Source: Minisyncoccota bacterium (GTDB taxonomy: Bacteria; Patescibacteriota; Minisyncoccia; Phycocordibacterales; UBA9973). Taken from it: a stretch of 64,000 nt of DNA. Positions 1-64,000 of the stretch are shown one piece after another; positions within the stretch are counted from its first letter, which is position 1; every line of letters begins with the position of its first letter. Both the position numbers and the translations under genes were made by a program. The notes under the pieces were generated by a model that saw only the letters and a program-made list of their open reading frames with translations, made no database searches and had not been told where the DNA came from. The DNA is taken from contig JBAYHJ010000001.1 of NCBI GenBank assembly GCA_041666225.1, positions 1,881 through 65,880 of the forward strand, given 5' to 3'.

Positions 1-153
1 ATTAAGTCATCCATACTAAGAACATTAATGGATGAATCCCGCGCTGAGTTAATATAACTTTTAACCTCAGTTCCATTTCCTAGAAAGATAGGGTCCTGTT
101 TAACTATTTCGCTAAATTCCTTGATTTTTAAATTTGTTTTCATCTTTTTTGGT
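1..153 (-). CDS. hypothetical protein, N-terminal part (gene continues beyond window start)
   Basis: ATG at 153-151 on minus strand; translation MKTNLKIKEFSEIVKQDPIFLGNGTEVKSY... open to window edge; not recognisable as rpsN/rpsH. Confidence 0.4.
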
Positions 154-157
154 TTTA

Positions 158-210
158 TTGGTTTTCACAAAAGATAAACATTTATCTCCTCTGAAAACCA
201 ATAAAACCAA
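158..210. promoter_or_regulatory. perfect 19-bp inverted repeat (ttggttttattggttttca / tgaaaaccaataaaaccaa) with inner palindrome gataaacatttatc, in 5' leader of the minus-strand gene at 1..153
   Basis: read directly from sequence; related half-site ttggttttcaca recurs at 42344-42356 immediately upstream of another minus-strand ATG. Confidence 0.5.
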
Positions 211-275
211 ATATCAAAGGACTTAATTTCTGGTGGTATTATATCACACAAATAGCCATTTTGTCAACCCATATT

Positions 276-301
276 AAAAACCCTTATTTCTAAGGGTTTT
301 T
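276..301. terminator. intrinsic terminator hairpin aaaaaccctta-tttc-taagggttttt downstream of rplE (bidirectional)
   Basis: perfect GC-containing stem flanked by A/T runs. Confidence 0.7.
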
Positions 302-315
302 AATATTTTTAATTT

Positions 316-855
316 TTATTTCTTAAATGGTACACCGATAAGTTCAAAGAACTCTGTTGCTTCGGCTTTGGTTTTGGCTGTAGTCACAATTGTGACCGCT
401 AGACCAAAGACGTCTTTTAATTCTTCGTCACCTGTTTCGGGAAAGATTGTGTGCTCTTTAATACTCATTGTTAGATTTCCAATATTATCAACAATTTTCT
501 TATCAATACCGCGGAAATCTTTCGTTCGAGGAATAGCCACATTTATTAATTTATCTAAAAATCCATACATCCGTGCACCACGAAGTGTCACCATGACACC
601 AACTGGGTCCCCTAAACGAATCTTGAAAGAAGCAATTGATTTCTTTGCACTTTTTGTGGCAGGGCGTTGACCTGTAATCTTTGCAAGTCTTTCAAGCACA
701 AGTTTATTGTGATCTTTGTTTCTCTTTAGCCCTGAACCAGTACCACTTGCAATCACTACTTTCACCAAGCGAGGTGAAGCCATTACGTTTTTGTAGCCGT
801 ATTTACTCTTGAGTGCTGTATATGCTTTTTTTTCTTTTTGTTTAACTGTTTCCAT
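316..855 (-). CDS. rplE: 50S ribosomal protein L5
   Basis: 179 aa; L5 signature region (LERLAKITGQRP...GFLDKLINVAIPR); position after rplX. Confidence 0.9.
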   Translation of the reverse strand: METVKQKEKKAYTALKSKYGYKNVMASPRLVKVVIASGTGSGLKRNKDHNKLVLERLAKITGQRPATKSAKKSIASFKIRLGDPVGVMVTLRGARMYGFLDKLINVAIPRTKDFRGIDKKIVDNIGNLTMSIKEHTIFPETGDEELKDVFGLAVTIVTTAKTKAEATEFFELIGVPFKK

Positions 856-899
856 TGTATTTTAAATTCGTAATTCTTAATTCTTAATTCGTAATTACT

Positions 900-1118
900 T
901 TAGTCTCTTTTAGCAACATTTGATACGTGTATTGGCATTGCCATTTCTAAAATCTGACTGATATCGCCTTTCTTTTTAGCCTTGTGAGCTTTCTTTCTCA
1001 TGTTTACACCTTCAACAACCACTTTATTTTCGGCTGGCATAGCTCTTAGAACTTTACCTTTTTTGCCTTTGTTTGCTCCAGCGATAACTATTACATTGTC
1101 TCCTTTCTTAATCTTCAT
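900..1118 (-). CDS. rplX: 50S ribosomal protein L24
   Basis: 72 aa, KOW motif MKIKKGDNVIVIAG; operon position. Confidence 0.9.
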   Translation of the reverse strand: MKIKKGDNVIVIAGANKGKKGKVLRAMPAENKVVVEGVNMRKKAHKAKKKGDISQILEMAMPIHVSNVAKRD

Positions 1119-1160
1119 AGTATTTTAATTCTTAATTCGTAATTATTAATTCGTAATTAC

Positions 1161-1532
1161 TTATATAACTTCTTGGGCTAATGAAATAATTTTCTGATAC
1201 CCACGCTCTGCAAGCTCTCTTGGGATAGGACCAAATACGCGACCTCCTTTTGGATCAAGTTTATCTTTTTCGAGAATAACTACAGCATTGTCATCGAAAC
1301 GAATATAAGAACCATCTTTTCGGCGATATGACTTCACTGTTCGAACAACAACCGCTTGACAGACATCCTTTTTCTTAATTCCTTTTCTTGGTTCTGCTAC
1401 TTTAACAGATAAGATAACTTTATCACCAATACCAGCATAACGACGACGAGATGATCCAAGCACCTTGAAAATCTTTCCGATCTTTCCTCCGGCGTTGTCT
1501 GTGATATTTACAATTGTTCCATCTTGAATCAT
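1161..1532 (-). CDS. rplN: 50S ribosomal protein L14
   Basis: 123 aa MIQDGTIVNITDNAGGK... typical L14. Confidence 0.9.
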   Translation of the reverse strand: MIQDGTIVNITDNAGGKIGKIFKVLGSSRRRYAGIGDKVILSVKVAEPRKGIKKKDVCQAVVVRTVKSYRRKDGSYIRFDDNAVVILEKDKLDPKGGRVFGPIPRELAERGYQKIISLAQEVI

Positions 1533-1539
1533 ATAATTA

Positions 1540-1785
1540 TTATGCTATTACTTTAAAATGCTTATCTTTTGAAATAGGTTTTGTTTCTTCTATTTCGACA
1601 ACATCCCCTATCTTTTTAATATTCTCTTCATCATGTGCCTTGTATTTCTTTGTTTTCTTTATACGTTTACCATACTTTTTGTGTTCAACGAAGCGAGTAA
1701 CCTTAACAACAATAGTTTTATCCATTTTGTCTGAAGTAACTACTCCTTTTAAAATTTTATTTGTTTTTTTGATTTTTGTTTCCAT
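1540..1785 (-). CDS. rpsQ: 30S ribosomal protein S17
   Basis: 81 aa; S17 OB-fold pattern ([17 protein letters not shown]...YKAHDEEN). Confidence 0.85.
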
Positions 1786-1795
1786 AATGATTAGT

Positions 1796-1872
1796 TAATC
1801 AAGTTATAAAGTTTTTAAAGTTGAAAGTAATTTCTTCTTTATAACTTTATGAACTTTTTACTTTATAACTTC
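1796..1872. repeat. MITE-like ~75-bp element copy 1 with terminal inverted repeats AGTTATAAAG / CTTTATAACT; occupies the rplP-rpsQ spacer where rpmC (L29) normally lies
   Basis: near-identical copies at 3438..3511 and 10861..10949, all in same orientation. Confidence 0.7.
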
Positions 1873-1873
1873 G

Positions 1874-2290
1874 TTATCTAGCAACTACGCGAGTAGTAAC
1901 TGGTAATTTTGTTCCTGCTTTACGAAGAGCTTCTTTGGCTGTCGCTTCAGGAACACCATCAACTTCAAATATTATTCGGCCTGGGCGAACATCTAGACAG
2001 TATCCTTGTGGATCTCCTTTACCTTTTCCCATTCCTACTTCAGCTGGCTTTGCTGTAAAAGGTCGGTCAGGAAAAATTCTAATCCACATTCTACCAGTCT
2101 TTCCAAGTGTTCTTGAAGTAACCTTACGTGCTGATTCTATCTGATTTGCGCGGACACGTCCACCACTTGTGGCTTTGAGGCCATATGATCCAAAAGCCAC
2201 TGTAATACCTCGAGTATCAGGAGTAACCTTAGTCATATCAGTACGACCTGTTTGCCATTTTCTAAATTTTACTTTCTTTGGTGTTAACAT
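1874..2290 (-). CDS. rplP: 50S ribosomal protein L16
   Basis: 138 aa MLTPKKVKFRKWQTGR... canonical L16. Confidence 0.9.
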   Translation of the reverse strand: MLTPKKVKFRKWQTGRTDMTKVTPDTRGITVAFGSYGLKATSGGRVRANQIESARKVTSRTLGKTGRMWIRIFPDRPFTAKPAEVGMGKGKGDPQGYCLDVRPGRIIFEVDGVPEATAKEALRKAGTKLPVTTRVVAR

Positions 2291-2298
2291 AAAATATT

Positions 2299-2991
2299 TT
2301 AATTACTTTTATCATTTCTACTTGTTGAAGTAGCAGTAGGAGCAGAAAAGACTTCTCCACGATATATCCAAACTTTAATACCAATATCTCCATAACTCAT
2401 ATGAGCCTTTTCACGAGCAAAATCAACATCAGCGCGGAATGTTTGAAGTGGAATTGAACCACGTTTGATTTGTTCACTTCGAGCAATTTCGGCTCCACCC
2501 AAACGGCCTCCCAAGTAAATACGCGCTCCTTTTACTCCTCGAGCTGACATTACTTTTTCAATAGCTTGTTTGATAACACGACGATATGGTAGACGTTTTT
2601 CAAGACCTTCGGCAATAGAGCAAGCCACAATAGCTGCATCAGCATCTGGATTTGTAACTTCAAGAATATCAAATTTAAAATCTTCAGGAATTGCAATACC
2701 TTTTCGATTTAGGGTGTTTACCATCTCAGTCTTTAGTTTACTAACACCTTCACCTGAACGGCCAATAATCATACCTGGACGAGAAGTATAAACCATTATT
2801 CGTGTAGCTTTTACACTTCTTTCAATTTCAATACGAGAAATATAAAAACCTCGTAGTTTCTTTGTTAAAAATTCACGAATAACTACATCACTTTGTAAAA
2901 GAGTTTTGTATTTTTTATCAGCAAACCAGCGTGATTTCCAATCGCGGAGGGTTACTAGTCTATGAGCATATGGGTGAACTACTTTTGACAT
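2299..2991 (-). CDS. rpsC: 30S ribosomal protein S3
   Basis: 230 aa, KH + S3 C-terminal domain (GRLGGAEIARSE). Confidence 0.9.
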   Translation of the reverse strand: MSKVVHPYAHRLVTLRDWKSRWFADKKYKTLLQSDVVIREFLTKKLRGFYISRIEIERSVKATRIMVYTSRPGMIIGRSGEGVSKLKTEMVNTLNRKGIAIPEDFKFDILEVTNPDADAAIVACSIAEGLEKRLPYRRVIKQAIEKVMSARGVKGARIYLGGRLGGAEIARSEQIKRGSIPLQTFRADVDFAREKAHMSYGDIGIKVWIYRGEVFSAPTATSTSRNDKSN

Positions 2992-2997
2992 AAATAA

Positions 2998-3429
2998 TTA
3001 AGCTTTTGTTTCTTTAGTTTTTTCCGACTTTTTAACTTTTGATTTAATTGCTTTTTTTTCTACTTTTTCAGCCTTTTTAACAGTTTTTACTTTTTTAGCT
3101 TCAACTCCTTTTTCTATAAGAGTAAGCATGACATGACTTGTACGCTTATTTATACGAGATGCCGATCCACGAGCACGAGGCATACTACGCTTTAAAACGA
3201 TACCCTTATTTACTGTTACATTTTCAACATATAGGCCTTCCACTGCAATACCAGCTTGTTTTGCGTTTGCAATAGCTGAAGCGAGAAGTGTCTGGACTGG
3301 GCCAGAGGCTCTCTTTGGTAATGTATCAAGAATTAGAATTGCATCAGCAACCCTTTTGCTTTTGATTAGTTCCGCTACAAGGCGAACCTTGCGGGGGGAC
3401 TGTCTGTAGTTTTTAAGAAATGCTTTCAT
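2998..3429 (-). CDS. rplV: 50S ribosomal protein L22 with Lys-rich C-terminal extension
   Basis: 143 aa; L22 core MKAFLKNYRQSPRKVRLVAELIK. Confidence 0.85.
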   Translation of the reverse strand: MKAFLKNYRQSPRKVRLVAELIKSKRVADAILILDTLPKRASGPVQTLLASAIANAKQAGIAVEGLYVENVTVNKGIVLKRSMPRARGSASRINKRTSHVMLTLIEKGVEAKKVKTVKKAEKVEKKAIKSKVKKSEKTKETKA

Positions 3430-3437
3430 GATTTAGT

Positions 3438-3511
3438 TTATCAAGTTGTAAAGTTTTTAAAGTTGAAAGTAAATTCTTCTTTATAACTTTATGAACTTTC
3501 TACTTTATAAC
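3438..3511. repeat. MITE-like element copy 2 (rpsS-rplV spacer)
   Basis: tatcaagttgtaaagtttttaaagttgaaagtaaattcttctttataactttatgaactttctactttataactt, ~90% identical to 1796..1872. Confidence 0.7.
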
Positions 3512-3856
3512 TTACTTCTTCTTGGAATCAACTGCGGCCTTGGCTGATTTTGATGCGGTAATTTCGGCTTCTTTCTTCTTCATTTCTAATTCTTTCTGCA
3601 TCTTACCTCCGTGTCGGACAAATTTTCGTGTAAGTGAGAATTCTCCAAGTCTGTGTCCTACCATATCTTCACTTACTAGTACTTCTACGTGGGTCTTTCC
3701 GTTGTGAACACCAAAGACAAATCCAACCATTTCTGGGGAGATTTGACAGGCTCTTGCCCAAGTCTTAATCATCCCTGTTTCAATAGGTTTTTTACCGGCA
3801 ATCTTTTTTAATAGCCTTTCATCAACGTATGGACCTTTTTTAAGTGATCGTGTCAT
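3512..3856 (-). CDS. rpsS: 30S ribosomal protein S19 with Lys-rich C-terminal tail
   Basis: 114 aa; S19 core [15 protein letters not shown]. Confidence 0.85.
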
Positions 3857-3931
3857 ATTGTATAAATATAAATAAGCTCTTTTGAGCTCGTGGAATTCAT
3901 GTTAACAAATATAAGATAGAGAGTCAAGTGT

Positions 3932-4342
3932 TTACAAAAACACTACTATTTTCGGCAAAAAGATTATTATCCCTATAACACCAGCCACTATTACAGATAT
4001 TAGAACTGCTCCTGCAGCTACGTCTTTTGTGTCTTTTGCATAGGGGTGAAAAGTAGGAGAAGTTAAGTCAATATCAATCTCAAAAGCGGTATTTAGTGCT
4101 TCAGCAATAATGACTAGACCTATCGAGAAAATTATCATTACCCATTCAATATTTGATATTTTCAAAATAAAACCTAAATAAATAGCCAATATCGCAAAAA
4201 ATATATGAGCCCAGGAGTTGTGAGTAGACCGAATAAAAATACCCAATCCTCGCCATGCATTTCTTGTGCTTTTCAATCTAGCCACAATTGAAAATCTTTT
4301 CTTCTCTGATATTTTTTTATCCATTTTCCTATTATACATCAA
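3932..4342 (-). CDS. dgkA: diacylglycerol/undecaprenol kinase (DgkA family) membrane protein
   Basis: 136 aa, 3 TM helices, DgkA motifs RNAWRGL...HNSWAH and AEALNTAFEIDIDL. Confidence 0.7.
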   Translation of the reverse strand: MMYNRKMDKKISEKKRFSIVARLKSTRNAWRGLGIFIRSTHNSWAHIFFAILAIYLGFILKISNIEWVMIIFSIGLVIIAEALNTAFEIDIDLTSPTFHPYAKDTKDVAAGAVLISVIVAGVIGIIIFLPKIVVFL

Positions 4343-4384
4343 AAAAGCCCCAACCGTAGTCGGGGTATTGATATTTTAATGGGA

Positions 4385-5131
4385 TTAAGTTATTCTTTTT
4401 TTTCTAGCTGGTGTAAGACGATTAACTGTCCACACGATTAAACTTGCTATAATAATTCCAGCCGATCCGAAATAAAAAAAGAAAATGGAGGAAGGGATTA
4501 TTAAATAAAAGAACACAAACAACAAAGCAATAATCATTCCCCCTGATATTCGCCGGGCAATTTTCTCTATGTCGTCAAAAGAAAGAATTAAACAAGCATT
4601 TACAATTGGAATAGCAAGTATTATCCAACAAAATGTCACCAATGTTATATTTTCTTTTGGCGATCCAAAATATAACCACACTAATTCTATTACAGACAAT
4701 ACAATTAACATCGCTGCCAAAACAAGACTCCGCGTTGAATTGTTTTTAACAACAAACCCCCAATAAAGAAATATAATAAACAACACTACCCCAGCCATTG
4801 ATGAATCTCCCATTGAAGAAGAAATATCCTTAGCGAACTGAGTACTTACTGGTACATTTTTGTGAAGTTTTTCATTGTATAACAGCCCGGCGCCTTGTAC
4901 AGAATCTATCTTTAAATTGCCTTTATAATGAATAGATTCTTTGTGGAATAAAATGGTAAGCCCATTTTTGTAAGCTAGATCATTCTGTTCCGGAGTTGCG
5001 TCTTTGTAGGCAACTGAATCTGGAGTAATCGATTTATAACTCGATCCCTCCGATGAGGAAGACGTATTGTTTTTGAAGTATAAAAATACTCCCAAAGACA
5101 ATATCAGGGTAATTAAAAAAAGATTTTTCAT
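4385..5131 (-). CDS. membrane protein, signal peptide/N-terminal anchor plus C-terminal multi-TM domain
   Basis: 248 aa, hydrophobic N-terminus and 4-5 predicted TM segments. Confidence 0.55.
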   Translation of the reverse strand: MKNLFLITLILSLGVFLYFKNNTSSSSEGSSYKSITPDSVAYKDATPEQNDLAYKNGLTILFHKESIHYKGNLKIDSVQGAGLLYNEKLHKNVPVSTQFAKDISSSMGDSSMAGVVLFIIFLYWGFVVKNNSTRSLVLAAMLIVLSVIELVWLYFGSPKENITLVTFCWIILAIPIVNACLILSFDDIEKIARRISGGMIIALLFVFFYLIIPSSIFFFYFGSAGIIIASLIVWTVNRLTPARKKRIT

Positions 5132-5436
5132 GGTTTATTTTTTTAAAATGTTTGCCTTTAGATTACTCCTCATAAAACTTTTGTCAACCACATGATTTTG
5201 ATATATAATGAATTTAAATATTCTTTAAAAATTGTTTTTCTGTCAGACCGCACAAGGTTGAATCAGGTAAAAACTCTAACCAGAGCTTCGTGTCTTTGAC
5301 ACTTAAAGCTATCCTACTAACTGAATCCAAATTTTTTGGTTTCATAACACTTATCAAAGTATTGTCTTAATACTTTTGCTTAAACTAAAAACTTGTATAA
5401 GTATGAATGAAAAACTAAAAAGACAAAAAAGGGAAA

Positions 5437-5781
5437 TTGCACGGCTTCAAAAATAGAGCAGGTTGGAACGATGAACATCATATTAAAACACCTTGTTCAA
5501 GAGGTGGTGAAACAATCGATTCAAATTTACTTTTAATTGATGTCTACCGTCACGATGCGTGGCATTTACTTTTTAGTAATCAAACATTGCGCGAAATAAT
5601 TGCACACCTAAAAAACTACTGTAGCACTAAAGATTTTTTGCTTTCAGTTAACAATTACTATAAGCACCCTGCTTTTCGTTTACTATTTGGGAGTAAACCA
5701 CTAAACGAAATAATAGCATTACTACTAAGAATACAACATGCAAAAGATTCGCAACGAATTAGAATAAAACTAGCTGCATAA
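5437..5781 (+). CDS. hypothetical protein with internal duplicated motif (LLFSNQTLREIIAHL / LLFGSKPLNEIIALL); TTG start
   Basis: ORF-track entry begins at TTG; plausible -35/-10 (ttgtcaa..N17..tatataat) at ~5176-5210; hairpin terminator 5787-5816. Confidence 0.3.
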   Translation: MHGFKNRAGWNDEHHIKTPCSRGGETIDSNLLLIDVYRHDAWHLLFSNQTLREIIAHLKNYCSTKDFLLSVNNYYKHPAFRLLFGSKPLNEIIALLLRIQHAKDSQRIRIKLAA

Positions 5782-5819
5782 AATTAAAAGTCGTTCTGGA
5801 AACAGAACGACTTTTTAGT

Positions 5820-6548
5820 TTACCGAAGCCTTGCTTCGGTAGGTTCTATTTCTTCTATCTCTAACCATTCAAATATTTCTTTCTTGAAAATATTTGGGTC
5901 CTCAAAATAATCAGGGAATTTCTCTTTATTTAAAATCAAATTTTCTGGTCTTTTAGATAAAAGATAATCATTATAACTACTCCATTTGTATGAATTAAGA
6001 AAATTAATAGCTTCTGTTTTATTATTTATCCCTACTTCCTTCCAGTCAGATTGAATCAATTTAATAGGATTTAAGTGTATATATGAAAATAAATATTTTG
6101 CTTGTATTTCATCTTCAATATGAATAGATTTAAATTTACCTTCAAATAAAGACCCTGTTCTGTTATGTTTTTTATTAAAATATTTTGCATATGCGGTACA
6201 GAGTTTTCCCATAAATTCAGTTATATTATTCCTCTCTTCATCTTTCCCATTAGACCTACCGAAGCCTTGCTTCGGTAAAGCTATTAAATACAAGTGGAAA
6301 TGGTTGGGCATCAGTACCCATGCACCAATAGCTACTAACTGGTCCCCCCTTTCAAAATCCCAAGCACTTATTTTGGGTTGAATGATATCATCTTTAAAAT
6401 TAATTCCTTTGGTTGAATTACAAAGAAATAAAAGCTTGATAAAGCGATCTCTATCTTCATCATCAAGAAAGATTATTTGTTTATTGTTTCCTCTATTGTA
6501 AATATGATAATATTCACCATCCACAAGTGGAACTTTTCTTAAAGACAT
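5820..6548 (-). CDS. REP-associated tyrosine transposase (RAYT, IS200/IS605 TnpA-like HuH-Y1), copy 1
   Basis: 242 aa; N-terminal YHIYNRGNNKQIIF, HuH motif LMPNHFHLYL, C-terminal WSSY...Y motif; flanked and interrupted by REP1 palindromes. Confidence 0.8.
   Translation of the reverse strand: MSLRKVPLVDGEYYHIYNRGNNKQIIFLDDEDRDRFIKLLFLCNSTKGINFKDDIIQPKISAWDFERGDQLVAIGAWVLMPNHFHLYLIALPKQGFGRSNGKDEERNNITEFMGKLCTAYAKYFNKKHNRTGSLFEGKFKSIHIEDEIQAKYLFSYIHLNPIKLIQSDWKEVGINNKTEAINFLNSYKWSSYNDYLLSKRPENLILNKEKFPDYFEDPNIFKKEIFEWLEIEEIEPTEARLR
5821..5841. repeat. REP1 palindrome taccgaagccttgcttcggta (copy a)
   Basis: perfect 8-bp arms; copies at 6256..6276, 6573..6593, 24612..24632. Confidence 0.8.
6256..6276. 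repeat. REP1 palindrome (copy b), located in-frame inside the RAYT-1 ORF (translates LPKQGFGRS)
   Basis: sequence identity to other REP1 copies. Confidence 0.8.
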
Positions 6549-6572
6549 ATATTACATTATACTACAAAGGTT

Positions 6573-6593
6573 TACCGAAGCAAGGCTTCGGTG
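6573..6593. repeat. REP1 palindrome (copy c, loop inverted: taccgaagcaaggcttcggtg)
   Basis: sequence. Confidence 0.75.
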
Positions 6594-6641
6594 GATATCT
6601 CGTTTCCCATGATTTTTTATTAAGTTAATTTTAATACCTTA

Positions 6642-6671
6642 ATAATACCCCCCCCCGAAAAATGAAGTCAG
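6642..6671 (-). promoter_or_regulatory. putative sigma70-like promoter with 9-nt poly-G in spacer (minus strand: ctgact-N18 incl. G9-tattat) upstream of RAYT-1
   Basis: C9 tract at 6648..6656 on plus strand; same architecture at 7748..7777, 23865..23895, 25464..25494. Confidence 0.45.
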
Positions 6672-6677
6672 CACATC

Positions 6678-6703
6678 AAAAAATACCCTTGCGGGTATTT
6701 TTT
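6678..6703. terminator. hairpin terminator aaaaaataccc-ttgc-gggtatttttt (duplicate of the rplB terminator at 7825..7851)
   Basis: sequence. Confidence 0.65.
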
Positions 6704-6760
6704 GATGATAGATTTTATATTTTTTTCTAAAATTATTTTGCTTTTCCAACTTTTCGGCGG

Positions 6761-6893
6761 GAGACAATCCACATGTTTGAGTATTTCTTTGGTGTTCTTG
6801 TCTTCTGTCCTTTTCCTGTTGGTTTACCCCACATACTTTTGGCTCGGCGTAGTCCGCGTCCTTGGCGTCCTTCACCTCCGCCGTGGAAACTCG
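6761..6893 (-). pseudogene. duplicated 3' fragment of rplB (encodes ...GGGEGRQGRGLRRAKSMWGKPTGKGQKTRTPKKYSNMWIVSRRK), no start codon
   Basis: near-identical to 7984..8116 of the intact rplB; the overlapping ORF-track entry 6639..6944 is in a different frame and judged spurious. Confidence 0.75.
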
Positions 6894-7016
6894 CAATAAC
6901 GGTTCATTAGAATTCCTTAATATATTATGAGATAAAACAAGCAAAAACGGTTATTTTAGAAAGATTACAAACAAAAAGCAACCACCTTAATCACAGTTAC
7001 ACTAAGATTATATTAA

Positions 7017-7745
7017 TTAATATTTATGTTTATTTTTTTTATTGGCAAGATCACCACGTAAATTTTCTATTAAATAAGTTGATTTGCCTGATTTTTCATT
7101 ATTTTTTTCGTATTTTATTGCTAATTTATCAAACATCTCTTCATTTTCGTCATCTACTGCTTTATAAAGTGCCCTGGAAATATATTTGTCTTCTAAGTGT
7201 AAATGAGCATTTTCAAGAGACCATGTTCTTTCAATTAAATTTTTACCAACAGCTTCATCGAGAATATTTTTTACTTTCCTTTCATCAAATTTTATACCAA
7301 GTTCAATTGCCCTTTCTGCCCAGCAATATAAATTAAACGGTGTTTTATAATCATGTCCCTCCTTTTCTTTTTTATAGAGTTCAATAAAATCATTAATATA
7401 TCCCAATATTTCAATAGGATCATTTACTCTATATTCTTTTGATTCTTTTATTACTTCTAGTAAAAAAGCGTCAACGTCCTCACTTTTTAACTGACCTACT
7501 TTTTCTTGAGTTCCATCTTTAATAATCTTACTTTTTTCATTAAATTCTCTATTTTCTATCTCTGCCTCATCTCGAACATTTTCAGATTCTTGAGCAAGAT
7601 TATTAAGCTCAAAATAAGCCTCCCTTGCATCTTTCCCCCCCGCCTCAATTTTTTCTTGAGTAGCTATTGTTCTTTTATTTAAATCCTCTGCATTAGTAAA
7701 ATTTTCCATATAAATATTCAAAAATATTATTAATAATATACACAT
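7017..7745 (-). CDS. hypothetical acidic/Lys-rich protein (likely true start MENFTNAEDL at ~7711)
   Basis: 242-aa ORF; driven by poly-G promoter 7748..7777; contains an internal G7 tract at ~7626-7632. Confidence 0.55.
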   Translation of the reverse strand: MCILLIIFLNIYMENFTNAEDLNKRTIATQEKIEAGGKDAREAYFELNNLAQESENVRDEAEIENREFNEKSKIIKDGTQEKVGQLKSEDVDAFLLEVIKESKEYRVNDPIEILGYINDFIELYKKEKEGHDYKTPFNLYCWAERAIELGIKFDERKVKNILDEAVGKNLIERTWSLENAHLHLEDKYISRALYKAVDDENEEMFDKLAIKYEKNNEKSGKSTYLIENLRGDLANKKNKHKY

Positions 7746-7747
7746 CT

Positions 7748-7777
7748 ATAGTACCCCCCCCAGACATACATTGTCAA
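7748..7777 (-). promoter_or_regulatory. putative poly-G spacer promoter (minus strand ttgaca-N18 incl. G8-tactat)
   Basis: C8 tract 7754..7761 on plus strand. Confidence 0.45.
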
Positions 7778-7824
7778 TAAAGATAAAAATATAAAAAACT
7801 ATCAAACCAACTTTTTTAAAAAAC

Positions 7825-7851
7825 AAAAAATACCCTTTCGGGTATTTTTTG
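7825..7851. terminator. hairpin terminator downstream of rplB (aaaaaataccc-tttc-gggtatttttt)
   Basis: sequence. Confidence 0.65.
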
Positions 7852-7956
7852 TTGATAGAGTTTTTTATTTTTAAGGCTATTTTGCTTTTCCCTGCCCGCC
7901 CTCGTGTACTCGGGAGCAGGCGGGCAACTTTTCGTTCTATTTGATATGACTAAATA

Positions 7957-8799
7957 TTATTTAGCCTTACCTACCTTCCTTCGAGAGACAATCCACATGT
8001 TTGAGTATTTCTTTGGTGTTCTTGTCTTCTGTCCTTTTCCTGTTGGTTTACCCCACATACTTTTGGCTCGGCGTAGTCCGCGTCCTTGGCGTCCTTCACC
8101 TCCACCGTGTGGATGGTCAACTGGGTTCATGGCTGTACCACGAACTGTTGGGCGAATTCCTTTCCATCGTGAACGTCCTGCTTTTCCAAAGTTTTGAAGT
8201 TTGTATTCACTGTTTGAAACTTCACCAATACATGCCCAGGCATTTTCTGAAACTTTTCGAACTTCAGTTGATGGCATTTTGATATTTGTATACCCAAGGT
8301 CATTGGCAACAACTTGTCCAAATGTACCTGCGGAACGAGCCAATTTTGCTCCATTACCAGCTTTAATCTCTACGTTATACACAAATGTTCCAACTGGAAT
8401 TATTTTAAGAGGTAAACGATTTCCAACTGCAAGTGGAGCTGTTTCGGAAACTATAAATTTATCTCCAACTTTCATTGATTTAGGTACAACCACGTATCTT
8501 TTTTCTCCGTCAGCGTAGCAAGCTAAACTGATGAAGGCATTACGATTTGGATCATATTCTATTGAAGTTATTTTGGCAGGAATATCGTGCTTGTTGTACA
8601 TGAAATCGATTTCACGATAAAGACGCTTATGTCCACCCCCTTTATGGCGAGTAGTGATACGTCCCTGATTATTTCTTCCAACAGATCTCTTAAAACCTTT
8701 TGTTAAAGATTTTTCTGGAGTACTTGTCGTCAACACATTACGGTATGTTACCGTAGTTTGGTGACGCTTTGATGGAGTTGTAGGTCTATATGTTTTCAT
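7957..8799 (-). CDS. rplB: 50S ribosomal protein L2
   Basis: 280 aa; L2 signature (HPHGGGEGR, RNNQGRITTRHKGGGHKR). Confidence 0.92.
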   Translation of the reverse strand: MKTYRPTTPSKRHQTTVTYRNVLTTSTPEKSLTKGFKRSVGRNNQGRITTRHKGGGHKRLYREIDFMYNKHDIPAKITSIEYDPNRNAFISLACYADGEKRYVVVPKSMKVGDKFIVSETAPLAVGNRLPLKIIPVGTFVYNVEIKAGNGAKLARSAGTFGQVVANDLGYTNIKMPSTEVRKVSENAWACIGEVSNSEYKLQNFGKAGRSRWKGIRPTVRGTAMNPVDHPHGGGEGRQGRGLRRAKSMWGKPTGKGQKTRTPKKYSNMWIVSRRKVGKAK

Positions 8800-8801
8800 A
8801 A

Positions 8802-9128
8802 TTATGCGAATGTTATCTTATCTCCTTTTTTCAAATGTACGACCGCTTTTTTTCCACCTTGTTTTACACTTACAATTCCACGACGTGTAACTGTCTTTTT
8901 TGCAATTGTCGTAACTGAAATACGCTCTGGTGTTACTCCGTAAACAAATTTAATGGCTTTTTTAAGTTCATTTTTGTTTGCAGTTTGAGCAACATTAAAA
9001 GTATAAACACCGCGTTCAGCATCAATTGCAGATTTCTCAGTAATACGAGGACCTTTTATAAGTATATGTGTCTTTTCTTTACTTTCTACAACTTCTTTTG
9101 TATTCTTTTTTGTTTTTGTAGTTGCCAT
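8802..9128 (-). CDS. rplW: 50S ribosomal protein L23
   Basis: 108 aa; operon position, L23-like core. Confidence 0.8.
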   Translation of the reverse strand: MATTKTKKNTKEVVESKEKTHILIKGPRITEKSAIDAERGVYTFNVAQTANKNELKKAIKFVYGVTPERISVTTIAKKTVTRRGIVSVKQGGKKAVVHLKKGDKITFA

Positions 9129-9129
9129 A

Positions 9130-9885
9130 TTATTTCTTTTCTATTTTACCACCCAAAAAAGCAATACTTTCTTTTGGCTGTGTAATAATAATATATCTGA
9201 AGGCAAGTAAATCAACAGGATTTATATTTCTGATTTCATCAATCTCTGCTGTTTTAATATTTGCAAAACTTTTCTTTAATGAATCACTTTTTGCTGGTAC
9301 AGTTATGTATAGGTTCGTCTTCTTTCCTCCTGTAATTTTCTCAAAACCTTTTACACCACTTAAATCCTTCACAATAGCGATAGCATCTTTTGTCTTGATA
9401 TTTTTAAGAGCAAACTCTTCCACAAAAAGGATTTGACCTTTCCGCAACTTTTCAGATAGTACTGTAAAGAGTGCCTTGATTTTCATTTTCTTATTTATTT
9501 TTTGTTCGTAAGATTTTTCATTACGAGGTCCGTGAGTTACTCCTCCACCTTTCCAAATAGGAGAGCGGCTTGACCCATGACGGGCTCGTCCTGTTCCTTT
9601 TTGTTTCCAAGGTTTTCTGCCTCCTCCACGAACATCTGAGCGATCCTTAGTATGAGCAACTGGGGTACGAGCATTTGCTTGCATCGCAGTTACGACTTGG
9701 TGAACTAAGTCACCATTCCAAGGTAAACCAAATATTGTTTCTGGTAGTTCAAGTTTTCCAACAGATTTACCTTTTTGATTGTAAACTTCTGTTTCCATAA
9801 CAGCATCACTAACAACTTTAGTTTTCTTTACCGCGGTAGTTTTATTACTTTTTGTAGTTTCTTTTGTAGTCATAAAATTAGCCAA
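9130..9885 (-). CDS. rplD: 50S ribosomal protein L4 (with N-terminal extension)
   Basis: 251 aa; L4 core (GGGRKPWKQKGTGRARHGS). Confidence 0.85.
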   Translation of the reverse strand: MANFMTTKETTKSNKTTAVKKTKVVSDAVMETEVYNQKGKSVGKLELPETIFGLPWNGDLVHQVVTAMQANARTPVAHTKDRSDVRGGGRKPWKQKGTGRARHGSSRSPIWKGGGVTHGPRNEKSYEQKINKKMKIKALFTVLSEKLRKGQILFVEEFALKNIKTKDAIAIVKDLSGVKGFEKITGGKKTNLYITVPAKSDSLKKSFANIKTAEIDEIRNINPVDLLAFRYIIITQPKESIAFLGGKIEKK

Positions 9886-10498
9886 TAATTTCTACGAGCG
9901 TTCCGCGGCGTCCTGGAATCGCACCTTTAATAAGTAATTGATTGTTTTCTGTATCAACTCCGATAATTTCTAGATTTTTGATTGTGATACGATCACCTCC
10001 CATACGACCTCCCATGCGCATTCCCTTTGGAACTTTATTTCGAAGACCTCCTCCGATAGAACCTGGTTCACGTTCTGAGTGTTTTTGTCCGTGTGATCTT
10101 GGTCCTCCGTGAAATCCATGGCGTTTAACAACACCCTGGAATCCTTTACTCTTTGAAATTCCAGAAACAATAACAACGTCACCTTTTGCGAAAGCGCTGA
10201 CAGTTATTTTGTCTCCTTCTTTTATATCTTCAATATCACGAAACTCTCGTAAATGCTTAAATGCACCACCTTCCTTTTCTGTCTGAGATGCTAAAACATG
10301 TCCAAGATGTGCCTTTGTAGCACGACTTGTTTTTTGTTCTTCGAACGCTACTTGTACTGCTGTATAACCATCTACGTCTGGACTCTTAACTTGAGTCACA
10401 ACAAGAGGGCCAGCGGAAATTACCGTTGCTGGAACTGCGGTGCCATCATCTTGAAAGCACTGCATCATATGCTGTTTTTTTCCTAAAATAAATTTCAT
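9878..10498 (-). CDS. rplC: 50S ribosomal protein L3
   Basis: 206 aa; L3 motifs (FKGDVVIVSGISKSKGFQGVVKRHGFHGGP). Confidence 0.9.
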   Translation of the reverse strand: MKFILGKKQHMMQCFQDDGTAVPATVISAGPLVVTQVKSPDVDGYTAVQVAFEEQKTSRATKAHLGHVLASQTEKEGGAFKHLREFRDIEDIKEGDKITVSAFAKGDVVIVSGISKSKGFQGVVKRHGFHGGPRSHGQKHSEREPGSIGGGLRNKVPKGMRMGGRMGGDRITIKNLEIIGVDTENNQLLIKGAIPGRRGTLVEIIG

Positions 10499-10502
10499 AT
10501 AA

Positions 10503-10856
10503 TTACATCATTTTCACATCTATATCAACACCAGATGGTAGTGATAGGTTTGTGAGTGCCTCAATAGTCTTCGCATTTGGATTGAGAATATCGATGACAC
10601 GCTTATGGATTCTTATTTCAAACTGTTCTCGAGCATTTTTAAATACAAACGATGCTCTGTTGACTGTGTATTTTTTAATTTCGGTAGGAAGTGGAATTGG
10701 TCCTACAATCTTTGCATCATAACGCAGAGCAGTATCAATAATCTGCTTGACTGAAGTGTCAAGAATTTTATTCTCATAGGCTCGTACGCGGATACGAAGT
10801 TGTACAACTACATCTTCTTTTCCCTTTTTTGGTTTTAGAACTTTCTTTGTTGTCAT
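10503..10856 (-). CDS. rpsJ: 30S ribosomal protein S10
   Basis: 117 aa; S10 core (IRIRVRAYENKILD...GPIPLPT). Confidence 0.85.
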   Translation of the reverse strand: MTTKKVLKPKKGKEDVVVQLRIRVRAYENKILDTSVKQIIDTALRYDAKIVGPIPLPTEIKKYTVNRASFVFKNAREQFEIRIHKRVIDILNPNAKTIEALTNLSLPSGVDIDVKMM

Positions 10857-10860
10857 GGTA

Positions 10861-10949
10861 CTTAGTTATAAAGTTTGTAAAGTTGAAAGTTTGTAAAGCA
10901 AATGCATTTTTAATCTACTTTATAACTTTATGAACTTTATGAACTTTCT
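10861..10949. repeat. MITE-like element copy 3 (tuf-rpsJ spacer), with extra tatgaactt repeat
   Basis: ttagttataaagtttgtaaagttgaaagt...ctactttataactttatgaactttatgaactttctact. Confidence 0.65.
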
Positions 10950-10951
10950 AC

Positions 10952-12154
10952 TTACTTAATGATCTTAGTAACAACTCCTGCTCCGACAGTTTTACCTCCT
11001 TCACGGATAGCAAAGTGCATAGTTTCTTCTAGGGCTACAGGTGTTACTAGTTTAACCGAGAGTTTAACTGTATCTCCTGGCATAACCATTTCTACACCGC
11101 TCGGAAGTGTTGATTCTCCTGTTACGTCTGTTGTACGGATATAGAATTGAGGTTTGTATCCAGTAAAGAATGGAGTGTGACGTCCTCCTTCTTCTTTTTT
11201 CAAAATGTAAACTTCACATTCGAATTCAGAGTGAGGAGTAACTGTTCCTGGTTTAACAAGAACTTGACCACGAGTAACGTCTTCTTTTTTAATTCCACGA
11301 ATAAGAATACCGGCGTTGTCTCCTGCCATACCTTGTTTTAGGTTTTTATTAAACATTTCAATACCAGTAACTGTTGTCTTTGCAGTATCTTTAATACCAA
11401 CAATTTCAACATCTTCACCGACGTTGATAACTCCACGTTCGATTTTACCAGTCACAACTGTTCCACGTCCTTCGATTGAGAAAATATCTTCAATAGGCAT
11501 TAGGAATGGTTTTGTAACATCACGTTCTGGAACTGGAATATAAGTATCAAGAGCATTTACAAGATCCATGATCTTTACAGCCCAAGCATCTGTATTGTCA
11601 GCTGATTCAAGAGCTTTCAAAGCTGAACCACGAATAACTGGAGCGTTTGCACCATCAAAACCTTGTTTTGTAAGAAGTTCACGAACTTCTTCTTCGACTA
11701 GATCAAGCATGTCTGGATCATCAACCATGTCGCATTTATTTAGAAATACGATTATTTTTGGAACGTTAACTTGTTTAGCAAGGAGGATATGCTCACGAGT
11801 TTGTGGCATAACTCCGTCTGTCGCAGCGACAACGATAACTGCACCGTCCATTTGAGCGGCACCTGTAATCATGTTTTTAATATAGTCAGCGTGTCCTGGC
11901 GCATCAATGTGTGCGTAGTGACGTGCTGGTGTCCAATATTCATTGTGAGAAAGGGCAATCGTGATACCACGAGCTTTTTCTTCTGGGGCTGAGTCAATTT
12001 GATCAACTCCTTTTATTTTAGCACCATATTCACCACCTTGGCGTGCTAAAACTTGTAAAATAGCCGCAGTCAATGTAGTTTTGCCGTGATCGACGTGACC
12101 AATGGTACCTACATTAACGTGAGGCTTGTCTCTTTTAAATTCTTCTGCTGCCAT
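10952..12154 (-). CDS. tuf: elongation factor Tu
   Basis: 400 aa; [23 protein letters not shown]-motifs. Confidence 0.97.
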
Positions 12155-12436
12155 ATATTTTTATTGGTTGATAATTTCCAATTTAATTCTTAATTACTAA
12201 TTCGTAATTCTTAATTAATTAAAAGCTACCAACATAAATTATTAATAAATGTACCTCGCCTGTGGCAAGATAACGCAAAAATTGCGATTGACCTACATAG
12301 TAGCAGATTTAAAAATAAATGCAAATAAAGTTAGAACTTCTACTGACCTCCAAAAATAAACCATATAAAATATAGCCATTCTGGCTGACTCCGAACTTGA
12401 GACAATGTTCAAATGAGGATAACTGAGGTAAAAGAA

Positions 12437-12467
12437 TAGGGCCGACTAAAAATGATTAGTCGGCCCT
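12437..12467. terminator. hairpin agggccgacta-aaaatga-ttagtcggccct
   Basis: sequence. Confidence 0.6.
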
Positions 12468-12473
12468 TTATAT

Positions 12474-13277
12474 TTATAATTCAAGGACAAGTAATCCTTT
12501 CTTAATCAAAAGTTCAATAACATCTTTCCTCCAGTTATATTTATATATAAATTCGGGAATAGTCATAAGCTCTCTTTCAAGAGCATCTTCTTTGGGAATA
12601 AATTCTGCCAATTTACACTCTTTCGAAGCATAAAACAACATAATTTTTTCTTTACCCTCAAATTGAACTGTTGCAAATGGAATAGCCTCACCAATTGTAA
12701 TTCCTGCTTCTTCGTCTGCTTCTCTTCTAAGAGAATCCATTAAATTTAAATCAATAGATCCAACATGTCCACCAGGGATATCCCAACCCCGTTCATTCCT
12801 TGCTGCTACTATTTTATTATCAACAAAACCAATAAGAAATACAGCGCTTACATTTTTTATATCTGGCAATAATTCCGTATTAATAAAACGAATTTTAATA
12901 TTCTCAATTGAAAACTCATTTACTTCTTTTATCACAGCTTCATTACCATTTGAAATCATATGTACGATGATACCATTTTTAAGACCAGAAGTTAATTCTT
13001 CATTTATATGAATGACGAATTCAATTCTATCATCCTCATAAACTGAGTATTGCAAATGATCATGTGAGCGTTTATTCGGATGCGTAATGATAAGACCAAT
13101 CTTCTTATTCATTTTTAGTGACAAGGAACTTAGAAATGTAAATAATGATTCCCCCAATTCATGTTTAACAACAAAAATACGAATATACTCATTCATGTAT
13201 CCTTCTTGAAAGTCTAAAGTGTATTTTTCTTTCACATTATATTTTTCAATTTGTAAAGTCAATAGATTAGTAAGCAC
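12474..13277 (-). CDS. hypothetical protein with C-terminal Nudix-like hydrolase box
   Basis: 267 aa; ...LRREADEEAGI matches REUxEExGU of Nudix box; N-terminal domain unknown. Confidence 0.5.
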   Translation of the reverse strand: MLTNLLTLQIEKYNVKEKYTLDFQEGYMNEYIRIFVVKHELGESLFTFLSSLSLKMNKKIGLIITHPNKRSHDHLQYSVYEDDRIEFVIHINEELTSGLKNGIIVHMISNGNEAVIKEVNEFSIENIKIRFINTELLPDIKNVSAVFLIGFVDNKIVAARNERGWDIPGGHVGSIDLNLMDSLRREADEEAGITIGEAIPFATVQFEGKEKIMLFYASKECKLAEFIPKEDALERELMTIPEFIYKYNWRKDVIELLIKKGLLVLEL

Positions 13278-13348
13278 AAAATCCCCCTAACGGGGGATTT
13301 TGTGCATACTACCTACTTACTACTTACTACCTGCTACTTATTATTATT

Positions 13349-16300
13349 TTAATTCTCCTTTATAACTGGAATTATAACTTTAACCGTTGCAACACTGGAG
13401 GGCGAACTTGTCCCATTTGTACAAGTCAAAGTATAAGTCTTCGTCGAAGTTGGAGTTACTTTCACTCCTGGATTCATATTCTGTGCAGCTCCCTGGGTAT
13501 CAAAATCAGGACTAGAACACGAAGTTGCATTGTCTGCTGACCAAGTAAGAGTAGAGGATCGGCCCTTCAATACTTTATCTGGTGTTGCAATAAATGTTAT
13601 CACAATAGGTTGAATTTTAGCTTCTGAACAACTTGCATTAGTTCCTCCTCCACTTCCTTCACATGTCCAAAGATGAAAAGCTGGACTATCTGGATTATCT
13701 ACCATAGTTCCTTTACTACAGAGATTGTGAACCACTCCACAAATTCCATCTACTGCTATTGGCTCACAAGAATTACCATCCCAACTTGTTCCTATTGTAC
13801 ATGTTGCTTGTACGATAAGACCTTTTCCATTTGGAGATTCTGCTGTTGGAACAAGTGATTTAGCATTATTGTAAAGATAAAATATTTTAGCAGAAGGAGA
13901 TGTGAAAGTATAAGTCTTAGTCCCTGAATAATCATTACCAATAGTTGGGGTACTTAGATTTATAGGGCTCATATCATTAGCAGTTATCTGAGAAGGAATT
14001 GCTTCGGTATTGTCTATCGTCCAAGCTAGAGTTGTATTACAACTATTTCCTCCAGATAGAATCGTACAATTAGGGCCAGTAAGAGTTCCCCGAAGTGCAT
14101 CCGCTGCAATTACTTTCACTTGAGACCAAGAACCACTACAGTTATTACTTTCATTTGATTCAGCAATAGCTCCAGTATCTCCCGCCGAATTCTTATCTGC
14201 ACAAGCTCGTATATAATAATTTCCTACAACAGGGAATGTGATATTCACCGAAGAGATAGCTGACGCCCCAATCCCAAGAGCTGGCATTGCTCCATCTGGA
14301 TAATCTTTTAAATCTATCGGCCCAGTTTGAAGCACTGGATCCGCAAAACCTGTCGCCGTCTGAAATAGATTTTCAAACTTCAAAATAGTGGAGGCAGTTC
14401 CTTGGTTCGTAATAGTTGACTTATAAACTGTTGATACTCCCGCAACAGCACTTGCTGGACTTGGATTTGAGGCCACAAGATCAGCAGAAATAACAGCCGA
14501 GGCCACGCAAACACTCTCATCCCATTTCGATGTCGCCGTATCACAATCCGCCATTGCTACGGCCTGATCCAAGAGAGTAGAATTATATAAATAGAAATCT
14601 CTACTTCCATAATCGACAGACCATTTCTTTGTCCCATTATTGGCTGTCGCTACTACGACGTTCTTTGGAGTTGTAACTTGCGAGGTAACTCCAGCATTGG
14701 GATTTGTGGTACTCCATGTCAAATCTGTCATACAGCTACTTGCCCCGATTGGAATTACACAATTAGTTGCTGTCAATGTCCCCTTCGCTTGTTTTGCACA
14801 AGTTGTTCCATTCCAGACATCACCTGTAAATGCCGAACACATTGCTCTCGCATTCTTACTAGAAAGCACTACATTATTGTGACTTAGATCAAATTTCCTT
14901 ACTCCATAAGCCATTGAATAAGAAAATGGTAGTGAACTATTGTTACCTGTTGCTACTATAATATTTGTTGGAGTTATAATTTTTGAAGTGACTCCAGCCT
15001 TAGGATTCGAAGTACTCCAAGTCAATTTTGTAGCACAAGTACCTGCTCCTGTCGGAATTATACAATTTGTAACATTTAGTACCCCTGTAGGATTTGTTGT
15101 CGCTTCACATTTTTTACTTAAAGTATTATAAACTGTTCCAGATGTACAATCCGCCGTAGCAGTAACTGAACCAAGCGGAGCATTGGCATGATAAAGGAAA
15201 AATTCACGGGTACCAAAAGCGACAGGGTAAGGCACTCCCGTATTATTTGTATTCCCTGTTCCAACTGTTATATTCGTCGGTGTTGTAACCGCAGAAATAA
15301 ACGAGGGCTTTGGATTGTATGTCTCCCATTTTACATTTGTATTACAACTTCCTGCCCCAAGGGCAATCAAGCAATCAGGAGCTGTTATCACCCCCGTTGG
15401 AGGAATAGGAGCCGTAGTGGCTTCGCATTTATTGGTTACGATACTCCACTCAGAATCACTGGCACAAACTGTATTGATGGTTATTGTATCAAGTTCATTG
15501 GGGGCAGTTTTACGAATATTCATAGTATTTCCTTCATCGTCAACTGTATTTTCAGCTTTATATATTGCTCCGTATGAGGAATGATAAATATTTGTAATGC
15601 CAGAGCCAGTGTTGGTGGGGCTAAAAACAGCGAGACCATCCCTTGTAATTTTTGTATAAAGATTTGAAGGATAAACCGATGAATAAGGACTCGTCGTACC
15701 CCAGTTAAGCGTTACCCCAGGGCAACTACTTCCACCTATGGGGATAGTACAACTCATTGTTGTTGTGCCTGTACAATTAGTGCAAGCCAAATCCCCCGAC
15801 TGAGCACTTACGGGAACAATGACACTTTTCAACGACGGTGAAGATGAGTTCGTACAATCAAGCTGAAAATTATTTGTTGCAAGTTGTAGATTTGAAACTG
15901 TTTTATTTTGAATAAACGTACTATCGTAAAAAGTTCCATAATTATTCGTCACTGGATTTGAGTCACTAGTGTTTATTAAATCACAACTTCCAGTAATATT
16001 TTTAACATTGACTTTTAAATACGCCGTTCCAATAGGATCTGGAACTCCTTTTTTAACCACATTTTTAATTTGTGTTTGATCCAAATCAAGAGTAGCCACA
16101 GGTTCATCTGGTGGTGGAACTGCTGGTTGAATAACAATACTTACATCTTTAATAACTGAAATATTTCCAGGATCAACTCCTTCAGCGAAAATTTTAGGAA
16201 TGATATTTGAAAAGAAATTCTTTACTTTTTCAATGATAGCTACTTTAGGAATATCATTTTTAGTATTGCTATAGATAGCATCAGCAGGTGAGAAGGCCAT

Positions 16301-17335
16301 ATTCCCGCTTGCCCCTGGTCCATTACAATCACCCGAGGCAGGGTTATTAAACGCACCACCTACTCCACAAGTTATCGAATAATGTGTGGTAATATTTGAA
16401 CTCCCTGTATTAGTTAACGCTCCTGTGTAATATCGTCCCGAAGTTGGGCAACTAAGACCCCCGCTATCCGTAACACCTCCGACAGAGTCAATCTTTACGA
16501 TATTACAAGATTTCGAACCTAACGCACTATAGTTAATAAACGAACCATCGTTAGAATAAACAGGCGATAAGGTATTGGCTGTAATTGACGGGGGAACTAC
16601 ATTAACTATTACTTCTGCCGTCACAACTTGTCCACCAGCACCATTATTACATTCGTAAGAAAAGACTGTTGATTGCAATAAGCCTGTAGTAGTAATGGAA
16701 CCAGAAGTAGGGTCGGGTAGTGGTGCAGAAGCATCAAGCCACCAACAAGATATCCCTGTAGTTGGATAATTCTGCCAATGAATTACTGAAGACCCACCAT
16801 AATATACAGAACTCGGAGTGGCCCACATATTCAAAACAATAGTTGCTGGGTTATATACCGAAAAGTCATAAGTGCGATTTTCTATTTTATCACCAAAAGC
16901 TTTCGCTTCAATCTTTATACGATAATTCCCCAATAGTGGAGCTAAATTAAAAGATGTATTACCAGATACTGTGTCGTGAGTAGTAAAAACAAGATTTGAA
17001 GGACTAATTATATACTGAGAAGGTACCACGATGGTTTCGGCTCCACCAGTACCAACAGAATACAGAGTGGCTTTCATAGACACCGTAGTATTACCAAGAC
17101 TAAATATTCTATTATCAGTTTCCATCTGCCCGGCAATCATAAGAGCCCCAGTGGAAGGGTAATTCGTAATATCTGGAATAGTTTCTTTAACACTGACAAA
17201 CCTTATTGTTGTCCAGTTTTCAAAAATATCAAAAGTATTTTCGTAGGCAAAAGCTCTTTGGCTAAAACCTACAAAAGAAATGATTGTTACAATTAAAACT
17301 AAAACTCCGACAAAAGATTTTTTAAATAATTTCAT
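13349..17335 (-). CDS. giant secreted/cell-surface protein (1328 aa), Thr/Ser/Gly/Asn/Cys-rich with ~100-aa tandem domain repeats
   Basis: N-terminal signal peptide MKLFKKSFVGVLVLIVTIISFVGFSQRAFA; at least four repeats around the motif CxTxLTWSTxNPxAGVTSxxTTPTNxxVATxNN; repeat periodicity also visible as similar antisense ORFs at 14640-15580. Confidence 0.8.
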   Translation of the reverse strand: MKLFKKSFVGVLVLIVTIISFVGFSQRAFAYENTFDIFENWTTIRFVSVKETIPDITNYPSTGALMIAGQMETDNRIFSLGNTTVSMKATLYSVGTGGAETIVVPSQYIISPSNLVFTTHDTVSGNTSFNLAPLLGNYRIKIEAKAFGDKIENRTYDFSVYNPATIVLNMWATPSSVYYGGSSVIHWQNYPTTGISCWWLDASAPLPDPTSGSITTTGLLQSTVFSYECNNGAGGQVVTAEVIVNVVPPSITANTLSPVYSNDGSFINYSALGSKSCNIVKIDSVGGVTDSGGLSCPTSGRYYTGALTNTGSSNITTHYSITCGVGGAFNNPASGDCNGPGASGNMAFSPADAIYSNTKNDIPKVAIIEKVKNFFSNIIPKIFAEGVDPGNISVIKDVSIVIQPAVPPPDEPVATLDLDQTQIKNVVKKGVPDPIGTAYLKVNVKNITGSCDLINTSDSNPVTNNYGTFYDSTFIQNKTVSNLQLATNNFQLDCTNSSSPSLKSVIVPVSAQSGDLACTNCTGTTTMSCTIPIGGSSCPGVTLNWGTTSPYSSVYPSNLYTKITRDGLAVFSPTNTGSGITNIYHSSYGAIYKAENTVDDEGNTMNIRKTAPNELDTITINTVCASDSEWSIVTNKCEATTAPIPPTGVITAPDCLIALGAGSCNTNVKWETYNPKPSFISAVTTPTNITVGTGNTNNTGVPYPVAFGTREFFLYHANAPLGSVTATADCTSGTVYNTLSKKCEATTNPTGVLNVTNCIIPTGAGTCATKLTWSTSNPKAGVTSKIITPTNIIVATGNNSSLPFSYSMAYGVRKFDLSHNNVVLSSKNARAMCSAFTGDVWNGTTCAKQAKGTLTATNCVIPIGASSCMTDLTWSTTNPNAGVTSQVTTPKNVVVATANNGTKKWSVDYGSRDFYLYNSTLLDQAVAMADCDTATSKWDESVCVASAVISADLVASNPSPASAVAGVSTVYKSTITNQGTASTILKFENLFQTATGFADPVLQTGPIDLKDYPDGAMPALGIGASAISSVNITFPVVGNYYIRACADKNSAGDTGAIAESNESNNCSGSWSQVKVIAADALRGTLTGPNCTILSGGNSCNTTLAWTIDNTEAIPSQITANDMSPINLSTPTIGNDYSGTKTYTFTSPSAKIFYLYNNAKSLVPTAESPNGKGLIVQATCTIGTSWDGNSCEPIAVDGICGVVHNLCSKGTMVDNPDSPAFHLWTCEGSGGGTNASCSEAKIQPIVITFIATPDKVLKGRSSTLTWSADNATSCSSPDFDTQGAAQNMNPGVKVTPTSTKTYTLTCTNGTSSPSSVATVKVIIPVIKEN

Positions 17336-17459
17336 AATAATAAAAAGTTAATAATAATGTTTTTGATTCGTAATTCTTTAAATATTATATCACACAATAT
17401 ATATAAAAAAGATACTTTATCCCCACACTCACTTTACTATATTGTTATTACCCCTTTTT

Positions 17460-17506
17460 GAAGTAGCGAGGTATTTCTTCCGGAAGAAGTAATTCCTCGC
17501 TACAAC
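17460..17506. repeat. nested hairpin gtagcgagg-tatttcttccggaagaagtaatt-cctcgctac; related copy at 30755..30800
   Basis: sequence. Confidence 0.5.
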
Positions 17507-17536
17507 AATAATTCCCCAGAAAATTTCAACAATAAA

Positions 17537-17570
17537 AAAGACTGCTTCAAAAAGAAGCAGTCGATTTCAT
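17537..17570. terminator. hairpin gactgcttc-aaaaa-gaagcagtc downstream of lipoprotein gene
   Basis: sequence. Confidence 0.65.
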
Positions 17571-17588
17571 TTTAATCCAAATAAATGG

Positions 17589-18554
17589 TTATTTCGTTTG
17601 AAGACGTACAAAAGTTTCCCTAGTAGCATCTTGTTGACCACCTGGGTGGTAAACCCAAACCAAAGTATCTTGAGTAATGATGATGTCGAAATTATTATAC
17701 TCATCAACCGTCAATATAGATCCCCGTAAAGTCCATGGACCTTCTTGAGTTCGATCCTCAGTTCCACAACGAATTTCTCCGTTGTCATATACCACTTTTT
17801 TGGGTGAAAAATAAAATGTCCTTAAATCATCTTTCCTGCAATCACTTATAGTTCCTTCATACCAAGGTAATCCGGGTCCATCCTGAAATTCCAACTTAAC
17901 CATTTTCCATGGTCCAGCACAGAGATATGCTTCATCCTGTGTTGGTGGAATTTGTTGTGCTACCACAACAGTGATACTTTCAGTGACTTCACCTCCAGGA
18001 CCTATAACTTTGAAGTCATAAGTCTTAGTTTCGGTAACGGTAAAATTAAACGTTACCGGTGAATTTTCATATTTTATACCATTGAGCTCAAGAGCCCCAT
18101 TGGTAAAAATACAATTTATCACAACTGGTCCTCCAAAGTAAGGAAGGGTATCAATCACTTGGTCATTAAAAGTAAACGAGATGTTGATTGTGGGAGGAAG
18201 AGGATTCGCAGGCACGGTCACCGTCAAATACTTCTGGCTTTTTACACCAGAAGCGTTCTCAACGATAAAGGTAAGGAGTTTAGTCTCACCTTTTTTCATT
18301 GAAAAAATAGTATCTCCGTTTGGGGTTCTAAGATTGTCCCCATTAACAGTTCCTTTAACCACATTTTGCGTGATCCAGGATACCGTTACCGAAACGGTTA
18401 CGCTTTTTGAATCGGTCGTGCCGATAACAAAAGTCGGAGTAATTGTCGGTTTACCCACCGACACGGGTGTTTCTGGCTTATCTTTTTCACATCCTACAAG
18501 CAGCAGGGAGAGAAAAAGACCCAAAAATGCGAGCATTCTCATCATCTTTTTCAT
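17589..18554 (-). CDS. secreted lipoprotein (lipobox LLVGC)
   Basis: 321 aa; signal peptide + Cys lipobox; beta-rich Thr/Val sequence. Confidence 0.7.
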   Translation of the reverse strand: MKKMMRMLAFLGLFLSLLLVGCEKDKPETPVSVGKPTITPTFVIGTTDSKSVTVSVTVSWITQNVVKGTVNGDNLRTPNGDTIFSMKKGETKLLTFIVENASGVKSQKYLTVTVPANPLPPTINISFTFNDQVIDTLPYFGGPVVINCIFTNGALELNGIKYENSPVTFNFTVTETKTYDFKVIGPGGEVTESITVVVAQQIPPTQDEAYLCAGPWKMVKLEFQDGPGLPWYEGTISDCRKDDLRTFYFSPKKVVYDNGEIRCGTEDRTQEGPWTLRGSILTVDEYNNFDIIITQDTLVWVYHPGGQQDATRETFVRLQTK

Positions 18555-18754
18555 GATTTATTTAGTGAATATTTGGATTATTTATTTTTGATAAGATTCG
18601 TTTAAGTTTCTCCCGACAAATTCCTCATCTCTGGAAGTCCGACTTTCTTAATTTTCTATAAACCAACTTAATCAATTTAATGAAGTCTGACTTCCTTAAA
18701 TTTTGAATAAATAGGCTTTTTATCAAGAAAAACTTAAACAAATCCAAACAATTA

Positions 18755-18798
18755 TTATTTACCTAATTATCTAATTAATAAAGCTTCGTGTCAAGGAT
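18755..18798 (-). promoter_or_regulatory. candidate sigma70 promoter for the lipoprotein gene (minus strand ttgaca-N17-gataat)
   Basis: sequence; leaves a ~200-nt leader containing degenerate REP2 half-sites. Confidence 0.35.
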
Positions 18799-18872
18799 TT
18801 TCACTCCATTTATCCACTTTTTATCCCCAGTCCCAAATACCCCCAAAACCCATTAATCCCAAGCCTCCAAAT

Positions 18873-18896
18873 TGTTGGAAGTCGGACTTCCAACAT
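18873..18896. repeat. REP2 palindrome tgttggaagtcggacttccaaca
   Basis: copies at 19529..19557, 19773..19800, 58654..58680, 61013..61035; degenerate half-copies at 18632-18650 and 18683-18700. Confidence 0.8.
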
Positions 18897-18900
18897 TTTG

Positions 18901-18996
18901 TTAACTTCCAACTTAACTTCCAACTTAACTTCCAACTTAACTTCCAACTTAACTTCCAACTTAACTTCCAACTTAACTTCCAACTTAACTTCCAAC
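18901..18996. repeat. tandem repeat, 12-nt unit ttaacttccaac x8 (derived from REP2 half-site)
   Basis: perfect 8 tandem units; produces the spurious EVKL-repeat ORF 18810..18995. Confidence 0.9.
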
Positions 18997-19024
18997 CTTT
19001 AACTTTCCATTTATTTATTCTTAT

Positions 19025-19798
19025 TTATTCTAATGTAGTCCCTGATAAATTATCAATATTAAACGATTCAATCCAGTCGGAAATTTGTTTATACTGTTTA
19101 TCTTCATCTCCAAATAATTCAATCAAAAAATCTTTTTTAATTATCGAGGGAAAATTTTTCTTTCCAATATAATCAAGCAAACTACTCCACCTATAATTCA
19201 AAAGGAATTCTAAAGCTTTTTCAGGGTCAGAAATCTTGCCGTTTCGCCATTCTTTAAATTCAAAGTCGAGTGGATTTAAATGAATATATATAGGGAGGTA
19301 CATAAAGTGTGCATCATTTTCTATGTGAATTGATTTAAATTTGCCCTGGAAAAGCGCTCCGTTTCTTTTGTACTTTTGATTAAAATAATTCGTATAACCA
19401 GTTCCAAGCTTTCTCATAAAATTCGTAATTCCATTTTCTTCTTTTTGTCTAATGAGCATATGAAAATGATTGTCCATCAAACAATAAGCCAAAATCTCCA
19501 CAATCGGCTCTTTCCTCTTGTTTTTTATAATTGTTGGAAGTCCGACTTCCAACAATTTGCTTTGACTTTGGTGACGAGAGATTAAATTATTAATATTAAT
19601 TGAAGGATTTTTATCATTAAATTCATACATATCATGAATAAATCTAAAATTATCTCTTTCATTAATAAAAATATTCCTTTTATCTACCCCTCTGTTGTAA
19701 ATATGATAAATCTCATTTGTGGCAAATTTTGATTTTCTAATTGACATATAACTATTATAACAAATTAAATAAATTGTTGGAAGTCGGACTTCCAACAA
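19025..19798 (-). CDS. REP-associated tyrosine transposase (RAYT), copy 2; probable true start MSIRKSKF at ~19744
   Basis: IYHIYNRGVDKRNIF, HuH CLMDNHFHMLI, C-terminal YRWSSLLDY; REP2 palindrome in-frame at 19529..19557 (LEVGLPTI) and another at the 5' end. Confidence 0.75.
   Translation of the reverse strand: MLEVRLPTIYLICYNSYMSIRKSKFATNEIYHIYNRGVDKRNIFINERDNFRFIHDMYEFNDKNPSININNLISRHQSQSKLLEVGLPTIIKNKRKEPIVEILAYCLMDNHFHMLIRQKEENGITNFMRKLGTGYTNYFNQKYKRNGALFQGKFKSIHIENDAHFMYLPIYIHLNPLDFEFKEWRNGKISDPEKALEFLLNYRWSSLLDYIGKKNFPSIIKKDFLIELFGDEDKQYKQISDWIESFNIDNLSGTTLE
19529..19557. repeat. REP2 palindrome inside RAYT-2 coding sequence
   Basis: aattgttggaagtccgacttccaacaatt. Confidence 0.8.
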
Positions 19799-19800
19799 TT
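19773..19800. repeat. REP2 palindrome at RAYT-2 5' end
   Basis: sequence. Confidence 0.8.
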
Positions 19801-19979
19801 GACTTTTTGGGGTGATTATAATAACATTTGTGAGTAGTAAGTCCGTTCTCGAACCGGGCTTTTATTTTTAGAAAACCATGAAAATGGCTCCTGAAAAAAA
19901 TTTAATAGTTAGTAAAATTTAATAAAAACAATTTTTAATTTTAATAATTTATTTTAATTAATAATTCGTAATAATTCAT

Positions 19980-21170
19980 ATGTTGGATTTAAAAACAATG
20001 AAGTCTGCTCTAGAGCAACTCGAGCAGGAACGCAAAATACCGCGTGAAAAAATTATAGATGCTATCGAGCAAGCACTCGCAGCCGCTTATAAAAAAGACT
20101 ACGGTAAAAAAGGTCAAATTATTCGTGCAAAGATAGATATCGAATCTGGTGTAATGGAATTTCATCAAATCAAAATCGTCGTCGATGATTCGCTTGTCAG
20201 AATGACGCAAGAAGACGATGAAGATGAGGAAGAAATCGCAGAAGACGATGAGAGAGTTCGCTTCAACGAAGAACATCATATCCTAATTGAGGATGCTAAA
20301 AAAATAAAAAGTGATGTTGTGCCGGGTGAAGAATTAATCTTCCCTCTTGAGAATAAAGATGACTATGGACGCATCGCCGCACAAACAGCAAAACAAGTTA
20401 TTATTCAAAAAATCCGCGAAGCAGAACGTGGTGCTATTATCGACGAGTATGGAAGTAAAGAAGGAGAAATCATAAATGGTTTCGTTTCAAAAATGGAACG
20501 TGGAATTGTTTATATTGATTTCAATCGTGCCACTGGAATAATTTTACCCGAAGAACAAATCCCTGGAGAATTTTATCGCCGAGGAGAAAGAATTCGTGCT
20601 TATCTTTATTCTGTTGAAGAAACTCCTCGTGGAGTAAATCTAAAACTTTCCCGCACTCATCCTGAATTAATCGAAGGATTATTTGCAATGGAGGCTCCTG
20701 AAATCGCATCCGGTGTAGTTGAGATAAAATCGATCGCTCGTGAAGCCGGAAGTCGTTCAAAGATTGCCGTATTTTCAAATGACGAACATGTAGACCCTGT
20801 TGGATCATGTGTTGGTCAAAAAGGAGTTCGTGTCACTACTGTCATGAGTGAACTAAACGGTGAAAAGATCGATATTATTCCTTGGTCTCCTGATCCTGAA
20901 ACTTACATTGCAAGTGCAATCTCACCAGCCAATGTTTTAAAAATCGAAGTAAACGAGTCTGAACATAAAGCAATTCTCGAAGTTGCAAACGATCAGCTCT
21001 CTCTTGCAATCGGAAAAGGTGGACAAAATGTTCGTCTTGCTGCCAAGCTTACAGGTTGGAGAATTGATATTAAAAGTGTAGAAGCAAAGGGTGATGAACC
21101 TAGAGAAGTAATCGGTAGTGATGATATACTAGATGTAGATGATGGTATCGTTGATGACGGTACAAATTAG
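19980..21170 (+). CDS. nusA: transcription termination/antitermination factor NusA
   Basis: 396 aa; NusA N-domain, S1 and two KH domains (GSCVGQKGVRV, IGKGGQNVRLAAKLTGWRIDI). Confidence 0.9.
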   Translation: MLDLKTMKSALEQLEQERKIPREKIIDAIEQALAAAYKKDYGKKGQIIRAKIDIESGVMEFHQIKIVVDDSLVRMTQEDDEDEEEIAEDDERVRFNEEHHILIEDAKKIKSDVVPGEELIFPLENKDDYGRIAAQTAKQVIIQKIREAERGAIIDEYGSKEGEIINGFVSKMERGIVYIDFNRATGIILPEEQIPGEFYRRGERIRAYLYSVEETPRGVNLKLSRTHPELIEGLFAMEAPEIASGVVEIKSIAREAGSRSKIAVFSNDEHVDPVGSCVGQKGVRVTTVMSELNGEKIDIIPWSPDPETYIASAISPANVLKIEVNESEHKAILEVANDQLSLAIGKGGQNVRLAAKLTGWRIDIKSVEAKGDEPREVIGSDDILDVDDGIVDDGTN

Positions 21171-21281
21171 TTTATAGGTTCTAGTTGCTAGTGATTAGTA
21201 AGTAGAACAAAAAAGGTCATTTTATTAAAAATTTATTAGAAATAATTCTACTAGCCCCTAGTCACTAGGTACTAGTAACTC

Positions 21282-23300
21282 ATGCATATGAATCCATTTA
21301 TTATTTTTGCTCTTGTTTCTTCAGTTATCGCAATATTATATGGTTTACTTTTAATCAAAGTTGTTCTTAAAAAAGGTACTGGTGATGCTAAAATGCAAGC
21401 TATTGCAAAAGCAATCCAAGAAGGTGCAAGTGCATATTTAAATCGCCAATACAAAACTATTGGAATTATCGCGATCGTTCTATTCTTAATAATCGGTCTA
21501 GTGCCAATGCTCGGCTGGATGATGGCAATCAGTTTTATTTTTGGAGCTATTTTATCAGCAGTTGCAGGATACATCGGCATGAACGTTTCCGTTCGTGCAA
21601 ATGTCCGCACCACAGAAGAAGCAAAGAAAGGTTTGAAGGAAGCTCTGTCACTTGCTTTCAAAGGCGGAACAGTTACAGGACTTTTGGTTGTTGGTTTAGC
21701 CTTGCTTGGAGTTACTGTTTTCTACATGATTACCGGGGATGTGAAGTCTCTTATTGGTTTATCATTCGGAGCAAGTTTGATTTCAGTTTTCGCTCGACTA
21801 GGCGGTGGAATATTTACAAAAGCTGCGGACGTCGGTGCTGACCTTGTCGGCAAAGTTGAGGCTGGAATTCCAGAAGATGATCCTCGTAATCCTGCTGTTA
21901 TCGCTGATAATGTTGGAGACAATGTTGGAGACTGTGCTGGTATGGCCGCTGACTTATTTGAAACATATGCTGTGACTTCTGTTGCAACAATGCTTCTAGG
22001 CTCTCTCATGTTTGCTGGTTTTGGAAATGCAATTATCTACCCGCTCGCTATTGGTGGAGTTGCAATAATTTCTTCAATCATCGGTACATGGTTTGTAACA
22101 CTTGGAAAAAATAAAAATATCATGGGTGCTTTGTACAAAGGATTAATCGCTGCAGGAATTCTTTCTGCTATTAGTTTCTACCCTATTACAAAATGGCTTA
22201 TGGCTGACAATGGACTCTACTCAGTTGGAGCATTATATGTAAGTGCTTTAGTTGGTATATTTGTTACAGCTTTAATAATAGTTATAACAGAGTACTACAC
22301 TTCAACAGCTTACAATCCTGTGAAATCAATTGCGCAAGCAAGTCTCTCAGGTCACGGTACAAACGTGATTCAAGGACTTGCTGTTTCGATGAAATCTACT
22401 GCTTTCCCATTACTTACAATCGTGGCTGGTATTTTAGTCTCTTATCATTTTGCTGGTTTGTATGGAATAGCAATCGCAGCGATGTCCATGCTTTCTCTTA
22501 CCGGAATCATCGTCGCTATCGATTCATTTGGCCCTATCACTGACAATGCTGGTGGTATTGCTGAGATGGCAGGACTTCCAGATTCTGTCCGCGCAGTTAC
22601 TGACCCACTAGATGCTGTTGGAAATACAACAAAGGCGGTGACAAAAGGTTACGCTATCGGTTCAGCTGGACTTGCAGCTCTTGTACTCTTTGCTTCATAC
22701 ACACAAGAATTTGCAAACCTAGGACATTCTCTAACTTTTGATTTAAGTAATCCTAAAGTTATCGCAGGTCTACTTATAGGAGGATTACTTCCTTACTACT
22801 TCAGTGCTCTATGTATGGAAGCCGTAGGGAAAGCTGCCGGAAAAGTTGTTGAAGAAGTTCGCCGACAATTCAGAGAAATTAAAGGTATCATGGACGGAAC
22901 AGGTAAACCTGATTACGCTACTTGTGTAGATATCGTTACAACTGGTGCTCTTAAACAAATGATTCTTCCAGCTGTTATTGCCGTTCTCTCTCCAATCCTA
23001 GTTGGATTTATTTTAGGCCCTGAAGCTCTTGGTGGTTTACTTGTCGGTTCAATCATCACAGGGATATTCCTCGCAATCTCAATGACTTCCGGTGGTGGAG
23101 CATGGGACAATGCTAAGAAATATATTGAACTTGGAAACTTTGGTGGTAAAGGTAGTGACGCTCACAAGGCAGCCGTCACAGGAGATACTGTCGGAGACCC
23201 CTATAAAGACACAGCCGGCCCAGCCATCAACCCAATGATTAAAATCCTAAATATCATTGCTTTGATTCTGGTTCCAATTCTCGTTTCCTTTTGGTTTTAA
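21282..23300 (+). CDS. hppA: membrane-bound H+/Na+-translocating pyrophosphatase
   Basis: 672 aa; multi-TM; motifs [62 protein letters not shown]. Confidence 0.92.
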
Positions 23301-23329
23301 TTAATTTAAAAATTAATTAAATAGATAAT

Positions 23330-23380
23330 AAAAAATCCCCCGCCAACATCTTATGAAGTTGTGGCGGGGGATTTTTTAAT
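23330..23380. terminator. hairpin aaaaaatcccccgcc...ggcgggggatttttt after hppA
   Basis: sequence. Confidence 0.7.
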
Positions 23381-23400
23381 TTACTTTTCTATTCTAATAA

Positions 23401-23802
23401 TTAACCTTTCTTATTCATAAATTTATATACTATATCAATTTGTTCTCTTAACTTTTTACCTTCTTCTGGATTCATTATTTCAGCTGCTCTCACAAAAATT
23501 TCCATATTCTTATATTGAGATATCCACTCCCTATTATTCAAGAGATGATCCTTCACGGATCCAGGTTGTCCTGAGCCGGCTTTTCCTTCTAATATTTCTT
23601 TGGAATTATAAAACAACTTTGTTTTATAACTATTAAAATTACGTTCATAAAGTCTTGAATCTTTTTTATAAACCTCAATCATATTTAAGGTTTCTTTTTC
23701 TGCATTATCCATTATTTCTAAATACGCAGGACTAACATCATTACTCTCCTCTTTTTTACTATCACCCTCATTGTTATTTTGAACTTTATCAAATTGTCCC
23801 AT
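23401..23802 (-). CDS. hypothetical acidic protein
   Basis: 133 aa; immediately downstream of poly-G promoter 23865..23895. Confidence 0.5.
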   Translation of the reverse strand: MGQFDKVQNNNEGDSKKEESNDVSPAYLEIMDNAEKETLNMIEVYKKDSRLYERNFNSYKTKLFYNSKEILEGKAGSGQPGSVKDHLLNNREWISQYKNMEIFVRAAEIMNPEEGKKLREQIDIVYKFMNKKG

Positions 23803-23864
23803 AAATTTTATATTTTAATCCGCCTCAGCAGATAAGTTAATAATGCAAACTTTCTAATACCCTC

Positions 23865-23895
23865 ATTCTACCCCCCCCCTCATATGAGGTGTCAA
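23865..23895 (-). promoter_or_regulatory. putative poly-G spacer promoter (minus strand ttgaca-N19 incl. G9-tagaat)
   Basis: C9 at 23871..23879; ~90-nt block 23803..23895 is ~90% identical to 25402..25494. Confidence 0.5.
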
Positions 23896-23979
23896 GGAAA
23901 ATGTAATGCTTGACAATAATATAGCAATTTTGCTATATTAGTAATAAGTGGTATTTTATGTTGTGATATAATAATATTA

Positions 23980-24285
23980 ATGAATAAATTCAAGGTATTA
24001 TTTATAAATGAAGTTAGAAATTTTATTAATTCGCTTCCAGATGAAGATAAAGGTAAAATCAACTGTGATTCAAATGCTATGGAATTAGGTAATTTTGATT
24101 CCTTATACATCAAAACACTTAGTACTCCTATCAAGGAATTAATTATTAAAAAATACAGACTAATCTTTTTTATAAATAAAAATGAAATCTGGTTTATAGG
24201 AGCATTTATAAAGAAAACTTCCAAAACTCCAAAAAATGAAATAGAAAATGCTAAAAAGTTATACAAAGAAATTATTAATTTATAA
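23980..24285 (+). CDS. HigB/Gp49-like (RelE/ParE superfamily) toxin
   Basis: 101 aa; C-terminal IWFIGAFIKKTSKTPKNEIENAKKLYKEI typical of Gp49/HigB family; plus-strand promoter ttgaca-N18-tatatt at 23914-23943. Confidence 0.6.
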   Translation: MNKFKVLFINEVRNFINSLPDEDKGKINCDSNAMELGNFDSLYIKTLSTPIKELIIKKYRLIFFINKNEIWFIGAFIKKTSKTPKNEIENAKKLYKEIINL

Positions 24286-24295
24286 CAAAAAATAT

Positions 24296-24601
24296 ATGAA
24301 AACAATTAAAACAAAAAATGGTAAAACTTTAAAGTTTTATACTGCAGATGAAGTATTTAAAAAAGATTCAAAATCTAAAGTTTTTGTTGAGGCTTATAAC
24401 GAAGAACTTATTCGGTTAAATCTCGTAGGTGAAATTAAAAAGTTACGACTTGCAAAAAAATATACTCAGAAAGACCTCGCCCAAAAAGCACAAATGCCTC
24501 AATCTGTAATAGCCCGAATAGAGAGTGGAGAACATAGTTTCTCTCTTGGTACTCTTAGCCGTATCGCAAAAGTATTCAAAAAAGAAATACAATTAGTCTA
24601 A
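24296..24601 (+). CDS. XRE-family HTH antitoxin (HigA-like)
   Basis: [33 protein letters not shown]; overlaps/abuts toxin gene. Confidence 0.6.
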
Positions 24602-24611
24602 AATAAAATTC

Positions 24612-24632
24612 CACCGAAGCAAGGCTTCGGTA
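24612..24632. repeat. REP1 palindrome (copy d) abutting the hppA 3' fragment
   Basis: caccgaagcaaggcttcggta. Confidence 0.8.
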
Positions 24633-24635
24633 AAT

Positions 24636-24737
24636 TACAAAGATACCGCAGGACCCGCAATCAATCCAATGATTAAAATATTAAATATCATTGCTCTCAT
24701 TATCGTTCCGATCTTGGTTGCAATTTGGTTTAAATAA
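24636..24737 (+). pseudogene. orphan diverged copy of hppA 3' end (encodes [33 protein letters not shown])
   Basis: ~78% nt identity to 23193..23300, differences mostly synonymous; followed by hairpin terminator 24758..24796. Confidence 0.75.
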
Positions 24738-24757
24738 AATCTAATCGAATTATCAAC

Positions 24758-24796
24758 ATTAAAAAATCCCTCACTCGAGGGATTTTTTAATGTGGG
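24758..24796. terminator. hairpin aaaaaatccctcactcgagggatttttt
   Basis: sequence. Confidence 0.65.
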
Positions 24797-24798
24797 TT

Positions 24799-25401
24799 TT
24801 ATTTTTCCCCATGGGGAAGTTCTTCAATTGCCTGAGGTCCATCCCAAGCAAAATGCAGATATTTATTTTCTATTTTTTCTTTTAGGGCAAAAGATAAATA
24901 CAAGTTAAACCCTTTTTTGACTGAATCTTGTTCAATTCTTTCTTCTCTATTTTGAATAGAAGTAGAAATATTTTCTGGCCTCTGATTTTGACTCAAATTA
25001 TAAAGAACTGCCTTATCTACATCAGCAACAAAATTAATTTTTTCTAGTTCTTCTTTACTCAACTGATTAACGAATTCTTTAACTATTTTTGGATCTTTTA
25101 TAATTAGAGATTGATATCGACCTCCATTTTTTACATCATTTTCCCAACTTTTATCTTCTTTGTTTACAGGAAATTCTTCTAGAAAAAGATTTTTAAGACT
25201 TTCGACTTTTTCATCTGGAACATAAGAAACTTCTCTGTCTATAAAATCTGCATCTTCATCATTACCGTGATAATCCACAGGTAAAAACCAAGTGTATTTA
25301 TAATTTTCAATTAAATCACTAACCACTTTTCTTATTTTTTGTTTTTCGACAGTATTTTCATCTTTTTTTACTGCTTCGTTTTTATTTAATCCTTCATTCA
25401 T
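24799..25401 (-). CDS. hypothetical acidic protein
   Basis: 200 aa; preceded by poly-G promoter 25464..25494. Confidence 0.5.
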   Translation of the reverse strand: MNEGLNKNEAVKKDENTVEKQKIRKVVSDLIENYKYTWFLPVDYHGNDEDADFIDREVSYVPDEKVESLKNLFLEEFPVNKEDKSWENDVKNGGRYQSLIIKDPKIVKEFVNQLSKEELEKINFVADVDKAVLYNLSQNQRPENISTSIQNREERIEQDSVKKGFNLYLSFALKEKIENKYLHFAWDGPQAIEELPHGEK

Positions 25402-25463
25402 AAATTTTATATTTTAATCTGCCTCAACAGATAGTTAATAATGCAAACTTTTCTAATACCCTC

Positions 25464-25494
25464 ATTCTACCCCCCCCCTCATATAACCTGTCAA
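25464..25494 (-). promoter_or_regulatory. putative poly-G spacer promoter (ttgaca-N19 incl. G9-tagaat), paralog of 23865..23895
   Basis: C9 at 25470..25478. Confidence 0.5.
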
Positions 25495-25574
25495 TACAAC
25501 CCCTTAAAACCATATTTACTTTTAACCCAGCGTGCGCTATAGCGTAATATGAGTTAGGATGATATAATCTAATT

Positions 25575-26057
25575 ATGTCTATAAAGAATGAAATACTGGA
25601 AATATTAAAAACCCCTAAATTCTATTATAAAGGTATTCCTATGAATGCTTTTTTCCTCCCAGCTTTTCAAAATTATAAAAAACAATCAATTAGAAATAAA
25701 TTTTCCTCACTATATGATGATGGGTATTTGGATAAAAAGAATGGGCATTATTTTCTAAATAAAAAAGGGAAAGAATTTTTAGAAAAATCACCTAAATTAC
25801 AATTAAAAATATTCGAGCCAATAAAAAATAATGGTCCAAAAAATTTACTTTTACTTTATGACATTCCCGAGAGTATGAAAAAGGAACGTGATTGGTTTCG
25901 TAGGACATTAATCAAATTTAGTTTCATTATGATTCAAAGGAGTGTCTGGGTTGGTCCATCTCCTCTTCCTAAAGAATTCTTAGATTATGTAAAATCAATT
26001 GGTTTAAAAAATTCAATTAAAACATTCAAATTAGAAAAGGGATTGGTGAATAATTGA
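25575..26057 (+). CDS. hypothetical protein with C-terminal Cas2/PaaX_C-like segment
   Basis: 160 aa; LLLLYDIPESMKKERDWFRRTLIKFSFIMIQRSVWVG resembles Cas2 / PaaX C-domain pattern; -10 gatataat at 25552-25559; 36-nt palindrome terminator 26062..26097. Confidence 0.45.
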   Translation: MSIKNEILEILKTPKFYYKGIPMNAFFLPAFQNYKKQSIRNKFSSLYDDGYLDKKNGHYFLNKKGKEFLEKSPKLQLKIFEPIKNNGPKNLLLLYDIPESMKKERDWFRRTLIKFSFIMIQRSVWVGPSPLPKEFLDYVKSIGLKNSIKTFKLEKGLVNN

Positions 26058-26161
26058 TTTTAACTCACTATGCGCGATAGCATACAGTGAGTTAAAATCA
26101 ATTTAGTGATAATTATTTAAGGTTTGAAAATATATTAATTTTAGTATAAGATGTAAAAACT

Positions 26162-27247
26162 ATGCAAACAACAATTAAAAAATTAGATAAAAGTGAGTTA
26201 GAAATCATCGGTACTATCGAAGCCGTCGAGTTTGAAAAATATGAAGCGAAAGCTCTAGAGAAAGCTGGTGAAAGGCTTGAACTTCCTGGGTTTCGAAAAG
26301 GAAAAGCTCCTGTGGCAATGATCAAAGAAAATATCCCAGAAATGGAATTACTCGAAGAGATGGCGGAGATTGCAATGATGGATAATTACATGAAAATCTT
26401 AGAAGAAAATAAAATCGATGCAATCGGTCGCCCACAGATTGCAATTACAAAAATTGGCAAAGGTTCTGATTTGGAATTTAAAATTATCACTGCAGTTCTT
26501 CCAGAAGTAAAACTCCCTGATTATAAAAAAATATCAAAAGAACAGTGTTCAAAAGAAGATTTTAAAAAAGAAATTAACATTGAGGAATCTGAAGTTGAAA
26601 AAACAATTCTTGAACTTCGAAAAATGAGAGCCGAACAAGCCAAAGGTACAAGTCATGAGGGGCATGAACATATGACAGAGGAAGAACATACAAAAATTCA
26701 CGCGGAGGTTAAAGAAATTCCTGAGAGTGAATACCCAGCATTTGATGATGAGTTTGCAAAAAGCTTTGGTGATTTTAAAAATGCGGATGAACTTCGTGAA
26801 AAAATAAAAAATAATTTAAAAATTGAAAAACAAACTGAGTTAAAAGACAAACTTCGTTTAGCAATAGTTGAAGACCTAGTGAAACAAACTGAAGTTGAGA
26901 TTCCTGAGATTTTAACTCAAAGTGAAACTGACAAAATCATGTATCGCCTTCAAGCAGATATAACCAATGTTGGTTTTAAAATGGAAGATTATTTAAAACA
27001 AATAGGAAAAACTGAGGAAGATCTACGAAGTGAGTGGAAACCCGAAGCAGAGAAACGTGCAAAACTACAAATGATAATCCACACCATTTCAGAAAAAGAA
27101 AATCTCGCCCCAACAGAAGAAGAAATAGAAAAAGATGTTACACAAATTACAACTATGTACAAAGATGCTGACCCAAATCGCGCCCGAGCTTACGTGGAAC
27201 AAATGCTTGAAAATGAAAAAGTGTTTAAGTTTCTTGAAACACAATAA
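26162..27247 (+). CDS. tig: trigger factor (short form, apparently lacking PPIase domain)
   Basis: 361 aa; N-terminal ribosome-binding signature GFRKGKAP. Confidence 0.8.
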   Translation: MQTTIKKLDKSELEIIGTIEAVEFEKYEAKALEKAGERLELPGFRKGKAPVAMIKENIPEMELLEEMAEIAMMDNYMKILEENKIDAIGRPQIAITKIGKGSDLEFKIITAVLPEVKLPDYKKISKEQCSKEDFKKEINIEESEVEKTILELRKMRAEQAKGTSHEGHEHMTEEEHTKIHAEVKEIPESEYPAFDDEFAKSFGDFKNADELREKIKNNLKIEKQTELKDKLRLAIVEDLVKQTEVEIPEILTQSETDKIMYRLQADITNVGFKMEDYLKQIGKTEEDLRSEWKPEAEKRAKLQMIIHTISEKENLAPTEEEIEKDVTQITTMYKDADPNRARAYVEQMLENEKVFKFLETQ

Positions 27248-27264
27248 TTTGATATAATAACCTT

Positions 27265-27855
27265 ATGTTAATCCCAACAGTTATAGAAAAATCACAATTT
27301 GGCGAAAGAGCGTATGACATATACTCACGTCTTTTGAACGAAAGAATTATATTCCTTGGTGGTCCAATCGATGACCATGTGGCCAATTTGGTTATTGCCC
27401 AACTTCTTTATTTAGATCACACGGATTCCAAAAAAGATGTCTATCTTTATATAAATTCTCCTGGTGGTTCAGTCACCGCTGGCCTTGCTATCATCGATAC
27501 GATGAATTTTATTAAGAGTGACGTCTCTACCATCTGCGTCGGTATCGCTGCTTCGATGGGAGCGTTGATTCTTTCTTCTGGTAAAAAGGGTAAAAGATTT
27601 TCATTACCGAATTCAGAAGTAATGATTCATCAAGTGATGGGCGGTACTGAAGGCCAAGCATCGGACATTGCGATCAACGCAAAGCACATCCTCCGCACCA
27701 AAGATACTCTCAATAAAATTCTTGCCCAAAATACTAACAAAAAAATAGACCAAGTAGAAAAAGATTCTGACCGTGACTACTGGATGACTTCTGATGAAGC
27801 CAAGAAGTACGGTATCATAGACGACATTATTTCAAAACCAAAATCCGGAAAATAA
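27265..27855 (+). CDS. clpP: ATP-dependent Clp protease proteolytic subunit
   Basis: 196 aa; catalytic region [19 protein letters not shown]. Confidence 0.95.
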
Positions 27856-27877
27856 CATCAAAACTAGCTCTGAAAGC

Positions 27878-27912
27878 CGGTCATAAGCGTTGCTTATGAC
27901 CGGCTTTTTATT
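27878..27912. terminator. hairpin aagccggtcataagc-gttg-cttatgaccggctt + T-run
   Basis: sequence; clpX does not follow. Confidence 0.7.
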
Positions 27913-28042
27913 TAACTTTCTATTTGTTGCATTATTTGTTGCAAATTAACTTTTCAGTGCAAGGAAAATAAAAAAGGATTTTTACTAACAAAATACTAAT
28001 CTATTTGCTTTTAAAAGAGCAATTTGTTATTATCTGTATTAT

Positions 28043-29158
28043 ATGATAATATATCAACGCAAAATAGAATCCAAAATTAAATCTTTAATATTTAAAAACA
28101 AAATGATTGCTATCCTAGGGCCTAGGCAATCTGGTAAAACTACCTTATCTAAAAAATTAGTAAGTCAATATGGAAAAGATGGAGAGTATTTTGATTGTCA
28201 GATAAATGAAGTAAGAGAGTATTTTAAGGTTGGTGAACCCAAGACTCTATTGAAACTTATAAAAGATAAAAAAATTGTTGTATTTGATGAAGCTCAAACA
28301 ATTCAAGATATTGGTACAATTCTAAAAGTATTTCATGATACATATCCAGAAATACAAATAATAGCTACGGGTTCATCTTCTTTTGATTTAGCAAATAAAA
28401 TAAATGAACCTATGACAGGGAGAGTCTTTGAATTTATATTAATGCCTCTATCTATTGAAGAAATCAAATTATCAAAAAAAATAACAAGGGAAGATTTGAT
28501 GGATTATTTTCTATTAGGAACATACCCCGCTGTAGTAGCGGCAGAATCTAGAGAAGAAAAAGAAATTATTCTTAAAAATATTTCTACAAATTATTTATAC
28601 AAAGATATATTTGTATTTGAAGCAATAAGAAATCCTCAAATTTTTGAAAACTTGGTTAAATTACTTGCAATGCAAGTCGGACAAATGGTTTCTGTCCGAG
28701 AATTGTCATTAAATTTAGGTATTAGTCGTTCTGTAATACAAAAATATCTTAGATTATTAGAACAGTCCTTTATTATTAAAATAGTACATTCTTTCTCTCA
28801 GAATTCACGAAATGAATTAAAGAAAGCATTTAAAGTCTACTTTCTTGATAATGGAGTTCGCAATTCGCTTGTTGATATAAAAAGGCAAATGGAAGGGAGA
28901 ATTGATAAGGGATTTATATTTGAAAATTTCTTTATCTCTGACAGACTAAAACAGGGAACACTAGAAACATTCCCGCCTGAAATTATGTTCTGGCGGACTA
29001 GAACAGGATTAGAAATAGATGTAATTGAAAAATCAGGACTAGATATTTATGCTTATGAGTGTAAATGGACTCAAATAAATATTTCATTTAAAGAATTTCT
29101 CAAATTATATCCCGAAGCAAAAACTGAAATAATCACACCAGATTATTTCCTAAAATAA
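28043..29158 (+). CDS. AAA+ ATPase, AAA_14/DUF4143 family (COG1373-like)
   Basis: 371 aa; Walker A GPRQSGKTTL, Walker B VVFDEAQ, IIATGSSSFDL. Confidence 0.8.
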   Translation: MIIYQRKIESKIKSLIFKNKMIAILGPRQSGKTTLSKKLVSQYGKDGEYFDCQINEVREYFKVGEPKTLLKLIKDKKIVVFDEAQTIQDIGTILKVFHDTYPEIQIIATGSSSFDLANKINEPMTGRVFEFILMPLSIEEIKLSKKITREDLMDYFLLGTYPAVVAAESREEKEIILKNISTNYLYKDIFVFEAIRNPQIFENLVKLLAMQVGQMVSVRELSLNLGISRSVIQKYLRLLEQSFIIKIVHSFSQNSRNELKKAFKVYFLDNGVRNSLVDIKRQMEGRIDKGFIFENFFISDRLKQGTLETFPPEIMFWRTRTGLEIDVIEKSGLDIYAYECKWTQINISFKEFLKLYPEAKTEIITPDYFLK

Positions 29159-29174
29159 TATACAAGCTGAGCAC

Positions 29175-29209
29175 AAAAAACCGACGAGACAAGACCTAGT
29201 CGGTTTTTT
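29175..29209. terminator. hairpin aaaaaaccgacgagacaagacctagtcggtttttt
   Basis: sequence. Confidence 0.65.
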
Positions 29210-29210
29210 C

Positions 29211-29366
29211 TTACCACCATAATTCTGTCGGTTAATGATTAATTAATCGCAACTCCATCATCTTGTATAAAATTTTGGAGCGAGGAGAGAGATTCATAAA
29301 TTAATTACAGTATAATTAATTTACCGCGATGTCTTCAAATATTAGCCGACAAAATTATGGTGGTAA
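29211..29366. repeat. ~156-bp element bounded by 26-bp inverted repeats (ttaccaccataattctgtcggttaat / attagccgacaaaattatggtggtaa)
   Basis: 24/26 complementarity; AT-rich interior with attaattaat repeats; MITE-like or structured RNA. Confidence 0.55.
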
Positions 29367-29590
29367 AAAATCTACAAGGTCTTTCCTCAAGTGCTCCCGA
29401 AGTAAGTCCATGTAGATTTATAATTTATATTTCTTTTTCCTTTTCTCTCTCCTGTTTCTTCCCTATGAATCCACAAATCAAATGGCTAAAAATGTTTGTG
29501 AACTCAATAAGGATTTCAAGCTATTTATGACTTAAAAGTTATCCACATAAACGTCTTTACAATCGCGTTTTTAGGTATATAATTGATATT

Positions 29591-30715
29591 ATGATAATAA
29601 AAAGATGGCTAAAATCAAAAATAATAGAATCATTAAAGGACAATCGTATTACGATAATATATGGGGCTAGGCAGGTCGGCAAAACAACACTAGTAAAACA
29701 AATTACTGAAGAATTTAATGGTAAATATTTACTTTGTGAAGAACCCGATGTAAACGAAGCTTTAACAAAGAAAACTTCTACGGAAATGAAATTTTTCTTT
29801 GGAGATCATAAGCTAATTATTTTAGATGAAGCTCAGTCAATAGAAAATATTGGTTTATCTCTAAAAATAATTCATGACACCTACCCAGATATAAAAATAA
29901 TAGCCACAGGATCAAGTTCTTTTGATCTTATGAGTAAAATTTCTGAACCATTAACAGGTAGAAATATCCCATTTATGCTTTACCCTATCTCCTATCAAGA
30001 ATATTCCGAATCGATTGGACACATAGAGTCTAAGCGTCTTTTAAAAGAAAGAATCCTTTACGGTATGTACCCCCACATTATCAACTCAAATGATATTAAA
30101 CGAGACCTGAAAATACTTAGTTCAGACTATCTATTAAGAGATGTTCTAAGGATAGATCAAGTTCGTAAACCAATTATTTTAGAAAAATTAGTAAAGTTAC
30201 TTGCCCTACAATCAGGATCAGAAGTTTCATTCCAAGAAATTGCTCAAAAACTTGAAGTGAGCAGGGGCTTAGTGATGGATTATGTACGACTACTTGAACA
30301 AGCTTTTATTATCTTTCGCTTACCACCACTTGCAAAAAATCCTCGCGATGAAATAACTCGTTTTGAAAAAGTATTTTTCTATGATACTGGTATTCGTAAT
30401 GCATTAATAGACACATTTACAACACTTGAAAATAGGCAAGATAGTGGACAGCTATTTGAAAATTTTTTCATTAGTGAAAGAATGAAACAATATCAAAGAT
30501 TTGAAAATGAACCAAAACCTCACTTTTGGAGAACAAAAAACCAAAGCGAAATAGATCTTGTAGAAGAATATCACGACAAATTAGATGCTTTTGAATGCAA
30601 AATAAATTCTAAAAAATCTATAAAAACTCGTGCTTGGAATAATTCCTACCCAAACTATAAAGTTAAATCTGTATCGCTTGATACAATCTTTGAAATAATT
30701 ACTACTGATAAATAA
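29591..30715 (+). CDS. AAA+ ATPase, AAA_14/DUF4143 family, paralog
   Basis: 374 aa; GARQVGKTTL, ILDEAQ, IIATGSSSFDL; downstream motifs cttccctatgaa(c/t)ccacaaat and tttgtgaactcaataag repeated at 29457-29520 and 30740-30830. Confidence 0.8.
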   Translation: MIIKRWLKSKIIESLKDNRITIIYGARQVGKTTLVKQITEEFNGKYLLCEEPDVNEALTKKTSTEMKFFFGDHKLIILDEAQSIENIGLSLKIIHDTYPDIKIIATGSSSFDLMSKISEPLTGRNIPFMLYPISYQEYSESIGHIESKRLLKERILYGMYPHIINSNDIKRDLKILSSDYLLRDVLRIDQVRKPIILEKLVKLLALQSGSEVSFQEIAQKLEVSRGLVMDYVRLLEQAFIIFRLPPLAKNPRDEITRFEKVFFYDTGIRNALIDTFTTLENRQDSGQLFENFFISERMKQYQRFENEPKPHFWRTKNQSEIDLVEEYHDKLDAFECKINSKKSIKTRAWNNSYPNYKVKSVSLDTIFEIITTDK

Positions 30716-30754
30716 TTTCGACCACGCCCATTTTAATCTTCCCTATGAACCCAC

Positions 30755-30800
30755 AAATAATTTCGAGGTATTTCTTCACTCAACAGAGGGAAGTGATTCC
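30755..30800. repeat. hairpin cgagg-tatttcttcactcaacagagggaagtgatt-cctcg, related to 17460..17506
   Basis: sequence. Confidence 0.45.
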
Positions 30801-30981
30801 TCGTAAATATTTGTGAACTCAATAAGAATGCGGAATTTTCTTTCGAAAATTCCGCAAACATTTTTTGTGCTTACTTTGGGTAACCATTCCCATTTCAGCA
30901 AACCCGTTATTTTGAGACAGCTTTTCACTAAGCTTCTGTTTCTGTCTCGGTCCCCTTGTAGCTCAGGGGTTATTATATTTC

Positions 30982-31344
30982 TCAAATTTTATCCCTATAT
31001 ATTATTAATATGATAGGGATTATTATAGAAAATAAATATATAAAATAGTATATAAGTTTCAACTTTTTCTTAATAAGAAGAAACCCTGCACTATACATAA
31101 TACAAATTAAATATAATAAAAATTTAATCATACCCATTTCCCCCGATAACACAACTACTGAAAAAATGATTGTGTAAATCCATGAAAAAAATAGAGCAGC
31201 CATGACTAATGCCACAACGGGGTGATTTTCATCAGAATCAAACCCTTGGTACCATTCCCCTTTTTTTACTCCTCGGAAATTTAAAAGAGAAAATAGTATA
31301 TTCAGTAATGAATATACTATTATTATTTTTAAAATTTCTTCCAT
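30982..31344 (-). CDS. small membrane protein (3 TM)
   Basis: 120 aa, hydrophobic. Confidence 0.45.
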   Translation of the reverse strand: MEEILKIIIVYSLLNILFSLLNFRGVKKGEWYQGFDSDENHPVVALVMAALFFSWIYTIIFSVVVLSGEMGMIKFLLYLICIMYSAGFLLIKKKLKLIYYFIYLFSIIIPIILIIYRDKI

Positions 31345-31350
31345 TTAGAG

Positions 31351-32241
31351 TTATAAATTAACATCATCACCCCAATACAAACACGGAGTTAAATCCCTGT
31401 CTATATTGTATTCTATACTGGAGTCAAAACCATCCCCAGTATAGACACTCTTCCATCCTGCAAAAATGGCCTTCGCCAGGGTTACAAGATAATCATATTC
31501 TTTTCGTGGAAGAGTATTTTTAGGGCAAACGTTATGCCCATCAAACAATAACCCATTTTCCAATAAAGAAAATATTTTATTGTTTACAACTGTTTGAGAC
31601 AGAACACCTGTCCCAATCCTATCTTCCAAAAACCTAACAACAGAAAAGGGAAGATCTCTCTTCCATATCCTTTCAAATCCTGTCTCTTTTTCAAAAAACA
31701 GGGTACTTTTGTCACCACTCACAAAGAGTGGTGAACCTATCGCTCCTACACTGAATTGATATTTAGAGTAGGAGCTGTTTGGAGACTCAGGATATAATCC
31801 TGGGTCTATCTGGAATTCTCTTTTATCCATACAGAGAAAAGAAGATTCCAGTAATGGAGTATACTCTACTCCGCTCCCAAAACTTGGAGCCTCATCTGGC
31901 CCCCAAATTGAAAATTTAGGGAGTGCCCTTACCCCCTCACTTTTACACACCCTTATCAGGCATGGAAATCCCCCGCTTTGAACGAGGTAAAATTCCGTTG
32001 TTTCCCACTTTTCGCAGGAAACAACAAAAGATACCACCGAGGTAATATCTTTTAAATTTTTATTGCTTCCCCATTTTGCAATGGGGATACTTGTTTTGAA
32101 ATTTTCTGGAGTGTGTTCCACCCCAGAAAAATAAAAATTTCCCTCAACTGGAAATTTTAGATTTACCAAAATTTCAGTTGATTTGCCACAGAAATCAATG
32201 CTACCATTAATTTCTGAAAAATTTAAAAAACTTCTTTCCAT
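31351..32241 (-). CDS. hypothetical protein
   Basis: 296 aa, no recognisable motif; its start and ~110 nt upstream lie in direct repeat copy 1. Confidence 0.55.
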   Translation of the reverse strand: MERSFLNFSEINGSIDFCGKSTEILVNLKFPVEGNFYFSGVEHTPENFKTSIPIAKWGSNKNLKDITSVVSFVVSCEKWETTEFYLVQSGGFPCLIRVCKSEGVRALPKFSIWGPDEAPSFGSGVEYTPLLESSFLCMDKREFQIDPGLYPESPNSSYSKYQFSVGAIGSPLFVSGDKSTLFFEKETGFERIWKRDLPFSVVRFLEDRIGTGVLSQTVVNNKIFSLLENGLLFDGHNVCPKNTLPRKEYDYLVTLAKAIFAGWKSVYTGDGFDSSIEYNIDRDLTPCLYWGDDVNL

Positions 32242-32350
32242 CTTTCTGCCCCGTTCCCAGGGACTTTTTTTAGTTAGTTAAAATTGTATTTGAATTCCCA
32301 TCTCTAATATCTAAAGTAAATATCAAAGATGAGAATTCAAATTTAACTAA
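32226..32350. repeat. ~125-bp direct repeat copy 1 (ccccgttcccagggactttttttagtt...gaattcccatctctaatatctaaagtaaatatcaaagatgagaattcaaat...)
   Basis: copy 2 at 33822..33950, ~88% identical; contains imperfect hairpin gaattcccatc...gatgagaattc. Confidence 0.8.
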
Positions 32351-32536
32351 AAAAAACAAAAACTTCCCTATCAATCCACCAATTCTGATGAACTGAATAA
32401 GAAAGGAAACCAACAGAAGCTGGTTTCCAATTCTAATTTTAAACCCGTAACCCGAGTTAGATATTTTTTCCCTAGAGGTTACCTTTCCTCTATTTAGTCC
32501 ATTTTACGCATCAACTAGCCTTTTTGCGCCTGGTTT

Positions 32537-33553
32537 TTACGACTGTGGCTTGTCATAGGCTCCAGCGAAGCCTCGGTTGGCATCCCCATAAGGCTGATGC
32601 AAACCATTTTGGCTTGCCCACCCGTTTGGGTAGGTCGGTCGGCCCTCAACCATGAAGACCTCACCCAAGAAGTCAGCCACGACTTCCTTGGTGCCCGACA
32701 AGTTAACCTTGTCGGGGAACCGTTTATCCCCCTTTGCCATATAAGGGGTACCGGTCATTACACCGGCCTCAATCGTGAAAGGGATATTCCCCAATTCACG
32801 AATATCGGCAACCCGCTTGCCACCAAGCAGAACGGTTGCCGGAGGATTATTCAGTATATGAAGGGCTTCCTCAATGCCCTTCATAGCATCTGATTCAGAT
32901 GAAACATTTTCGCGTTTCATCAGTTCTGGCAGACGCATAACCAGAACTTCTTCGGCTGTTACACCAGGGCAAAGCCCGGCGTAAGCAGCCGAAAGGCAAT
33001 GATCGGCGGCTGCAATAACGCGGTCTTCCTGGGTTGCCTCTATCCCCAGGAAATTCAGGAGTTGTCCGAGACTCGATGCCTCGAAAAACTCACCTGCTGG
33101 CTTGCCAAAACCAGCGTCGCCAGGGTTATGGTGGTCGCATCTTGCAACCACTTTCAACCCCTGGGCAGCAGTTGGAGCGCATTCAAAAAGAATGCAGGTG
33201 GTCTTCTCATAGCGGACCTGCCCCGGATCCATTATGAACCCATCTGCTTTGTAGGCAGTCATGGGATTGCATATTACGCCACCCATGGTCGCGGTGGCGG
33301 TTTGTATTCTGTACTCGTCAGCAATCTGGCGAGCTTTTTGCTCCTCGATGTCAGGAGCACCAAAAATAATTGTGAGGTAGGATAAATCCCTACCTCCACA
33401 ATTTGGACACCGGTTACCATCCCGATGCCCATGGAATAGGTCACCCTGATGGTAACCCATTTTAATTAATTCCTCGTCAGTGACGGGAATTGACTTGGCA
33501 TAAAGCCCAGTCCAAAAACATGAAGGGCAGTACACTGCCCAATCTTTTTTCAT
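32537..33553 (-). CDS. hypothetical protein with N-terminal CxxC...CxxC zinc ribbon and DHH-like motif; GC-rich (~55%) gene
   Basis: 338 aa; CPSC...CPNCGG; ...VARCDHHNPGDAG; strong compositional contrast with flanks. Confidence 0.6.
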   Translation of the reverse strand: MKKDWAVYCPSCFWTGLYAKSIPVTDEELIKMGYHQGDLFHGHRDGNRCPNCGGRDLSYLTIIFGAPDIEEQKARQIADEYRIQTATATMGGVICNPMTAYKADGFIMDPGQVRYEKTTCILFECAPTAAQGLKVVARCDHHNPGDAGFGKPAGEFFEASSLGQLLNFLGIEATQEDRVIAAADHCLSAAYAGLCPGVTAEEVLVMRLPELMKRENVSSESDAMKGIEEALHILNNPPATVLLGGKRVADIRELGNIPFTIEAGVMTGTPYMAKGDKRFPDKVNLSGTKEVVADFLGEVFMVEGRPTYPNGWASQNGLHQPYGDANRGFAGAYDKPQS

Positions 33554-33688
33554 TTTTTAATTTTTTAAAAAATCCTTCGTTGTCTCGCCAACTCAGGTCA
33601 AGCGTCTCCTTTTTAAACGTCAGTGAGAATGACAAACTTCAATACTACCAAGTAATTTTGAAGATTTCTTTGGTAGATTTACTTGCCA

Positions 33689-33756
33689 CCAATACTATTT
33701 CGTTCGCACGAAATAGTATTTGATCTCCCAAAAACGTCTCTTCAGAAGTTTTTGGA
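33689..33756. promoter_or_regulatory. two perfect palindromes (aatactatttcg-ttcgca-cgaaatagtatt; ccaaaaacgtctcttcagaagtttttgg) in the leader upstream of the GC-rich gene; second overlaps the stop codon of a 31-codon leader ORF (33837..33742, minus)
   Basis: sequence. Confidence 0.45.
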
Positions 33757-33821
33757 GACCAACGAGTGTCCGTACCATCCAGTATAGACACCCTCAATGG
33801 AGATTATTTCCTCCACTTTAA

Positions 33822-33950
33822 ATTTTTTTTCTTCCATTTTCTTGCCCCGTTTCCAGGGACTTTTTTTAAGTTAAATTTAAGTTTGAATTCCCATCTCCAA
33901 TATCTAAAATAAATATCAAAGATGAGAATTCAAATTATTTAACTAAAAAA
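33822..33950. repeat. ~125-bp direct repeat copy 2
   Basis: see 32226..32350. Confidence 0.8.
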
Positions 33951-33959
33951 TGAAAACTA

Positions 33960-34560
33960 TCTGCCACGCAAATTTAATAATTTGCGGGGCTTGTTGTACG
34001 TTCAAAAACTGGTTCATCCGAGGAATTACTTCCTAAGGGAAGAAAGACCTCGGATTCCATTCTTAATCGCACAATATTTTATTTTCAAAGAAATTGTCTA
34101 TTACCCTAGATCTGGTCTCTCTCCTCTCTAGGCTCTCATTATTAACTCTCTCTTTAATAATGAATTCCTTCGTAAAGACATTTCAGATCACAATAGTGGG
34201 TTAAGCTATTATGGTCTGTCGATCTCTTTACGAGACGGTTGTGAATGTATGTTTGATAGTCTCGGTTTGCGGCTTCAACTATTAAACTATTCACGGTGCA
34301 AACAGATATGTCTTGAAAATTGTGATAGAACACTCTCTCTTTCTACCTAACTTACAGGCTTAGGTGCCATCCCTCGACTTTCGTCTCGGTTCAGAGGTGA
34401 ACATCAATCTTCTATATCTCCTTGAAGGTACTCTCTCCTCGTGTGGTTGAGCTATTCTTTCGAAAGGCTCCTCCAACTCTCTTGTGGATAGTATAGCACT
34501 TTATTTACATAATGTCAATGCTATGTGATAATGATAAATTAATATAAATAAATATATTGA
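33960..34560. ncRNA. candidate structured non-coding region (~600 nt, no ORF >=60 aa in any frame, CT-rich, ~42% GC, multiple long-range complementary segments e.g. cgagacg/cgtctcg)
   Basis: sequence inspection only; no match recognised to RNase P, tmRNA, SRP or group I/II intron cores. Confidence 0.25.
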
Positions 34561-34659
34561 TAAATAAGGATATTTTAAATCTATGTATTGTCATATTTGC
34601 GTGAAAATAATGACTATGCTATACTTTAAACAGCTATTAATTAACTTTAAATAAAATAT

Positions 34660-35454
34660 ATGAACCAAAATACAGATGAAAAAATATTAATAGAAGCTGG
34701 TCTGTCAGAAGAACAATCGGCTATATATAGTGCCCTATTAGATAAGGGTCCATTAAAAGCAGGGTCTATTGCTACTTGGACAGGGTTAAAAAGAGGCCTT
34801 ATTTACAAAGTCCTTGATCAATTAGAAAATATGGGGTTAGTTTCTAAGAAAGGGGGCGATGGTACTGTAGCAGTATTTGCACCAGAACACCCATCGCAAC
34901 TTGCAGTTATAATGGAACGTAAAGAAAAGTCCTTTGCTTTAGCTAAAGAAACGGTAAATTTTTCTCTTGGTGCACTTTCTTCAAAATTTAATCTTCTTTC
35001 TGGAAAACCAAATGTGCAATTCTACGAGGGGAAAGATGGGGTAGAAAAAGTTTTAGAAGACACATTAAATGCAAAAGGTGAGGTATTAACTTATGCTGAT
35101 ATAGAAATAGTTGAAAAATATTTCAAAAAGATAAATGAACAATATGTAGCAAAAAGAGAAAAATTTAATATTAAAAAAAGGGCATTAATTATCGAGAATG
35201 ATTTTTCTAAAAAATTTTTTAATGATTTATATAATAAAGATCCAGAATATTTTTCTATTACAGATGTAAAAATGGCCAAAACTTCAATCTACGAAGTAGA
35301 GGGGGCTATCCAAATATATGAAAACAAAATAGGAATTATCACTATCTCAAATGAAAATTTGATTAGTATTATAATCGAAGACGAAAGAATAAATAAATTA
35401 TTTAAAAGTATGTTTGAGGCACTTTATTTAGTTTCTCCAAGATTCATTCCATAG
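34660..35454 (+). CDS. TrmB-family winged-helix transcriptional regulator (paralog 1)
   Basis: 264 aa; N-terminal wHTH LSEEQSAIYSALLDKGPLKAGSIATWTGLKRGLIYKVLDQLENMGLV. Confidence 0.65.
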   Translation: MNQNTDEKILIEAGLSEEQSAIYSALLDKGPLKAGSIATWTGLKRGLIYKVLDQLENMGLVSKKGGDGTVAVFAPEHPSQLAVIMERKEKSFALAKETVNFSLGALSSKFNLLSGKPNVQFYEGKDGVEKVLEDTLNAKGEVLTYADIEIVEKYFKKINEQYVAKREKFNIKKRALIIENDFSKKFFNDLYNKDPEYFSITDVKMAKTSIYEVEGAIQIYENKIGIITISNENLISIIIEDERINKLFKSMFEALYLVSPRFIP

Positions 35455-38189
35455 TCTTCTTTAATTGTTTCATAGACAGCATACCATTCTCCATTATTTA
35501 TAAAACATCTAACTAAGGATTTTCCTGCTGGAATATCACTGTGTAGAGATTCAAGGTCTTTTGATTTTCTAATTTCAATATCTTCAGTATTTGTATTTCC
35601 ATACATACCTATCAATTCTTCTGTACTTTTTTGTTTAGACAAGATATCTTTATTTTTATTCTCATCCCAAATTAAATCTAACTGATTAGTATTATTAACC
35701 TTCTTAAAATTTCTTGAAATAAATCCTTTCTCAAAATATCTCATATTACTTTGATTGTTTATCAAACAAGTTGCATGTAAAATATTTTCCTTAGCTTCAC
35801 GACTAAGAGCTTCATCCATCATGGCTTCTCCTAGACCAAAGTTTTTACTAGCTTCATCTACATTTAATGCACTAGCATAGAAACTTGCATCATTTTGTTT
35901 TTCAAATCTAACAAAGGCTCTAATCTTATTATCCTTTTCAAAGGTATAAAAGAAGTTTTTCTTTTTATTATCTTCTGGAACAAAAGCAGTGGCAAAATAA
36001 TCTTTAACCTTGGTGATAAATTCTCGATCTGGGTGATCTTTATAATTACGATCGTATAATTCAAACATTTCTTCTTTTTGATCAGTTGATATAGCTCCTG
36101 CTTCTTTTTTTGAAAAAATTGAACCTTCAATACTCTCTATTGGGAGTTTCTCTCCATTTTTTATAGCTTGTTTAAATATTGCAAAAGTAGTTATAGTATC
36201 TGCATTTATACGATCTAATTGTCTCCCAATATCTTCGAAGTTTACTTCTATTTTATTATTTACATCTTCATATGCCCTAGAAAGCAATTGTTTACCTTTT
36301 GTATACAAAGTCTCTTCTATTTTTTGAATAAGCTCAGGATTTGTTTCTATTTCTTTTTTAAAATTACTTCTTGCAAATTCAGTTATTTTATTAACATTAT
36401 CAATTATTTCTCCGTATTTTGTAAAAACCTTCCTAGCTATATCTTCGGGTAATTTTTCTCCAAGTGCCAATATTTTGTCTCCGATTCCAATATCAATTCC
36501 ACTTTGCTGAATAGAAAGAAAAGTACGCATACCTGATTCTTTGTAAATTTTTACAAAATTTATAAGTTTTTCTTTCCTTAATTTTTCATTATTTTTATCT
36601 TCGTCTTTATTTATATCATTTAAGTAAAAAATAAATGATCCTTGTTCTTTAAAGGTTAAATTGTTCAAATAAACACCCGTTTCTTTAAATATTTTATCTT
36701 GTGATAATTTGTGATATTTTAAAGTAAATTCATTTAAATATTCTAGGCGTTGATTCTTTTCTTCATTTGTTTCATTTGATTTGGGTAAAAATAATGTCTC
36801 ATATACAAAATCTAGAATTTCAGCTTTTATATTTACATTTTCGTCTACAATATTTCCTAACTCAAAATATTTTATGAGTTTTTCTTCTTCGTTAAAGATA
36901 CCCATCTCTCCTTTTGGAGTCAATCTTTCAACACTATAGTTTGCATTATTATATTCACCCAAATCATACATTCTTTCTAAATATTTGACTCCTTCATTTG
37001 AAATACCTATCTTTCCAAATTCTAATCTATATAAAATAGAAGCTAAATGATTCTTGTCTTTTTTTTCTTTTCTTACAGCTTCGAGTAATTTTTTTGATGC
37101 ATAATTTGGGTCAAGTTTCGAAAGTGCCTCTGCAACATATACTCCAAAAATTGGATCACGATTTTTATTCCAGAAATCAATAAGAAAATTAATTGTTTCT
37201 TCTTTATTTTCCTTCAACTCACCCATTTTATCCAGTAAAGCATCTATGAGTTTAATAAACCCATATTCAAAAACTGGACCATCTGGACTATATGGATTTA
37301 ATGATAAGTTGTCTAAAAATTTCTTATCTTTATCTTTATAGATACTATTGGAATGTTTAGTCTTATAAACTAAAGAGTGCCCAAAATAAACATCTTGACC
37401 AAATTCATTATTTCTATCTGCTGACTTCTCATTAAGATCACCACTGTTCCAAATTTCCTGATATAACAATGAATTATGAAGATATGATAAAAATTTAATT
37501 AATAATTCTTTCTTTTTTTGTTCTCCTATTTTTTCAAAATTTTCATCAAATAAATCATCTGTATTTATATAACCATCTCCTCCTCTGATTAAATCATCAG
37601 CAATATCAAGTTTATCTAATAATTTTTTTCCAACTTTACCATACTCAAGTAAAAAACTATCACTCATATTACCATCACCCATAACTACCTCTTGTGCATG
37701 ATTCATTCTATCTGCCCTTAACCAATAATCATAACTATTACCCTCTGTCCACCCTCTTTTTTGAGGACAGTTTTTATTGTGTTTATTCCATATACCCAAT
37801 GTAGTAATTGATATTATCCCAGATTTACTTGGTGAATAACGTGGATTTTTTACAATATCTGATATTTTATCTATAACATCTTTATCAAAAGGAAATTCTG
37901 AAAGATATAAACTCGCTTTATCTGGTGAATTTAAGAGAAAATTATTAATTGCCATAGATACAATATAAATTCTCTTTTCAGTAGAAAAACTTCTCAAGAA
38001 TTCCACACTTTTTTCAGAAAAAATATCAGCCTTTATTTCTATTGGTAATTTATTATAAATATTTTTATATTTTCCACCATCCATATCTATGAAGCCATAA
38101 GCTTCGTCTAAAATTTTAGATTCTAGATCAAATTTTTCCTTATCATTATTTAGTTTATCTGTTTTTGATGGTGGTATATCAAATTTCAT
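35424..38189 (-). CDS. large hypothetical protein (921 aa), helical-repeat architecture with possible C-terminal GNAT-like motif
   Basis: long ORF; C-terminal ...KNFGLGEAMMDEAL resembles the GNAT acetyl-CoA-binding motif; otherwise unrecognised. Confidence 0.6.
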   Translation of the reverse strand: MKFDIPPSKTDKLNNDKEKFDLESKILDEAYGFIDMDGGKYKNIYNKLPIEIKADIFSEKSVEFLRSFSTEKRIYIVSMAINNFLLNSPDKASLYLSEFPFDKDVIDKISDIVKNPRYSPSKSGIISITTLGIWNKHNKNCPQKRGWTEGNSYDYWLRADRMNHAQEVVMGDGNMSDSFLLEYGKVGKKLLDKLDIADDLIRGGDGYINTDDLFDENFEKIGEQKKKELLIKFLSYLHNSLLYQEIWNSGDLNEKSADRNNEFGQDVYFGHSLVYKTKHSNSIYKDKDKKFLDNLSLNPYSPDGPVFEYGFIKLIDALLDKMGELKENKEETINFLIDFWNKNRDPIFGVYVAEALSKLDPNYASKKLLEAVRKEKKDKNHLASILYRLEFGKIGISNEGVKYLERMYDLGEYNNANYSVERLTPKGEMGIFNEEEKLIKYFELGNIVDENVNIKAEILDFVYETLFLPKSNETNEEKNQRLEYLNEFTLKYHKLSQDKIFKETGVYLNNLTFKEQGSFIFYLNDINKDEDKNNEKLRKEKLINFVKIYKESGMRTFLSIQQSGIDIGIGDKILALGEKLPEDIARKVFTKYGEIIDNVNKITEFARSNFKKEIETNPELIQKIEETLYTKGKQLLSRAYEDVNNKIEVNFEDIGRQLDRINADTITTFAIFKQAIKNGEKLPIESIEGSIFSKKEAGAISTDQKEEMFELYDRNYKDHPDREFITKVKDYFATAFVPEDNKKKNFFYTFEKDNKIRAFVRFEKQNDASFYASALNVDEASKNFGLGEAMMDEALSREAKENILHATCLINNQSNMRYFEKGFISRNFKKVNNTNQLDLIWDENKNKDILSKQKSTEELIGMYGNTNTEDIEIRKSKDLESLHSDIPAGKSLVRCFINNGEWYAVYETIKEDYGMNLGETK

Positions 38190-38429
38190 CCCTCTATTCT
38201 ACCAAATTCTCTAAATCTAGACAAAACTGCCATTTTGGAGTATTATAAATGTATCGAAATTTAAAAGTTTTATTGAAATGTTCGCTTTCGAAATGCAGTC
38301 ACGATATGAATTTTTTATGAATTTAAACAATTTTCAGTTCTGTTCTAAATCAATCATACATGTTTTGATAAATTGCCTTAAAATAAGGGTGGTTTAATCT
38401 CTGTGTTTTAAAAGCGGCAAAAAAGTCGC

Positions 38430-39956
38430 ATGAATTTAACAATAATAATGATAGGTGCTCTTGCTCTTGCATTGGGAGTTGGAGTTGGGTATTATTTGCG
38501 CCTAATTATTTCACTTGGGAAAAAGGGTTCTATGGAACTTGAAATCAAGCAAATAATGTTGGGGGCAAAAGAAGATGCTCAAAAAGTTATTGATGAAGCA
38601 AAGAAAAAAGGAGAGGCGCATCTTAATGAAGTTAGTAAAGAGACAAAACACAAAGAGGAAGAGTGGAAACAAACAGAAAACCGTCTAATAAAAAAAGACG
38701 AAATGCTCGACAATCGTCAAGCTGAAATAGATAAAGAGGTTGAGAAAATAAAGCTAAAGATTGAAGAAGTTAAAAAAGTTAAAGAAAGAGTAGACAGTAT
38801 GGAAGAAGAGAAAGAAAAAGTACTTGAAAAAGTTGCTGGTCTTTCACGTGATGATGCAAAAGAAATTTTATTTAAAGATATTGAAACAAAATATGAAGAA
38901 GATTTAGTTGTTCGTATGCAAAAAATGGAAGGGATCAATGCTGAAAAGCTTGATCGACGAGCTAAAGACATCCTCTCAGCAAGTATCAATCGCCTAGCTG
39001 CTTCTACAGCTAGTGAAATGATGACAACTTCCGTTAATATTCCAAACGATGAAATTAAAGGTAAGATTATCGGAAAAGAAGGCCGTAATATTCGTGCTTT
39101 TGAAAAAGGTTCAGGTGTTGAGTTGATTATCGACGAAACACCAGGAGCAATTGTGATATCGTCTTTTGATCCAGTGCGCCGACAAGTGGCTCGCCTTGCT
39201 CTTGAGAACTTAATCCTAGATGGCCGAATTCAACCAGCAAAAATTGAAGAAGTTGTCGCCAAAGCTCAAGAAGATATAAATAAAATAATTAAAGAAAAAG
39301 GAGACCAAGCAGTTTATGAATGTGGAATCTTTAATTTAGACCCAAGAATCAGTGCCATTGTCGGACGTCTATACTTCCGAACATCATATGGCCAAAATGT
39401 TCTACAGCACTCAATAGAGATGGCTCACATCGCAGGAATGCTTGCCGAAGAACTAGGTGCAGATGTTCAAGTCGCAAAAGCAGGTGCATTAGTACACGAT
39501 ATTGGTAAAGCCTTAGACCACGAGGTTCAAGGAACACATATAGATATTGGTATTAGAATCCTTCAAAAGTTTGGAGCAGACCCTCGTATTGTCACAGCCA
39601 TGAAGAGTCACCATGATGATACTCCTCACGAATCCATAGAAGCGGTAATCGTCCAAACAGCTGACCACATCTCAGGTGGACGCCCAGGAGCACGTAGAGA
39701 CAGTGTTGAGAACTATATTAAGCGTTTACAAGACTTGGAAGCCCTAACAAAAACGTTTGATGGAGTAGAAAAATCTTACGCCTTATCAGCCGGCCGTGAA
39801 ATAAGGATATTTGTAACCCCTGAAAAAGTTACAGACTTACAAGCAAAAGAAATGGCCCGTGATATAGCCAAAAAGATTGAACAAGAACTCACCTACCCTG
39901 GTGAAATAAGAGTCACAATGATAAGAGAAAATAGAATTATTGAATACGCAAGATAA
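38430..39956 (+). CDS. rny: ribonuclease Y
   Basis: 508 aa; N-terminal TM, coiled coil, KH (GKIIGKEGRNIRAFE), HD domain (VHDIGKA...HH). Confidence 0.9.
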   Translation: MNLTIIMIGALALALGVGVGYYLRLIISLGKKGSMELEIKQIMLGAKEDAQKVIDEAKKKGEAHLNEVSKETKHKEEEWKQTENRLIKKDEMLDNRQAEIDKEVEKIKLKIEEVKKVKERVDSMEEEKEKVLEKVAGLSRDDAKEILFKDIETKYEEDLVVRMQKMEGINAEKLDRRAKDILSASINRLAASTASEMMTTSVNIPNDEIKGKIIGKEGRNIRAFEKGSGVELIIDETPGAIVISSFDPVRRQVARLALENLILDGRIQPAKIEEVVAKAQEDINKIIKEKGDQAVYECGIFNLDPRISAIVGRLYFRTSYGQNVLQHSIEMAHIAGMLAEELGADVQVAKAGALVHDIGKALDHEVQGTHIDIGIRILQKFGADPRIVTAMKSHHDDTPHESIEAVIVQTADHISGGRPGARRDSVENYIKRLQDLEALTKTFDGVEKSYALSAGREIRIFVTPEKVTDLQAKEMARDIAKKIEQELTYPGEIRVTMIRENRIIEYAR

Positions 39957-39967
39957 ACCAAAATCAA

Positions 39968-40002
39968 AAATTCCCATAGGTCAGACCTATGGGAATTTTT
40001 TT
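39968..40002. terminator. bidirectional hairpin aaaaattcccataggtc-aga-cctatgggaattttttt
   Basis: sequence. Confidence 0.7.
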
Positions 40003-41725
40003 ATACTACTGTTTTTAAATAATGTTCTTTACAATACAAATTTGGAGTATTCTCACTGTAAGCCGTGATGATTTCTTTATCACATAGAGAGAACGTGCAC
40101 TTCCCTGTTCTAAATATTGGTCCGTTGCGAAGTTTCATACGCTCAGCATGTCTGCAATTGGGGCACTTGGAAGGAAGAGGAATATTGAATCGTTGATAAA
40201 ATCCAAATTCATCGGGAATAATTTTAAAGGCTGTTGCACAATTCTTGTTCTCATCGCCATTATTTTCACATTCTATAATTTCCCCTGTAATGTTTTCAGT
40301 TACTTCAGAAATTAAATCTGGAATATCATCTACCAAAATAGTTGGTTTATAATTTCTTTGCTCTCTTATATACCACTCATACCCCTTCTCTTTTGCAACC
40401 CTTTCATTGAGTGGGAAGAATTCTTGTGCCGTAGTTTCATTATAAGCAAAAGGAGAAAGTTCAGACGGGAAGAATTCCCCATAACCATACGACAGTCCTT
40501 GATTGTCTTTGTAAGGCATCGCTTTCATCTGTTCAATAATTTTCTCTCGCAATATTTTATATTCCTCTTCTGTGTATTCTTTATTTAAAATATAAAATCC
40601 CTTTTTCCTTAAACCAATACAGCCAAACATATCGTGAGAGGTCATAATCTGAATACAATAATCTAGGTTCATATTCTCACTTGCAGAGAACCAAGAAAAA
40701 TTTACTCTTGAACCTCCATTGCCCCCTTGTAGGACTTCATATTGCAACTCAGTATTGAAACCAAATTGAGTATAATCATAACAATCTTTAGTATTTGAAG
40801 CCACTAAATATTGACAATATTTCAGATTACGTCCTTCATGAACAATCCAACTTTCTTTAATATCTTTTGAATTATAAATATAATCTCCTGTTGCATTGTC
40901 GTTCTGCTTTTCATGCATATACTTTGTAATTCCAGTTTTCCAGAATTCAACTACTTTTCTTTTAATATTTTTAATTCCTTTTCTAGAATCCAATTTCAAT
41001 TCTTTCAGTTTTTCCATATAGGCTTCTTTACTACCCATTGGTTCATTGAAAATGCAAAAGCTTTGTTTGCGTAAATTCACACAACCGAAACAATCAGTAC
41101 ATCCATTACAATCACGGCAAAACAGAATATCCGAAGAACTTTCACAATCAATAGAATAAAATGCCCTATAACAATTCTGAATATTCACACATTCATAGCA
41201 CATTTCTCCTTTATCTGTTAGATTAGTATCAAAACAATTTTTAGATTTTTCAACTTCACAGCCATACGAACAATCTTCATTAAAATCAGAATTAAACATT
41301 AGATAACAATTACGAAGATCAAGAACCATATTATTATATGGTGAATTTACCATACGTGATTCATCCACTACAAAGTTCGTCATGAAAGGCACTTCACTCA
41401 TTAATTCTTTATACTGTTCGAAGAATGGCTTTGAGAAATCGTAATCCCTCCCATATTTTGTCGCATCGAAATCATCACCCCACCAGCATTTCTGGCAAAC
41501 TATTTTGGTTTTTCCTCCTGGATGATAAATAGAAATTACATCATTATTACACATTTCACATGTCCTTTTGTATAAAGTTCTGTCATTTCTAAAAGTTAAA
41601 CGACGAATAAGCCGACACTCGGGGCAAAAGGTTGGTGCTGGCACTCCAATTTTCTCATAGAAATCAAAATCTTCACTTTCAATTTCAAAACTTTTTTTAC
41701 ATTGTTGGCAATTTTTTGTTTCCAT
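40001..41725 (-). CDS. cysteine-rich protein with N- and C-terminal zinc-ribbon modules (paralog A)
   Basis: 574 aa; N-terminal CQQC...FYEKIGVPAPTFCPECRLIRRLTFRNDRTLYKRTCEMC repeated near C-terminus (FYQRFNIPLPSKCPNCRHAERMKLRN); central region with dense CxxC/CxC repeats; paralog at 59219..60904. Confidence 0.7.
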   Translation of the reverse strand: METKNCQQCKKSFEIESEDFDFYEKIGVPAPTFCPECRLIRRLTFRNDRTLYKRTCEMCNNDVISIYHPGGKTKIVCQKCWWGDDFDATKYGRDYDFSKPFFEQYKELMSEVPFMTNFVVDESRMVNSPYNNMVLDLRNCYLMFNSDFNEDCSYGCEVEKSKNCFDTNLTDKGEMCYECVNIQNCYRAFYSIDCESSSDILFCRDCNGCTDCFGCVNLRKQSFCIFNEPMGSKEAYMEKLKELKLDSRKGIKNIKRKVVEFWKTGITKYMHEKQNDNATGDYIYNSKDIKESWIVHEGRNLKYCQYLVASNTKDCYDYTQFGFNTELQYEVLQGGNGGSRVNFSWFSASENMNLDYCIQIMTSHDMFGCIGLRKKGFYILNKEYTEEEYKILREKIIEQMKAMPYKDNQGLSYGYGEFFPSELSPFAYNETTAQEFFPLNERVAKEKGYEWYIREQRNYKPTILVDDIPDLISEVTENITGEIIECENNGDENKNCATAFKIIPDEFGFYQRFNIPLPSKCPNCRHAERMKLRNGPIFRTGKCTFSLCDKEIITAYSENTPNLYCKEHYLKTVV

Positions 41726-41944
41726 ATAATTTTTTTATTATTTATATTATCTCACAATTAATTCACAAATAATACTATTCACGAACTAAATAATGAGGGT
41801 TAATTTTAAAAAACTAACCCAAAATTATTAATACCATTTTACTATCATCACGACAGTTTTGAGTTTCAAGGAGGCATGGTGTCCACCTAACCAGAGGTTT
41901 CGATTACTTCATTCATCGAACTTTGTTTGGATTTTTCCAAGGCT

Positions 41945-42253
41945 CTAGGATCCAAGAAGAAATATGCGGATACTAGTTAGACATTCAATGTAATCTTTTG
42001 AAAAATTATCACCAATGCTAACCAAATATTCAATATGACTCCTCAGCGTCTTACCTTCGTACACATCTTCTAGGAGATTGTTATACTGAATGTTAGAGAA
42101 AACCTCCCTAGCACTTTCAACAGCTAACAACTCATGAAGCAGACAAAGTTTGAGCTCGAGAATTGAATTGAACATTATCATTATTTTTTCCAAAAAACTT
42201 CCACAAACTCGTGGTTCCAAGCAAGAAATCCTGATAAATGAAGAATATACCAT
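41945..42253 (-). CDS. small hypothetical ORF (possibly spurious; alternative 50-codon membrane ORF MKKMKEFLRDFSQNHPFLIVLIIFVIAWYILHLSGFLAW at 42330..42178)
   Basis: weak; overlapping alternatives. Confidence 0.2.
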   Translation of the reverse strand: MVYSSFIRISCLEPRVCGSFLEKIMIMFNSILELKLCLLHELLAVESAREVFSNIQYNNLLEDVYEGKTLRSHIEYLVSIGDNFSKDYIECLTSIRIFLLGS

Positions 42254-42504
42254 GCTATAACAAATATAATTAGTACAATTAAGAATGGATGGTTTTGAGA
42301 AAAATCCCTTAAAAACTCTTTCATTTTTTTCATGGCTTTTGATTTAATTGGTTTTCACAATTACTAAATAGGAACTCTGAGAACCAATCAAATCTTTTTT
42401 AATGAACTTTATTTACTATAATTATCCCATGTATTTAGTAATATGTCATATTTGTCGTCAATATTCAAAATTATGGACAAATACGCTTATATGGTATAAA
42501 ATAT

Positions 42505-43287
42505 ATGTTGTCGGTTTGTCCGACATATATGATTAAAGTTAAAAATGATATTAAACTATTAGAAAACTTGCATGAGTTCGGATTGCAGGAAAATGAAGCA
42601 AAAGTATATCTTGCTTCCCTTTCTCTTGGTCCCACCACAATACTTAATCTTTCTAAATATGGAGAAGTAAAGAGAACTACAGTATATGAAGTTGTGGATA
42701 GTCTTGAAAAGAAAGGTTTAATGAAAAAGGAGGTTCATGGATTTAAAACTTTATATTCACCAGAACATCCTGAACGATTAGAAAATACATTGGAATCAAA
42801 AAGAGTTCTTCTTTTTCGTGTACTTCCAGAACTTGAGGGTAAATATCACTTAAAAGGAACCGAAAGTTCTATTAAATATTACGAAGGGCTTAGTGCAATA
42901 AAAAATATTTATGATGACTTATTAAAAGATCTTAAACCACATGATTTTTACTATGCCATTTCAAATATCAGAGAATGGCAAGGGCTTGATGAAGATTTTT
43001 TTATAAAAAACCATGTTGAAAAAAGAGCTAAAATGAGTATAAATACCAAGCTTATTTTTACAGACTCCCCTACTGCTCAAAATAGAAAGAAAACTGAACG
43101 CAATTTTAATGAAGAAATAAAAATAATTCCAGATAGTACAAACATACACTTGGACTTCGTAATTACTCCATATAAATTAGTTATGTTTCAGCTTCACAAT
43201 CCTCTTATCGCTCTTGTAATAGAAAATCAAAGCATGATAAATGCCCAAAAAGAAATTTTCGATCTTCTTTGGAGTAAGAGTTCGTAG
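42505..43287 (+). CDS. TrmB-family transcriptional regulator (paralog 2)
   Basis: wHTH LQENEAKVYLASLSLGPTTILNLSKYGEVKRTTVYEVVDSLEKKGLM. Confidence 0.65.
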   Translation: MLSVCPTYMIKVKNDIKLLENLHEFGLQENEAKVYLASLSLGPTTILNLSKYGEVKRTTVYEVVDSLEKKGLMKKEVHGFKTLYSPEHPERLENTLESKRVLLFRVLPELEGKYHLKGTESSIKYYEGLSAIKNIYDDLLKDLKPHDFYYAISNIREWQGLDEDFFIKNHVEKRAKMSINTKLIFTDSPTAQNRKKTERNFNEEIKIIPDSTNIHLDFVITPYKLVMFQLHNPLIALVIENQSMINAQKEIFDLLWSKSS

Positions 43288-43496
43288 TAAAAAATACTAC
43301 AAATTCTGCCATGACAAAATTTGTAGCATTTTTCATAATACAAAGACTTAATTTGTCAAACACATAAAACCCTTGTTTTAAAATTAGCTTGGTATATAAT
43401 AGGATTACACCTATTTATTAGGGATCGTTTGCAAACGGTCGAATTATTATTCAATAGCATTTTATATTTTTGAAAGAAATTATAAAAACTAAAATA

Positions 43497-43769
43497 ATGA
43501 ATAAACAAGCATTAGTAGAACTAGTTCATGAAAAGCTCGGCGGTACAAAAGTACAAGCTGAAGAAGTTGTAAATGGATTGTTTGACGCTATCGTTGCTAC
43601 TTTGAAAAAAGGAGGCGAAGTATCAATCGCAGGTATTGGAATCTTTTCTGTTAAGGCACGTGCAGCCCGCATGGCTCGCAACCCTAAGACAGGAGAGCAA
43701 GTAAAAGTAGCTGCTACAAAAGTTCCAAAATTCCGTGCAGCAAAAGCTCTTAAAGACGCTGTAAAATAA
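43497..43769 (+). CDS. hup: DNA-binding protein HU
   Basis: MNKQALVELVHEKLGGTKVQAEEVVNGLFDAI...GIGIFSV..RNPKTGE; terminator hairpin 43793-43830. Confidence 0.9.
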   Translation: MNKQALVELVHEKLGGTKVQAEEVVNGLFDAIVATLKKGGEVSIAGIGIFSVKARAARMARNPKTGEQVKVAATKVPKFRAAKALKDAVK

Positions 43770-43950
43770 TTCACCACTCGGCGAATTAAATATTAACCAC
43801 TCTATTCTATCTAGGAGTGGTTTTTATTTTTAAAAAACAAAAACAAATAGTCTTATCAAAGGGGCTTTGGAGCGCGTCGGCGCGAGAACGGAGCAAATTT
43901 CTAGCAAGAAATTTGCGTACCCTTTGAGAAGAGCTATTTGTTGAAGTTTT

Positions 43951-44700
43951 TTATTCTAATAATAGTAATGCGAGCATTGATAAAACTCCAATCAATATAA
44001 TAAAAATTTGGATTATTGAGTGTTTAACATTTTTGGTTTTATGGAGTTCAGGGATAAGATCAGCAATAGCTATATAAATAAATCCCCCTGCGGCAATTGG
44101 GATAAAAAACAATGCTGTATTTTCAATTATATTCCCAAATAGAAAAACTATGAGAAGCCCAAAGATAGAAGCAAGTGCTGAAAGAAAATTAAACCATAAT
44201 GCTCTTTTTTTACTATAACCAGAATGAATCAATACCGCAAAATCACCTATCTCTTGTGGGATCTCGTGCAAAATAACAGCAATAGTCGTCGCAATACCGA
44301 CTGGGATACTAACCAAAAAACTTGCTCCAATTATTGCTCCATCTATAAGATTATGAAAACCATCTGTAAACAAAACCAACTTCCCTACCGGATGAATATG
44401 ATCTTCATTTTTATCTTCTCCGTGGTGATGCCAATGAATAAATTTTTCTATTATAAAAAATAATAAAATCCCAACTATAATTAAAATACTAGATAAATTA
44501 ACTCCGAGTTTGCCTTCAAATGCTTCCGGAATAATATGAAGAAAAGCATCACCAAGCAATGCCCCAATTGCCAAACTTATAAAAAAATTAATATATTTTT
44601 TTAATATTTCTTCTTTTAAAGATAAAGAAAAAACGCCAACCAAAGAAACAAGGCTCACAAGTATCACACTTCCAAATGCATATAAATAATTTGTTAACAT
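43951..44700 (-). CDS. zupT: ZIP-family zinc transporter
   Basis: multi-TM; ZIP signature HEIPQEIGDFAVLIHSGYS; start trimmed to MLTNYLY to avoid overlap with tRNA-Pro. Confidence 0.8.
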   Translation of the reverse strand: MLTNYLYAFGSVILVSLVSLVGVFSLSLKEEILKKYINFFISLAIGALLGDAFLHIIPEAFEGKLGVNLSSILIIVGILLFFIIEKFIHWHHHGEDKNEDHIHPVGKLVLFTDGFHNLIDGAIIGASFLVSIPVGIATTIAVILHEIPQEIGDFAVLIHSGYSKKRALWFNFLSALASIFGLLIVFLFGNIIENTALFFIPIAAGGFIYIAIADLIPELHKTKNVKHSIIQIFIILIGVLSMLALLLLE

Positions 44701-44707
44701 AATATTG

Positions 44708-44780
44708 TCGGGGTGCCGGGATTCGAACCCGGAGTCGCCTGTTCCCAAAACAGGAATGTTAGCCGTTACACCACACCCCG
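44708..44780 (-). tRNA. tRNA-Pro (anticodon UGG)
   Basis: manual cloverleaf: C1:G72 acceptor CGGGGUG/CACCCCG, anticodon stem CCUGU/ACAGG, loop UUUGGGA, T-loop UUCGAAU. Confidence 0.85.
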
Positions 44781-44879
44781 ATGTAATTTTCTTATAGTAT
44801 CATATTTTACAATAAATACAATTTTATATAGTTTTTAGTTGAATTAATATTTCAAATAGTGTATATTATTTTAGTGTTT

Positions 44880-44950
44880 GCGGGATTAGTTTATCGGTAA
44901 AATAACAGTTTTCCAAACTGTGGTGAAGGGTTCGACTCCCTTATCCCGCA
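44880..44950 (+). tRNA. tRNA-Gly (anticodon UCC)
   Basis: acceptor GCGGGAU/AUCCCGC, anticodon stem ACAGU/ACUGU, loop UUUCCAA, T-arm AAGGG-UUCGACU-CCCUU. Confidence 0.85.
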
Positions 44951-45083
44951 CAGAAAAAAATCACCCATTGGGGTGTTTTTTGTGCGGGATAGCAAGTAAA
45001 CTTCTTTACTTGCGTAAGGGAGGCGAAAGATTTTTCTTTATTTTGATTTTAATCAAAATAGAAAAATACCCGAATAGGTTGTA

Positions 45084-45110
45084 TTCGACTCCCTTATCCC
45101 GCACTATAAA
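45084..45110 (+). repeat. direct repeat of the tRNA-Gly(UCC) 3' end (ttcgactcccttatcccgcac), 133 nt downstream of the intact gene
   Basis: 23-nt exact match to 44928..44950; intervening 44951..45083 is hairpin-rich. Confidence 0.75.
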
Positions 45111-45520
45111 ATTATATTTTCAATCTTTTTAACTCTGGCTTTTCTATTTTCGAGATCTAAATAAACAACCAATAAATCAAATTGCCAATCAGTATACCCC
45201 AATCTTTTACTTATAAGATACGTTTCCACTACCCTTCGCAATCTTTTCAATTTCCATGGATGCATATTTTCTTCTGGTCTTCCACTTGTGTTTATGTTTA
45301 ATTCATTCTGTTTAAAATAATAATCTAAATCAGAAACACTCTTGGATTTAACTTCAATAAAATATAAAATCTCATCTTTTTTAGCAATAATATCTATTTC
45401 TCCCCATTTTTTCGTATAGTTTCGTTCCAATACCGAAAAACCTAAATTGGAAAGATAATTGCAGGCAACATCTTCTCCTATCTCACCTATTTTCTGAGAA
45501 TTTGAAGTAAAATTCTTCAT
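45104..45520 (-). CDS. yraN: YraN/UPF0102-family putative endonuclease
   Basis: 138 aa; IGEIGEDVACNYL...GEIDIIA motif. Confidence 0.75.
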   Translation of the reverse strand: MKNFTSNSQKIGEIGEDVACNYLSNLGFSVLERNYTKKWGEIDIIAKKDEILYFIEVKSKSVSDLDYYFKQNELNINTSGRPEENMHPWKLKRLRRVVETYLISKRLGYTDWQFDLLVVYLDLENRKARVKKIENIIL

Positions 45521-45900
45521 ATATAATAGTTTTGTGACATGCGATTTAGCAAAATCGTGTCGCGCAGTGTCGACTAAAGCGCGACGAACCCATAATTAGT
45601 TTCATGTGTAACTTGATATTTGTCATAATATCTTGGTTTATTTACAATCAATCGTTTCACGTGAAACGATTTCAATATAATGGACATGAAATTCGATTCA
45701 TAATAATATTTCATAAAAATATTCTTATTTATCAAGGTATTTATCGCTTCATCTAAAATTTGTCTTACAAAAACTTAATCTCAATAGTTGTCTTTTATAA
45801 ACAATACACACATGGTTATCCACAAAATTCTTAATTTCCAAGGCTTTTCAATGTGGATAAGGGACGAATAAAGGTCAAAGTATTTTATGATATTATATTT

Positions 45901-45974
45901 TGGTGCGGGATAGGGGAATCGGACCCCTGTCAAATGATTGGCAACCATTTGTTCTACCACTGAACCAATCCCGC
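45901..45974 (-). tRNA. tRNA-Gly (anticodon GCC), CCA encoded
   Basis: GCGGGAUUGGUUCAGUGGUAGAAC...anticodon loop UUGCCAA...GGUCCGAUUCCCCUAUCCCGCACCA. Confidence 0.85.
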
Positions 45975-46110
45975 AAACATAAAATAACTCATAAATTATA
46001 ATCATTTTTGACAAAAAATGCAATTGTAATAATATGCTTATTTTAAAAGCTTATTTACTAAATTATCAAACTAGTGTACAATTAAATAGTAAAATTATTA
46101 AAAGTAACTC

Positions 46111-46182
46111 TGCGCCCGTAGCTCAACGGATAGAGTACCGGTCTTCGGAACCGTGGATGTGGGTTCAATTCCTGCCGGGCGC
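46111..46182 (+). tRNA. tRNA-Arg (anticodon UCG; isotype from manual fold)
   Basis: acceptor GCGCCCG/CGGGCGC, D-arm GCUC-AACGGAUA-GAGU, anticodon loop CUUCGGA, T-loop UUCAAUU. Confidence 0.7.
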
Positions 46183-46335
46183 ACAAGTGTTTATTAATCT
46201 TCACTTCTGTAGATTGATAGCTTGTGCGAAGTGGAGCCCTGTTTTGTTAGTAAACAAAACAGGCGAGCCAGGGTCGTGAAAATATATTTGTGACGACAAA
46301 TAAATTATTCCTGACCACAAGCGATATATTTAAAT

Positions 46336-47895
46336 ATGTTTCCCATGAAACAAACAACCATAAACAACAATCTAATTCCTAACTATGTTACACATGTAAC
46401 ACAAACACTCGAAAATGCTGGTTTTGAGGTCTTTTTGGTTGGTGGTTGTGTTCGTGATCTTATTATGTCGCAGATACTGGAAGTAAAAAGGGGACCAAAA
46501 GACTGGGATATTACTACAAATGCTATTCCTGAAGAAATCATTCCATTATTTGAAAAAACTATATACGAGAATAATTTTGGAACAGTTGGAGTTTGTATTC
46601 CCGTTGATGATGTTACACATGAAACAGATTCAAACGTTACACATGTAACAAATAGTATAAAATATAACATTTTGGAGGTTACACCGTATAGAACTGAAGC
46701 AAAATATAGTGATTTTAGACATCCAGACGAAGTACAATTTAGTGATAACATAGAAGATGACCTTAAGAGACGTGACTTCACAATAAATGCCCTGGCTTAT
46801 AATCCACATAAAGGACAGATTATTGACCTTTATAAAGGACAAGAAGATATAAAAGACATGGTGATTAGAGCTGTTGGAAATCCTAATGATAGATTCCAAG
46901 AAGATGCTCTTAGGATGCTACGTGCCATACGATTCGGAACTCAATTAAATTTCGCCTTATCATATGACACTATGCAGGCAATAGTGGATAATGCTCATTT
47001 ATTAAAAAATATCTCATTTGAAAGAATCCGAGATGAATTTGTAAAAATCATAATGTCTGAATCTCCAATGATTGGAATTGGTTTACTTTCAAAGCTTGAT
47101 CTCCTAAAATATATTATTCCTGAACTTGAAGAGGGAATTGGATGCGAACAAAAAGGTGAACATATATATGATGTATGGGAACACCTTCTTCATGCTCTTG
47201 ACCATGCAGGCAATAAAGGCTGGTCGCTTGAAGTACGCTTGGCTGCACTGTTTCACGATATTGGAAAACCAAAAACTAGACGCTGGGATGGAACCAAAGC
47301 TGGAGGGAAGGGGAAATATACATTTTACGGACACGAAGTAGTGGGAGCAAGAATGACAAAAATAATATTAGAAAGACTTAAATTCCCAAAGAAAACTAGC
47401 GATTTAGTTTTAAAACTTGTCCGTGGACATATGTTTTTCTCTGATACTGAAATGATCACGCTCTCGGCTGTTCGTCGAGTTGTTCAAAATGTTGGGAAAG
47501 AACACATTTGGGATCTCATGAATGTTCGTGAGTGTGACCGGGTAGGAATGAAAAAGAAAGAAGCCCCTTATCGCTTGCGAAAATACCACGCTATGATAGA
47601 CGAGGTTCTACATGATCCAATATCTGTCGGCCAGCTAGTAATTGATGGTAAATATATGATTGAGGTGTTACACATGAAACCAAGTCCGAGAATGGGCTGG
47701 ATTCTGAGTGCTTTACTTGAGGAAGTACTAGATGATCCAAATAAAAATACAGAGGAACACTTAGCTGAATTAGTAAGATCCCTAGATATGCTCGGCGATG
47801 CCGAACTTAAAACCTTGGGAGATAGGGGAAAAGAAAAACAAGAAAAGCTAGAGGAAGAAGAAATTGACAAACTTCACAAAAAGCATGGGGTATAA
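46336..47895 (+). CDS. cca: CCA-adding enzyme / poly(A) polymerase-family tRNA nucleotidyltransferase with HD domain
   Basis: 519 aa; GGCVRDLIM, RRDFTINALAY, HD motif LAALFHDIGKP; contains VTHVT-encoding palindromic gttacacatgtaac repeats at 46387, 46634. Confidence 0.85.
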   Translation: MFPMKQTTINNNLIPNYVTHVTQTLENAGFEVFLVGGCVRDLIMSQILEVKRGPKDWDITTNAIPEEIIPLFEKTIYENNFGTVGVCIPVDDVTHETDSNVTHVTNSIKYNILEVTPYRTEAKYSDFRHPDEVQFSDNIEDDLKRRDFTINALAYNPHKGQIIDLYKGQEDIKDMVIRAVGNPNDRFQEDALRMLRAIRFGTQLNFALSYDTMQAIVDNAHLLKNISFERIRDEFVKIIMSESPMIGIGLLSKLDLLKYIIPELEEGIGCEQKGEHIYDVWEHLLHALDHAGNKGWSLEVRLAALFHDIGKPKTRRWDGTKAGGKGKYTFYGHEVVGARMTKIILERLKFPKKTSDLVLKLVRGHMFFSDTEMITLSAVRRVVQNVGKEHIWDLMNVRECDRVGMKKKEAPYRLRKYHAMIDEVLHDPISVGQLVIDGKYMIEVLHMKPSPRMGWILSALLEEVLDDPNKNTEEHLAELVRSLDMLGDAELKTLGDRGKEKQEKLEEEEIDKLHKKHGV

Positions 47896-47930
47896 GAAAA
47901 ACCGACTCATTTATGAATCGGTTTATTAAA

Positions 47931-48194
47931 TTATGCTAGCAGGTATGTGATGCCTACTTTTACGGTTTCTCCTTCTATTTGATTAAAATGAAATCCCGTA
48001 AGATCTTCAAGCTTTTTGATGAAGCAAAAAGAGTTTTCTATTAAAATGTAGGTCCTGGTTGATCCTGAGCTATCGCTCTCAAATTCAAGCTTTTCCCCAT
48101 TTCGCGTAACTTGAAATGTTACGCCAATTGATACTTCCCATATTTTAAATATGTCTCCAGCTTGTAATCCTGTGTGTTTTCCGTTTAGTTTCAT
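47931..48194 (-). CDS. small hypothetical protein
   Basis: 87-aa ORF, no recognised motif. Confidence 0.3.
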   Translation of the reverse strand: MKLNGKHTGLQAGDIFKIWEVSIGVTFQVTRNGEKLEFESDSSGSTRTYILIENSFCFIKKLEDLTGFHFNQIEGETVKVGITYLLA

Positions 48195-48365
48195 CTTTTT
48201 TGTTTTAAATATTTTTATTTAATATAATAGTATCATTATTATTACTATTTGTCAATCGTTAATAACATTGGTATTGAGAATATTGTTATAAATTAAGGTA
48301 TACTGATAAATATTATTATTTGTCAGTATAGTTGACATTTAGCATATTAAGAATATACTATTGTT

Positions 48366-49115
48366 ATGACATTGGAACTTATAAAATCACTTGAAAAATT
48401 AGGATTAAGTGAAAAGGAATCAAAAATATATATTGCTGGACTTGGTTTGAGTAAATTTTCAGTTATGGCTATTTCTGAAAAGACTGGGATAAAAAGGCCG
48501 ACCTGCTATTTAATTTTGGAAGATTTAAAAAAGAAAGGCCTTATCACAACCTTTCCGAAAGCAAAAAAAATTTTATATGTAGCCGAACATCCAAACAATC
48601 TTCTAAAAAATACAGAAAATTCTTTCAAATTAGCAAAAGAATTGATGCCCGAATTACAAAATTTAATTGGTTCTACTTCTGAAAAACCAATTTTAAAAGT
48701 ATATGTTGGGCAAAGTGGAATTCATAATATTTTTGAAGATATATTAGAAGACAAAAAAGATTTTTATTATATTGCTTCGGTGACAGATTTAGTTGAAGAA
48801 CTCGGCCAAGAATATCAAGATGAGTGGATTAAAAGAAGGGTTGCTAAAGGAATGCAGTCAACAAGTATCAGAATTCGGGAAGGAGAAACAGATTATCCTC
48901 TTTATGGAAATGCTCCAGAAAATCCAAGAGTAATAAGATATGCCCCCGAAGGATTTAAAATGCCATATACTGTTTTTATTTATGGTAAAAAAGTTGCTTT
49001 TATTTCAAAGAAAAAAGAATTTTTTGGATTTATTGTTGAAAGTAATGATATGTCTATATCTATAAAAGCCCTTTTTGATGTTTTGTGGAATATCTCCTCG
49101 GAAAGTTTAAATTAG
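48366..49115 (+). CDS. TrmB-family transcriptional regulator (paralog 3)
   Basis: wHTH LSEKESKIYIAGLGLSKFSVMAISEKTGIKRPTCYLILEDLKKKGLI. Confidence 0.65.
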   Translation: MTLELIKSLEKLGLSEKESKIYIAGLGLSKFSVMAISEKTGIKRPTCYLILEDLKKKGLITTFPKAKKILYVAEHPNNLLKNTENSFKLAKELMPELQNLIGSTSEKPILKVYVGQSGIHNIFEDILEDKKDFYYIASVTDLVEELGQEYQDEWIKRRVAKGMQSTSIRIREGETDYPLYGNAPENPRVIRYAPEGFKMPYTVFIYGKKVAFISKKKEFFGFIVESNDMSISIKALFDVLWNISSESLN

Positions 49116-49224
49116 TTGGTAAAAAAATTGCCGATGAACAAAAAAAGTTTTCGAATTGGCGTGGTTAGGAGCTAAAAGTTTGAGGAAATAAATATCAAGT
49201 AAGTTTTAGTGATATAATTAATAT

Positions 49225-50190
49225 ATGAAAAAAAATGAAAACAAAATAATAATATATCAGGCTCCTTCTGGAGCCATTGAATTTCGTGGGGATATCAAAA
49301 GTGAAACAATTTGGGCAACACAGGCTCAGATTGCTGAAGTTTTTAATGTAGAAAGATCAGTTATTACAAAACATATTAGAAATATATTAAAAGATAAGGA
49401 ACTTGAAAGATCTTCAGTATGTGCAAAATTTGCACATACTGCCAGTGATGGAAAAACCTACCAAGTAGAACACTACAATTTGGATGTTGTTTTGTCTGTG
49501 GGCTATCGTACAAACTCAAAGATTGCCATAGCTTTTCGACAATGGGTGACTAAGACCTTGCGAGAGCATATTACAAAAGGTTACACCATAAACCGTAAAC
49601 AGATAGCCAAGAATTATGATTCCTTTATGCAAACTGTTGCTAGTATTCAAAATTTATTACCAGAGAATATTACTCTTGACCCAAAGGTAGTTTTGGAATT
49701 AATCAAAGAATTCGCAAGTACTTGGATATCACTCGATGCCTATGATAAAGAATTACTTCAAATAAAAGGAGTTACAAAGAAAAGTATTAAATTAACAGGG
49801 GGTGAATTACTTTCTGCTATTTCAAATTTAAAAAATGAATTAATTAAAAAAGGAGAAACCACAGATTTATTTGCGACCGAAAGACAAAAAGGAAGTGTGG
49901 AGGGTATAGTTGGTAATGTAATGCAAACATTTGGAGGTAAACCACTTTATGAAACTGCTGAAGAAAAAGCAGCGCATCTTCTGTATTTCATGGTGAAGAA
50001 TCATCCTTTCATAGATGGGAATAAACGTTCAGGTGCATTCACTTTCATTTGGTTTATAAGAAAAACAAGAATAAAAGGTTTTAAAAATATAAATCCAGCA
50101 ACATTAACCACACTCACACTTCTAATTGCCGAAAGTGATCCTAAAGATAAAGAGCAGATGGTTGCACTCGTTACCCAATTACTAAAATAA
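49225..50190 (+). CDS. RhuM-family N-domain fused to Fic/Doc domain protein
   Basis: 321 aa; RhuM-like ...ETIWATQAQIAEVFNVERSVITKHIRNI...HYNLDVVLSVGYR; Fic motif HPFIDGNKRSGA. Confidence 0.8.
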   Translation: MKKNENKIIIYQAPSGAIEFRGDIKSETIWATQAQIAEVFNVERSVITKHIRNILKDKELERSSVCAKFAHTASDGKTYQVEHYNLDVVLSVGYRTNSKIAIAFRQWVTKTLREHITKGYTINRKQIAKNYDSFMQTVASIQNLLPENITLDPKVVLELIKEFASTWISLDAYDKELLQIKGVTKKSIKLTGGELLSAISNLKNELIKKGETTDLFATERQKGSVEGIVGNVMQTFGGKPLYETAEEKAAHLLYFMVKNHPFIDGNKRSGAFTFIWFIRKTRIKGFKNINPATLTTLTLLIAESDPKDKEQMVALVTQLLK

Positions 50191-50198
50191 TATTTTTA

Positions 50199-50966
50199 TT
50201 AAAATTCAATCATTATCGGGCAATGATCTGAGCCATAGTAATCAGATATAGTTTTAAAACTTTTTATATTTTTCACAAAAGATTGATTTGTAAAAAAGTA
50301 ATCTATTCGCCAGCCGACGTTGCGGTCGCGAGCACGAGTTTTCTGATCCCAGTATGTGTAAACATCTTTTTTGTTTGGATATAAATTACGAAAAATATCT
50401 ACCCAACCATTATTTATCAACTCATCCATCCAAGCACGTTCAATAGGTAGGAATCCTGTATTTCCTTCATTTGCCTTTGGCCTTGCAAGGTCTATTTCTT
50501 CATGAGCAGTATTTATATCACCACAAAAAATAACATTTTTACCTTGTTTCTTTAATTTATTTATAAATTCTAAAAAAGCATCATAAAATTCCAACTTGTA
50601 TTTCAATCTTTCTGGACCTCCACCTCCGTTAGGGAAGTAGCAGTTGATGAGAACAAAGTTTTTATAGTAAGCAACTAGAGTTCGCCCTTCATCGTCAAAT
50701 CTTTTTTCACCGATTCCATATTCAACTTTTTCTGGTTTTTCTTTTGAATAAATCGCGACACCACTGTAACCTTTTCTTAATTTTGAGTATGAAAAATATG
50801 AATTATAACCCTTTAGATTTCTAGTATCTGCATCAAGTTGTTCTGGTTCGCATTTTGTTTCTTGAAGGCAGACAATATCGGGATTGTTAAAAGAAAACAA
50901 AGGCACAAAATGACCTTGTTTAACCGTCGCTCGCAATCCATTTGTGTTCCAAGAAATTATTTTCAT
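50199..50966 (-). CDS. xth: exodeoxyribonuclease III (AP endonuclease)
   Basis: 255 aa; MKIISWNTNGLRA...CLQETK...GDINTAHEEIDL...SDHCP. Confidence 0.9.
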   Translation of the reverse strand: MKIISWNTNGLRATVKQGHFVPLFSFNNPDIVCLQETKCEPEQLDADTRNLKGYNSYFSYSKLRKGYSGVAIYSKEKPEKVEYGIGEKRFDDEGRTLVAYYKNFVLINCYFPNGGGGPERLKYKLEFYDAFLEFINKLKKQGKNVIFCGDINTAHEEIDLARPKANEGNTGFLPIERAWMDELINNGWVDIFRNLYPNKKDVYTYWDQKTRARDRNVGWRIDYFFTNQSFVKNIKSFKTISDYYGSDHCPIMIEF

Positions 50967-51060
50967 AATAGTATTATTTTACTACAAAAAATTAAATAAT
51001 GCTTATATGTAATCATGTTGGTCTCTAAAAAAGAGGCTGGAATTATTTTCCGGCCTCTTT

Positions 51061-51990
51061 TTACTTACTATGAAACTTTTTATGAACATCTCGAAGTTGT
51101 TTATCTGTTATATGTGTATATATCTGGGTTGTAGCAATGTTGGCATGACCAAGCATCATTTGGACAGAACGAATATCCGCCCCGTTTGAAAGTAAGTCTG
51201 TCGCAAATGAGTGGCGAATGATATGTGGAGTTACTTTTTTTGATATTCCAGCCACGATTGCATAGTATTTTACAATGCGTTCTATCGAACGGGGAGTTAG
51301 CCTATTTCCTTTCGCTCCATTTTGAGAATATTGGATAAATAAAGGCTCATCCATATCTTTACGAATTTTTAAATATTCTCGAATTGCATCTTTAGCAGAA
51401 TCAGATAAAAATACTACTCGCACCTTTTCCCCCTTACCACGAATAGAAAATTCATCTTTTGATAAATCTAGATCACGATTAATAGAGCAAAGCTCAGAAA
51501 GACGAAGCCCCGTTGAAAAAAATAGCTCCAAAATAGCCTTATCTCGCAACATTTTCCCCAGCCCTAAGTCGGACTTAGGGCTGTTAAGAGGGGCATTTAA
51601 AAGTCGATTTAATTCATCTGTTGATATTAAGTCGAGAGAACGCTCTTTTATTTTAGCTAAGTCTATACGTTCAGGAGAAAGGGAAGTAATACCCCTTTTC
51701 ATCAAGTATTTAAGAAATGAACGAAGAGCAATAAGATGATAATTCTGAGTATTTTTCTTGAGAGTTCCGGCTTGTTGACCTTTTGTTTTAGCACCAGGCT
51801 GACGATTGAGATATAATCTAAACTCTCGAATTTTGTCATCTGTTATTTCTTTCGGTTCGGAAATTTTAGCAAAAGTGAAAAAACGAGTTAAATAGTGGTC
51901 GTAATTATTGACCGTTTTTAGACTGTTTCCTTTCTCAATTTCTACATGTTCAAGGAATTCTCTTTTTAATTGTTCGAATTCTGTGGTCAT
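51061..51990 (-). CDS. xerD: tyrosine site-specific recombinase (XerC/XerD-type)
   Basis: 309 aa; catalytic RHSFATDLLSNGADIRSVQMMLGHANIATTQIYTHI. Confidence 0.85.
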   Translation of the reverse strand: MTTEFEQLKREFLEHVEIEKGNSLKTVNNYDHYLTRFFTFAKISEPKEITDDKIREFRLYLNRQPGAKTKGQQAGTLKKNTQNYHLIALRSFLKYLMKRGITSLSPERIDLAKIKERSLDLISTDELNRLLNAPLNSPKSDLGLGKMLRDKAILELFFSTGLRLSELCSINRDLDLSKDEFSIRGKGEKVRVVFLSDSAKDAIREYLKIRKDMDEPLFIQYSQNGAKGNRLTPRSIERIVKYYAIVAGISKKVTPHIIRHSFATDLLSNGADIRSVQMMLGHANIATTQIYTHITDKQLRDVHKKFHSK

Positions 51991-52081
51991 AATTAATGTC
52001 GTACAATAATTGTATCATAAGATGCCTAAATTATGCATATATGGCCGACCCCTTGCATTTTTTAACAATTTATGCTAATAT

Positions 52082-52351
52082 ATGCTCACGATGTTAACAA
52101 CAAAGAAAAAGCAAAATATTATAAAAAAGAACCAACTGCACGATAAAGACACTGGAAGTGCATCAGTTCAGATCGCTATTTTGAGTAAAAGGATAGATGA
52201 GCTTGCTGGTCACCTAAAAGAACACAAAAAAGACAACAGTTCTCGTCGTGGATTGATAAAAATGGTTGCTGATCGTAGAAATCATTTAAAACATCTCGAA
52301 AAAACTGATAAGGAAAGATACGCGACAGAAACTAAAAAATTAAAAGCCTAA
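52082..52351 (+). CDS. rpsO: 30S ribosomal protein S15
   Basis: GSASVQIAILSKRIDELAGHLKEHKKDNSSRRGLIKMVADRRNHLKHL; terminator cccgacactgtcggg at 52368-52390. Confidence 0.9.
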   Translation: MLTMLTTKKKQNIIKKNQLHDKDTGSASVQIAILSKRIDELAGHLKEHKKDNSSRRGLIKMVADRRNHLKHLEKTDKERYATETKKLKA

Positions 52352-52562
52352 CAAAATTCCCGACACTGTCGGGTCTTTTGTTATATAATGGAATTGTTGT
52401 TAACATGACAATAGGTCGATAATTAATTTTTAATATAAAAAGCTTCACAAATTATATTCTAAAAAAAGTCCTCGGATGAGGGAGGACAAGGAGCCACCCA
52501 GTAGGTGATTCTCCTGAATCAGACATTTTTTCATAAAATAATTTGTTTCGCTATTAAACTAT

Positions 52563-53069
52563 ATGAGTGTAATAAAACACAAAGAACAAAGAGTAGGGGT
52601 TTTTATAGATACATCAAATCTATATCACTCTGCAAAAAATTTATATAAAAGGAAAGTAAACTTCGGGGCAGTTTTAAAAGATGCAGTAGCAGGACGCAAA
52701 CTTGTCCGTGCAATTGCTTACGTTATCACAAGTGAGGGCGGTGAAGAAAAAAACTTTTTTGATGCATTAACAAAACTTGGAATTGAAACAAAAACAAAAG
52801 ATTTACAAATTTTTTCAGGTGGAGCAAAAAAGGGGGATTGGGATGTCGGACTTGCAGTTGATGCCATGAAGATGGCTCCAAAACTCGACGCAGTTATATT
52901 GGTCGCAGGGGATGGAGATTTTGTCCCTCTAGTAGAATATTTACAAAGTACATCTGGAGTTCAAGTGGAAGTAGTATCTTTTGGAAAGAGTGCTTCAATG
53001 AAACTAAAAGAACAAGCCGATGATTTCCTAGACCTCTCAAATAATTATCGTAAGTATTTAATTTATTAA
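52563..53069 (+). CDS. NYN-domain (LabA-like) protein
   Basis: 168 aa; VFIDTSNLYHS...VAGDGDFVPLV; terminator 53073-53105. Confidence 0.75.
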   Translation: MSVIKHKEQRVGVFIDTSNLYHSAKNLYKRKVNFGAVLKDAVAGRKLVRAIAYVITSEGGEEKNFFDALTKLGIETKTKDLQIFSGGAKKGDWDVGLAVDAMKMAPKLDAVILVAGDGDFVPLVEYLQSTSGVQVEVVSFGKSASMKLKEQADDFLDLSNNYRKYLIY

Positions 53070-53118
53070 ATAAAAAAACCGCGCTGACATCAGTGCGGTT
53101 TTTTGTTTCAAAAATATA

Positions 53119-53406
53119 TTAATACTCCCCGTCGTCTATTCCTTCAACAGAGAAATTGAATGCGTGTTGACGTTGTTTAATTAGAAATAATTGTTTCCAA
53201 AAAAATAACGTCTCTGTGGATTTTATTTCCACAAGGTCGTATGCCATTTTAGTTGGACTAAAAACCATTCTTTTAAATACTTTTAATATAAAAGAGCGAG
53301 TGTTGCCTTCGTTGGCAACTTCACCAATGATGGTTTCTATCCTACCGTCTGGCATCAGTTTACAAATCTCTAGATTTTCACCTGAAGATATTTTTATTTT
53401 TTTCAT
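53119..53406 (-). CDS. small hypothetical protein
   Basis: 95-aa ORF. Confidence 0.3.
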   Translation of the reverse strand: MKKIKISSGENLEICKLMPDGRIETIIGEVANEGNTRSFILKVFKRMVFSPTKMAYDLVEIKSTETLFFWKQLFLIKQRQHAFNFSVEGIDDGEY

Positions 53407-53572
53407 GGCTGTGGTTTTTCTTTTACATTATAACAATAATCTATCATTGTCAATCAGCGTTTTTTTTGCTATTATAGTTCTATTAATAGTTATTTAATTT
53501 GTTAATCTCCGAACAATTAGCGTTGAAACAAAAAGTTTCAAAACTAGAGTTTGGAGAGTAGCACTAAAATAT

Positions 53573-55708
53573 ATGCAAAGTAAAGAATACGAAGTAGAAA
53601 TCGGTGGCAAGAAAATTGTCGCATTTTTTAGTGATTTAGCTGACCAAGCAAATGGTTCAGTAATTTTAAAAAGTGAGGGGACAGTAGTTATGGCTACAGC
53701 CGTCATCTCAAAAGATGGAAGTAAAAATTTAGGATTTTTTAATCTAACAGTCGAGTATTTAGAAAAGTTTTACGCTGCTGGAAAAATTCTTGGTGGACAA
53801 TACAATAAGAGGGAGGGCCGACCAAGTGACCAAGCTATCTTGGCTGCTCGCATGATCGATCGTACTATCCGTCCGCTTTTCGATCATCATATAAAAAATG
53901 CTGTGCAAGTAATTGTCACAGTAATTGCAGTAGGAGAAACTGATCCAAAAGTTTTAGGAATCAATGCGGCATCAGTGGCATTACAAATGTCTGACATCCC
54001 TTGGAACGGTCCAATTGGTGCAGTTCAAATAAGTAAAACAAGTGATGACAAAGAAGTAAAAGTAAATCACTATATCCCAAGTCAAGACGAATCAGTGTAC
54101 GCACTTGATCTTCTTGTTTGTGGAAAAGATAAAACAATCAACATGATCGAAGCGATGGCATATGAATTAAACGAAGAAGAAATGGGGAGTTGTTTTGATC
54201 TTGCTTCTAGTGAAATCACAAAGTGGGAAGATTTCCAAAAGAAACTTCAAGGTGAATTTGGTAAGACGAAACTTGTATTTCCAAAGCCGGTAATAGATGA
54301 AAGTGTTACCACTCTCTTTAATGAAAAAATTAAATCAACACTCGATGCAAAACTTTTCACTAAAGAAAGTAAAAAAATTTCAAGTGAAGTTGAGGCTCTT
54401 TGGAGTGAATTATTAAAAGAAAAATATCCAAATGAAGAAGATGAAGCAACACTTAGTGCGGCTGAAGATTATTTACATCATTACTTAGACAATGAGTTCC
54501 ATAGAGTTGCATTGGAAAATGGAACTCGTGCTGATGGAAGAAAAGTTGATGAGATACGAAAACTTTTTGCTAAAGCAGGTGGAGTGTCTCCTGTGTTACA
54601 CGGTTCTGGAATATTTTACAGAGGGGAAACACACGTTCTATCGGTGCTCGCACTTGGTGGGCCTGAAGATATGCTACTTGTGCAAGGAATGGAATCTGAA
54701 TTAAAAAAACGTTTCATACATCACTACAATTTCCCTCCGTACTCAGGTGGTGAGACAGGGCGTGTTGGTGGAATCAATCGTCGTGAAATGGGTCACGGAT
54801 TTTTAGCAGAAAAAGCACTCACTCCAATTATTCCAAATAAAATAAATTTTCCTTATACGATTCGTGTTGTGTCTGAATCAACAGCTTCAAACGGTTCAAC
54901 TTCCCAAGCTTCAATCTGTGCAGCAACTCTTGCTTTGATGGATGGAGGTGTCCCAATCAAAAGTCCGGTAGCTGGAATTTCTGTCGGACTAATGGCAAGT
55001 GAAAAAGATGAAAATAAATATGTTTTACTTTCTGATATTCAAGGACCGGAAGATCACTACGGAGACATGGATTTCAAAGTTGCTGGCACAAAAGATGGTA
55101 TCACGGCAATTCAACTTGATGTGAAAGTAGATGGAGTCAGAATCCCGATTTTAAAAGAAGCACTTGTCCGCGCAAAAAATGCACGTCTAGAAATTCTTGA
55201 AACTATCACAAAAGAAATCGCATCACCACGCGCAAGTATTTCTCCAAGGGCTCCGATGATATTAACTATTAAAATTAAAAAAGATCAAATCGGAATGGTT
55301 ATTGGCCCCGGTGGAAAAAACATCAATGCAATTCGAGAAGAAACAGGAACTGAAATTACAATCGAGGAAGATGGAACAGTTTTTGTCACAGGTAAAAATG
55401 GAGGGGCGGAAAAAGCAGTCAAGATAATTGAGGATATGACTCATGAATACAAGATTGGAGAGAAAGCTGATGGCGAAGTTGTAAAACTTATGGATTTTGG
55501 AGCCTTTGTTCGCATTGGACATGACACTGAGGGCTTAGTTCACATTTCAGAAATAGCCCCATTCCGTGTTGAGAAAGTTTCTGATATTCTTAAGGAGGGG
55601 GATAAAGTTCCCGTGAAAATAATCAAAGTGGATGAGAGAGGCAGATTAAACTTTTCAATCAAAGATGCAGATAGTAATTTTTTCAAGAAACCAGAATTAG
55701 ATAAATAA
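53573..55708 (+). CDS. pnp: polyribonucleotide nucleotidyltransferase (PNPase)
   Basis: 711 aa; two RNase PH domains, KH (GMVIGPGGKNI) and S1 domains. Confidence 0.95.
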   Translation: MQSKEYEVEIGGKKIVAFFSDLADQANGSVILKSEGTVVMATAVISKDGSKNLGFFNLTVEYLEKFYAAGKILGGQYNKREGRPSDQAILAARMIDRTIRPLFDHHIKNAVQVIVTVIAVGETDPKVLGINAASVALQMSDIPWNGPIGAVQISKTSDDKEVKVNHYIPSQDESVYALDLLVCGKDKTINMIEAMAYELNEEEMGSCFDLASSEITKWEDFQKKLQGEFGKTKLVFPKPVIDESVTTLFNEKIKSTLDAKLFTKESKKISSEVEALWSELLKEKYPNEEDEATLSAAEDYLHHYLDNEFHRVALENGTRADGRKVDEIRKLFAKAGGVSPVLHGSGIFYRGETHVLSVLALGGPEDMLLVQGMESELKKRFIHHYNFPPYSGGETGRVGGINRREMGHGFLAEKALTPIIPNKINFPYTIRVVSESTASNGSTSQASICAATLALMDGGVPIKSPVAGISVGLMASEKDENKYVLLSDIQGPEDHYGDMDFKVAGTKDGITAIQLDVKVDGVRIPILKEALVRAKNARLEILETITKEIASPRASISPRAPMILTIKIKKDQIGMVIGPGGKNINAIREETGTEITIEEDGTVFVTGKNGGAEKAVKIIEDMTHEYKIGEKADGEVVKLMDFGAFVRIGHDTEGLVHISEIAPFRVEKVSDILKEGDKVPVKIIKVDERGRLNFSIKDADSNFFKKPELDK

Positions 55709-55735
55709 AATAATAGTTTTGTTTATAAAAAAAAT

Positions 55736-56638
55736 ATGGATGAAAATAAACCACAACAAAATGACACCGACATAAAAGTTCTCCGAACATATACTTCTGA
55801 TATGGCCGATGCTGTTCGAATAAACGAAATGTCTGTGATCAAAATAGCTCTTGCTGAAAAAGAAAAACGTGAAAGGGAAGAGATATACAAAAAAGCCGAA
55901 GGAACAAATACTTCAAAAACTTTTCTAGTAATTGGAGGTATAATTTTAATCGCTGTTGCAATTTTTGGATCTTATTTTATTTTTCAAAAAACAAAAGAAA
56001 AGAAAATCCCACCACAGATAACGACAAATATTGAGACAATTATAACATATGATTCAAAATCAAATATAGATGTAACAAATATAACTGGTATAAGTGATTT
56101 AATTTCTGAAATAAAAAAAGGGCAAGATTCAAATCCAAGTTTGATTAAAGCACTTTTCTTTATAAAAAATAATAATGGTATAACCGAAAATATTAGTTCT
56201 AGTAATTTTCTCTCATTAATTAAAACATCAGCACCCGGAGCACTCATAAGATCATTGTCTGATAAATATTTGTTTGGAAAATATTCAAACTCAAATGCAA
56301 TAAATGAAAAAGATAAATATGCAACTTTTTTAATCTTTCAAACAAACAATTATACTCAAACCTATGCTTCAATGCTTGATTGGGAAAAAACAATGTTAAA
56401 AGATTTATTTACTATTTTTGAAATCACTATACCAGAATCAGAAAATTCATTATTTGAAAAACCATGGAAAGATCTAATTGTAAACAATAAAGATGTTCGT
56501 GTATTATATGGAGACACCGGAGAAGGCATACTGTATTATGTTTTTGTAAACAAAGATAATCTTGTTATTGCCAATAACTTGGAAACACTGAAAGAAGTTA
56601 TGTCGAGAATAATAATAAAAAATACTCAACCACTCTAA
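55736..56638 (+). CDS. hypothetical single-pass membrane protein
   Basis: 300 aa; TM FLVIGGIILIAVAIFGSYFIF. Confidence 0.5.
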   Translation: MDENKPQQNDTDIKVLRTYTSDMADAVRINEMSVIKIALAEKEKREREEIYKKAEGTNTSKTFLVIGGIILIAVAIFGSYFIFQKTKEKKIPPQITTNIETIITYDSKSNIDVTNITGISDLISEIKKGQDSNPSLIKALFFIKNNNGITENISSSNFLSLIKTSAPGALIRSLSDKYLFGKYSNSNAINEKDKYATFLIFQTNNYTQTYASMLDWEKTMLKDLFTIFEITIPESENSLFEKPWKDLIVNNKDVRVLYGDTGEGILYYVFVNKDNLVIANNLETLKEVMSRIIIKNTQPL

Positions 56639-56677
56639 ATAGTTGTCAAATACTCAATAAATGTTAATATAATAATT

Positions 56678-57040
56678 ATGAATGTTAAAATTTACAAAGA
56701 AAAATTAGAGGAGGAAAAGAAGTTATTAGTAGAAGAACTCGGAGGGCTTGGTCGTGTAGATAAGACAGGGGACTGGGAAGCTGTTCCAGAAAATGAGACA
56801 GCAAGCCAAGAAGTCCCAGATGAAGGAGATCTAGCAGAGAGAGCTGAAGATTATGAAGAACGTTCCATTAAACTCAATACCCTCGAATCAAGACTAGGGG
56901 ATATCAATAAAGCTTTAGAAAAAATCAATAGTGATAATTATGGAATCTGTGAAAATTGCAAAAAAGAAATCGAAGAAGACCGATTAGAAGTAAATCCTGC
57001 AGCTAAAACATGCAAGGATTGTATGGAAAAAGTGTTATAA
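56678..57040 (+). CDS. DksA/TraR-family C4 zinc-finger protein
   Basis: 120 aa; CENCKKEI...CKDCMEK; terminator 57044-57077. Confidence 0.7.
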   Translation: MNVKIYKEKLEEEKKLLVEELGGLGRVDKTGDWEAVPENETASQEVPDEGDLAERAEDYEERSIKLNTLESRLGDINKALEKINSDNYGICENCKKEIEEDRLEVNPAAKTCKDCMEKVL

Positions 57041-57086
57041 ATTAAAACCCCCAAAACAATTATTTTGGGGGTTTTACATTAAATAT

Positions 57087-58655
57087 ATGTCATTCTCGAG
57101 AATTTATTCAGCACAAACACATTTATTAAAAGGAAAAATTGTAACTATTGAAGTTGATATTACAAAAAAGACTCTTCACTCTTTTACTTTAGTTGGGCTG
57201 CCAGATAAAGCTGTCGACGAATCAAAAGACCGAATGAGTTCTGCTTTAAAAAACTCAGGATACAATTCTCCTAAAAATCAAAATCAAAAAATTGTTATTT
57301 CACTTTCTCCAGCTGATCTTAAAAAAGAGGGGCCATATTTTGATTTAGCAATTGCGCTTTCTTACCTTCTTTCTGCCGAAGAAATAAATTTTAATCCTGA
57401 TGGAAGAATTTTTCTGGGAGAATTGTCATTAAACGGTGAACTACGTCCCATAAAAGGGGCATTGCCATTAACTCAAGAAGCTAAAAAACTTGGTTATAAA
57501 GAAATATTCTTACCAATTGAAAATGCTGAAGAGGCTGCGCTTGTGGATGATATTAAAATATATGGAGCAAAAAATCTAAAAGAAGTAATTGATCATATTT
57601 ATATACCAAAGACAGATAAAAAGGGTAATTTAATAGAAAAAGAAAGACCCAAAATATCTATCTTCCCAAAAACTGAAATCCTACACAAAGAAAGATCTGG
57701 GAATATTGATTTTTCAGATATCAAAGGTCAAGAAGGGGCAAAAAGGGGACTTGAGATAGCAGCTAGTGGTGGACACAATATCGCTATGTCTGGCCCACCT
57801 GGTACAGGGAAAACAATGTTGGCGCGCGTTTTTTCGCACATTCTTCCCGATTTAGAAAAAGATGATTGTTTAGAAATTACAGGAATACACTCAGTTGTTG
57901 GACTACTTGAAGATGCATTAATTACCGAATCCCCCTTTCGTGCTCCGCACCATACCGCAAGTTATGTCTCAATGATTGGAGGTGGAACAAATCCAAAACC
58001 GGGAGAGGTTACACTTGCACACCGTGGAGTTTTATTTCTCGATGAATTTCCAGAATTTGAAAAAAGGGTTTTAGAAGCTCTTCGCCAGCCACTTGAAGAC
58101 AATGTCGTCTCAATTTCTCGCGCCCGTGGTTCAGCGATTTTTCCATCAAATTTTATCCTCGTTGCGGCAATGAATCCTTGTCCTTGTGGAAATAAAGGCA
58201 ACAAACAAAAAGAGTGTATTTGTAAACCAATTGATTTAGATCGGTATAAAAGAAAACTCTCAGGTCCTATAATGGATCGAATTGATATTTGGGTTACAGT
58301 TAGCAATGTAGATTATGAAAAGCTTTCAAATAACACACAGGAAGGTGAAAAAACTTTTACGATAAAAGAAAGGGTCAAAAAAGCTCGTGATATTCAAAAT
58401 AAACGGTTTAAAAATGCGGAGAGAAAAATAAACACAAATAGTGAAATAAATGTAAAAGAATTAAATATTTACGCTCCACTTGATAATGAAACAAAAAAAT
58501 TACTAAACCAAAGTGCTGAGCGCCTACAACTCTCAGCCCGAGCCTACCACCGCACCATCAAACTCGCTCGCACCATCGCCGACCTAGAAGGTAGTGAAAA
58601 TATAACTCAATCTCATATCTTGGAAGCACTCCAATACAGACCAAGAGAAAATTAA
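57087..58655 (+). CDS. comM: ComM/YifB-family Mg-chelatase-like AAA+ ATPase
   Basis: 522 aa; Walker A GPPGTGKT, Walker B VLFLDEFPEF, C-terminal ChlI-like domain. Confidence 0.85.
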   Translation: MSFSRIYSAQTHLLKGKIVTIEVDITKKTLHSFTLVGLPDKAVDESKDRMSSALKNSGYNSPKNQNQKIVISLSPADLKKEGPYFDLAIALSYLLSAEEINFNPDGRIFLGELSLNGELRPIKGALPLTQEAKKLGYKEIFLPIENAEEAALVDDIKIYGAKNLKEVIDHIYIPKTDKKGNLIEKERPKISIFPKTEILHKERSGNIDFSDIKGQEGAKRGLEIAASGGHNIAMSGPPGTGKTMLARVFSHILPDLEKDDCLEITGIHSVVGLLEDALITESPFRAPHHTASYVSMIGGGTNPKPGEVTLAHRGVLFLDEFPEFEKRVLEALRQPLEDNVVSISRARGSAIFPSNFILVAAMNPCPCGNKGNKQKECICKPIDLDRYKRKLSGPIMDRIDIWVTVSNVDYEKLSNNTQEGEKTFTIKERVKKARDIQNKRFKNAERKINTNSEINVKELNIYAPLDNETKKLLNQSAERLQLSARAYHRTIKLARTIADLEGSENITQSHILEALQYRPREN

Positions 58656-58680
58656 TGTTGGAAGTCGGACTTCCAACATT
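58654..58680. repeat. REP2 palindrome immediately after the comM stop codon
   Basis: aatgttggaagtcggacttccaacatt. Confidence 0.8.
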
Positions 58681-58799
58681 TTAAATTTCTTTATCGAGGC
58701 GCTTGGCTTCAGCCCAAGAAAGTTCGTAAATTTTTTTCATCGCATCAGCAATTTCAGCATTATTTTGTAAAGCTAATAAAAGATGTATTATTAATAGAT

Positions 58800-59210
58800 A
58801 TGGAAGAAAAAAGACACAACTCAATGCTCATTCCCTATTATTTTAAAAAAAATAATCTTTATGTTTTCTTACAAAGAAGAAATGATGACGCTCCAAGAAA
58901 CCCAAATATCTTAGGTGGATTCGGTGGAGGATTAGAAGGAGAAGAAAATAATGAGGATGCATTAATACGAGAAATGAATGAAGAATTAGAATATACTCCA
59001 AAAAATTATTCCCTTCTCGGAACTTTTGAAACTGATCATTCAATATCTAATTACTACATCGAAGAAGTCGATGAAAATTTTGAGAACAATGTTATTGTGC
59101 ATGAAGGAAAGAGAGGAGAATGGCATGAGGCAATAAAAGTTGTTGAGAGAGACGATATTAGTCCAAACACGAAAAGAGTTATTAATTCAATAATTTTAAA
59201 ATTTCGTTAA
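58800..59210 (+). CDS. Nudix-family hydrolase (divergent)
   Basis: 136 aa; GGFGGGLEGEENNEDALIREMNEEL approximates the Nudix box; 8-nt gap to the next gene. Confidence 0.55.
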   Translation: MEEKRHNSMLIPYYFKKNNLYVFLQRRNDDAPRNPNILGGFGGGLEGEENNEDALIREMNEELEYTPKNYSLLGTFETDHSISNYYIEEVDENFENNVIVHEGKRGEWHEAIKVVERDDISPNTKRVINSIILKFR

Positions 59211-59218
59211 TAAATTAT

Positions 59219-60904
59219 ATGACAAAAGAAAAATGCAAAACATGTGAGAAAGATTTTGTAATAAGAGATGAAGATCTTGTTTTTTATGAACAAATGAAAA
59301 CAGTCCCTCCAGTTGATTGCCCTGATTGTCGTATGGCAAGAAGGTTAGTTTTTCGCAATGAAAGAACCTTATATAAAAGAACTTGTGATCTTTGTAAAAA
59401 AGATATGGTCGCTTTGTATACTCAAGAATCAAAATTTAAAGTTTACTGTCATGATTGTTGGTGGAGCGATAATTGGAATCCAAAAGATTATGCACAAGAT
59501 TATGATTTCTCAAAAACATTTTTTGAACAGTTTAGAGAATTAATGATGAAAGTTCCACGGATTGGAATGCTGGCATTTAATAATGTTCGAAGTGAATACA
59601 CAAATGGCTCAGCCGAAAACAAAGATTGTTATTTAATTTTTGCAGCTGATTATAATGAGGACTGCTTATATAGCAGATTACTTCAACGTGACAAGGGTTG
59701 TGTAGATTGCGCCTTCCTCCATGAATCAGAGTTGTGTTATGAATGTATCGATACTCGAAAATGTTTTAAATGTATGTATTCGGAACAATGTCAGTCATCA
59801 AGTGATTTATTGTTTTGTTTTAATATGAGAGATTCTCAAAATTGTATTTTTTGTACAAATGGCAGGCATATGTCGAACTATATTCTAAATCAAAAGTGTA
59901 CAAAAGAAGAATATGATAAAAAGAAAAAAGAAATACTTTCAAATTATGAAAGTATTGAAAAAGCTAAAAAAGAATTTATAGAAATAAAAAAGAAGGCTAT
60001 CATGAAATTTACTTCTCAAAGTAAGTGCCACAATGTTACAGGGGACTATATTCACAACTGTTATGATGGAGTTAGGCTTTATGACACTTATGATGCAAAA
60101 AATTGTTCTTATATGAAGGACACCGAGAACCCAACTGACAGCTGGGATTGTAATAATTATTATTACAAATGTCAGTTTGGTTACAATATAATGGGCGCAT
60201 TACAAATTAGTAATTGTAAAAATTGTGCTTTTGTATTTTATTCGAATAATCTGGAATATTGTGAAAATTGTTATCATCTATCAAATGGATTTGGTTGTCT
60301 CGCAATTCGTAAGGGTCAAAATATGATTTTAAATAAAGAATATGAAAAAGAAGAATACCTAAAAATAAGAAAACAAATTGAGGATGAAATGAAAAAAGAT
60401 GGAACTTGGGGTCAATATTTCCCTGCAAGCATCGCTCCTTTCTCATACAACGAAGCGCTCTCACAAGACTTCTTTCCTTTATCAAAAGAAGAAGCAATAA
60501 AAAGAGGTTTTACTTGGCAAGAAAAAACAACTGGAACTTACGGAAAAGAAACCATCGAAAAAGGAGAAATTCCTAATTCTATAGAAAAGGTTACCGAAGC
60601 TATTTTAAAAGAAATTTTAGTTTGTGAAGATTGTAATAAAAATTATCGCCTTGTCCAAGCTGAATTGGAATTTTACAAAAGAATGAATTTACCAATCCCT
60701 CATAAAGATTTTGAGTGTCGTCATCAAGATAGAATGAAAAAAAGAAACACAAAAGAACTTTACCCTCGTTCATGTATGTGTAAAAACGAAAAACATATAA
60801 ATCACAATGGCGTTAATTGTTCAGAAAAACTTGAGACAACTTATGCTCCAGACCGACCAGAAATAATTTATTGTGAAAGTTGTTATCAACAAGAAGTAGC
60901 ATAG
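59219..60904 (+). CDS. cysteine-rich protein with terminal zinc-ribbon modules (paralog B)
   Basis: 561 aa; CKTCEKDF...FYEQMKTVPPVDCPDCRMARRLVFRNERTLYKRTC; same architecture as 40001..41725. Confidence 0.7.
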   Translation: MTKEKCKTCEKDFVIRDEDLVFYEQMKTVPPVDCPDCRMARRLVFRNERTLYKRTCDLCKKDMVALYTQESKFKVYCHDCWWSDNWNPKDYAQDYDFSKTFFEQFRELMMKVPRIGMLAFNNVRSEYTNGSAENKDCYLIFAADYNEDCLYSRLLQRDKGCVDCAFLHESELCYECIDTRKCFKCMYSEQCQSSSDLLFCFNMRDSQNCIFCTNGRHMSNYILNQKCTKEEYDKKKKEILSNYESIEKAKKEFIEIKKKAIMKFTSQSKCHNVTGDYIHNCYDGVRLYDTYDAKNCSYMKDTENPTDSWDCNNYYYKCQFGYNIMGALQISNCKNCAFVFYSNNLEYCENCYHLSNGFGCLAIRKGQNMILNKEYEKEEYLKIRKQIEDEMKKDGTWGQYFPASIAPFSYNEALSQDFFPLSKEEAIKRGFTWQEKTTGTYGKETIEKGEIPNSIEKVTEAILKEILVCEDCNKNYRLVQAELEFYKRMNLPIPHKDFECRHQDRMKKRNTKELYPRSCMCKNEKHINHNGVNCSEKLETTYAPDRPEIIYCESCYQQEVA

Positions 60905-60936
60905 ATAATTAAAAATGAAGAATTAGGAATTGAAAA

Positions 60937-60975
60937 CACGCATCTACGCTATAGCGTAGATGCGTGTTTTTGTTT
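60937..60975. terminator. 28-nt perfect palindrome acgcatctacgctatagcgtagatgcgt + T-run
   Basis: sequence. Confidence 0.7.
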
Positions 60976-61012
60976 ATCTTTTCTTGGCTGAGTATGGGGC
61001 AGTGTCAGGAGT

Positions 61013-61035
61013 GTTGGAAGTCGGACTTCCAACAT
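61013..61035. repeat. REP2 palindrome followed (61047..61080) by a ~30-nt duplicate of the 3' end of the upstream Cys-rich gene (ttattgtgaaagttgttatcaaca)
   Basis: match to 60869..60892. Confidence 0.75.
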
Positions 61036-61163
61036 TTTAGATCTCTTTATTGTGAAAGTTGTTATCAACAGGAGATATATTAGATGGGGATCAAAAAGAG
61101 CGGGTTGGCTTCGCCAACCCGCTCTTTTAATTAGTAATTAGTAATTTTTAATTAGTAATTATT

Positions 61164-62288
61164 CTAAAACGGTGGTCGCATCTTGGAACCATTAGCATTT
61201 TCTATTTCAAAGTGAAGATGTGGGCCAGTAGATAAACCAGTGTTTCCAAGTGATCCGATTTTATCCCCTTGAGCAACAGTTTCACCCATCTTAACATTTA
61301 CCTTACTCAAATGACCGTATCGAGTCATAGTTCCATTTGGATGTTCTATATCAATATAATTTCCATATCCACCACCGCAACCTCTCTTTCCTTCTTTACA
61401 ACCAGTAACAACCTTAGAAACAACACCGGAAGCGGCAGCCACAATTTGAGTTCCGCGAACATTTCCAAAGTCTATCCCCGGATGAAACCCTCTTCGTCTT
61501 GATCCATACGGAGATGTAACAATTCCAACTACTGGTCTTAGATAATAACCAGATGGGGCTTTTGTATTTGATGATTTAGTAGAAACTGGATTCTTTGTAT
61601 TTGAAGAAGGTGTAGGCTTTGCAACAACTGGTTTAATAATACCGTTTGGAACAAAGATTATATCTCCTTGCTTGAGATCTCCGTTTGAAATATCGTTGAA
61701 TATTGATATATCTTCAGATTCAGCTTCATATTTATCTGCAATCTTACTTAAAGTATCACCCTTTTTAACAACATGCTTTACTCCAGTAACAGGCAGAATA
61801 TTGAGCTTTTGGCCAACAGAAATCTTTGGGCTAGTAATATTATTTTCCCAACGAATTGTATTTACTGAAACATTAAAATATTCAGCAATTCCTGACAAAG
61901 TATCACCTTCTTTAACTGTGTAAACATTAATCTGGTCAGAAATTGAGCTTTTTTCAAAAGAAACATCCGGCCCCGGCCCAAAAATACCATCACTGTAGAT
62001 AAATGAGTCATCTTGAACTATCACAATATCTTCTTTATCATTTGTATTTTTAAGATCTGGATTAACCGAAGACTCTAAAAGAGGAATATTTTGGGAGTTA
62101 TGGATAACACTATTATCTATTTGAGGGGCAACTTCATTTGCTGTTACCTCGGTACCCAACACCATTGATGTTAAATCAGAAAAAAAGCTGGCATTTGCCA
62201 ACGTTGGAACTCCAAATATCATAGAAAGGGCTACAAAAAAAGAAGAAACCTTTATAATAGAAGGCTTGTAAGATAAGGCTATTTTCAT
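61164..62288 (-). CDS. M23-family peptidase with two LysM domains
   Basis: 374 aa; LysM (YTVKEGDTLSGIAEYF; VKKGDTLSKIADKY); M23 HPGIDFG...GHL...HLHFEI. Confidence 0.85.
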   Translation of the reverse strand: MKIALSYKPSIIKVSSFFVALSMIFGVPTLANASFFSDLTSMVLGTEVTANEVAPQIDNSVIHNSQNIPLLESSVNPDLKNTNDKEDIVIVQDDSFIYSDGIFGPGPDVSFEKSSISDQINVYTVKEGDTLSGIAEYFNVSVNTIRWENNITSPKISVGQKLNILPVTGVKHVVKKGDTLSKIADKYEAESEDISIFNDISNGDLKQGDIIFVPNGIIKPVVAKPTPSSNTKNPVSTKSSNTKAPSGYYLRPVVGIVTSPYGSRRRGFHPGIDFGNVRGTQIVAAASGVVSKVVTGCKEGKRGCGGGYGNYIDIEHPNGTMTRYGHLSKVNVKMGETVAQGDKIGSLGNTGLSTGPHLHFEIENANGSKMRPPF

Positions 62289-62801
62289 CGGATGATAACC
62301 TTCTTGCGAATAGCTATCTTCAGAATCTTTTATTTGAGGTTGAATAAGCCTAAATAAAGTAATTACACTATTTTACCCCTTGTTGAGGAATACAGTACGA
62401 CCGCATTAAGCGAGGGCTGTAATTATAAGTAAAATTGGCGTAATTGTTACAATCGTCTCAGAAATGTCTTTGTAAATAAAGCTCTTTTTGGATTTTCTGT
62501 AATATAAGACCCATACCAAAGGTCCTATACTTATAGGGTAGCCCAGATCAGTTTTATAGTCAACGAAGTAATCCACAGAGTTATATCACGACACAAATGC
62601 TGTTTTTGGCAAAAAGAACTACTTGACAGATACAACCCAGTATGCTATACTATAGGTAGAGCTTTAAGTTCTTTAATAAATTTCATTTTATTGATTTGGA
62701 AGTAATTCAATTAGTAAAAAGTCCTAAATTATTAAAAATATTTAGTAATTTGAGACTTTTTACTAATCCAAAATAATTATAAACCCAAAAAATCAAACAA
62801 A

Positions 62802-63296
62802 ATGAAAACACTTTATTGGATCATCATTATTTTTGTAGTAGTCGTAGTAGCATCTTTTGTAACGTTTACTGTGGCAAAACCACAAGTGACCAAAACGGCA
62901 CAAAAGGAATTCAACGATTCAATCACAAAAATTAACAAAATTGCCAGGGAAAGAATTGCCAAAGCCGATGCTGATCTCACAAAGGGAGTAGGAGAAGCAA
63001 TGCAAACAGCAAATGACGAAAAGGCAAAAGCAAAATTATTGTCAGATTCCCTTGATAAGGTGAATGCCGCCCTTGCTATCGCAACTGCAACCCCGGCCGC
63101 AAAAGCAAAAGCTGCCGCCGATGCTAAAGCAAAAATAGCTGCAGAAAAAGCCGCCGCAAAAGCCTATGCGAAAAAGATCAAAGGCCACCCGGCATTAGAT
63201 GATGACGAGGAGACATTTACTTGTTTAAAGTCGGATTCGGCTTCATTCTACTATTTAGCTCCAAGTGGGTATGAAATAATAATACTCCCCCAATAG
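62802..63296 (+). CDS. hypothetical N-terminally anchored Ala/Lys-rich protein
   Basis: 164 aa; TM IIIIFVVVVVASFVTFTV; terminator 63305-63345. Confidence 0.5.
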   Translation: MKTLYWIIIIFVVVVVASFVTFTVAKPQVTKTAQKEFNDSITKINKIARERIAKADADLTKGVGEAMQTANDEKAKAKLLSDSLDKVNAALAIATATPAAKAKAAADAKAKIAAEKAAAKAYAKKIKGHPALDDDEETFTCLKSDSASFYYLAPSGYEIIILPQ

Positions 63297-63391
63297 TTAG
63301 TAACAGGTAAAAAAAGAATAAGCCGGACTCATCCATGAGCCCGGCTTAATTATTTTTTATAAGAGAAATTATGTTAAAATAAAAAAGTAAT

Positions 63392-64000
63392 ATGATGAAG
63401 GTAGAAAAACCTATAAATAAAATAGAAGAAAACTCAAATTATGAATTTTTAAAGAATGAAATAGAAAAAGGTATTTCGAGCACTCCAGAAGGTAAAGATA
63501 AAAAAACGCATCTTTTGGAAATTTTAAATATGGATTATGGTATAGATTTGAGTCAAAAAATAATAGAATCCTTACCAAGTGATTATTTTGATAATATAGA
63601 AGAAACAAAAAAAGAAATTCCACCCATGGTAAGTGAAGAAAAAAATGAAACAAGACTAGAAGATACTCTAAAAAATGATTTCAAATTGCCAGCTGATAAA
63701 ATAAATGAGGTCAAAAAAGACCCACGAATAAAAAAAATATTAAAAATTGGAATATTTAGTGCACTAACTGTTGCTTCTATTGTTGGAATATTAAAAACAT
63801 CTGATTTTAAAAAGGGGGAGAAAGAAAATAATTTAGATAAAACAATAAGTTTTGACAAAAGATTTAGTGGGGAAATATATGCAACACTCCCCGAAGAAGG
63901 GAAGGATATTTATAAATACATGGCCGAAGAAAATCCAACTCCTGAAAGGTGGTACCAGGTGTTAGATAAAGACAGTGCAGTAATTTATGTTTTTAATTCA
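63392..64000 (+). CDS. hypothetical protein, partial (open to window end); C-terminal TM segment
   Basis: ATG at 63392, no stop through 64000 (MMKVEKPINKIEENSNYEF...); overlapping minus-strand ORFs 63411..63653 and 63583..63858 judged spurious. Confidence 0.45.
   Translation, partial: MMKVEKPINKIEENSNYEFLKNEIEKGISSTPEGKDKKTHLLEILNMDYGIDLSQKIIESLPSDYFDNIEETKKEIPPMVSEEKNETRLEDTLKNDFKLPADKINEVKKDPRIKKILKIGIFSALTVASIVGILKTSDFKKGEKENNLDKTISFDKRFSGEIYATLPEEGKDIYKYMAEENPTPERWYQVLDKDSAVIYVFNS

Follow-up and report, generated by a model that had tools for sequence, protein, structure and literature searches.

A very large, unnamed family of zinc proteins with paired terminal fingers and a duplicated solenoid-like core, apparently confined to Patescibacteria

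The DnaJ zinc-finger region and the Hsp33 zinc centre are examples of cysteine-coordinated zinc in cytoplasmic proteins. The zinc fingers zf_Tbcl (PF13451) and zf_Tbcl_2 (PF23477, TIGR04272) are described as single fingers of ~40 residues, with no function assigned. Stacks of very short strands form the left-handed beta-helix proteins (LpxA, LpxD, GlmU and gamma-carbonic anhydrase), in which a hexapeptide-repeat turn spans 18 residues. Arrays of strongly diverged paralogs, in this case of the pilin gene virB2, have been reported for the T4SS of Patescibacteria; that study also counts 5,713 VirD4-like homologues across 2,918 Patescibacteria genomes, with just 148 of the homologues near virB4, and notes that exaptation of these homologues cannot be ruled out (PMC12102498).

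We analyzed a stretch of 64,000 nucleotides from a Minisyncoccota bacterium (the window), which encodes two anciently diverged members, A and B, of a zinc-protein family that is very large and has no name, its proteins being ~560–600 residues long (Table 1). Both open reading frames lie exactly at the outer coordinates given in an initial annotation, and its account of a cysteine-rich, oppositely oriented pair of paralogs ~19 kb apart holds: the proteins are 35% identical over their full length (BLASTP, E=6e-115), contain 33 (A, 5.7%) and 39 (B, 7.0%) cysteines, and are encoded 19.2 kb apart from low coordinate to low coordinate, with an intergenic distance of 17.5 kb. In homolog searches, with names taken from public sources, the nearest relative of A is 90% identical and belongs to Candidatus Nomurabacteria, and orthologs of B that are 66–85% identical occur in many Paceibacterota genomes. 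We detected no hydrophobic segment and no Sec signal in the family, which points to soluble, cytoplasmic proteins. The domain order is solid: a two-finger pair is followed by a duplicated solenoid-like core (halves R1 and R2), an acidic linker, and a second two-finger pair.

Table 1. Coordinates in the window of paralogs A and B, their parts, and adjacent features
Feature	Coordinates	Strand	Details
Paralog A	40001..41725	-	574 aa, stop codon within coordinates; ORF list, homolog search
A C-terminal two-finger module, residues 486-574	40004..40270	-	ZnF3 C486/C496/C521/C524; ZnF4 C543/C548/C565/H568
A conserved acidic linker, residues 404-485	40271..40516	-	Motif YGEFFP..SPF.YNET.AQE.FPL
A solenoid half R2 + capping helix, residues 266-403	40517..40930	-	Holds paralog-specific columns
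A solenoid half R1 + capping helix, residues 131-265	40931..41335	-	Very short strands in AF2 model
A N-terminal two-finger module, residues 1-92	41450..41725	-	ZnF1 C6/C9/C34/C37; ZnF2 C56/C59/C77/C80
TrmB-family regulator, divergent from A	42505..43287	+	PF01978, E=1.1e-14
Terminator-like hairpin after ComM	58654..58680	+	Upstream edge of Nudix-B unit; copy of dispersed palindrome
Nudix hydrolase gene	58800..59210	+	PF00293, E=1.7e-10
Paralog B	59219..60904	+	561 aa, stop codon within coordinates; ORF list
B N-terminal two-finger module, residues 1-92	59219..59494	+	C6/C9/C34/C37 and C56/C59/C77/C80
B solenoid R1 + R2 + capping helices, about residues 128-394	59600..60400	+	Boundaries transferred from A via alignment
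B conserved linker, about residues 395-468	60401..60622	+	Alignments
B C-terminal two-finger module, residues 469-561	60623..60901	+	ZnF3 C469/C472/D497/C500; ZnF4 C519/C534/C552/C555
Terminator-like hairpin, 19-bp stem	60931..60972	+	27 nt past stop codon of B

Each terminal module consists of a zf_Tbcl-type treble clef followed by a CxxC-x17-CxxC finger of the zf_Tbcl_2 type. Whereas the database entries describe single fingers, here two different fingers stand in tandem, the pair occurs at both ends, and ~380 residues lie between. The presence of a duplicated module at the two termini had been proposed in the initial annotation, and N- and C-terminal profiles indeed match one another (HHalign probability 99.5%, E=1e-22); the 25-position motif given there is satisfied at 22 (A) and 19 (B) positions at the N-termini, at 12 and 13 at the C-termini, and at no more than 6 elsewhere. 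ZnF1 and ZnF3 follow the pattern C-x2-C...F..FY...P..C-x2-C-R, with a spacing of C-x2-C-x24-C-x2-C in ZnF1, and ZnF2 is spaced exactly C-x2-C-x17-C-x2-C. Terminal cysteine ligands are 83–100% conserved (98–100% in ZnF1) except in ZnF2 (64–88%), and aspartate replaces one cysteine in ZnF3 of B (D497). The fingers adopt a hairpin-plus-helix topology in the AF2 model of A (pLDDT 91.7, pTM 0.93). Profile searches with zf_Tbcl matched 15 of 37 family members; residues 4–42 of B scored 19.6 bits, below the curated threshold of 24, and A gave no zf_Tbcl match in a Pfam-type search. ZnF2 and ZnF4 align with genuine PF23477 fingers (HHalign 96.7% and 85%, respectively), ZnF2 with that of an ATPase described below. 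Judging from the AF2 model, a single structural zinc ion most likely occupies each of the four terminal sites (Cys4, Cys3His or Cys3Asp).

We found no family assignment for the ~380 residues between the terminal modules. In the model of A this region is predicted to form very short strands with a 3/6/12-residue period, and each half closes with the motif FGC..LR.K.Y.I.N..Y.KEEY and then a helix. The halves match one another (HHalign 99.7%, E=1.6e-26; residues 126–240 versus 276–387 in B numbering), and we consider the prediction of an internally duplicated, beta-solenoid-like core to be solid. The AF2 model of B, which drew on a shallow alignment, reaches a pLDDT of 75.6 overall and is poor in the centre (about 50–65). 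Dozens of CxxC/CxC repeats had initially been ascribed to the centre, a description that did not withstand counting: it contains 18 (A) and 23 (B) cysteines, only 5 and 6 CxxC motifs, and no CxC. We also rejected the centre as an array of CxxC/CxC metal motifs, as its cysteine columns are merely 25–96% cysteine and alternate with Ser, Val, Ile or Leu. The central cysteines would instead mostly occupy inward-facing ladder positions of the modelled solenoid.

Could this core belong to an enzyme, either one resembling left-handed beta-helix acyltransferases or an Fe-S or radical-SAM-type maturase working through the central cysteines? Every one of the weak Foldseek matches was a left-handed beta-helix enzyme (GlmU, LpxA/D or gamma-carbonic anhydrase), the family shares many invariant polar residues, and a CxxCxxCxxC run in A (residues 206–215) is 75–94% cysteine in a 148-sequence alignment. 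The fold matches were weak and not significant, however (E>=0.02, TM<0.2, rmsd 12–21 Å; the best at E=0.02 with a query-normalised TM<0.1), and hexapeptide, radical-SAM and ferredoxin matches were absent even at E<=10. The repeat itself, an [N/D]-C ladder whose period is 6/12 residues, differs from the 18-residue turn of hexapeptide proteins. CxxxCxxC is absent from A and B, no conserved His/Asp/Cys triad is evident, and among the central cysteines only C212 and C369 are near-invariant. We therefore hold an enzymatic role to be extremely improbable.

Conservation is distributed unevenly along the protein. The fingers and linker are conserved family-wide, and the solenoid is paralog-specific: its halves show the highest entropy across the family (2.3–2.4 bits) and the lowest within orthologs (0.4–0.7 bits), and of the 53 columns in which the A-type and B-type groups are each fixed for a different residue, 34 fall within them. 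Near-invariant linker residues (A numbering) are G416, F418, P420, S424, Y428, N429 and A433, and N381, K382 and N429 are among the residues invariant family-wide. From this anatomy and from the gene neighbourhoods described below, we tentatively propose, at slightly under an even chance, that the family comprises zinc-stabilised adaptors with paralog-specific recognition. The fingers and linker would act as common handles for docking to a shared partner or to nucleic acid, and the solenoid surface could give each paralog its own target, since this surface varies between paralogs and is fixed within each orthologous group.

An overlapping view, differing mainly in the common ligand, is that these are housekeeping factors binding RNA, tRNA or DNA, in which the paired end fingers grip the nucleic acid, the solenoid serves as a rigid spacer, and RNA or DNA targets differ between paralogs. 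In both modules the first finger is mildly basic (median net charge +2 and +5), an arginine directly after the second CxxC is near-invariant (R38/R41/R42 and R525/R529), and JGI labels one member a 'Zn ribbon nucleic-acid-binding protein'. The remainder is acidic, with a median net charge of -6 over residues 404–480 and -7 over the whole protein, and profile searches found no known nucleic-acid-binding domain. Single copies elsewhere are tightly packed into operons, alongside IleRS and RecO (8- and 4-nt overlaps), GluRS or MetAP, and the window is rich in RNA-metabolism genes (RNase Y, PNPase, the CCA-adding enzyme, tRNAs and ComM). Such neighbours are expected by chance, however, because information-processing genes make up the bulk of Patescibacteria genomes, and they change from locus to locus, save for TrmB and M23 in one lineage. 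On balance, we judge a role as a housekeeping nucleic-acid-binding factor unlikely.

The initial annotation had recognised no characterised family in this architecture, and our searches bear this out: we found no Pfam, NCBIfam or PADLOC model and no PHROG with function, neither sequence nor fold comparison gave a relative in the PDB, and no publication covering the family was found. We also looked for the result that would have contradicted the annotation, a high-confidence match to a known metalloprotein or a radical-SAM maturase, and none appeared. The family's size, its restriction to Patescibacteria, its tandem arrays and their link to an ATPase are new findings beyond that annotation. The family forms 5,354 clusters at 50% identity and has at least 571 matches in species-representative genomes, and as all named ones derive from Patescibacteria lineages, it is apparently confined to this group (CPR). 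Phage and plasmid collections yielded no match, and viral contigs a single fragment. Same-strand arrays of 2–7 copies, confirmed as tandem by independent gene calls, occur in 51 of the 87 sequences scanned. Copies within an array share a median identity of 41%, and for 115 of 127 copies the best match lies in another genome; array copies are anciently diverged. Within the window, by comparison, A and B are dispersed singletons.

A VirD4/TraG/HerA-like ATPase accompanies 16 of 50 multi-copy loci versus 0 of 38 single-copy loci (Fisher p=4e-5), a count made on loci of 10–12 kb, beyond whose ends many arrays extend, and on loci that are not phylogenetically independent. In Paceibacteria-type and Peregrini-/Gracilibacteria-type genomes alike, the ATPase gene usually lies directly beside the array and shares its strand. 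Unlike VirD4-type coupling proteins, the flanking ATPases are apparently soluble, as no membrane-anchor-like segment was seen in them. All five long-class ATPases tested carry a PF23477 finger (42–56 bits, threshold 27), so that one class bears the same CxxC-x17-CxxC finger as the family, although finger sharing is no proof of physical interaction.

Coupling-protein-like ATPases flank the arrays, diverged tandem arrays recall the VirB2 arrays of Patescibacteria (PMC12102498), and the lack of a Sec signal is expected of T4SS substrates. The family might accordingly comprise secreted effectors or substrates that a VirD4-type coupling protein hands to the Patescibacteria T4SS for delivery into host cells, with paralog diversity reflecting host range. 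Against this stand the missing membrane anchor, the distance of nearly all such homologues from virB4, and the finding that the one VirD4-like homologue tested is not essential for epibiotic growth, the last two from PMC12102498, in whose consulted passages we also found no mention of the family. Moreover, orthologs are strongly conserved (about 70% identity for B-type proteins across many genomes), unlike fast-evolving effectors, family genes sit in housekeeping operons, the plasmid and phage collections yielded none, and four zinc-locked fingers would presumably hinder unfolding for translocation. Nor do the proteins resemble VirB2 itself, being zinc proteins of ~570 residues that lack a hydrophobic segment. 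We consider an effector role very improbable. For the adaptor we favour, the leading candidate as shared partner would be the apparently soluble ATPase flanking arrays in other Patescibacteria. Such a partner cannot be obligatory for every member, because the window contains no VirD4/HerA-like ATPase and many copies, like A and B, stand singly in housekeeping operons.

Another arrangement bears on a possible role as a zinc- or redox-dependent holdase, Hsp70 co-chaperone or zinc buffer, by analogy with DnaJ and Hsp33, whose cysteine-coordinated zinc and cytoplasmic location the family is predicted to share. In at least seven loci an array lies between grpE and dnaK (GrpE+ FAM(n)+ PaaX- DnaK+), and several loci have zinc-transport genes no more than a few kb away (ZIP in the window, L008, L010, L013 and L016; Zur-ZnuABC in L087), next to cysteine-rich proteins with four predicted zinc sites. 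Yet the grpE-dnaK loci come from closely related genomes (DnaK 79–91% identical) and are not independent, neither DnaK nor GrpE is encoded in the window, and ZIP lies 3.5–4.5 kb away within a larger synteny block. The family lacks a J domain, CxxCxGxG repeats and any Pfam match to DnaJ or Hsp33, only 16 of 148 members contain an HPD tripeptide, and a cysteine content of 5.7–7% is far from that of metallothionein. Such a role seems to us quite improbable.

The Nudix gene upstream of B had been described as translationally coupled to it. The adjacency stands, with the Nudix gene ending 8 nt before the ATG, but the coupling found no support: the genes do not overlap, and we found no Shine-Dalgarno-like purine run in the gap. 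The two are probably co-transcribed, as terminator-like hairpins bracket the pair. The pairing is a local accident rather than a conserved partnership: none of 88 related loci has a Nudix match at E<=1e-4, and other genes occupy that position at three orthologous loci of B. The divergent pairing with TrmB seen at A recurs in related loci, with TrmB homologs near family genes in 12 listed loci (13 matches) and in L004.

The window's two cysteine-rich proteins, A and B, share 35% identity over their full length (E=6e-115) and are paralogs, as the initial annotation had proposed. Its view that each chain starts and ends with the same module proved equally sound, with a profile-profile probability of 99.5% (E=1e-22) between N- and C-terminal modules. 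The 25-position motif by which it described the module is matched at 22 (A) and 19 (B) positions at the N-termini; near the C-termini 12 and 13 positions agree, and no other place scores above 6. The "dozens" of CxxC and CxC repeats that it placed in the centre disappear on counting: there are five CxxC in A, six in B and no CxC in either. A and B contain 33 and 39 cysteines, and metallothioneins are small proteins with about 15–30% Cys in CxC/CxxC clusters. At 561–574 aa, 5.7–7.0% Cys and at most one CxC, A and B do not belong among them. We hold the anatomy and family description that follow with high confidence.

Features of the window and of related 10–12-kb loci in other genomes (L-numbers, local coordinates)
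Feature	Coordinates	Strand	Remark
Paralog A, 574 aa	40001..41725	-	ORF list
Paralog B, 561 aa	59219..60904	+	ORF list
Nudix hydrolase ORF	58800..59210	+	PF00293, E=1.7e-10; ends 8 nt before B's ATG
Terminator-like hairpin after ComM	58654-58680
Terminator-like hairpin after B	60931-60972
21-nt palindrome, five copies	18874-18894, 19533-19553, 19776-19796, 58657-58677, 61013-61033
A-TrmB spacer	41726-42504		about 780 nt
102-aa ORF, probably spurious	41945..42253
ZIP zinc transporter, with the overlapping tRNA-Pro	43951-44780		PF02535, E=1e-43; 2.2 kb from A
tRNA-Pro	44707-44780
RhuM/Fic-domain protein	49225-50190		candidate defence model PDC-S23, E=5e-110
Split array copies	L023 5786-7533; L077 1742-3532; L011 1709-3361
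Array-flanking ATPases (examples)	L065 2908-4992; L085 7214-9625; L022 9396-11681; L073 1815-4088; L054 2-2050
grpE-dnaK array (L026)	about 4986-10186
Acylphosphatase-like ORF	L008 6701-6994; L010 6686-6967; L014 1256-1555; L016 3670-3945; L090 11784-12050		PF00708 match in L090

Alignments of 37 and then 148 relatives brought out the great regularity of the family and resolved every terminal module into two fingers, ZnF1 and ZnF2 at the N-terminus and ZnF3 and ZnF4 at the C-terminus. ZnF1 (C6/C9/C34/C37, A numbering) and ZnF3 follow the pattern C-x2-C..F..FY..VP.P..C-P-x-C-R and, judged by sequence, are of the zf_Tbcl type. The zf_Tbcl model (PF13451) is matched by 15 of the 37 relatives at E<=0.1 (best 3.5e-6), by B with 19.6 bits (E=8.9e-4, residues 4–42), which lies below the Pfam gathering threshold of 24 bits, and not by A; these profile matches clearly point to a relationship between zf_Tbcl and the family as a whole, though A and B are themselves sub-threshold. 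In the AlphaFold2 model of A, strands 2–5 and 12–15 flank C6/C9 and a helix at 35–43 is opened by C34/C37, so that the predicted ZnF1 has the treble-clef layout of one CxxC in a beta-hairpin knuckle and another at a helix start. ZnF2 uses C56, C59, C77 and C80 in A and B alike, an exact C-x2-C-x17-C-x2-C spacing; NCBI and JGI call such fingers the "CxxC-x17-CxxC domain". Neither protein matches PF23477 (zf_Tbcl_2) or TIGR04272, which match seven (best E=3.9e-4) and four (best E=0.011) of the 37 relatives, and HHalign comparison with fingers that pass PF23477 gave probabilities of 96.7% for ZnF2 and 85% for ZnF4.

The terminal ligand columns are 83–100% Cys, and the four of ZnF1 98–100%; the exception is ZnF2 (64–88%), which has been lost in about a third of the family. 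Single ligands are substituted by Asp at a ZnF3 site in B and by His at a ZnF4 site in A. We infer that the fingers are held by four structural zinc sites. A few phage "zinc-ribbon domain" proteins in a viral structure library (BFVD) superpose locally on one finger (41 residues, rmsd 0.6 Å), and nothing in that library superposes globally. The family falls among multi-zinc-finger proteins, with fingers of known domain types. zf_Tbcl and zf_Tbcl_2 are themselves functionally uncharacterised.

The centre is duplicated internally as well. Its halves, R1 and R2, match each other with 99.7% probability (E=1.6e-26), and both close with "FGC..LR.K.Y.I.N..Y.KEEY" followed by a helix. A confident AlphaFold2 model of A based on the 148-sequence alignment (pLDDT 91.7, pTM 0.93) shows the fingers as hairpin-plus-helix units and the centre as a long run of 1–4-residue strands at intervals of 3, 6 or 12 residues, in our reading a predicted beta-solenoid; an earlier model of B, built on 37 sequences, was confident at the termini only. 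Because the central Cys columns share the strand periodicity and are only 25–96% Cys, with Ser, Val, Ile or Leu otherwise, these residues would be inward-facing ladder positions rather than obligatory metal ligands. Near-invariance is limited to C212 and C369 (A numbering), which occupy matching "FGC" positions in R1 and R2. Cys co-presence correlations, aimed at detecting optional metal sites in the centre, mainly reflected subfamily structure and were set aside. An acidic conserved linker, YGEFFP..SPF.YNET.AQE.FPL, connects this core with the C-terminal fingers.

Searches of sequence and structure databases bore out the initial annotation's impression that this is not a characterised family. 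No Pfam or NCBIfam model covers the whole protein, and the central ~380 residues, about two thirds of it, have no Pfam match even at E<=10. PDB sequence searches with B, the full-family profile and the terminal-module profile returned nothing better than E=0.11, and the only PHROGs match is phrog_15341, of unknown function (E=2.5e-4). Neither A nor B matches a PADLOC-DB 2.0 model, and we rejected a known anti-phage defence system on that ground. Public sources name members "hypothetical", "uncharacterized" or "Zinc-binding domain-containing protein", and a literature search for the family and its finger domains found no paper. The finger pairing and duplication, the ~380-residue core with its linker, the arrays and the ATPase linkage described below appear to be undescribed. 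For annotation, this argues for a family model of its own.

Several functional explanations, namely an enzyme, a chaperone or zinc-buffer role and secreted effectors, each find some support and more against them. Among enzymes, the weak fold matches are all left-handed beta-helix enzymes, the best of them (E=0.02, TM 0.07) far from significant; Foldseek gave no match at E<=0.001 against the PDB with either model, or against BFVD, and this result, together with the empty central Pfam search, speaks against a hexapeptide-repeat transferase. A radical-SAM maturase, which the initial annotation gave as an example of a match that would refute it, or another Fe-S protein found no support: the Cys positions hold no CxxxCxxC, there was no PF04055 or ferredoxin match, and a lone TIGR04471 match in one member (E=0.019) is at chance level. 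For a DnaJ-type co-chaperone, no J-domain or DnaJ_CXXCXGXG match was found, and the HPD tripeptide occurs in only 16 of 148 members. No hydrophobic segment was found in family proteins.

The family is large and apparently confined to one part of the bacterial tree. Its profile retrieves 5,354 clusters (50% identity), of which 2,230 have E<=1e-30, and at least 571 matches in a one-genome-per-species scan in which all informative titles are Patescibacteria (Nomura-, Staskawicz-, Lipton-, Harrison-, Jorgensen-, Abawaca-, Peregrini-, Peri- and Gracilibacteria, and Paceibacterota); a couple of titles seem to come from mis-binned contigs. A's nearest relative, at 90% identity, comes from Candidatus Nomurabacteria, which assigns the window's organism to that lineage. 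We rejected a phage or mobile-element origin, since there was no match in 50,697 phage genomes and 72,556 plasmids and the family occurs in viral contigs solely as one 49-residue fragment. A large share of bacterial diversity belongs to the Patescibacteria, mostly uncultured organisms with genomes of around 1 Mb, so multi-copy gene families likely matter to their lifestyle. This one runs to thousands of sequence clusters and can take up over 12 kb of so small a genome, and still we found no name, curated model, structure or paper for it.

Unbiased clustering of flanking ORFs revealed that family genes most often neighbour one another: 83 flanking ORFs, spread over 43 of 80 loci, are further family members, and without exception they share the strand. 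At least two copies occur in 51 of the 87 sequences scanned, and six sequences carry six or seven, filling the whole 10–12-kb locus with gaps of 0–100 nt; independent gene calls confirmed the tandem copies. The array copies are old: within a locus their median identity is 41%, and for 115 of 127 the best match lies in a different genome. In some copies two adjacent ORFs each cover a complementary portion of the profile, owing either to pseudogenisation or to an assembly/frameshift error.

The second-commonest neighbour is an ATPase of the VirD4/HerA-like kind (DUF87 / T4SS-DNA_transf / TrwB / TraG-D_C). Of 50 multi-copy loci 16 have it, against 0 of 38 single-copy loci (Fisher p=4e-5). In most cases it abuts the array on the same strand, sometimes on both sides, in Paceibacteria-type as well as Peregrini-/Gracilibacteria-type genomes. 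We saw no membrane-anchor-like segment in these ATPases, which are apparently soluble, and the long class carries a PF23477 finger (42–56 bits) of the same type as ZnF2 and ZnF4; a homolog search with this finger returned seven short proteins only and no new architectures. Against PADLOC they match mad8 (all of them, E=1e-13 to 4e-15) and HerA models, weakly. By length they form three or more classes, in which Walker A lies near residue 42, 64 or 337, and in the class with Walker A near 42 a CxxC-x17-CxxC finger is followed by a long low-complexity tail. No VirD4-like ATPase lies in the window.

Conservation separates the parts of the protein. Family-wide, entropy is lowest in the fingers and linker (1.6–2.0 bits) and highest in the solenoid halves (2.3–2.4 bits); within orthologs, the solenoid halves are lowest (0.4–0.7 bits). 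Of 53 columns fixed differently in A-type and B-type groups, 34 fall in the solenoid halves. From this entropy pattern and the discriminating columns, the fingers and linker may be common "handles" and the solenoid a paralog-specific recognition surface, a signature that leads us to propose, tentatively and with considerable doubt, a zinc-stabilised adaptor or scaffold in which each paralog would recognise different targets. For the common partner, the finger-bearing ATPase is the best candidate. Nucleic acid as the common ligand is the main alternative: the leading finger of both modules is mildly basic and an Arg is near-invariant after the second CxxC, in proteins that are acidic as a whole.

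With the ATPase as partner, a more speculative picture, which we consider improbable, is that the family and the soluble finger-bearing ATPases could form one system, so far unrecognised and shared across Patescibacteria. In it, type IV secretion would have supplied a hexameric motor by exaptation, and interchangeable zinc-finger/solenoid adaptors, each paralog being one and arrays encoding up to seven or more, would select different macromolecular targets. A 2025 study (PMC12102498) counts 5,713 VirD4-like homologues among 2,918 Patescibacteria genomes and only 148 close to virB4; according to it, the tested homologue is dispensable for epibiotic growth and exaptation cannot be ruled out. The ATPase linkage is a concrete lead on the question raised there, the role of the orphan coupling-protein homologues, of which each Patescibacteria genome has roughly two; if true, the motor-adaptor system would give a function to thousands of homologues that the study leaves unexplained.

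The initial annotation had also paired B with the Nudix gene. Translational coupling is not borne out, as the 8-nt gap leaves no overlap and contains no purine-rich ribosome-binding stretch; a shared transcript is plausible because terminator-like hairpins bracket the pair. We rejected Nudix as a conserved partner, since no Nudix match at E<=1e-4 turned up in 88 related loci and loci orthologous to B's (L001–L003) have HAD+TrmB, TMEM175 or ComM upstream; the one weak match lies 747 nt downstream in L056. The annotation's core observation was good, a real structural feature now separated from two over-readings, the metal-cluster repeats and the Nudix partner. A 21-nt palindrome, GTTGGAAGTC(G/C)GACTTCCAAC, is seen five times in the window (expected 0 in 100 shuffles) and looks like a dispersed REP-like element or shared terminator; two copies precede T-runs, score terminator-like and bracket the Nudix-B unit.

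Single copies, the window's two included, reside in varied housekeeping operons, such as (FAM, family gene) IleRS-FAM-RecO, GluRS-FAM-M23 and FAM-FAM-MetAP. In related Paceibacteria loci the array lies between grpE and dnaK, in the order GrpE+ FAM(1-4)+ PaaX- DnaK+ (L020, L022, L026, L029, L038, L041, L055); these are not independent observations, because their DnaK proteins are 79–91% identical. Some of these arrays continue with a VirD4-like ATPase and then more family copies. The window has neither DnaK nor GrpE.

Single copies of the Nomurabacteria lineage often have a TrmB regulator gene running divergently from them, and A is one such case. The A-TrmB spacer is unusually long, and an Rfam scan of the window found only four tRNAs and no structured RNA in the spacer. 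The small ORF within it has no homologs in related loci, so we rejected it as a conserved upstream gene. The listed TTG start of the ZIP gene (44748) overlaps tRNA-Pro, and the true start is therefore probably an ATG near 44700. ZIP recurs 3.5–4.5 kb from family genes in L008, L010, L013 and L016; at that distance and within a synteny block, we rejected a tight functional link. The RhuM/Fic gene adjoins ExoIII and an XerC/D-like recombinase. In five related loci a small acylphosphatase-like ORF lies directly beside a family gene; HypF likewise has an acylphosphatase domain together with paired zinc fingers.

What the first reader, a model, noticed from the sequence alone, without database searches (positions are those of the whole stretch)
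58654..61080. REP2 insertions exactly at gene 3' ends, one with a ~30-nt target duplication
REP2 follows the comM stop codon directly (58654..58680). At 61013..61035 REP2 is followed by a copy of the last ~25 nt of the upstream Cys-rich gene (ttattgtgaaagttgttatcaaca at 61048-61071, matching 60869-60892). This is a miniature version of the 3'-end duplications at rplB, hppA and tRNA-Gly, and it suggests a common insertion mechanism that copies the target gene end.
Basis: seen in the sequence. Interest (0 to 1): 0.6.

Follow-up and report, generated by a model that had tools for sequence, protein, structure and literature searches.

The report
Recombination scar beside a REP palindrome
A short palindromic repeat (REP2) with its own transposase-like gene sits at gene ends in this tiny-genome bacterium, and the "duplicated" gene end next to one copy is a leftover fragment of a different allele left by recombination with foreign DNA, not a duplication made by the repeat inserting.

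Summary
REP2 (TGTTGGAAGTC[G/C]GACTTCCAACA) abuts the comM stop codon. A second copy at 61012 is followed by a copy of the Cys-rich gene's end: 25/25 nt identical, then 6/15 different, same frame, own stop.

REP2 is an ordinary REP. A Y1/HUH transposase gene (RAYT, 19025-19798) in the same window is flanked by REP2 copies.

REP2 insertion does not duplicate its target. Among 28 copies with full flanks from more than 15 genomes, only this one has a long flanking repeat.

The downstream copy encodes ...YCESCYQQEIY*, a natural alternative C-terminus of this gene family. Relatives lack the ~160-180 bp that holds a second terminator, REP2 and the relic. This REP2 copy also carries 16 nt of a TrmB-family gene's end, joined to the relic at a TTTAT microhomology.

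Best reading: a scar of homology-anchored illegitimate recombination with a diverged allele, with REP2 as passenger or end-defining hairpin.

The layout "gene end, insert, REP, relic" recurs at hppA (with REP1) and in a Saccharibacteria MAG (with REP2). Moderate interest.

The parts
57087..58655 (+). comM/YifB-type Mg-chelatase-like ATPase gene. Its TAA stop (58653-58655) abuts REP2.
   Evidence: Pfam Mg_chelatase, ChlI and Mg_chelatase_C. NCBI name of the protein.
58654..58680 (.). REP2 copy 1 (core 58656-58678), wedged between two convergent stop codons. Scores as terminator-like on both strands.
   Evidence: (-18.7 kcal/mol, z = -5.2). Relative L023 has an unrelated 26-nt hairpin in exactly this slot.
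58681..58758 (-). Relic of the 3' end of a TrmB-family regulator gene (last 25 codons plus stop). The rest of the gene is deleted.
   Evidence: The translation AEIADAMKKIYELSWAEAKRLDKEI* is 100% identical to the C-termini of the TrmB genes of L002, L003 and L023.
58800..59210 (+). NUDIX hydrolase gene. It follows a promoter region that sits directly upstream of the Cys-rich gene in L002.
   Evidence: Pfam NUDIX. Sequence comparison with L002 4950-4990.
59219..60904 (+). Conserved Cys-rich 561-aa gene (hypothetical protein, widespread in Paceibacterota), ending ...YCESCYQQEVA*.
   Evidence: 3452 homologues. NCBI MFA6514700.1.
60764..60904 (+). 3' segment of the Cys-rich gene that resembles the '561-aa type' alleles rather than the closest relatives. 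Possible imported part.
   Evidence: The body is 89% / 85% identical to P0001 / P0122, but the last 62 aa only 60% / 56%, against 76% to 561-aa-type proteins. A 30-nt indel and an identity drop mark the boundary. Informative sites 192:93 to the left versus 10:22 to the right, p = 1.4e-4.
60867..60906 (+). Gene-end copy A, the functional end of the gene (stop TAG at 60902-60904).
60931..60972 (+). Terminator hairpin T1 (19-bp perfect stem plus T run). Absent from all relatives.
   Evidence: (-29.1 kcal/mol).
60971..61011 (.). Unique 41-nt stretch of unknown origin between T1 and REP2.
   Evidence: No match in the window or in any fetched locus except L001, which is the same strain.
61012..61034 (.). 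REP2 copy 2.
61035..61050 (-). 16-nt fragment of a TrmB-family gene end (KEI*, two synonymous changes) that travelled with REP2. Its last 5 nt (TTTAT) overlap the relic as junction microhomology.
   Evidence: 39-nt repeat 58656-58694 / 61012-61050 at 95% identity. 14/16 flank identity, p ~ 2e-5. This flank is absent from all other REP2 copies.
61046..61085 (+). Relic gene end A': codons (L)YCESCYQQEIY* (61045-61083), an alternative allele of the Cys-rich gene's end.
   Evidence: The ...YCESCYQQEIY ending occurs in orthologues P0017 and P0025, and QKEIY in the closest relative P0001.
61094..61128 (+). Terminator hairpin T2, orthologous to the single terminator of relatives L021 and L023.
   Evidence: -28.7 kcal/mol.
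61164..62288 (-). LysM / M23 peptidase gene, the conserved convergent neighbour.
   Evidence: Pfam. Synteny in L002, L003, L021, L022 and L023.
19025..19798 (-). RAYT (Y1 HUH transposase) gene, probable start ATG at 19747. It is flanked by REP2 at 18873-18895 and 19775-19797 and has an in-frame REP2 inside it at 19532-19554.
   Evidence: Pfam Y1_Tnp 40.5 bits against a cut-off of 23. Conserved YHIYNRG, NHFH, Y..YFN and YIHLNP motifs. Best PDB profile hit 4ER8 TnpA_REP, E = 0.035.

Best explanation
REP2 is the repetitive extragenic palindrome of a RAYT (REP-associated Y1/HUH transposase) system. As REPs usually do, it sits in the very short spacers after stop codons. At comM it stands where relatives have a plain hairpin between convergent genes, and it probably serves as a bidirectional terminator or 3'-end stabiliser.

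The repeated gene end at 61046-61085 is not a target-site duplication made by REP2. It is a non-functional relic of another allele of the Cys-rich gene's 3' end. It arose when about 160-300 bp of DNA from a diverged relative was recombined into the gene's 3' end and its spacer. That DNA carried its own gene end and/or terminator T1, 41 unique nt, and a REP2 copy still attached to the last four codons of a TrmB-type gene.

One side of the exchange was homologous, within the conserved gene. The other side was an illegitimate join at a 5-nt microhomology (TTTAT), 11-16 nt 3' of the REP2 hairpin. This is homology-facilitated illegitimate recombination, or a close variant of it, most plausibly on transforming single-stranded DNA. 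It re-used a stretch of the recipient gene and so produced the duplication. REP2 was a passenger. At most, its hairpin fixed where the incoming strand ended.

Shown: the anatomy; the absence of the insert in relatives; the allelic nature of the relic; the co-transfer of REP2 with a TrmB end; the microhomology; and the lack of duplications at other REP2 copies.

Inferred: the direction of transfer (which end is native), the single-strand/transformation route, and any role of the hairpin or of the RAYT.
For: REP2 as a REP/RAYT system:
- Five copies in the window, 0 expected.
- RAYT with a Y1_Tnp domain flanked by REP2.
- 45 non-redundant copies in other genomes, enriched within 30 nt after stops (24% versus 5%, p = 1.7e-5).
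- L023 has an unrelated hairpin, and L002 a different REP family plus its RAYT, in the same comM/TrmB slot.

Not a target-site duplication:
- Only 1 of 28 REP2 copies with full flanks has a long flanking direct repeat. 26 are at the 7-12 nt background and one 17-mer lies in repetitive coding sequence.
- Flank BLAST over +/-4-5 kb adds only the L020/L031 case.

Allelic relic:
- 0/25 then 6/15 mismatches, p = 0.0013. Frame and stop are kept.
- Both EVA and EIY endings are natural among 120 orthologues.
- The rplB relic has 10 differences, all synonymous, 9 of them in the last 28 nt. In the hppA relic 14 of 17 differing codons are synonymous.

Insert absent in relatives:
- The spacer from the Cys-rich gene to the M23 gene is 259 bp here, against 42-132 bp in six relatives.
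- L021 has stop + AT-rich arm + T2. L023 has stop + 10 nt + T2. None has T1, REP2 or a second gene end.

REP2 as part of a copied block:
- 39-nt repeat at 95% identity. The extra 16 nt encode KEI*, with two synonymous changes.
- No other REP2 copy has that flank.

Other support:
- The TTTAT overlap at the junction fits the 3-10 bp microhomology described for HFIR (PMC3240628).
- Mosaic gene 3' end.
- At hppA, the 97%-identical relative L043 gives an empty site with the same layout of insertion.
Against: - No donor sequence was found. T1 and the 41 nt match nothing fetched.
- Which gene end is native is ambiguous. L021 suggests that A + arm + T2 is native. L023 and P0001 suggest that A' + 9 nt + T2 is native. 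At hppA the gene-attached end looks native and the relic looks foreign.
- Classical HFIR usually gives a deletion in the recipient, not a duplication (PMC3240628).
- The 25/25 identity is only partly explained by strong conservation and codon bias. Relatives differ at 3-6 of these 25 nt.
- A REP lies within 15 nt or less of the relic in three independent cases. That is more than a passive passenger would predict. My rough estimate for 2 of the 3-4 relics in this window is p ~ 1e-3 to 3e-5.
- The mosaic p-value is modest once the scan over breakpoints is allowed for.
Confidence: 0.55

Rival explanations
1. REP-ended mobile cassette. The RAYT, or another single-strand DNA enzyme, mobilises segments whose right end is a REP hairpin plus about 5-15 nt, as at the right end of IS200/IS605 elements. 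It pastes them into the 3' ends of conserved genes. The cassette carries a replacement gene end and terminator, and a stretch of the target is duplicated.
For: - Three independent junctions of the type 'REP, then 15 nt or less, then relic': REP2 at 61012, REP1 at 24612 and REP2 at L020:5429.
- In the two REP2 cases the junction lies 11-16 nt and 13 nt from the core.
- The left boundary of the copied REP2 block coincides with the edge of REP2.
- RAYTs cleave a few nt 5' or 3' of REPs and transfer strands in vitro (PMC8266576).
- In the rplB and Cys-rich cases an identical block followed by a diverged tail is what a true duplication of recipient sequence plus a foreign tail would give.
Against: - About 45 other REP2 copies show no duplication.
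- There is no REP or related hairpin at the left end of any insert.
- The rplB relic has no hairpin at its junction.
- REP2 orientation (central base) relative to the gene is opposite in the window and in L020, whereas RAYTs distinguish REP from inverted REP.
- The 16-nt flank is a piece of another gene, not an element end.
- IS200/IS605-type transposition makes no target duplication (established knowledge).
Confidence: 0.15
2. Remnant of a site-specific integrative element. An integrase-bearing island once integrated into the gene's 3' end through a 25-nt att core and supplied a replacement end, as at tRNA genes. Later deletion left about 180 bp.
For: - Identical 25-nt core at both ends, replacement end with its own stop and terminator, and a target at a gene 3' end.
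- A 21-nt duplication of the tRNA-Gly 3' end in the same window.
- The cargo at hppA is a Gp49/HigB-like plus HTH toxin-antitoxin pair, typical island cargo.
Against: - There is no integrase in or next to any of the inserts.
- A Campbell-type crossover predicts that the 5' blocks of the two copies come from different parents. At rplB, 119 nt are identical while the tail differs at 9 of 28 nt.
- The junction microhomology with a TrmB gene end points to an illegitimate join, not an att site.
Confidence: 0.1
3. In-situ segmental duplication followed by deletion and conversion. A tandem duplication of the unit from REP2/TrmB to the Cys-rich gene took place. The second unit was then deleted between two TTTAT microhomologies. 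Later allelic replacement of the first copy's end followed.
For: - The 39-nt direct repeats (REP2 + 16 nt) are 2356 nt apart and bracket exactly the unit TrmB relic - NUDIX - Cys-rich gene.
- TTTAT is present at both would-be deletion end points.
- The region is rearrangement-prone in relatives.
Against: - It requires at least three steps.
- The sequences after A (T1, 41 nt) and after A' (9 nt, T2) are unrelated.
- No relative has T1 or the 41 nt.
- The differences between the REP2 flanks and between the gene ends look selected (synonymous, or natural variants) rather than random decay.
Confidence: 0.1
4. Chance repeat.
For: None beyond the AT-rich, codon-biased composition.
Against: - 0 of 100 shuffles give the 25-mer twice.
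- 0 of 50 shuffles give any 20-mer repeated within 500 nt.
- Frame, stop and a natural C-terminal variant are all preserved.
Confidence: 0.01

Closest known systems
REP / RAYT (TnpA_REP) systems of Proteobacteria, such as E. coli REP-yafM and Pseudomonas REPINs
   Same: - Short, stable palindrome in multiple copies, mostly just after genes.
- A single Y1 HUH transposase-like gene bracketed by copies of the same palindrome.
- Conserved HUH and Tyr-region motifs.
- The hairpins can act as terminators or 3'-end stabilisers.
   Different: - The host is a Patescibacteria (Paceibacterota) MAG.
- There is no GT(A/G)G head, and the palindrome is nearly perfect, so its orientation is set by one central base.
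- Copies are singlets, not REPIN doublets or BIMEs.
- Copy number is low (5 in 64 kb).
- The exact 23-nt core is shared by MAGs of different CPR classes.
- The RAYT gene carries an in-frame internal copy of its own REP.
Homology-facilitated illegitimate recombination (HFIR) during natural transformation (S. pneumoniae, A. baylyi, P. stutzeri)
   Same: - Foreign DNA enters next to a conserved gene that provides the homology.
- The other junction uses a 3-10 bp microhomology (here TTTAT).
- The result is a small strain-specific insert.
   Different: - Classical HFIR usually deletes recipient DNA. Here 25-125 nt of the recipient gene end appears duplicated.
- The illegitimate junction lies just 3' of a REP hairpin in 2 of the 3 protein-gene cases in this window.
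- Nothing was tested experimentally.
attL/attR duplications of tRNA or protein-gene 3' ends by integrase-mediated genomic islands
   Same: - Direct repeat of a gene's 3' end bracketing inserted DNA.
- The proximal copy keeps the gene intact.
   Different: - No integrase is present.
- The insert is only about 180 bp.
- The copies have diverged tails.
- The junction shows microhomology with an unrelated gene end.
Right-end subterminal hairpins of IS200/IS605 elements and their miniature derivatives (PATEs)
   Same: - A hairpin lies about 10 nt inside the right boundary of the inserted DNA.
- A Y1 HUH enzyme is encoded in the genome.
   Different: - There is no matching left-end hairpin.
- Those elements make no target duplication.
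- The inserts differ in sequence from one another.

Membership tests
REP / RAYT (REPtron) | Short palindromic repeat present in multiple, mostly extragenic copies | tested here: met
   5 copies in the window with 0 expected. 31 further loci in public genomes and metagenomes. 24% lie within 30 nt after a stop, against 5% of random positions. Some copies are in frame inside ORFs.
REP / RAYT (REPtron) | Cognate Y1 (HUH) transposase-like gene physically bracketed by the REPs | tested here: met
   ORF 19025-19798(-): Pfam Y1_Tnp 40.5 bits against a cut-off of 23. REP2 at 18873 and 19775. The same arrangement occurs in L012 and L014. Profile hit to 4ER8 TnpA_REP, but only at E = 0.035.
REP / RAYT (REPtron) | The two flanking REPs are in inverted orientation (PMC2817692) | tested here: inconclusive
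   REP2 is a perfect palindrome except for its central base. By that base, the window's flanking copies have the same orientation and the internal copy is inverted, whereas L012's flanking copies are inverted.
REP / RAYT (REPtron) | Conserved GT(A/G)G head next to the palindrome (PMC2817692, PMC8266576) | tested here: not met
   The flanks of about 50 REP2 copies vary (aaat/attt, ccac/gtgg, ttaa/ttaa...) and none shows a GTAG head.
REP / RAYT (REPtron) | RAYT cleaves and joins single-stranded REP DNA | not testable with these tools
   Needs purified protein and a cleavage/strand-transfer assay, as in PMC8266576.
Transposon-type target-site duplication | Every (or most) insertions are flanked by a direct repeat of characteristic length | tested here: not met
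   The longest flank repeat is 7-12 nt (background) for 26 of 28 copies. Flank BLAST over +/-4-5 kb finds only window 61012 and L020/L031.
Transposon-type target-site duplication | The two copies are identical at birth and later differences are random | tested here: not met
   0/25 versus 6/15 mismatches (p = 0.0013). The changes give a natural alternative C-terminus. The rplB and hppA relics differ mostly at synonymous sites.
Homology-facilitated illegitimate recombination scar | Inserted DNA is absent from close relatives and adjoins a conserved gene that can anchor homology | tested here: met
   Six relatives lack T1, REP2 and the relic. At hppA the L043 empty site shows the same layout.
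Homology-facilitated illegitimate recombination scar | 3-10 bp microhomology at the illegitimate junction (PMC3240628) | tested here: met
   TTTAT is shared by the TrmB-end fragment and the start of the relic (61046-61050).
Homology-facilitated illegitimate recombination scar | Homologous exchange on the other side (mosaic gene) | tested here: inconclusive
   The C-terminal ~45 codons are of a different allele type from the body. Informative-site p = 1.4e-4 before correction for the breakpoint scan. The 25-nt identity and the L021 layout allow other readings.
Homology-facilitated illegitimate recombination scar | Dependence on RecA and DNA uptake | not testable with these tools
   Only the presence of a comM homologue was seen.
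Integrase-mediated island at a gene 3' end | Tyrosine or serine integrase encoded in or next to the insert | tested here: not met
   The ORFs and Pfam hits of the inserts are a NUDIX hydrolase, a toxin-antitoxin pair and unknowns. No integrase was found.
Integrase-mediated island at a gene 3' end | Identical att core bracketing the insert | tested here: met
   25-nt identical block.

The most novel reading that the evidence does not exclude
In CPR bacteria, REP hairpins, cut by their RAYT or simply blocking exonucleases on incoming single-stranded DNA, define the 3' ends of foreign DNA segments. These segments are pasted into the 3' ends of conserved genes. The paste duplicates 25-125 nt of the target and supplies a replacement stop codon and terminator. 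This would be a REP-bounded, homology-anchored cassette-insertion route. It would explain the REP-relic junctions at the Cys-rich gene, at hppA and in a Saccharibacteria MAG.
Probability: 0.15. Interest if true: 0.7.

Novelty: new member of a known kind. Interest (0 to 1): 0.4.

Why it matters
REP/RAYT systems have mostly been described in Proteobacteria. In the paper library I could search, no paper ranked near the top linked them to Patescibacteria. Here one REP family has an identical 23-nt core across several CPR classes, together with its RAYT.

The relic gene ends show that these minimal genomes take up small cassettes by recombination anchored in conserved genes. Four relics were found in 64 kb: rplB, hppA, tRNA-Gly and the Cys-rich gene. 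This fits the view, general knowledge rather than anything tested here, that such bacteria rely on DNA uptake.

If REP hairpins really fix where the incoming DNA ends, a domesticated transposase system would be linked to horizontal gene acquisition. Practically, relics like this one are pseudo-gene fragments that annotation pipelines and assemblers can mishandle.

Tried and rejected
- Rfam scan of 58400-61400: nothing reached a gathering score. The weak L20-leader and miRNA hits are just the terminator hairpins.
- Single-sequence PDB search with the RAYT: no hit. The profile search gave only a weak hit to TnpA_REP.
- Donor search: T1 and the 41-nt stretch match nothing in any fetched locus.
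- REP2 in IMG/VR viral contigs: none.
- L008 and L034 flank repeats: these turned out to be paralogous upstream regions or intergenic repeats, not gene-end relics.
- Second tRNA behind tRNA-Gly: not supported by ARAGORN or Rfam.
- AT-rich 'arms' flanking the terminators as orthology markers: rejected. The same AATTMNTAATT motif recurs at several unrelated intergenic sites.
- Pure Campbell/integrase model: disfavoured by the pattern of an identical block followed by a diverged tail at rplB.
- L047: an independent assembly of the identical strain ends 8 nt inside the relic. I could not tell whether this reflects population heterogeneity.

Full report
**What is there.**
The window comes from a Candidatus Paceibacterota MAG. 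The Cys-rich protein is NCBI MFA6514700.1, on a contig of 131,138 nt.

The stretch 57087-62288 reads as follows:
- comM-type ATPase gene (+).
- REP2.
- A 25-codon relic of a TrmB-family gene (-).
- NUDIX gene (+).
- A conserved 561-aa Cys-rich gene (+).
- A 259-bp spacer.
- LysM/M23 peptidase gene (-).

The REP2 core TGTTGGAAGTC[G/C]GACTTCCAACA occurs five times in the window, at 18873, 19532, 19775, 58656 and 61012, with 0 expected by chance.

It extends to 40 nt at 85% identity. It occurs nowhere else, even allowing three mismatches. No 20-mer repeated within 500 nt appeared in 50 dinucleotide shuffles.

**What REP2 is.**
The ORF 19025-19798(-) has a Y1_Tnp (IS200-like HUH) domain above Pfam's threshold. 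It is bracketed by REP2 copies. Aligned with four relatives, it shows the conserved YHIYNRG, NHFH, Y..YFN..R.G.F.G.FK and YIHxNP motifs. A profile of these sequences finds E. coli TnpA_REP (4ER8) as its best PDB match, although only at E = 0.035. This is the architecture of a REP/RAYT unit (PMC2817692).

The exact 23-mer also occurs in 16 loci of GTDB species representatives and in 15 metagenome contigs. These include Saccharibacteria, Portnoybacteria and other Patescibacteria MAGs. It does not occur in IMG/VR.

Among 45 non-redundant copies, 24% lie within 30 nt after the stop of a long ORF, against 5% of random positions (odds ratio 6, p = 1.7e-5). 'REP2 at gene 3' ends' is therefore true, and it is the normal habit of REPs.

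At comM, the palindrome 58654-58680 includes the AA of the TAA stop. It is followed at once by the stop of the TrmB relic. The relic's 25 codons are 100% identical to the C-termini of the intact TrmB genes of L002, L003 and L023. Relative L023 has an unrelated 26-nt hairpin in exactly this slot. L002 has a different REP family with its own RAYT there. REP2 folds stably and scores as terminator-like on both strands.

**REP2 insertion does not duplicate its target.**
- For 28 REP2 copies with full flanks, the longest direct repeat between the 200-nt flanks was 7-12 nt, the same as at 400 random positions. The exceptions were window 61012 (25 nt) and a 17-mer inside a repetitive coding region of L014.
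- BLAST of 80-90-nt flanks against +/-4-5 kb found only three real cases. These are window 61012, the REP1 copy at 24612 (hppA), and L020:5429, which is repeated in L031, the same organism.
- Two other candidates, L008 and L034, were unrelated repeats.

**The second gene end is another allele, not a fresh copy.**
- In frame, copy A reads IYCESCYQQEVA* and copy A' reads (L)YCESCYQQEIY*.
- Mismatches run 0 of 25 and then 6 of 15 (Fisher p = 0.0013). Two are synonymous. The others give V to I and A to Y.
- Both endings are real C-termini among the 120 best orthologues. YCESCYQQEIY occurs in P0017 and P0025, QKEIY in the closest relative P0001, and QQEVA in P0004, P0014 and P0122.
- A systematic tblastn of every long ORF's last 50 residues against its downstream 3.5 kb found exactly three such relics in the window: rplB, hppA and this one.
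- The rplB relic encodes 50 identical residues with 10 nucleotide differences, all synonymous, 9 of them in the last 28 nt. In the hppA relic 14 of 17 differing codons are synonymous.

Such differences accumulate in functional genes in separate lineages, not in a decaying local copy.

**What relatives show.**
The order comM ... Cys-rich gene, then convergent M23 gene, is conserved in L002, L003/L004, L021, L022 and L023. The spacer from the Cys-rich gene to the M23 gene is 42-132 bp in relatives, against 259 bp here.
- L021 reads stop (EVA*) + 31-nt AT-rich arm + a terminator clearly orthologous to T2 (61094-61128).
- L023 reads stop (EVY*) + 10 nt + the same terminator.
- None has T1 (60931-60972), the unique 41 nt, REP2 or a second gene end.

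The window therefore carries about 160-180 extra bp. Because of the repeat, the insert can be written in two ways. It is either [T1, 41 nt, REP2, 11 nt, A', 9 nt] placed into an L021-like spacer, or [A, arm, T1, 41 nt, REP2, 11 nt] placed ahead of an L023-like end.

**The REP2 copy at 61012 came as part of a block.**
The two REP2 copies share 39 nt. The 16 nt beyond the core (TTTTAAATTTCTTTAT versus TTTTAGATCTCTTTAT) are the reverse complement of the TrmB gene's last codons, K-E-I-stop. Their two differences are synonymous. No other REP2 copy in any genome has this flank. The last five of these nt, TTTAT, are also the first five of the relic. The junction is thus a 5-nt microhomology. The left boundary of the block coincides with the edge of REP2.

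**A mosaic gene.**
- The first 480 residues are 89% and 85% identical to the two cluster mates P0001 and P0122, which are 551 and 550 aa long.
- The last 62 residues are only 60% and 56% identical to them. They are 76% identical to proteins of the 561-aa type, with which the window shares a 10-codon segment.
- Informative sites (L002 versus L003) switch from 192:93 to 10:22 at about 60764 (p = 1.4e-4, uncorrected for scanning breakpoints).
- This suggests that the present 3' end of the gene was imported. It is not conclusive, because P0122 combines the short form with a QQEVA ending.

**Mechanism.**
The simplest account is recombination with DNA from a diverged relative, homologous on one side and illegitimate on the other. 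HFIR is defined in just this way and shows 3-10 bp microhomologies. In E. coli, related events often duplicated part of the homologous segment (PMC3240628).

The rplB and Cys-rich relics both show an identical block followed by a diverged tail. This fits a re-used stretch of recipient sequence plus a foreign tail. It fits less well a Campbell-type or integrase crossover, in which the two blocks would come from different parents.

At hppA, the 97%-identical relative L043 gives an empty site. Its spacer matches the window's spacer after the functional end. Its terminator matches the window's terminator after the relic. The insert is [terminator, a 133-aa gene, a Gp49/HigB-like + HTH pair, REP1, relic, 28 nt]. 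There the relic resembles more distant alleles (..[12 protein letters not shown]), while the functional end matches the closest relatives. Relics can evidently travel with their cassettes through later homologous exchange.

In the window, two of the three protein-gene relics begin 11 nt or less after a REP. The Saccharibacteria MAG L020 has REP2, 13 nt, then a 34-nt perfect copy of a dnaX-like gene end. A tRNA and a DUF2806 gene lie between the real gene end and REP2. This is more than chance proximity would give.

A REP hairpin may set the 3' end of the incoming strand, either by blocking exonucleases or through cleavage by the RAYT. RAYTs cut a few nt from REPs and transfer strands in vitro (PMC8266576).

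Against an enzyme-defined end:
- REP2's orientation relative to the gene is opposite in the two REP2 cases.
- No insert has a matching left-end hairpin.
- The rplB junction has no hairpin.
- About 45 other REP2 copies show nothing of the kind.

**Verdict.**
There is a recurrent 'insert ending in a REP, followed by a second gene end' layout. The second end, however, is a recombination relic of another allele, not a target duplication made by REP2.

REP2/RAYT is a new member of a known kind in an under-studied phylum. The scar is a known kind of event. The possible end-defining role of REPs is the only potentially new element, and it rests on three cases.

Noticed in passing
window 19532-19554 (inside RAYT 19025-19798); window 6257-6277 (inside the second RAYT-like gene 5820-6548); L012 3996; L014 1453-2172: Each RAYT gene carries an in-frame copy of its own cognate REP inside the ORF. 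REP2 encodes LLEVGLPTI, and REP1 encodes LPKQGFGR. In the alignment these are insertions in variable loops, and they are conserved between distant genomes. This may help explain why the REP2 core is identical across CPR classes.
   Followed up: partly
window 18901-18996: Eight tandem 12-nt units, TTAACTTCCAAC, lie directly next to REP2 at 18873. Each unit is a half-REP2 arm.
   Followed up: no
window 5820-8109: rplB (7957-8799, minus strand) is followed by three end fragments. The first is a short one (7868-7925) split by a GC-rich palindrome. Next come a 242-aa ORF of unknown function (7017-7745) and a 153-nt relic (6733-6885) that encodes 50 identical residues with only synonymous changes. 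A REP1-RAYT-REP1 unit (5821-6593) lies after that.
   Followed up: partly
window 23301-24795: The hppA insert holds its own terminator, a 133-aa gene with a duplicated promoter region (23800-23895 = 25399-25494), a Gp49/HigB-like + HTH_3 toxin-antitoxin pair, REP1 (24612-24632) and a 33-codon hppA relic. Relative L043 has the empty site.
   Followed up: yes
window 44880-45103: The 21-nt 3' end of tRNA-Gly(tcc) is repeated at 45083-45103, with an inverted 11-nt copy near 44980. ARAGORN and Rfam detect no second tRNA.
   Followed up: partly
L001 1-340 versus window 56934-57273: An ENA contig from another sample is identical to the window from 57273 onward. Upstream it is diverged, first at third codon positions and then completely. 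This is a recombination breakpoint inside comM between co-occurring strains.
   Followed up: no
L047 (Logan SRR6484324) versus window 61054-64000: An independent assembly of the identical strain is 100% identical over 2947 nt. Its contig ends 8 nt inside the relic gene end. This may hint at population heterogeneity at the site.
   Followed up: no
window 40001-41725 (minus strand): A 574-aa paralogue of the Cys-rich gene (36% identity, E = 2e-122) lies in the same window. The family has no Pfam assignment beyond a weak treble-clef zinc-finger hit.
   Followed up: partly
L002 2797-3522: In the closest relative, a different REP family (AAACTCTTGAGGCAAGGCCTAAAGAGTTT) with its own RAYT occupies the same comM/TrmB slot. 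That REP overlaps the comM stop and changes the protein's end from REN* to RENS*.
   Followed up: partly
L014 2196-2658; L027 1778, 4103: REP2 copies lie in frame inside large repetitive surface-protein genes (peptide VGSPTSN / LEVGLPT), so REP2 is not strictly extragenic.
   Followed up: no
window 857-897, 1123-1164, 12182-12218, 19952-19979, 60906-60935, 61125-61162: An AT-rich motif built from AATTMNTAATT units recurs in intergenic spacers, often as inverted arms around terminators.
   Followed up: no
L020 6414-6540: In the Saccharibacteria MAG, a 20-nt copy of a tRNA's 5' end plus two GC-rich hairpins lies between the dnaX-like stop and the full tRNA. This is another mini-insertion with a flanking duplication.
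   Followed up: no
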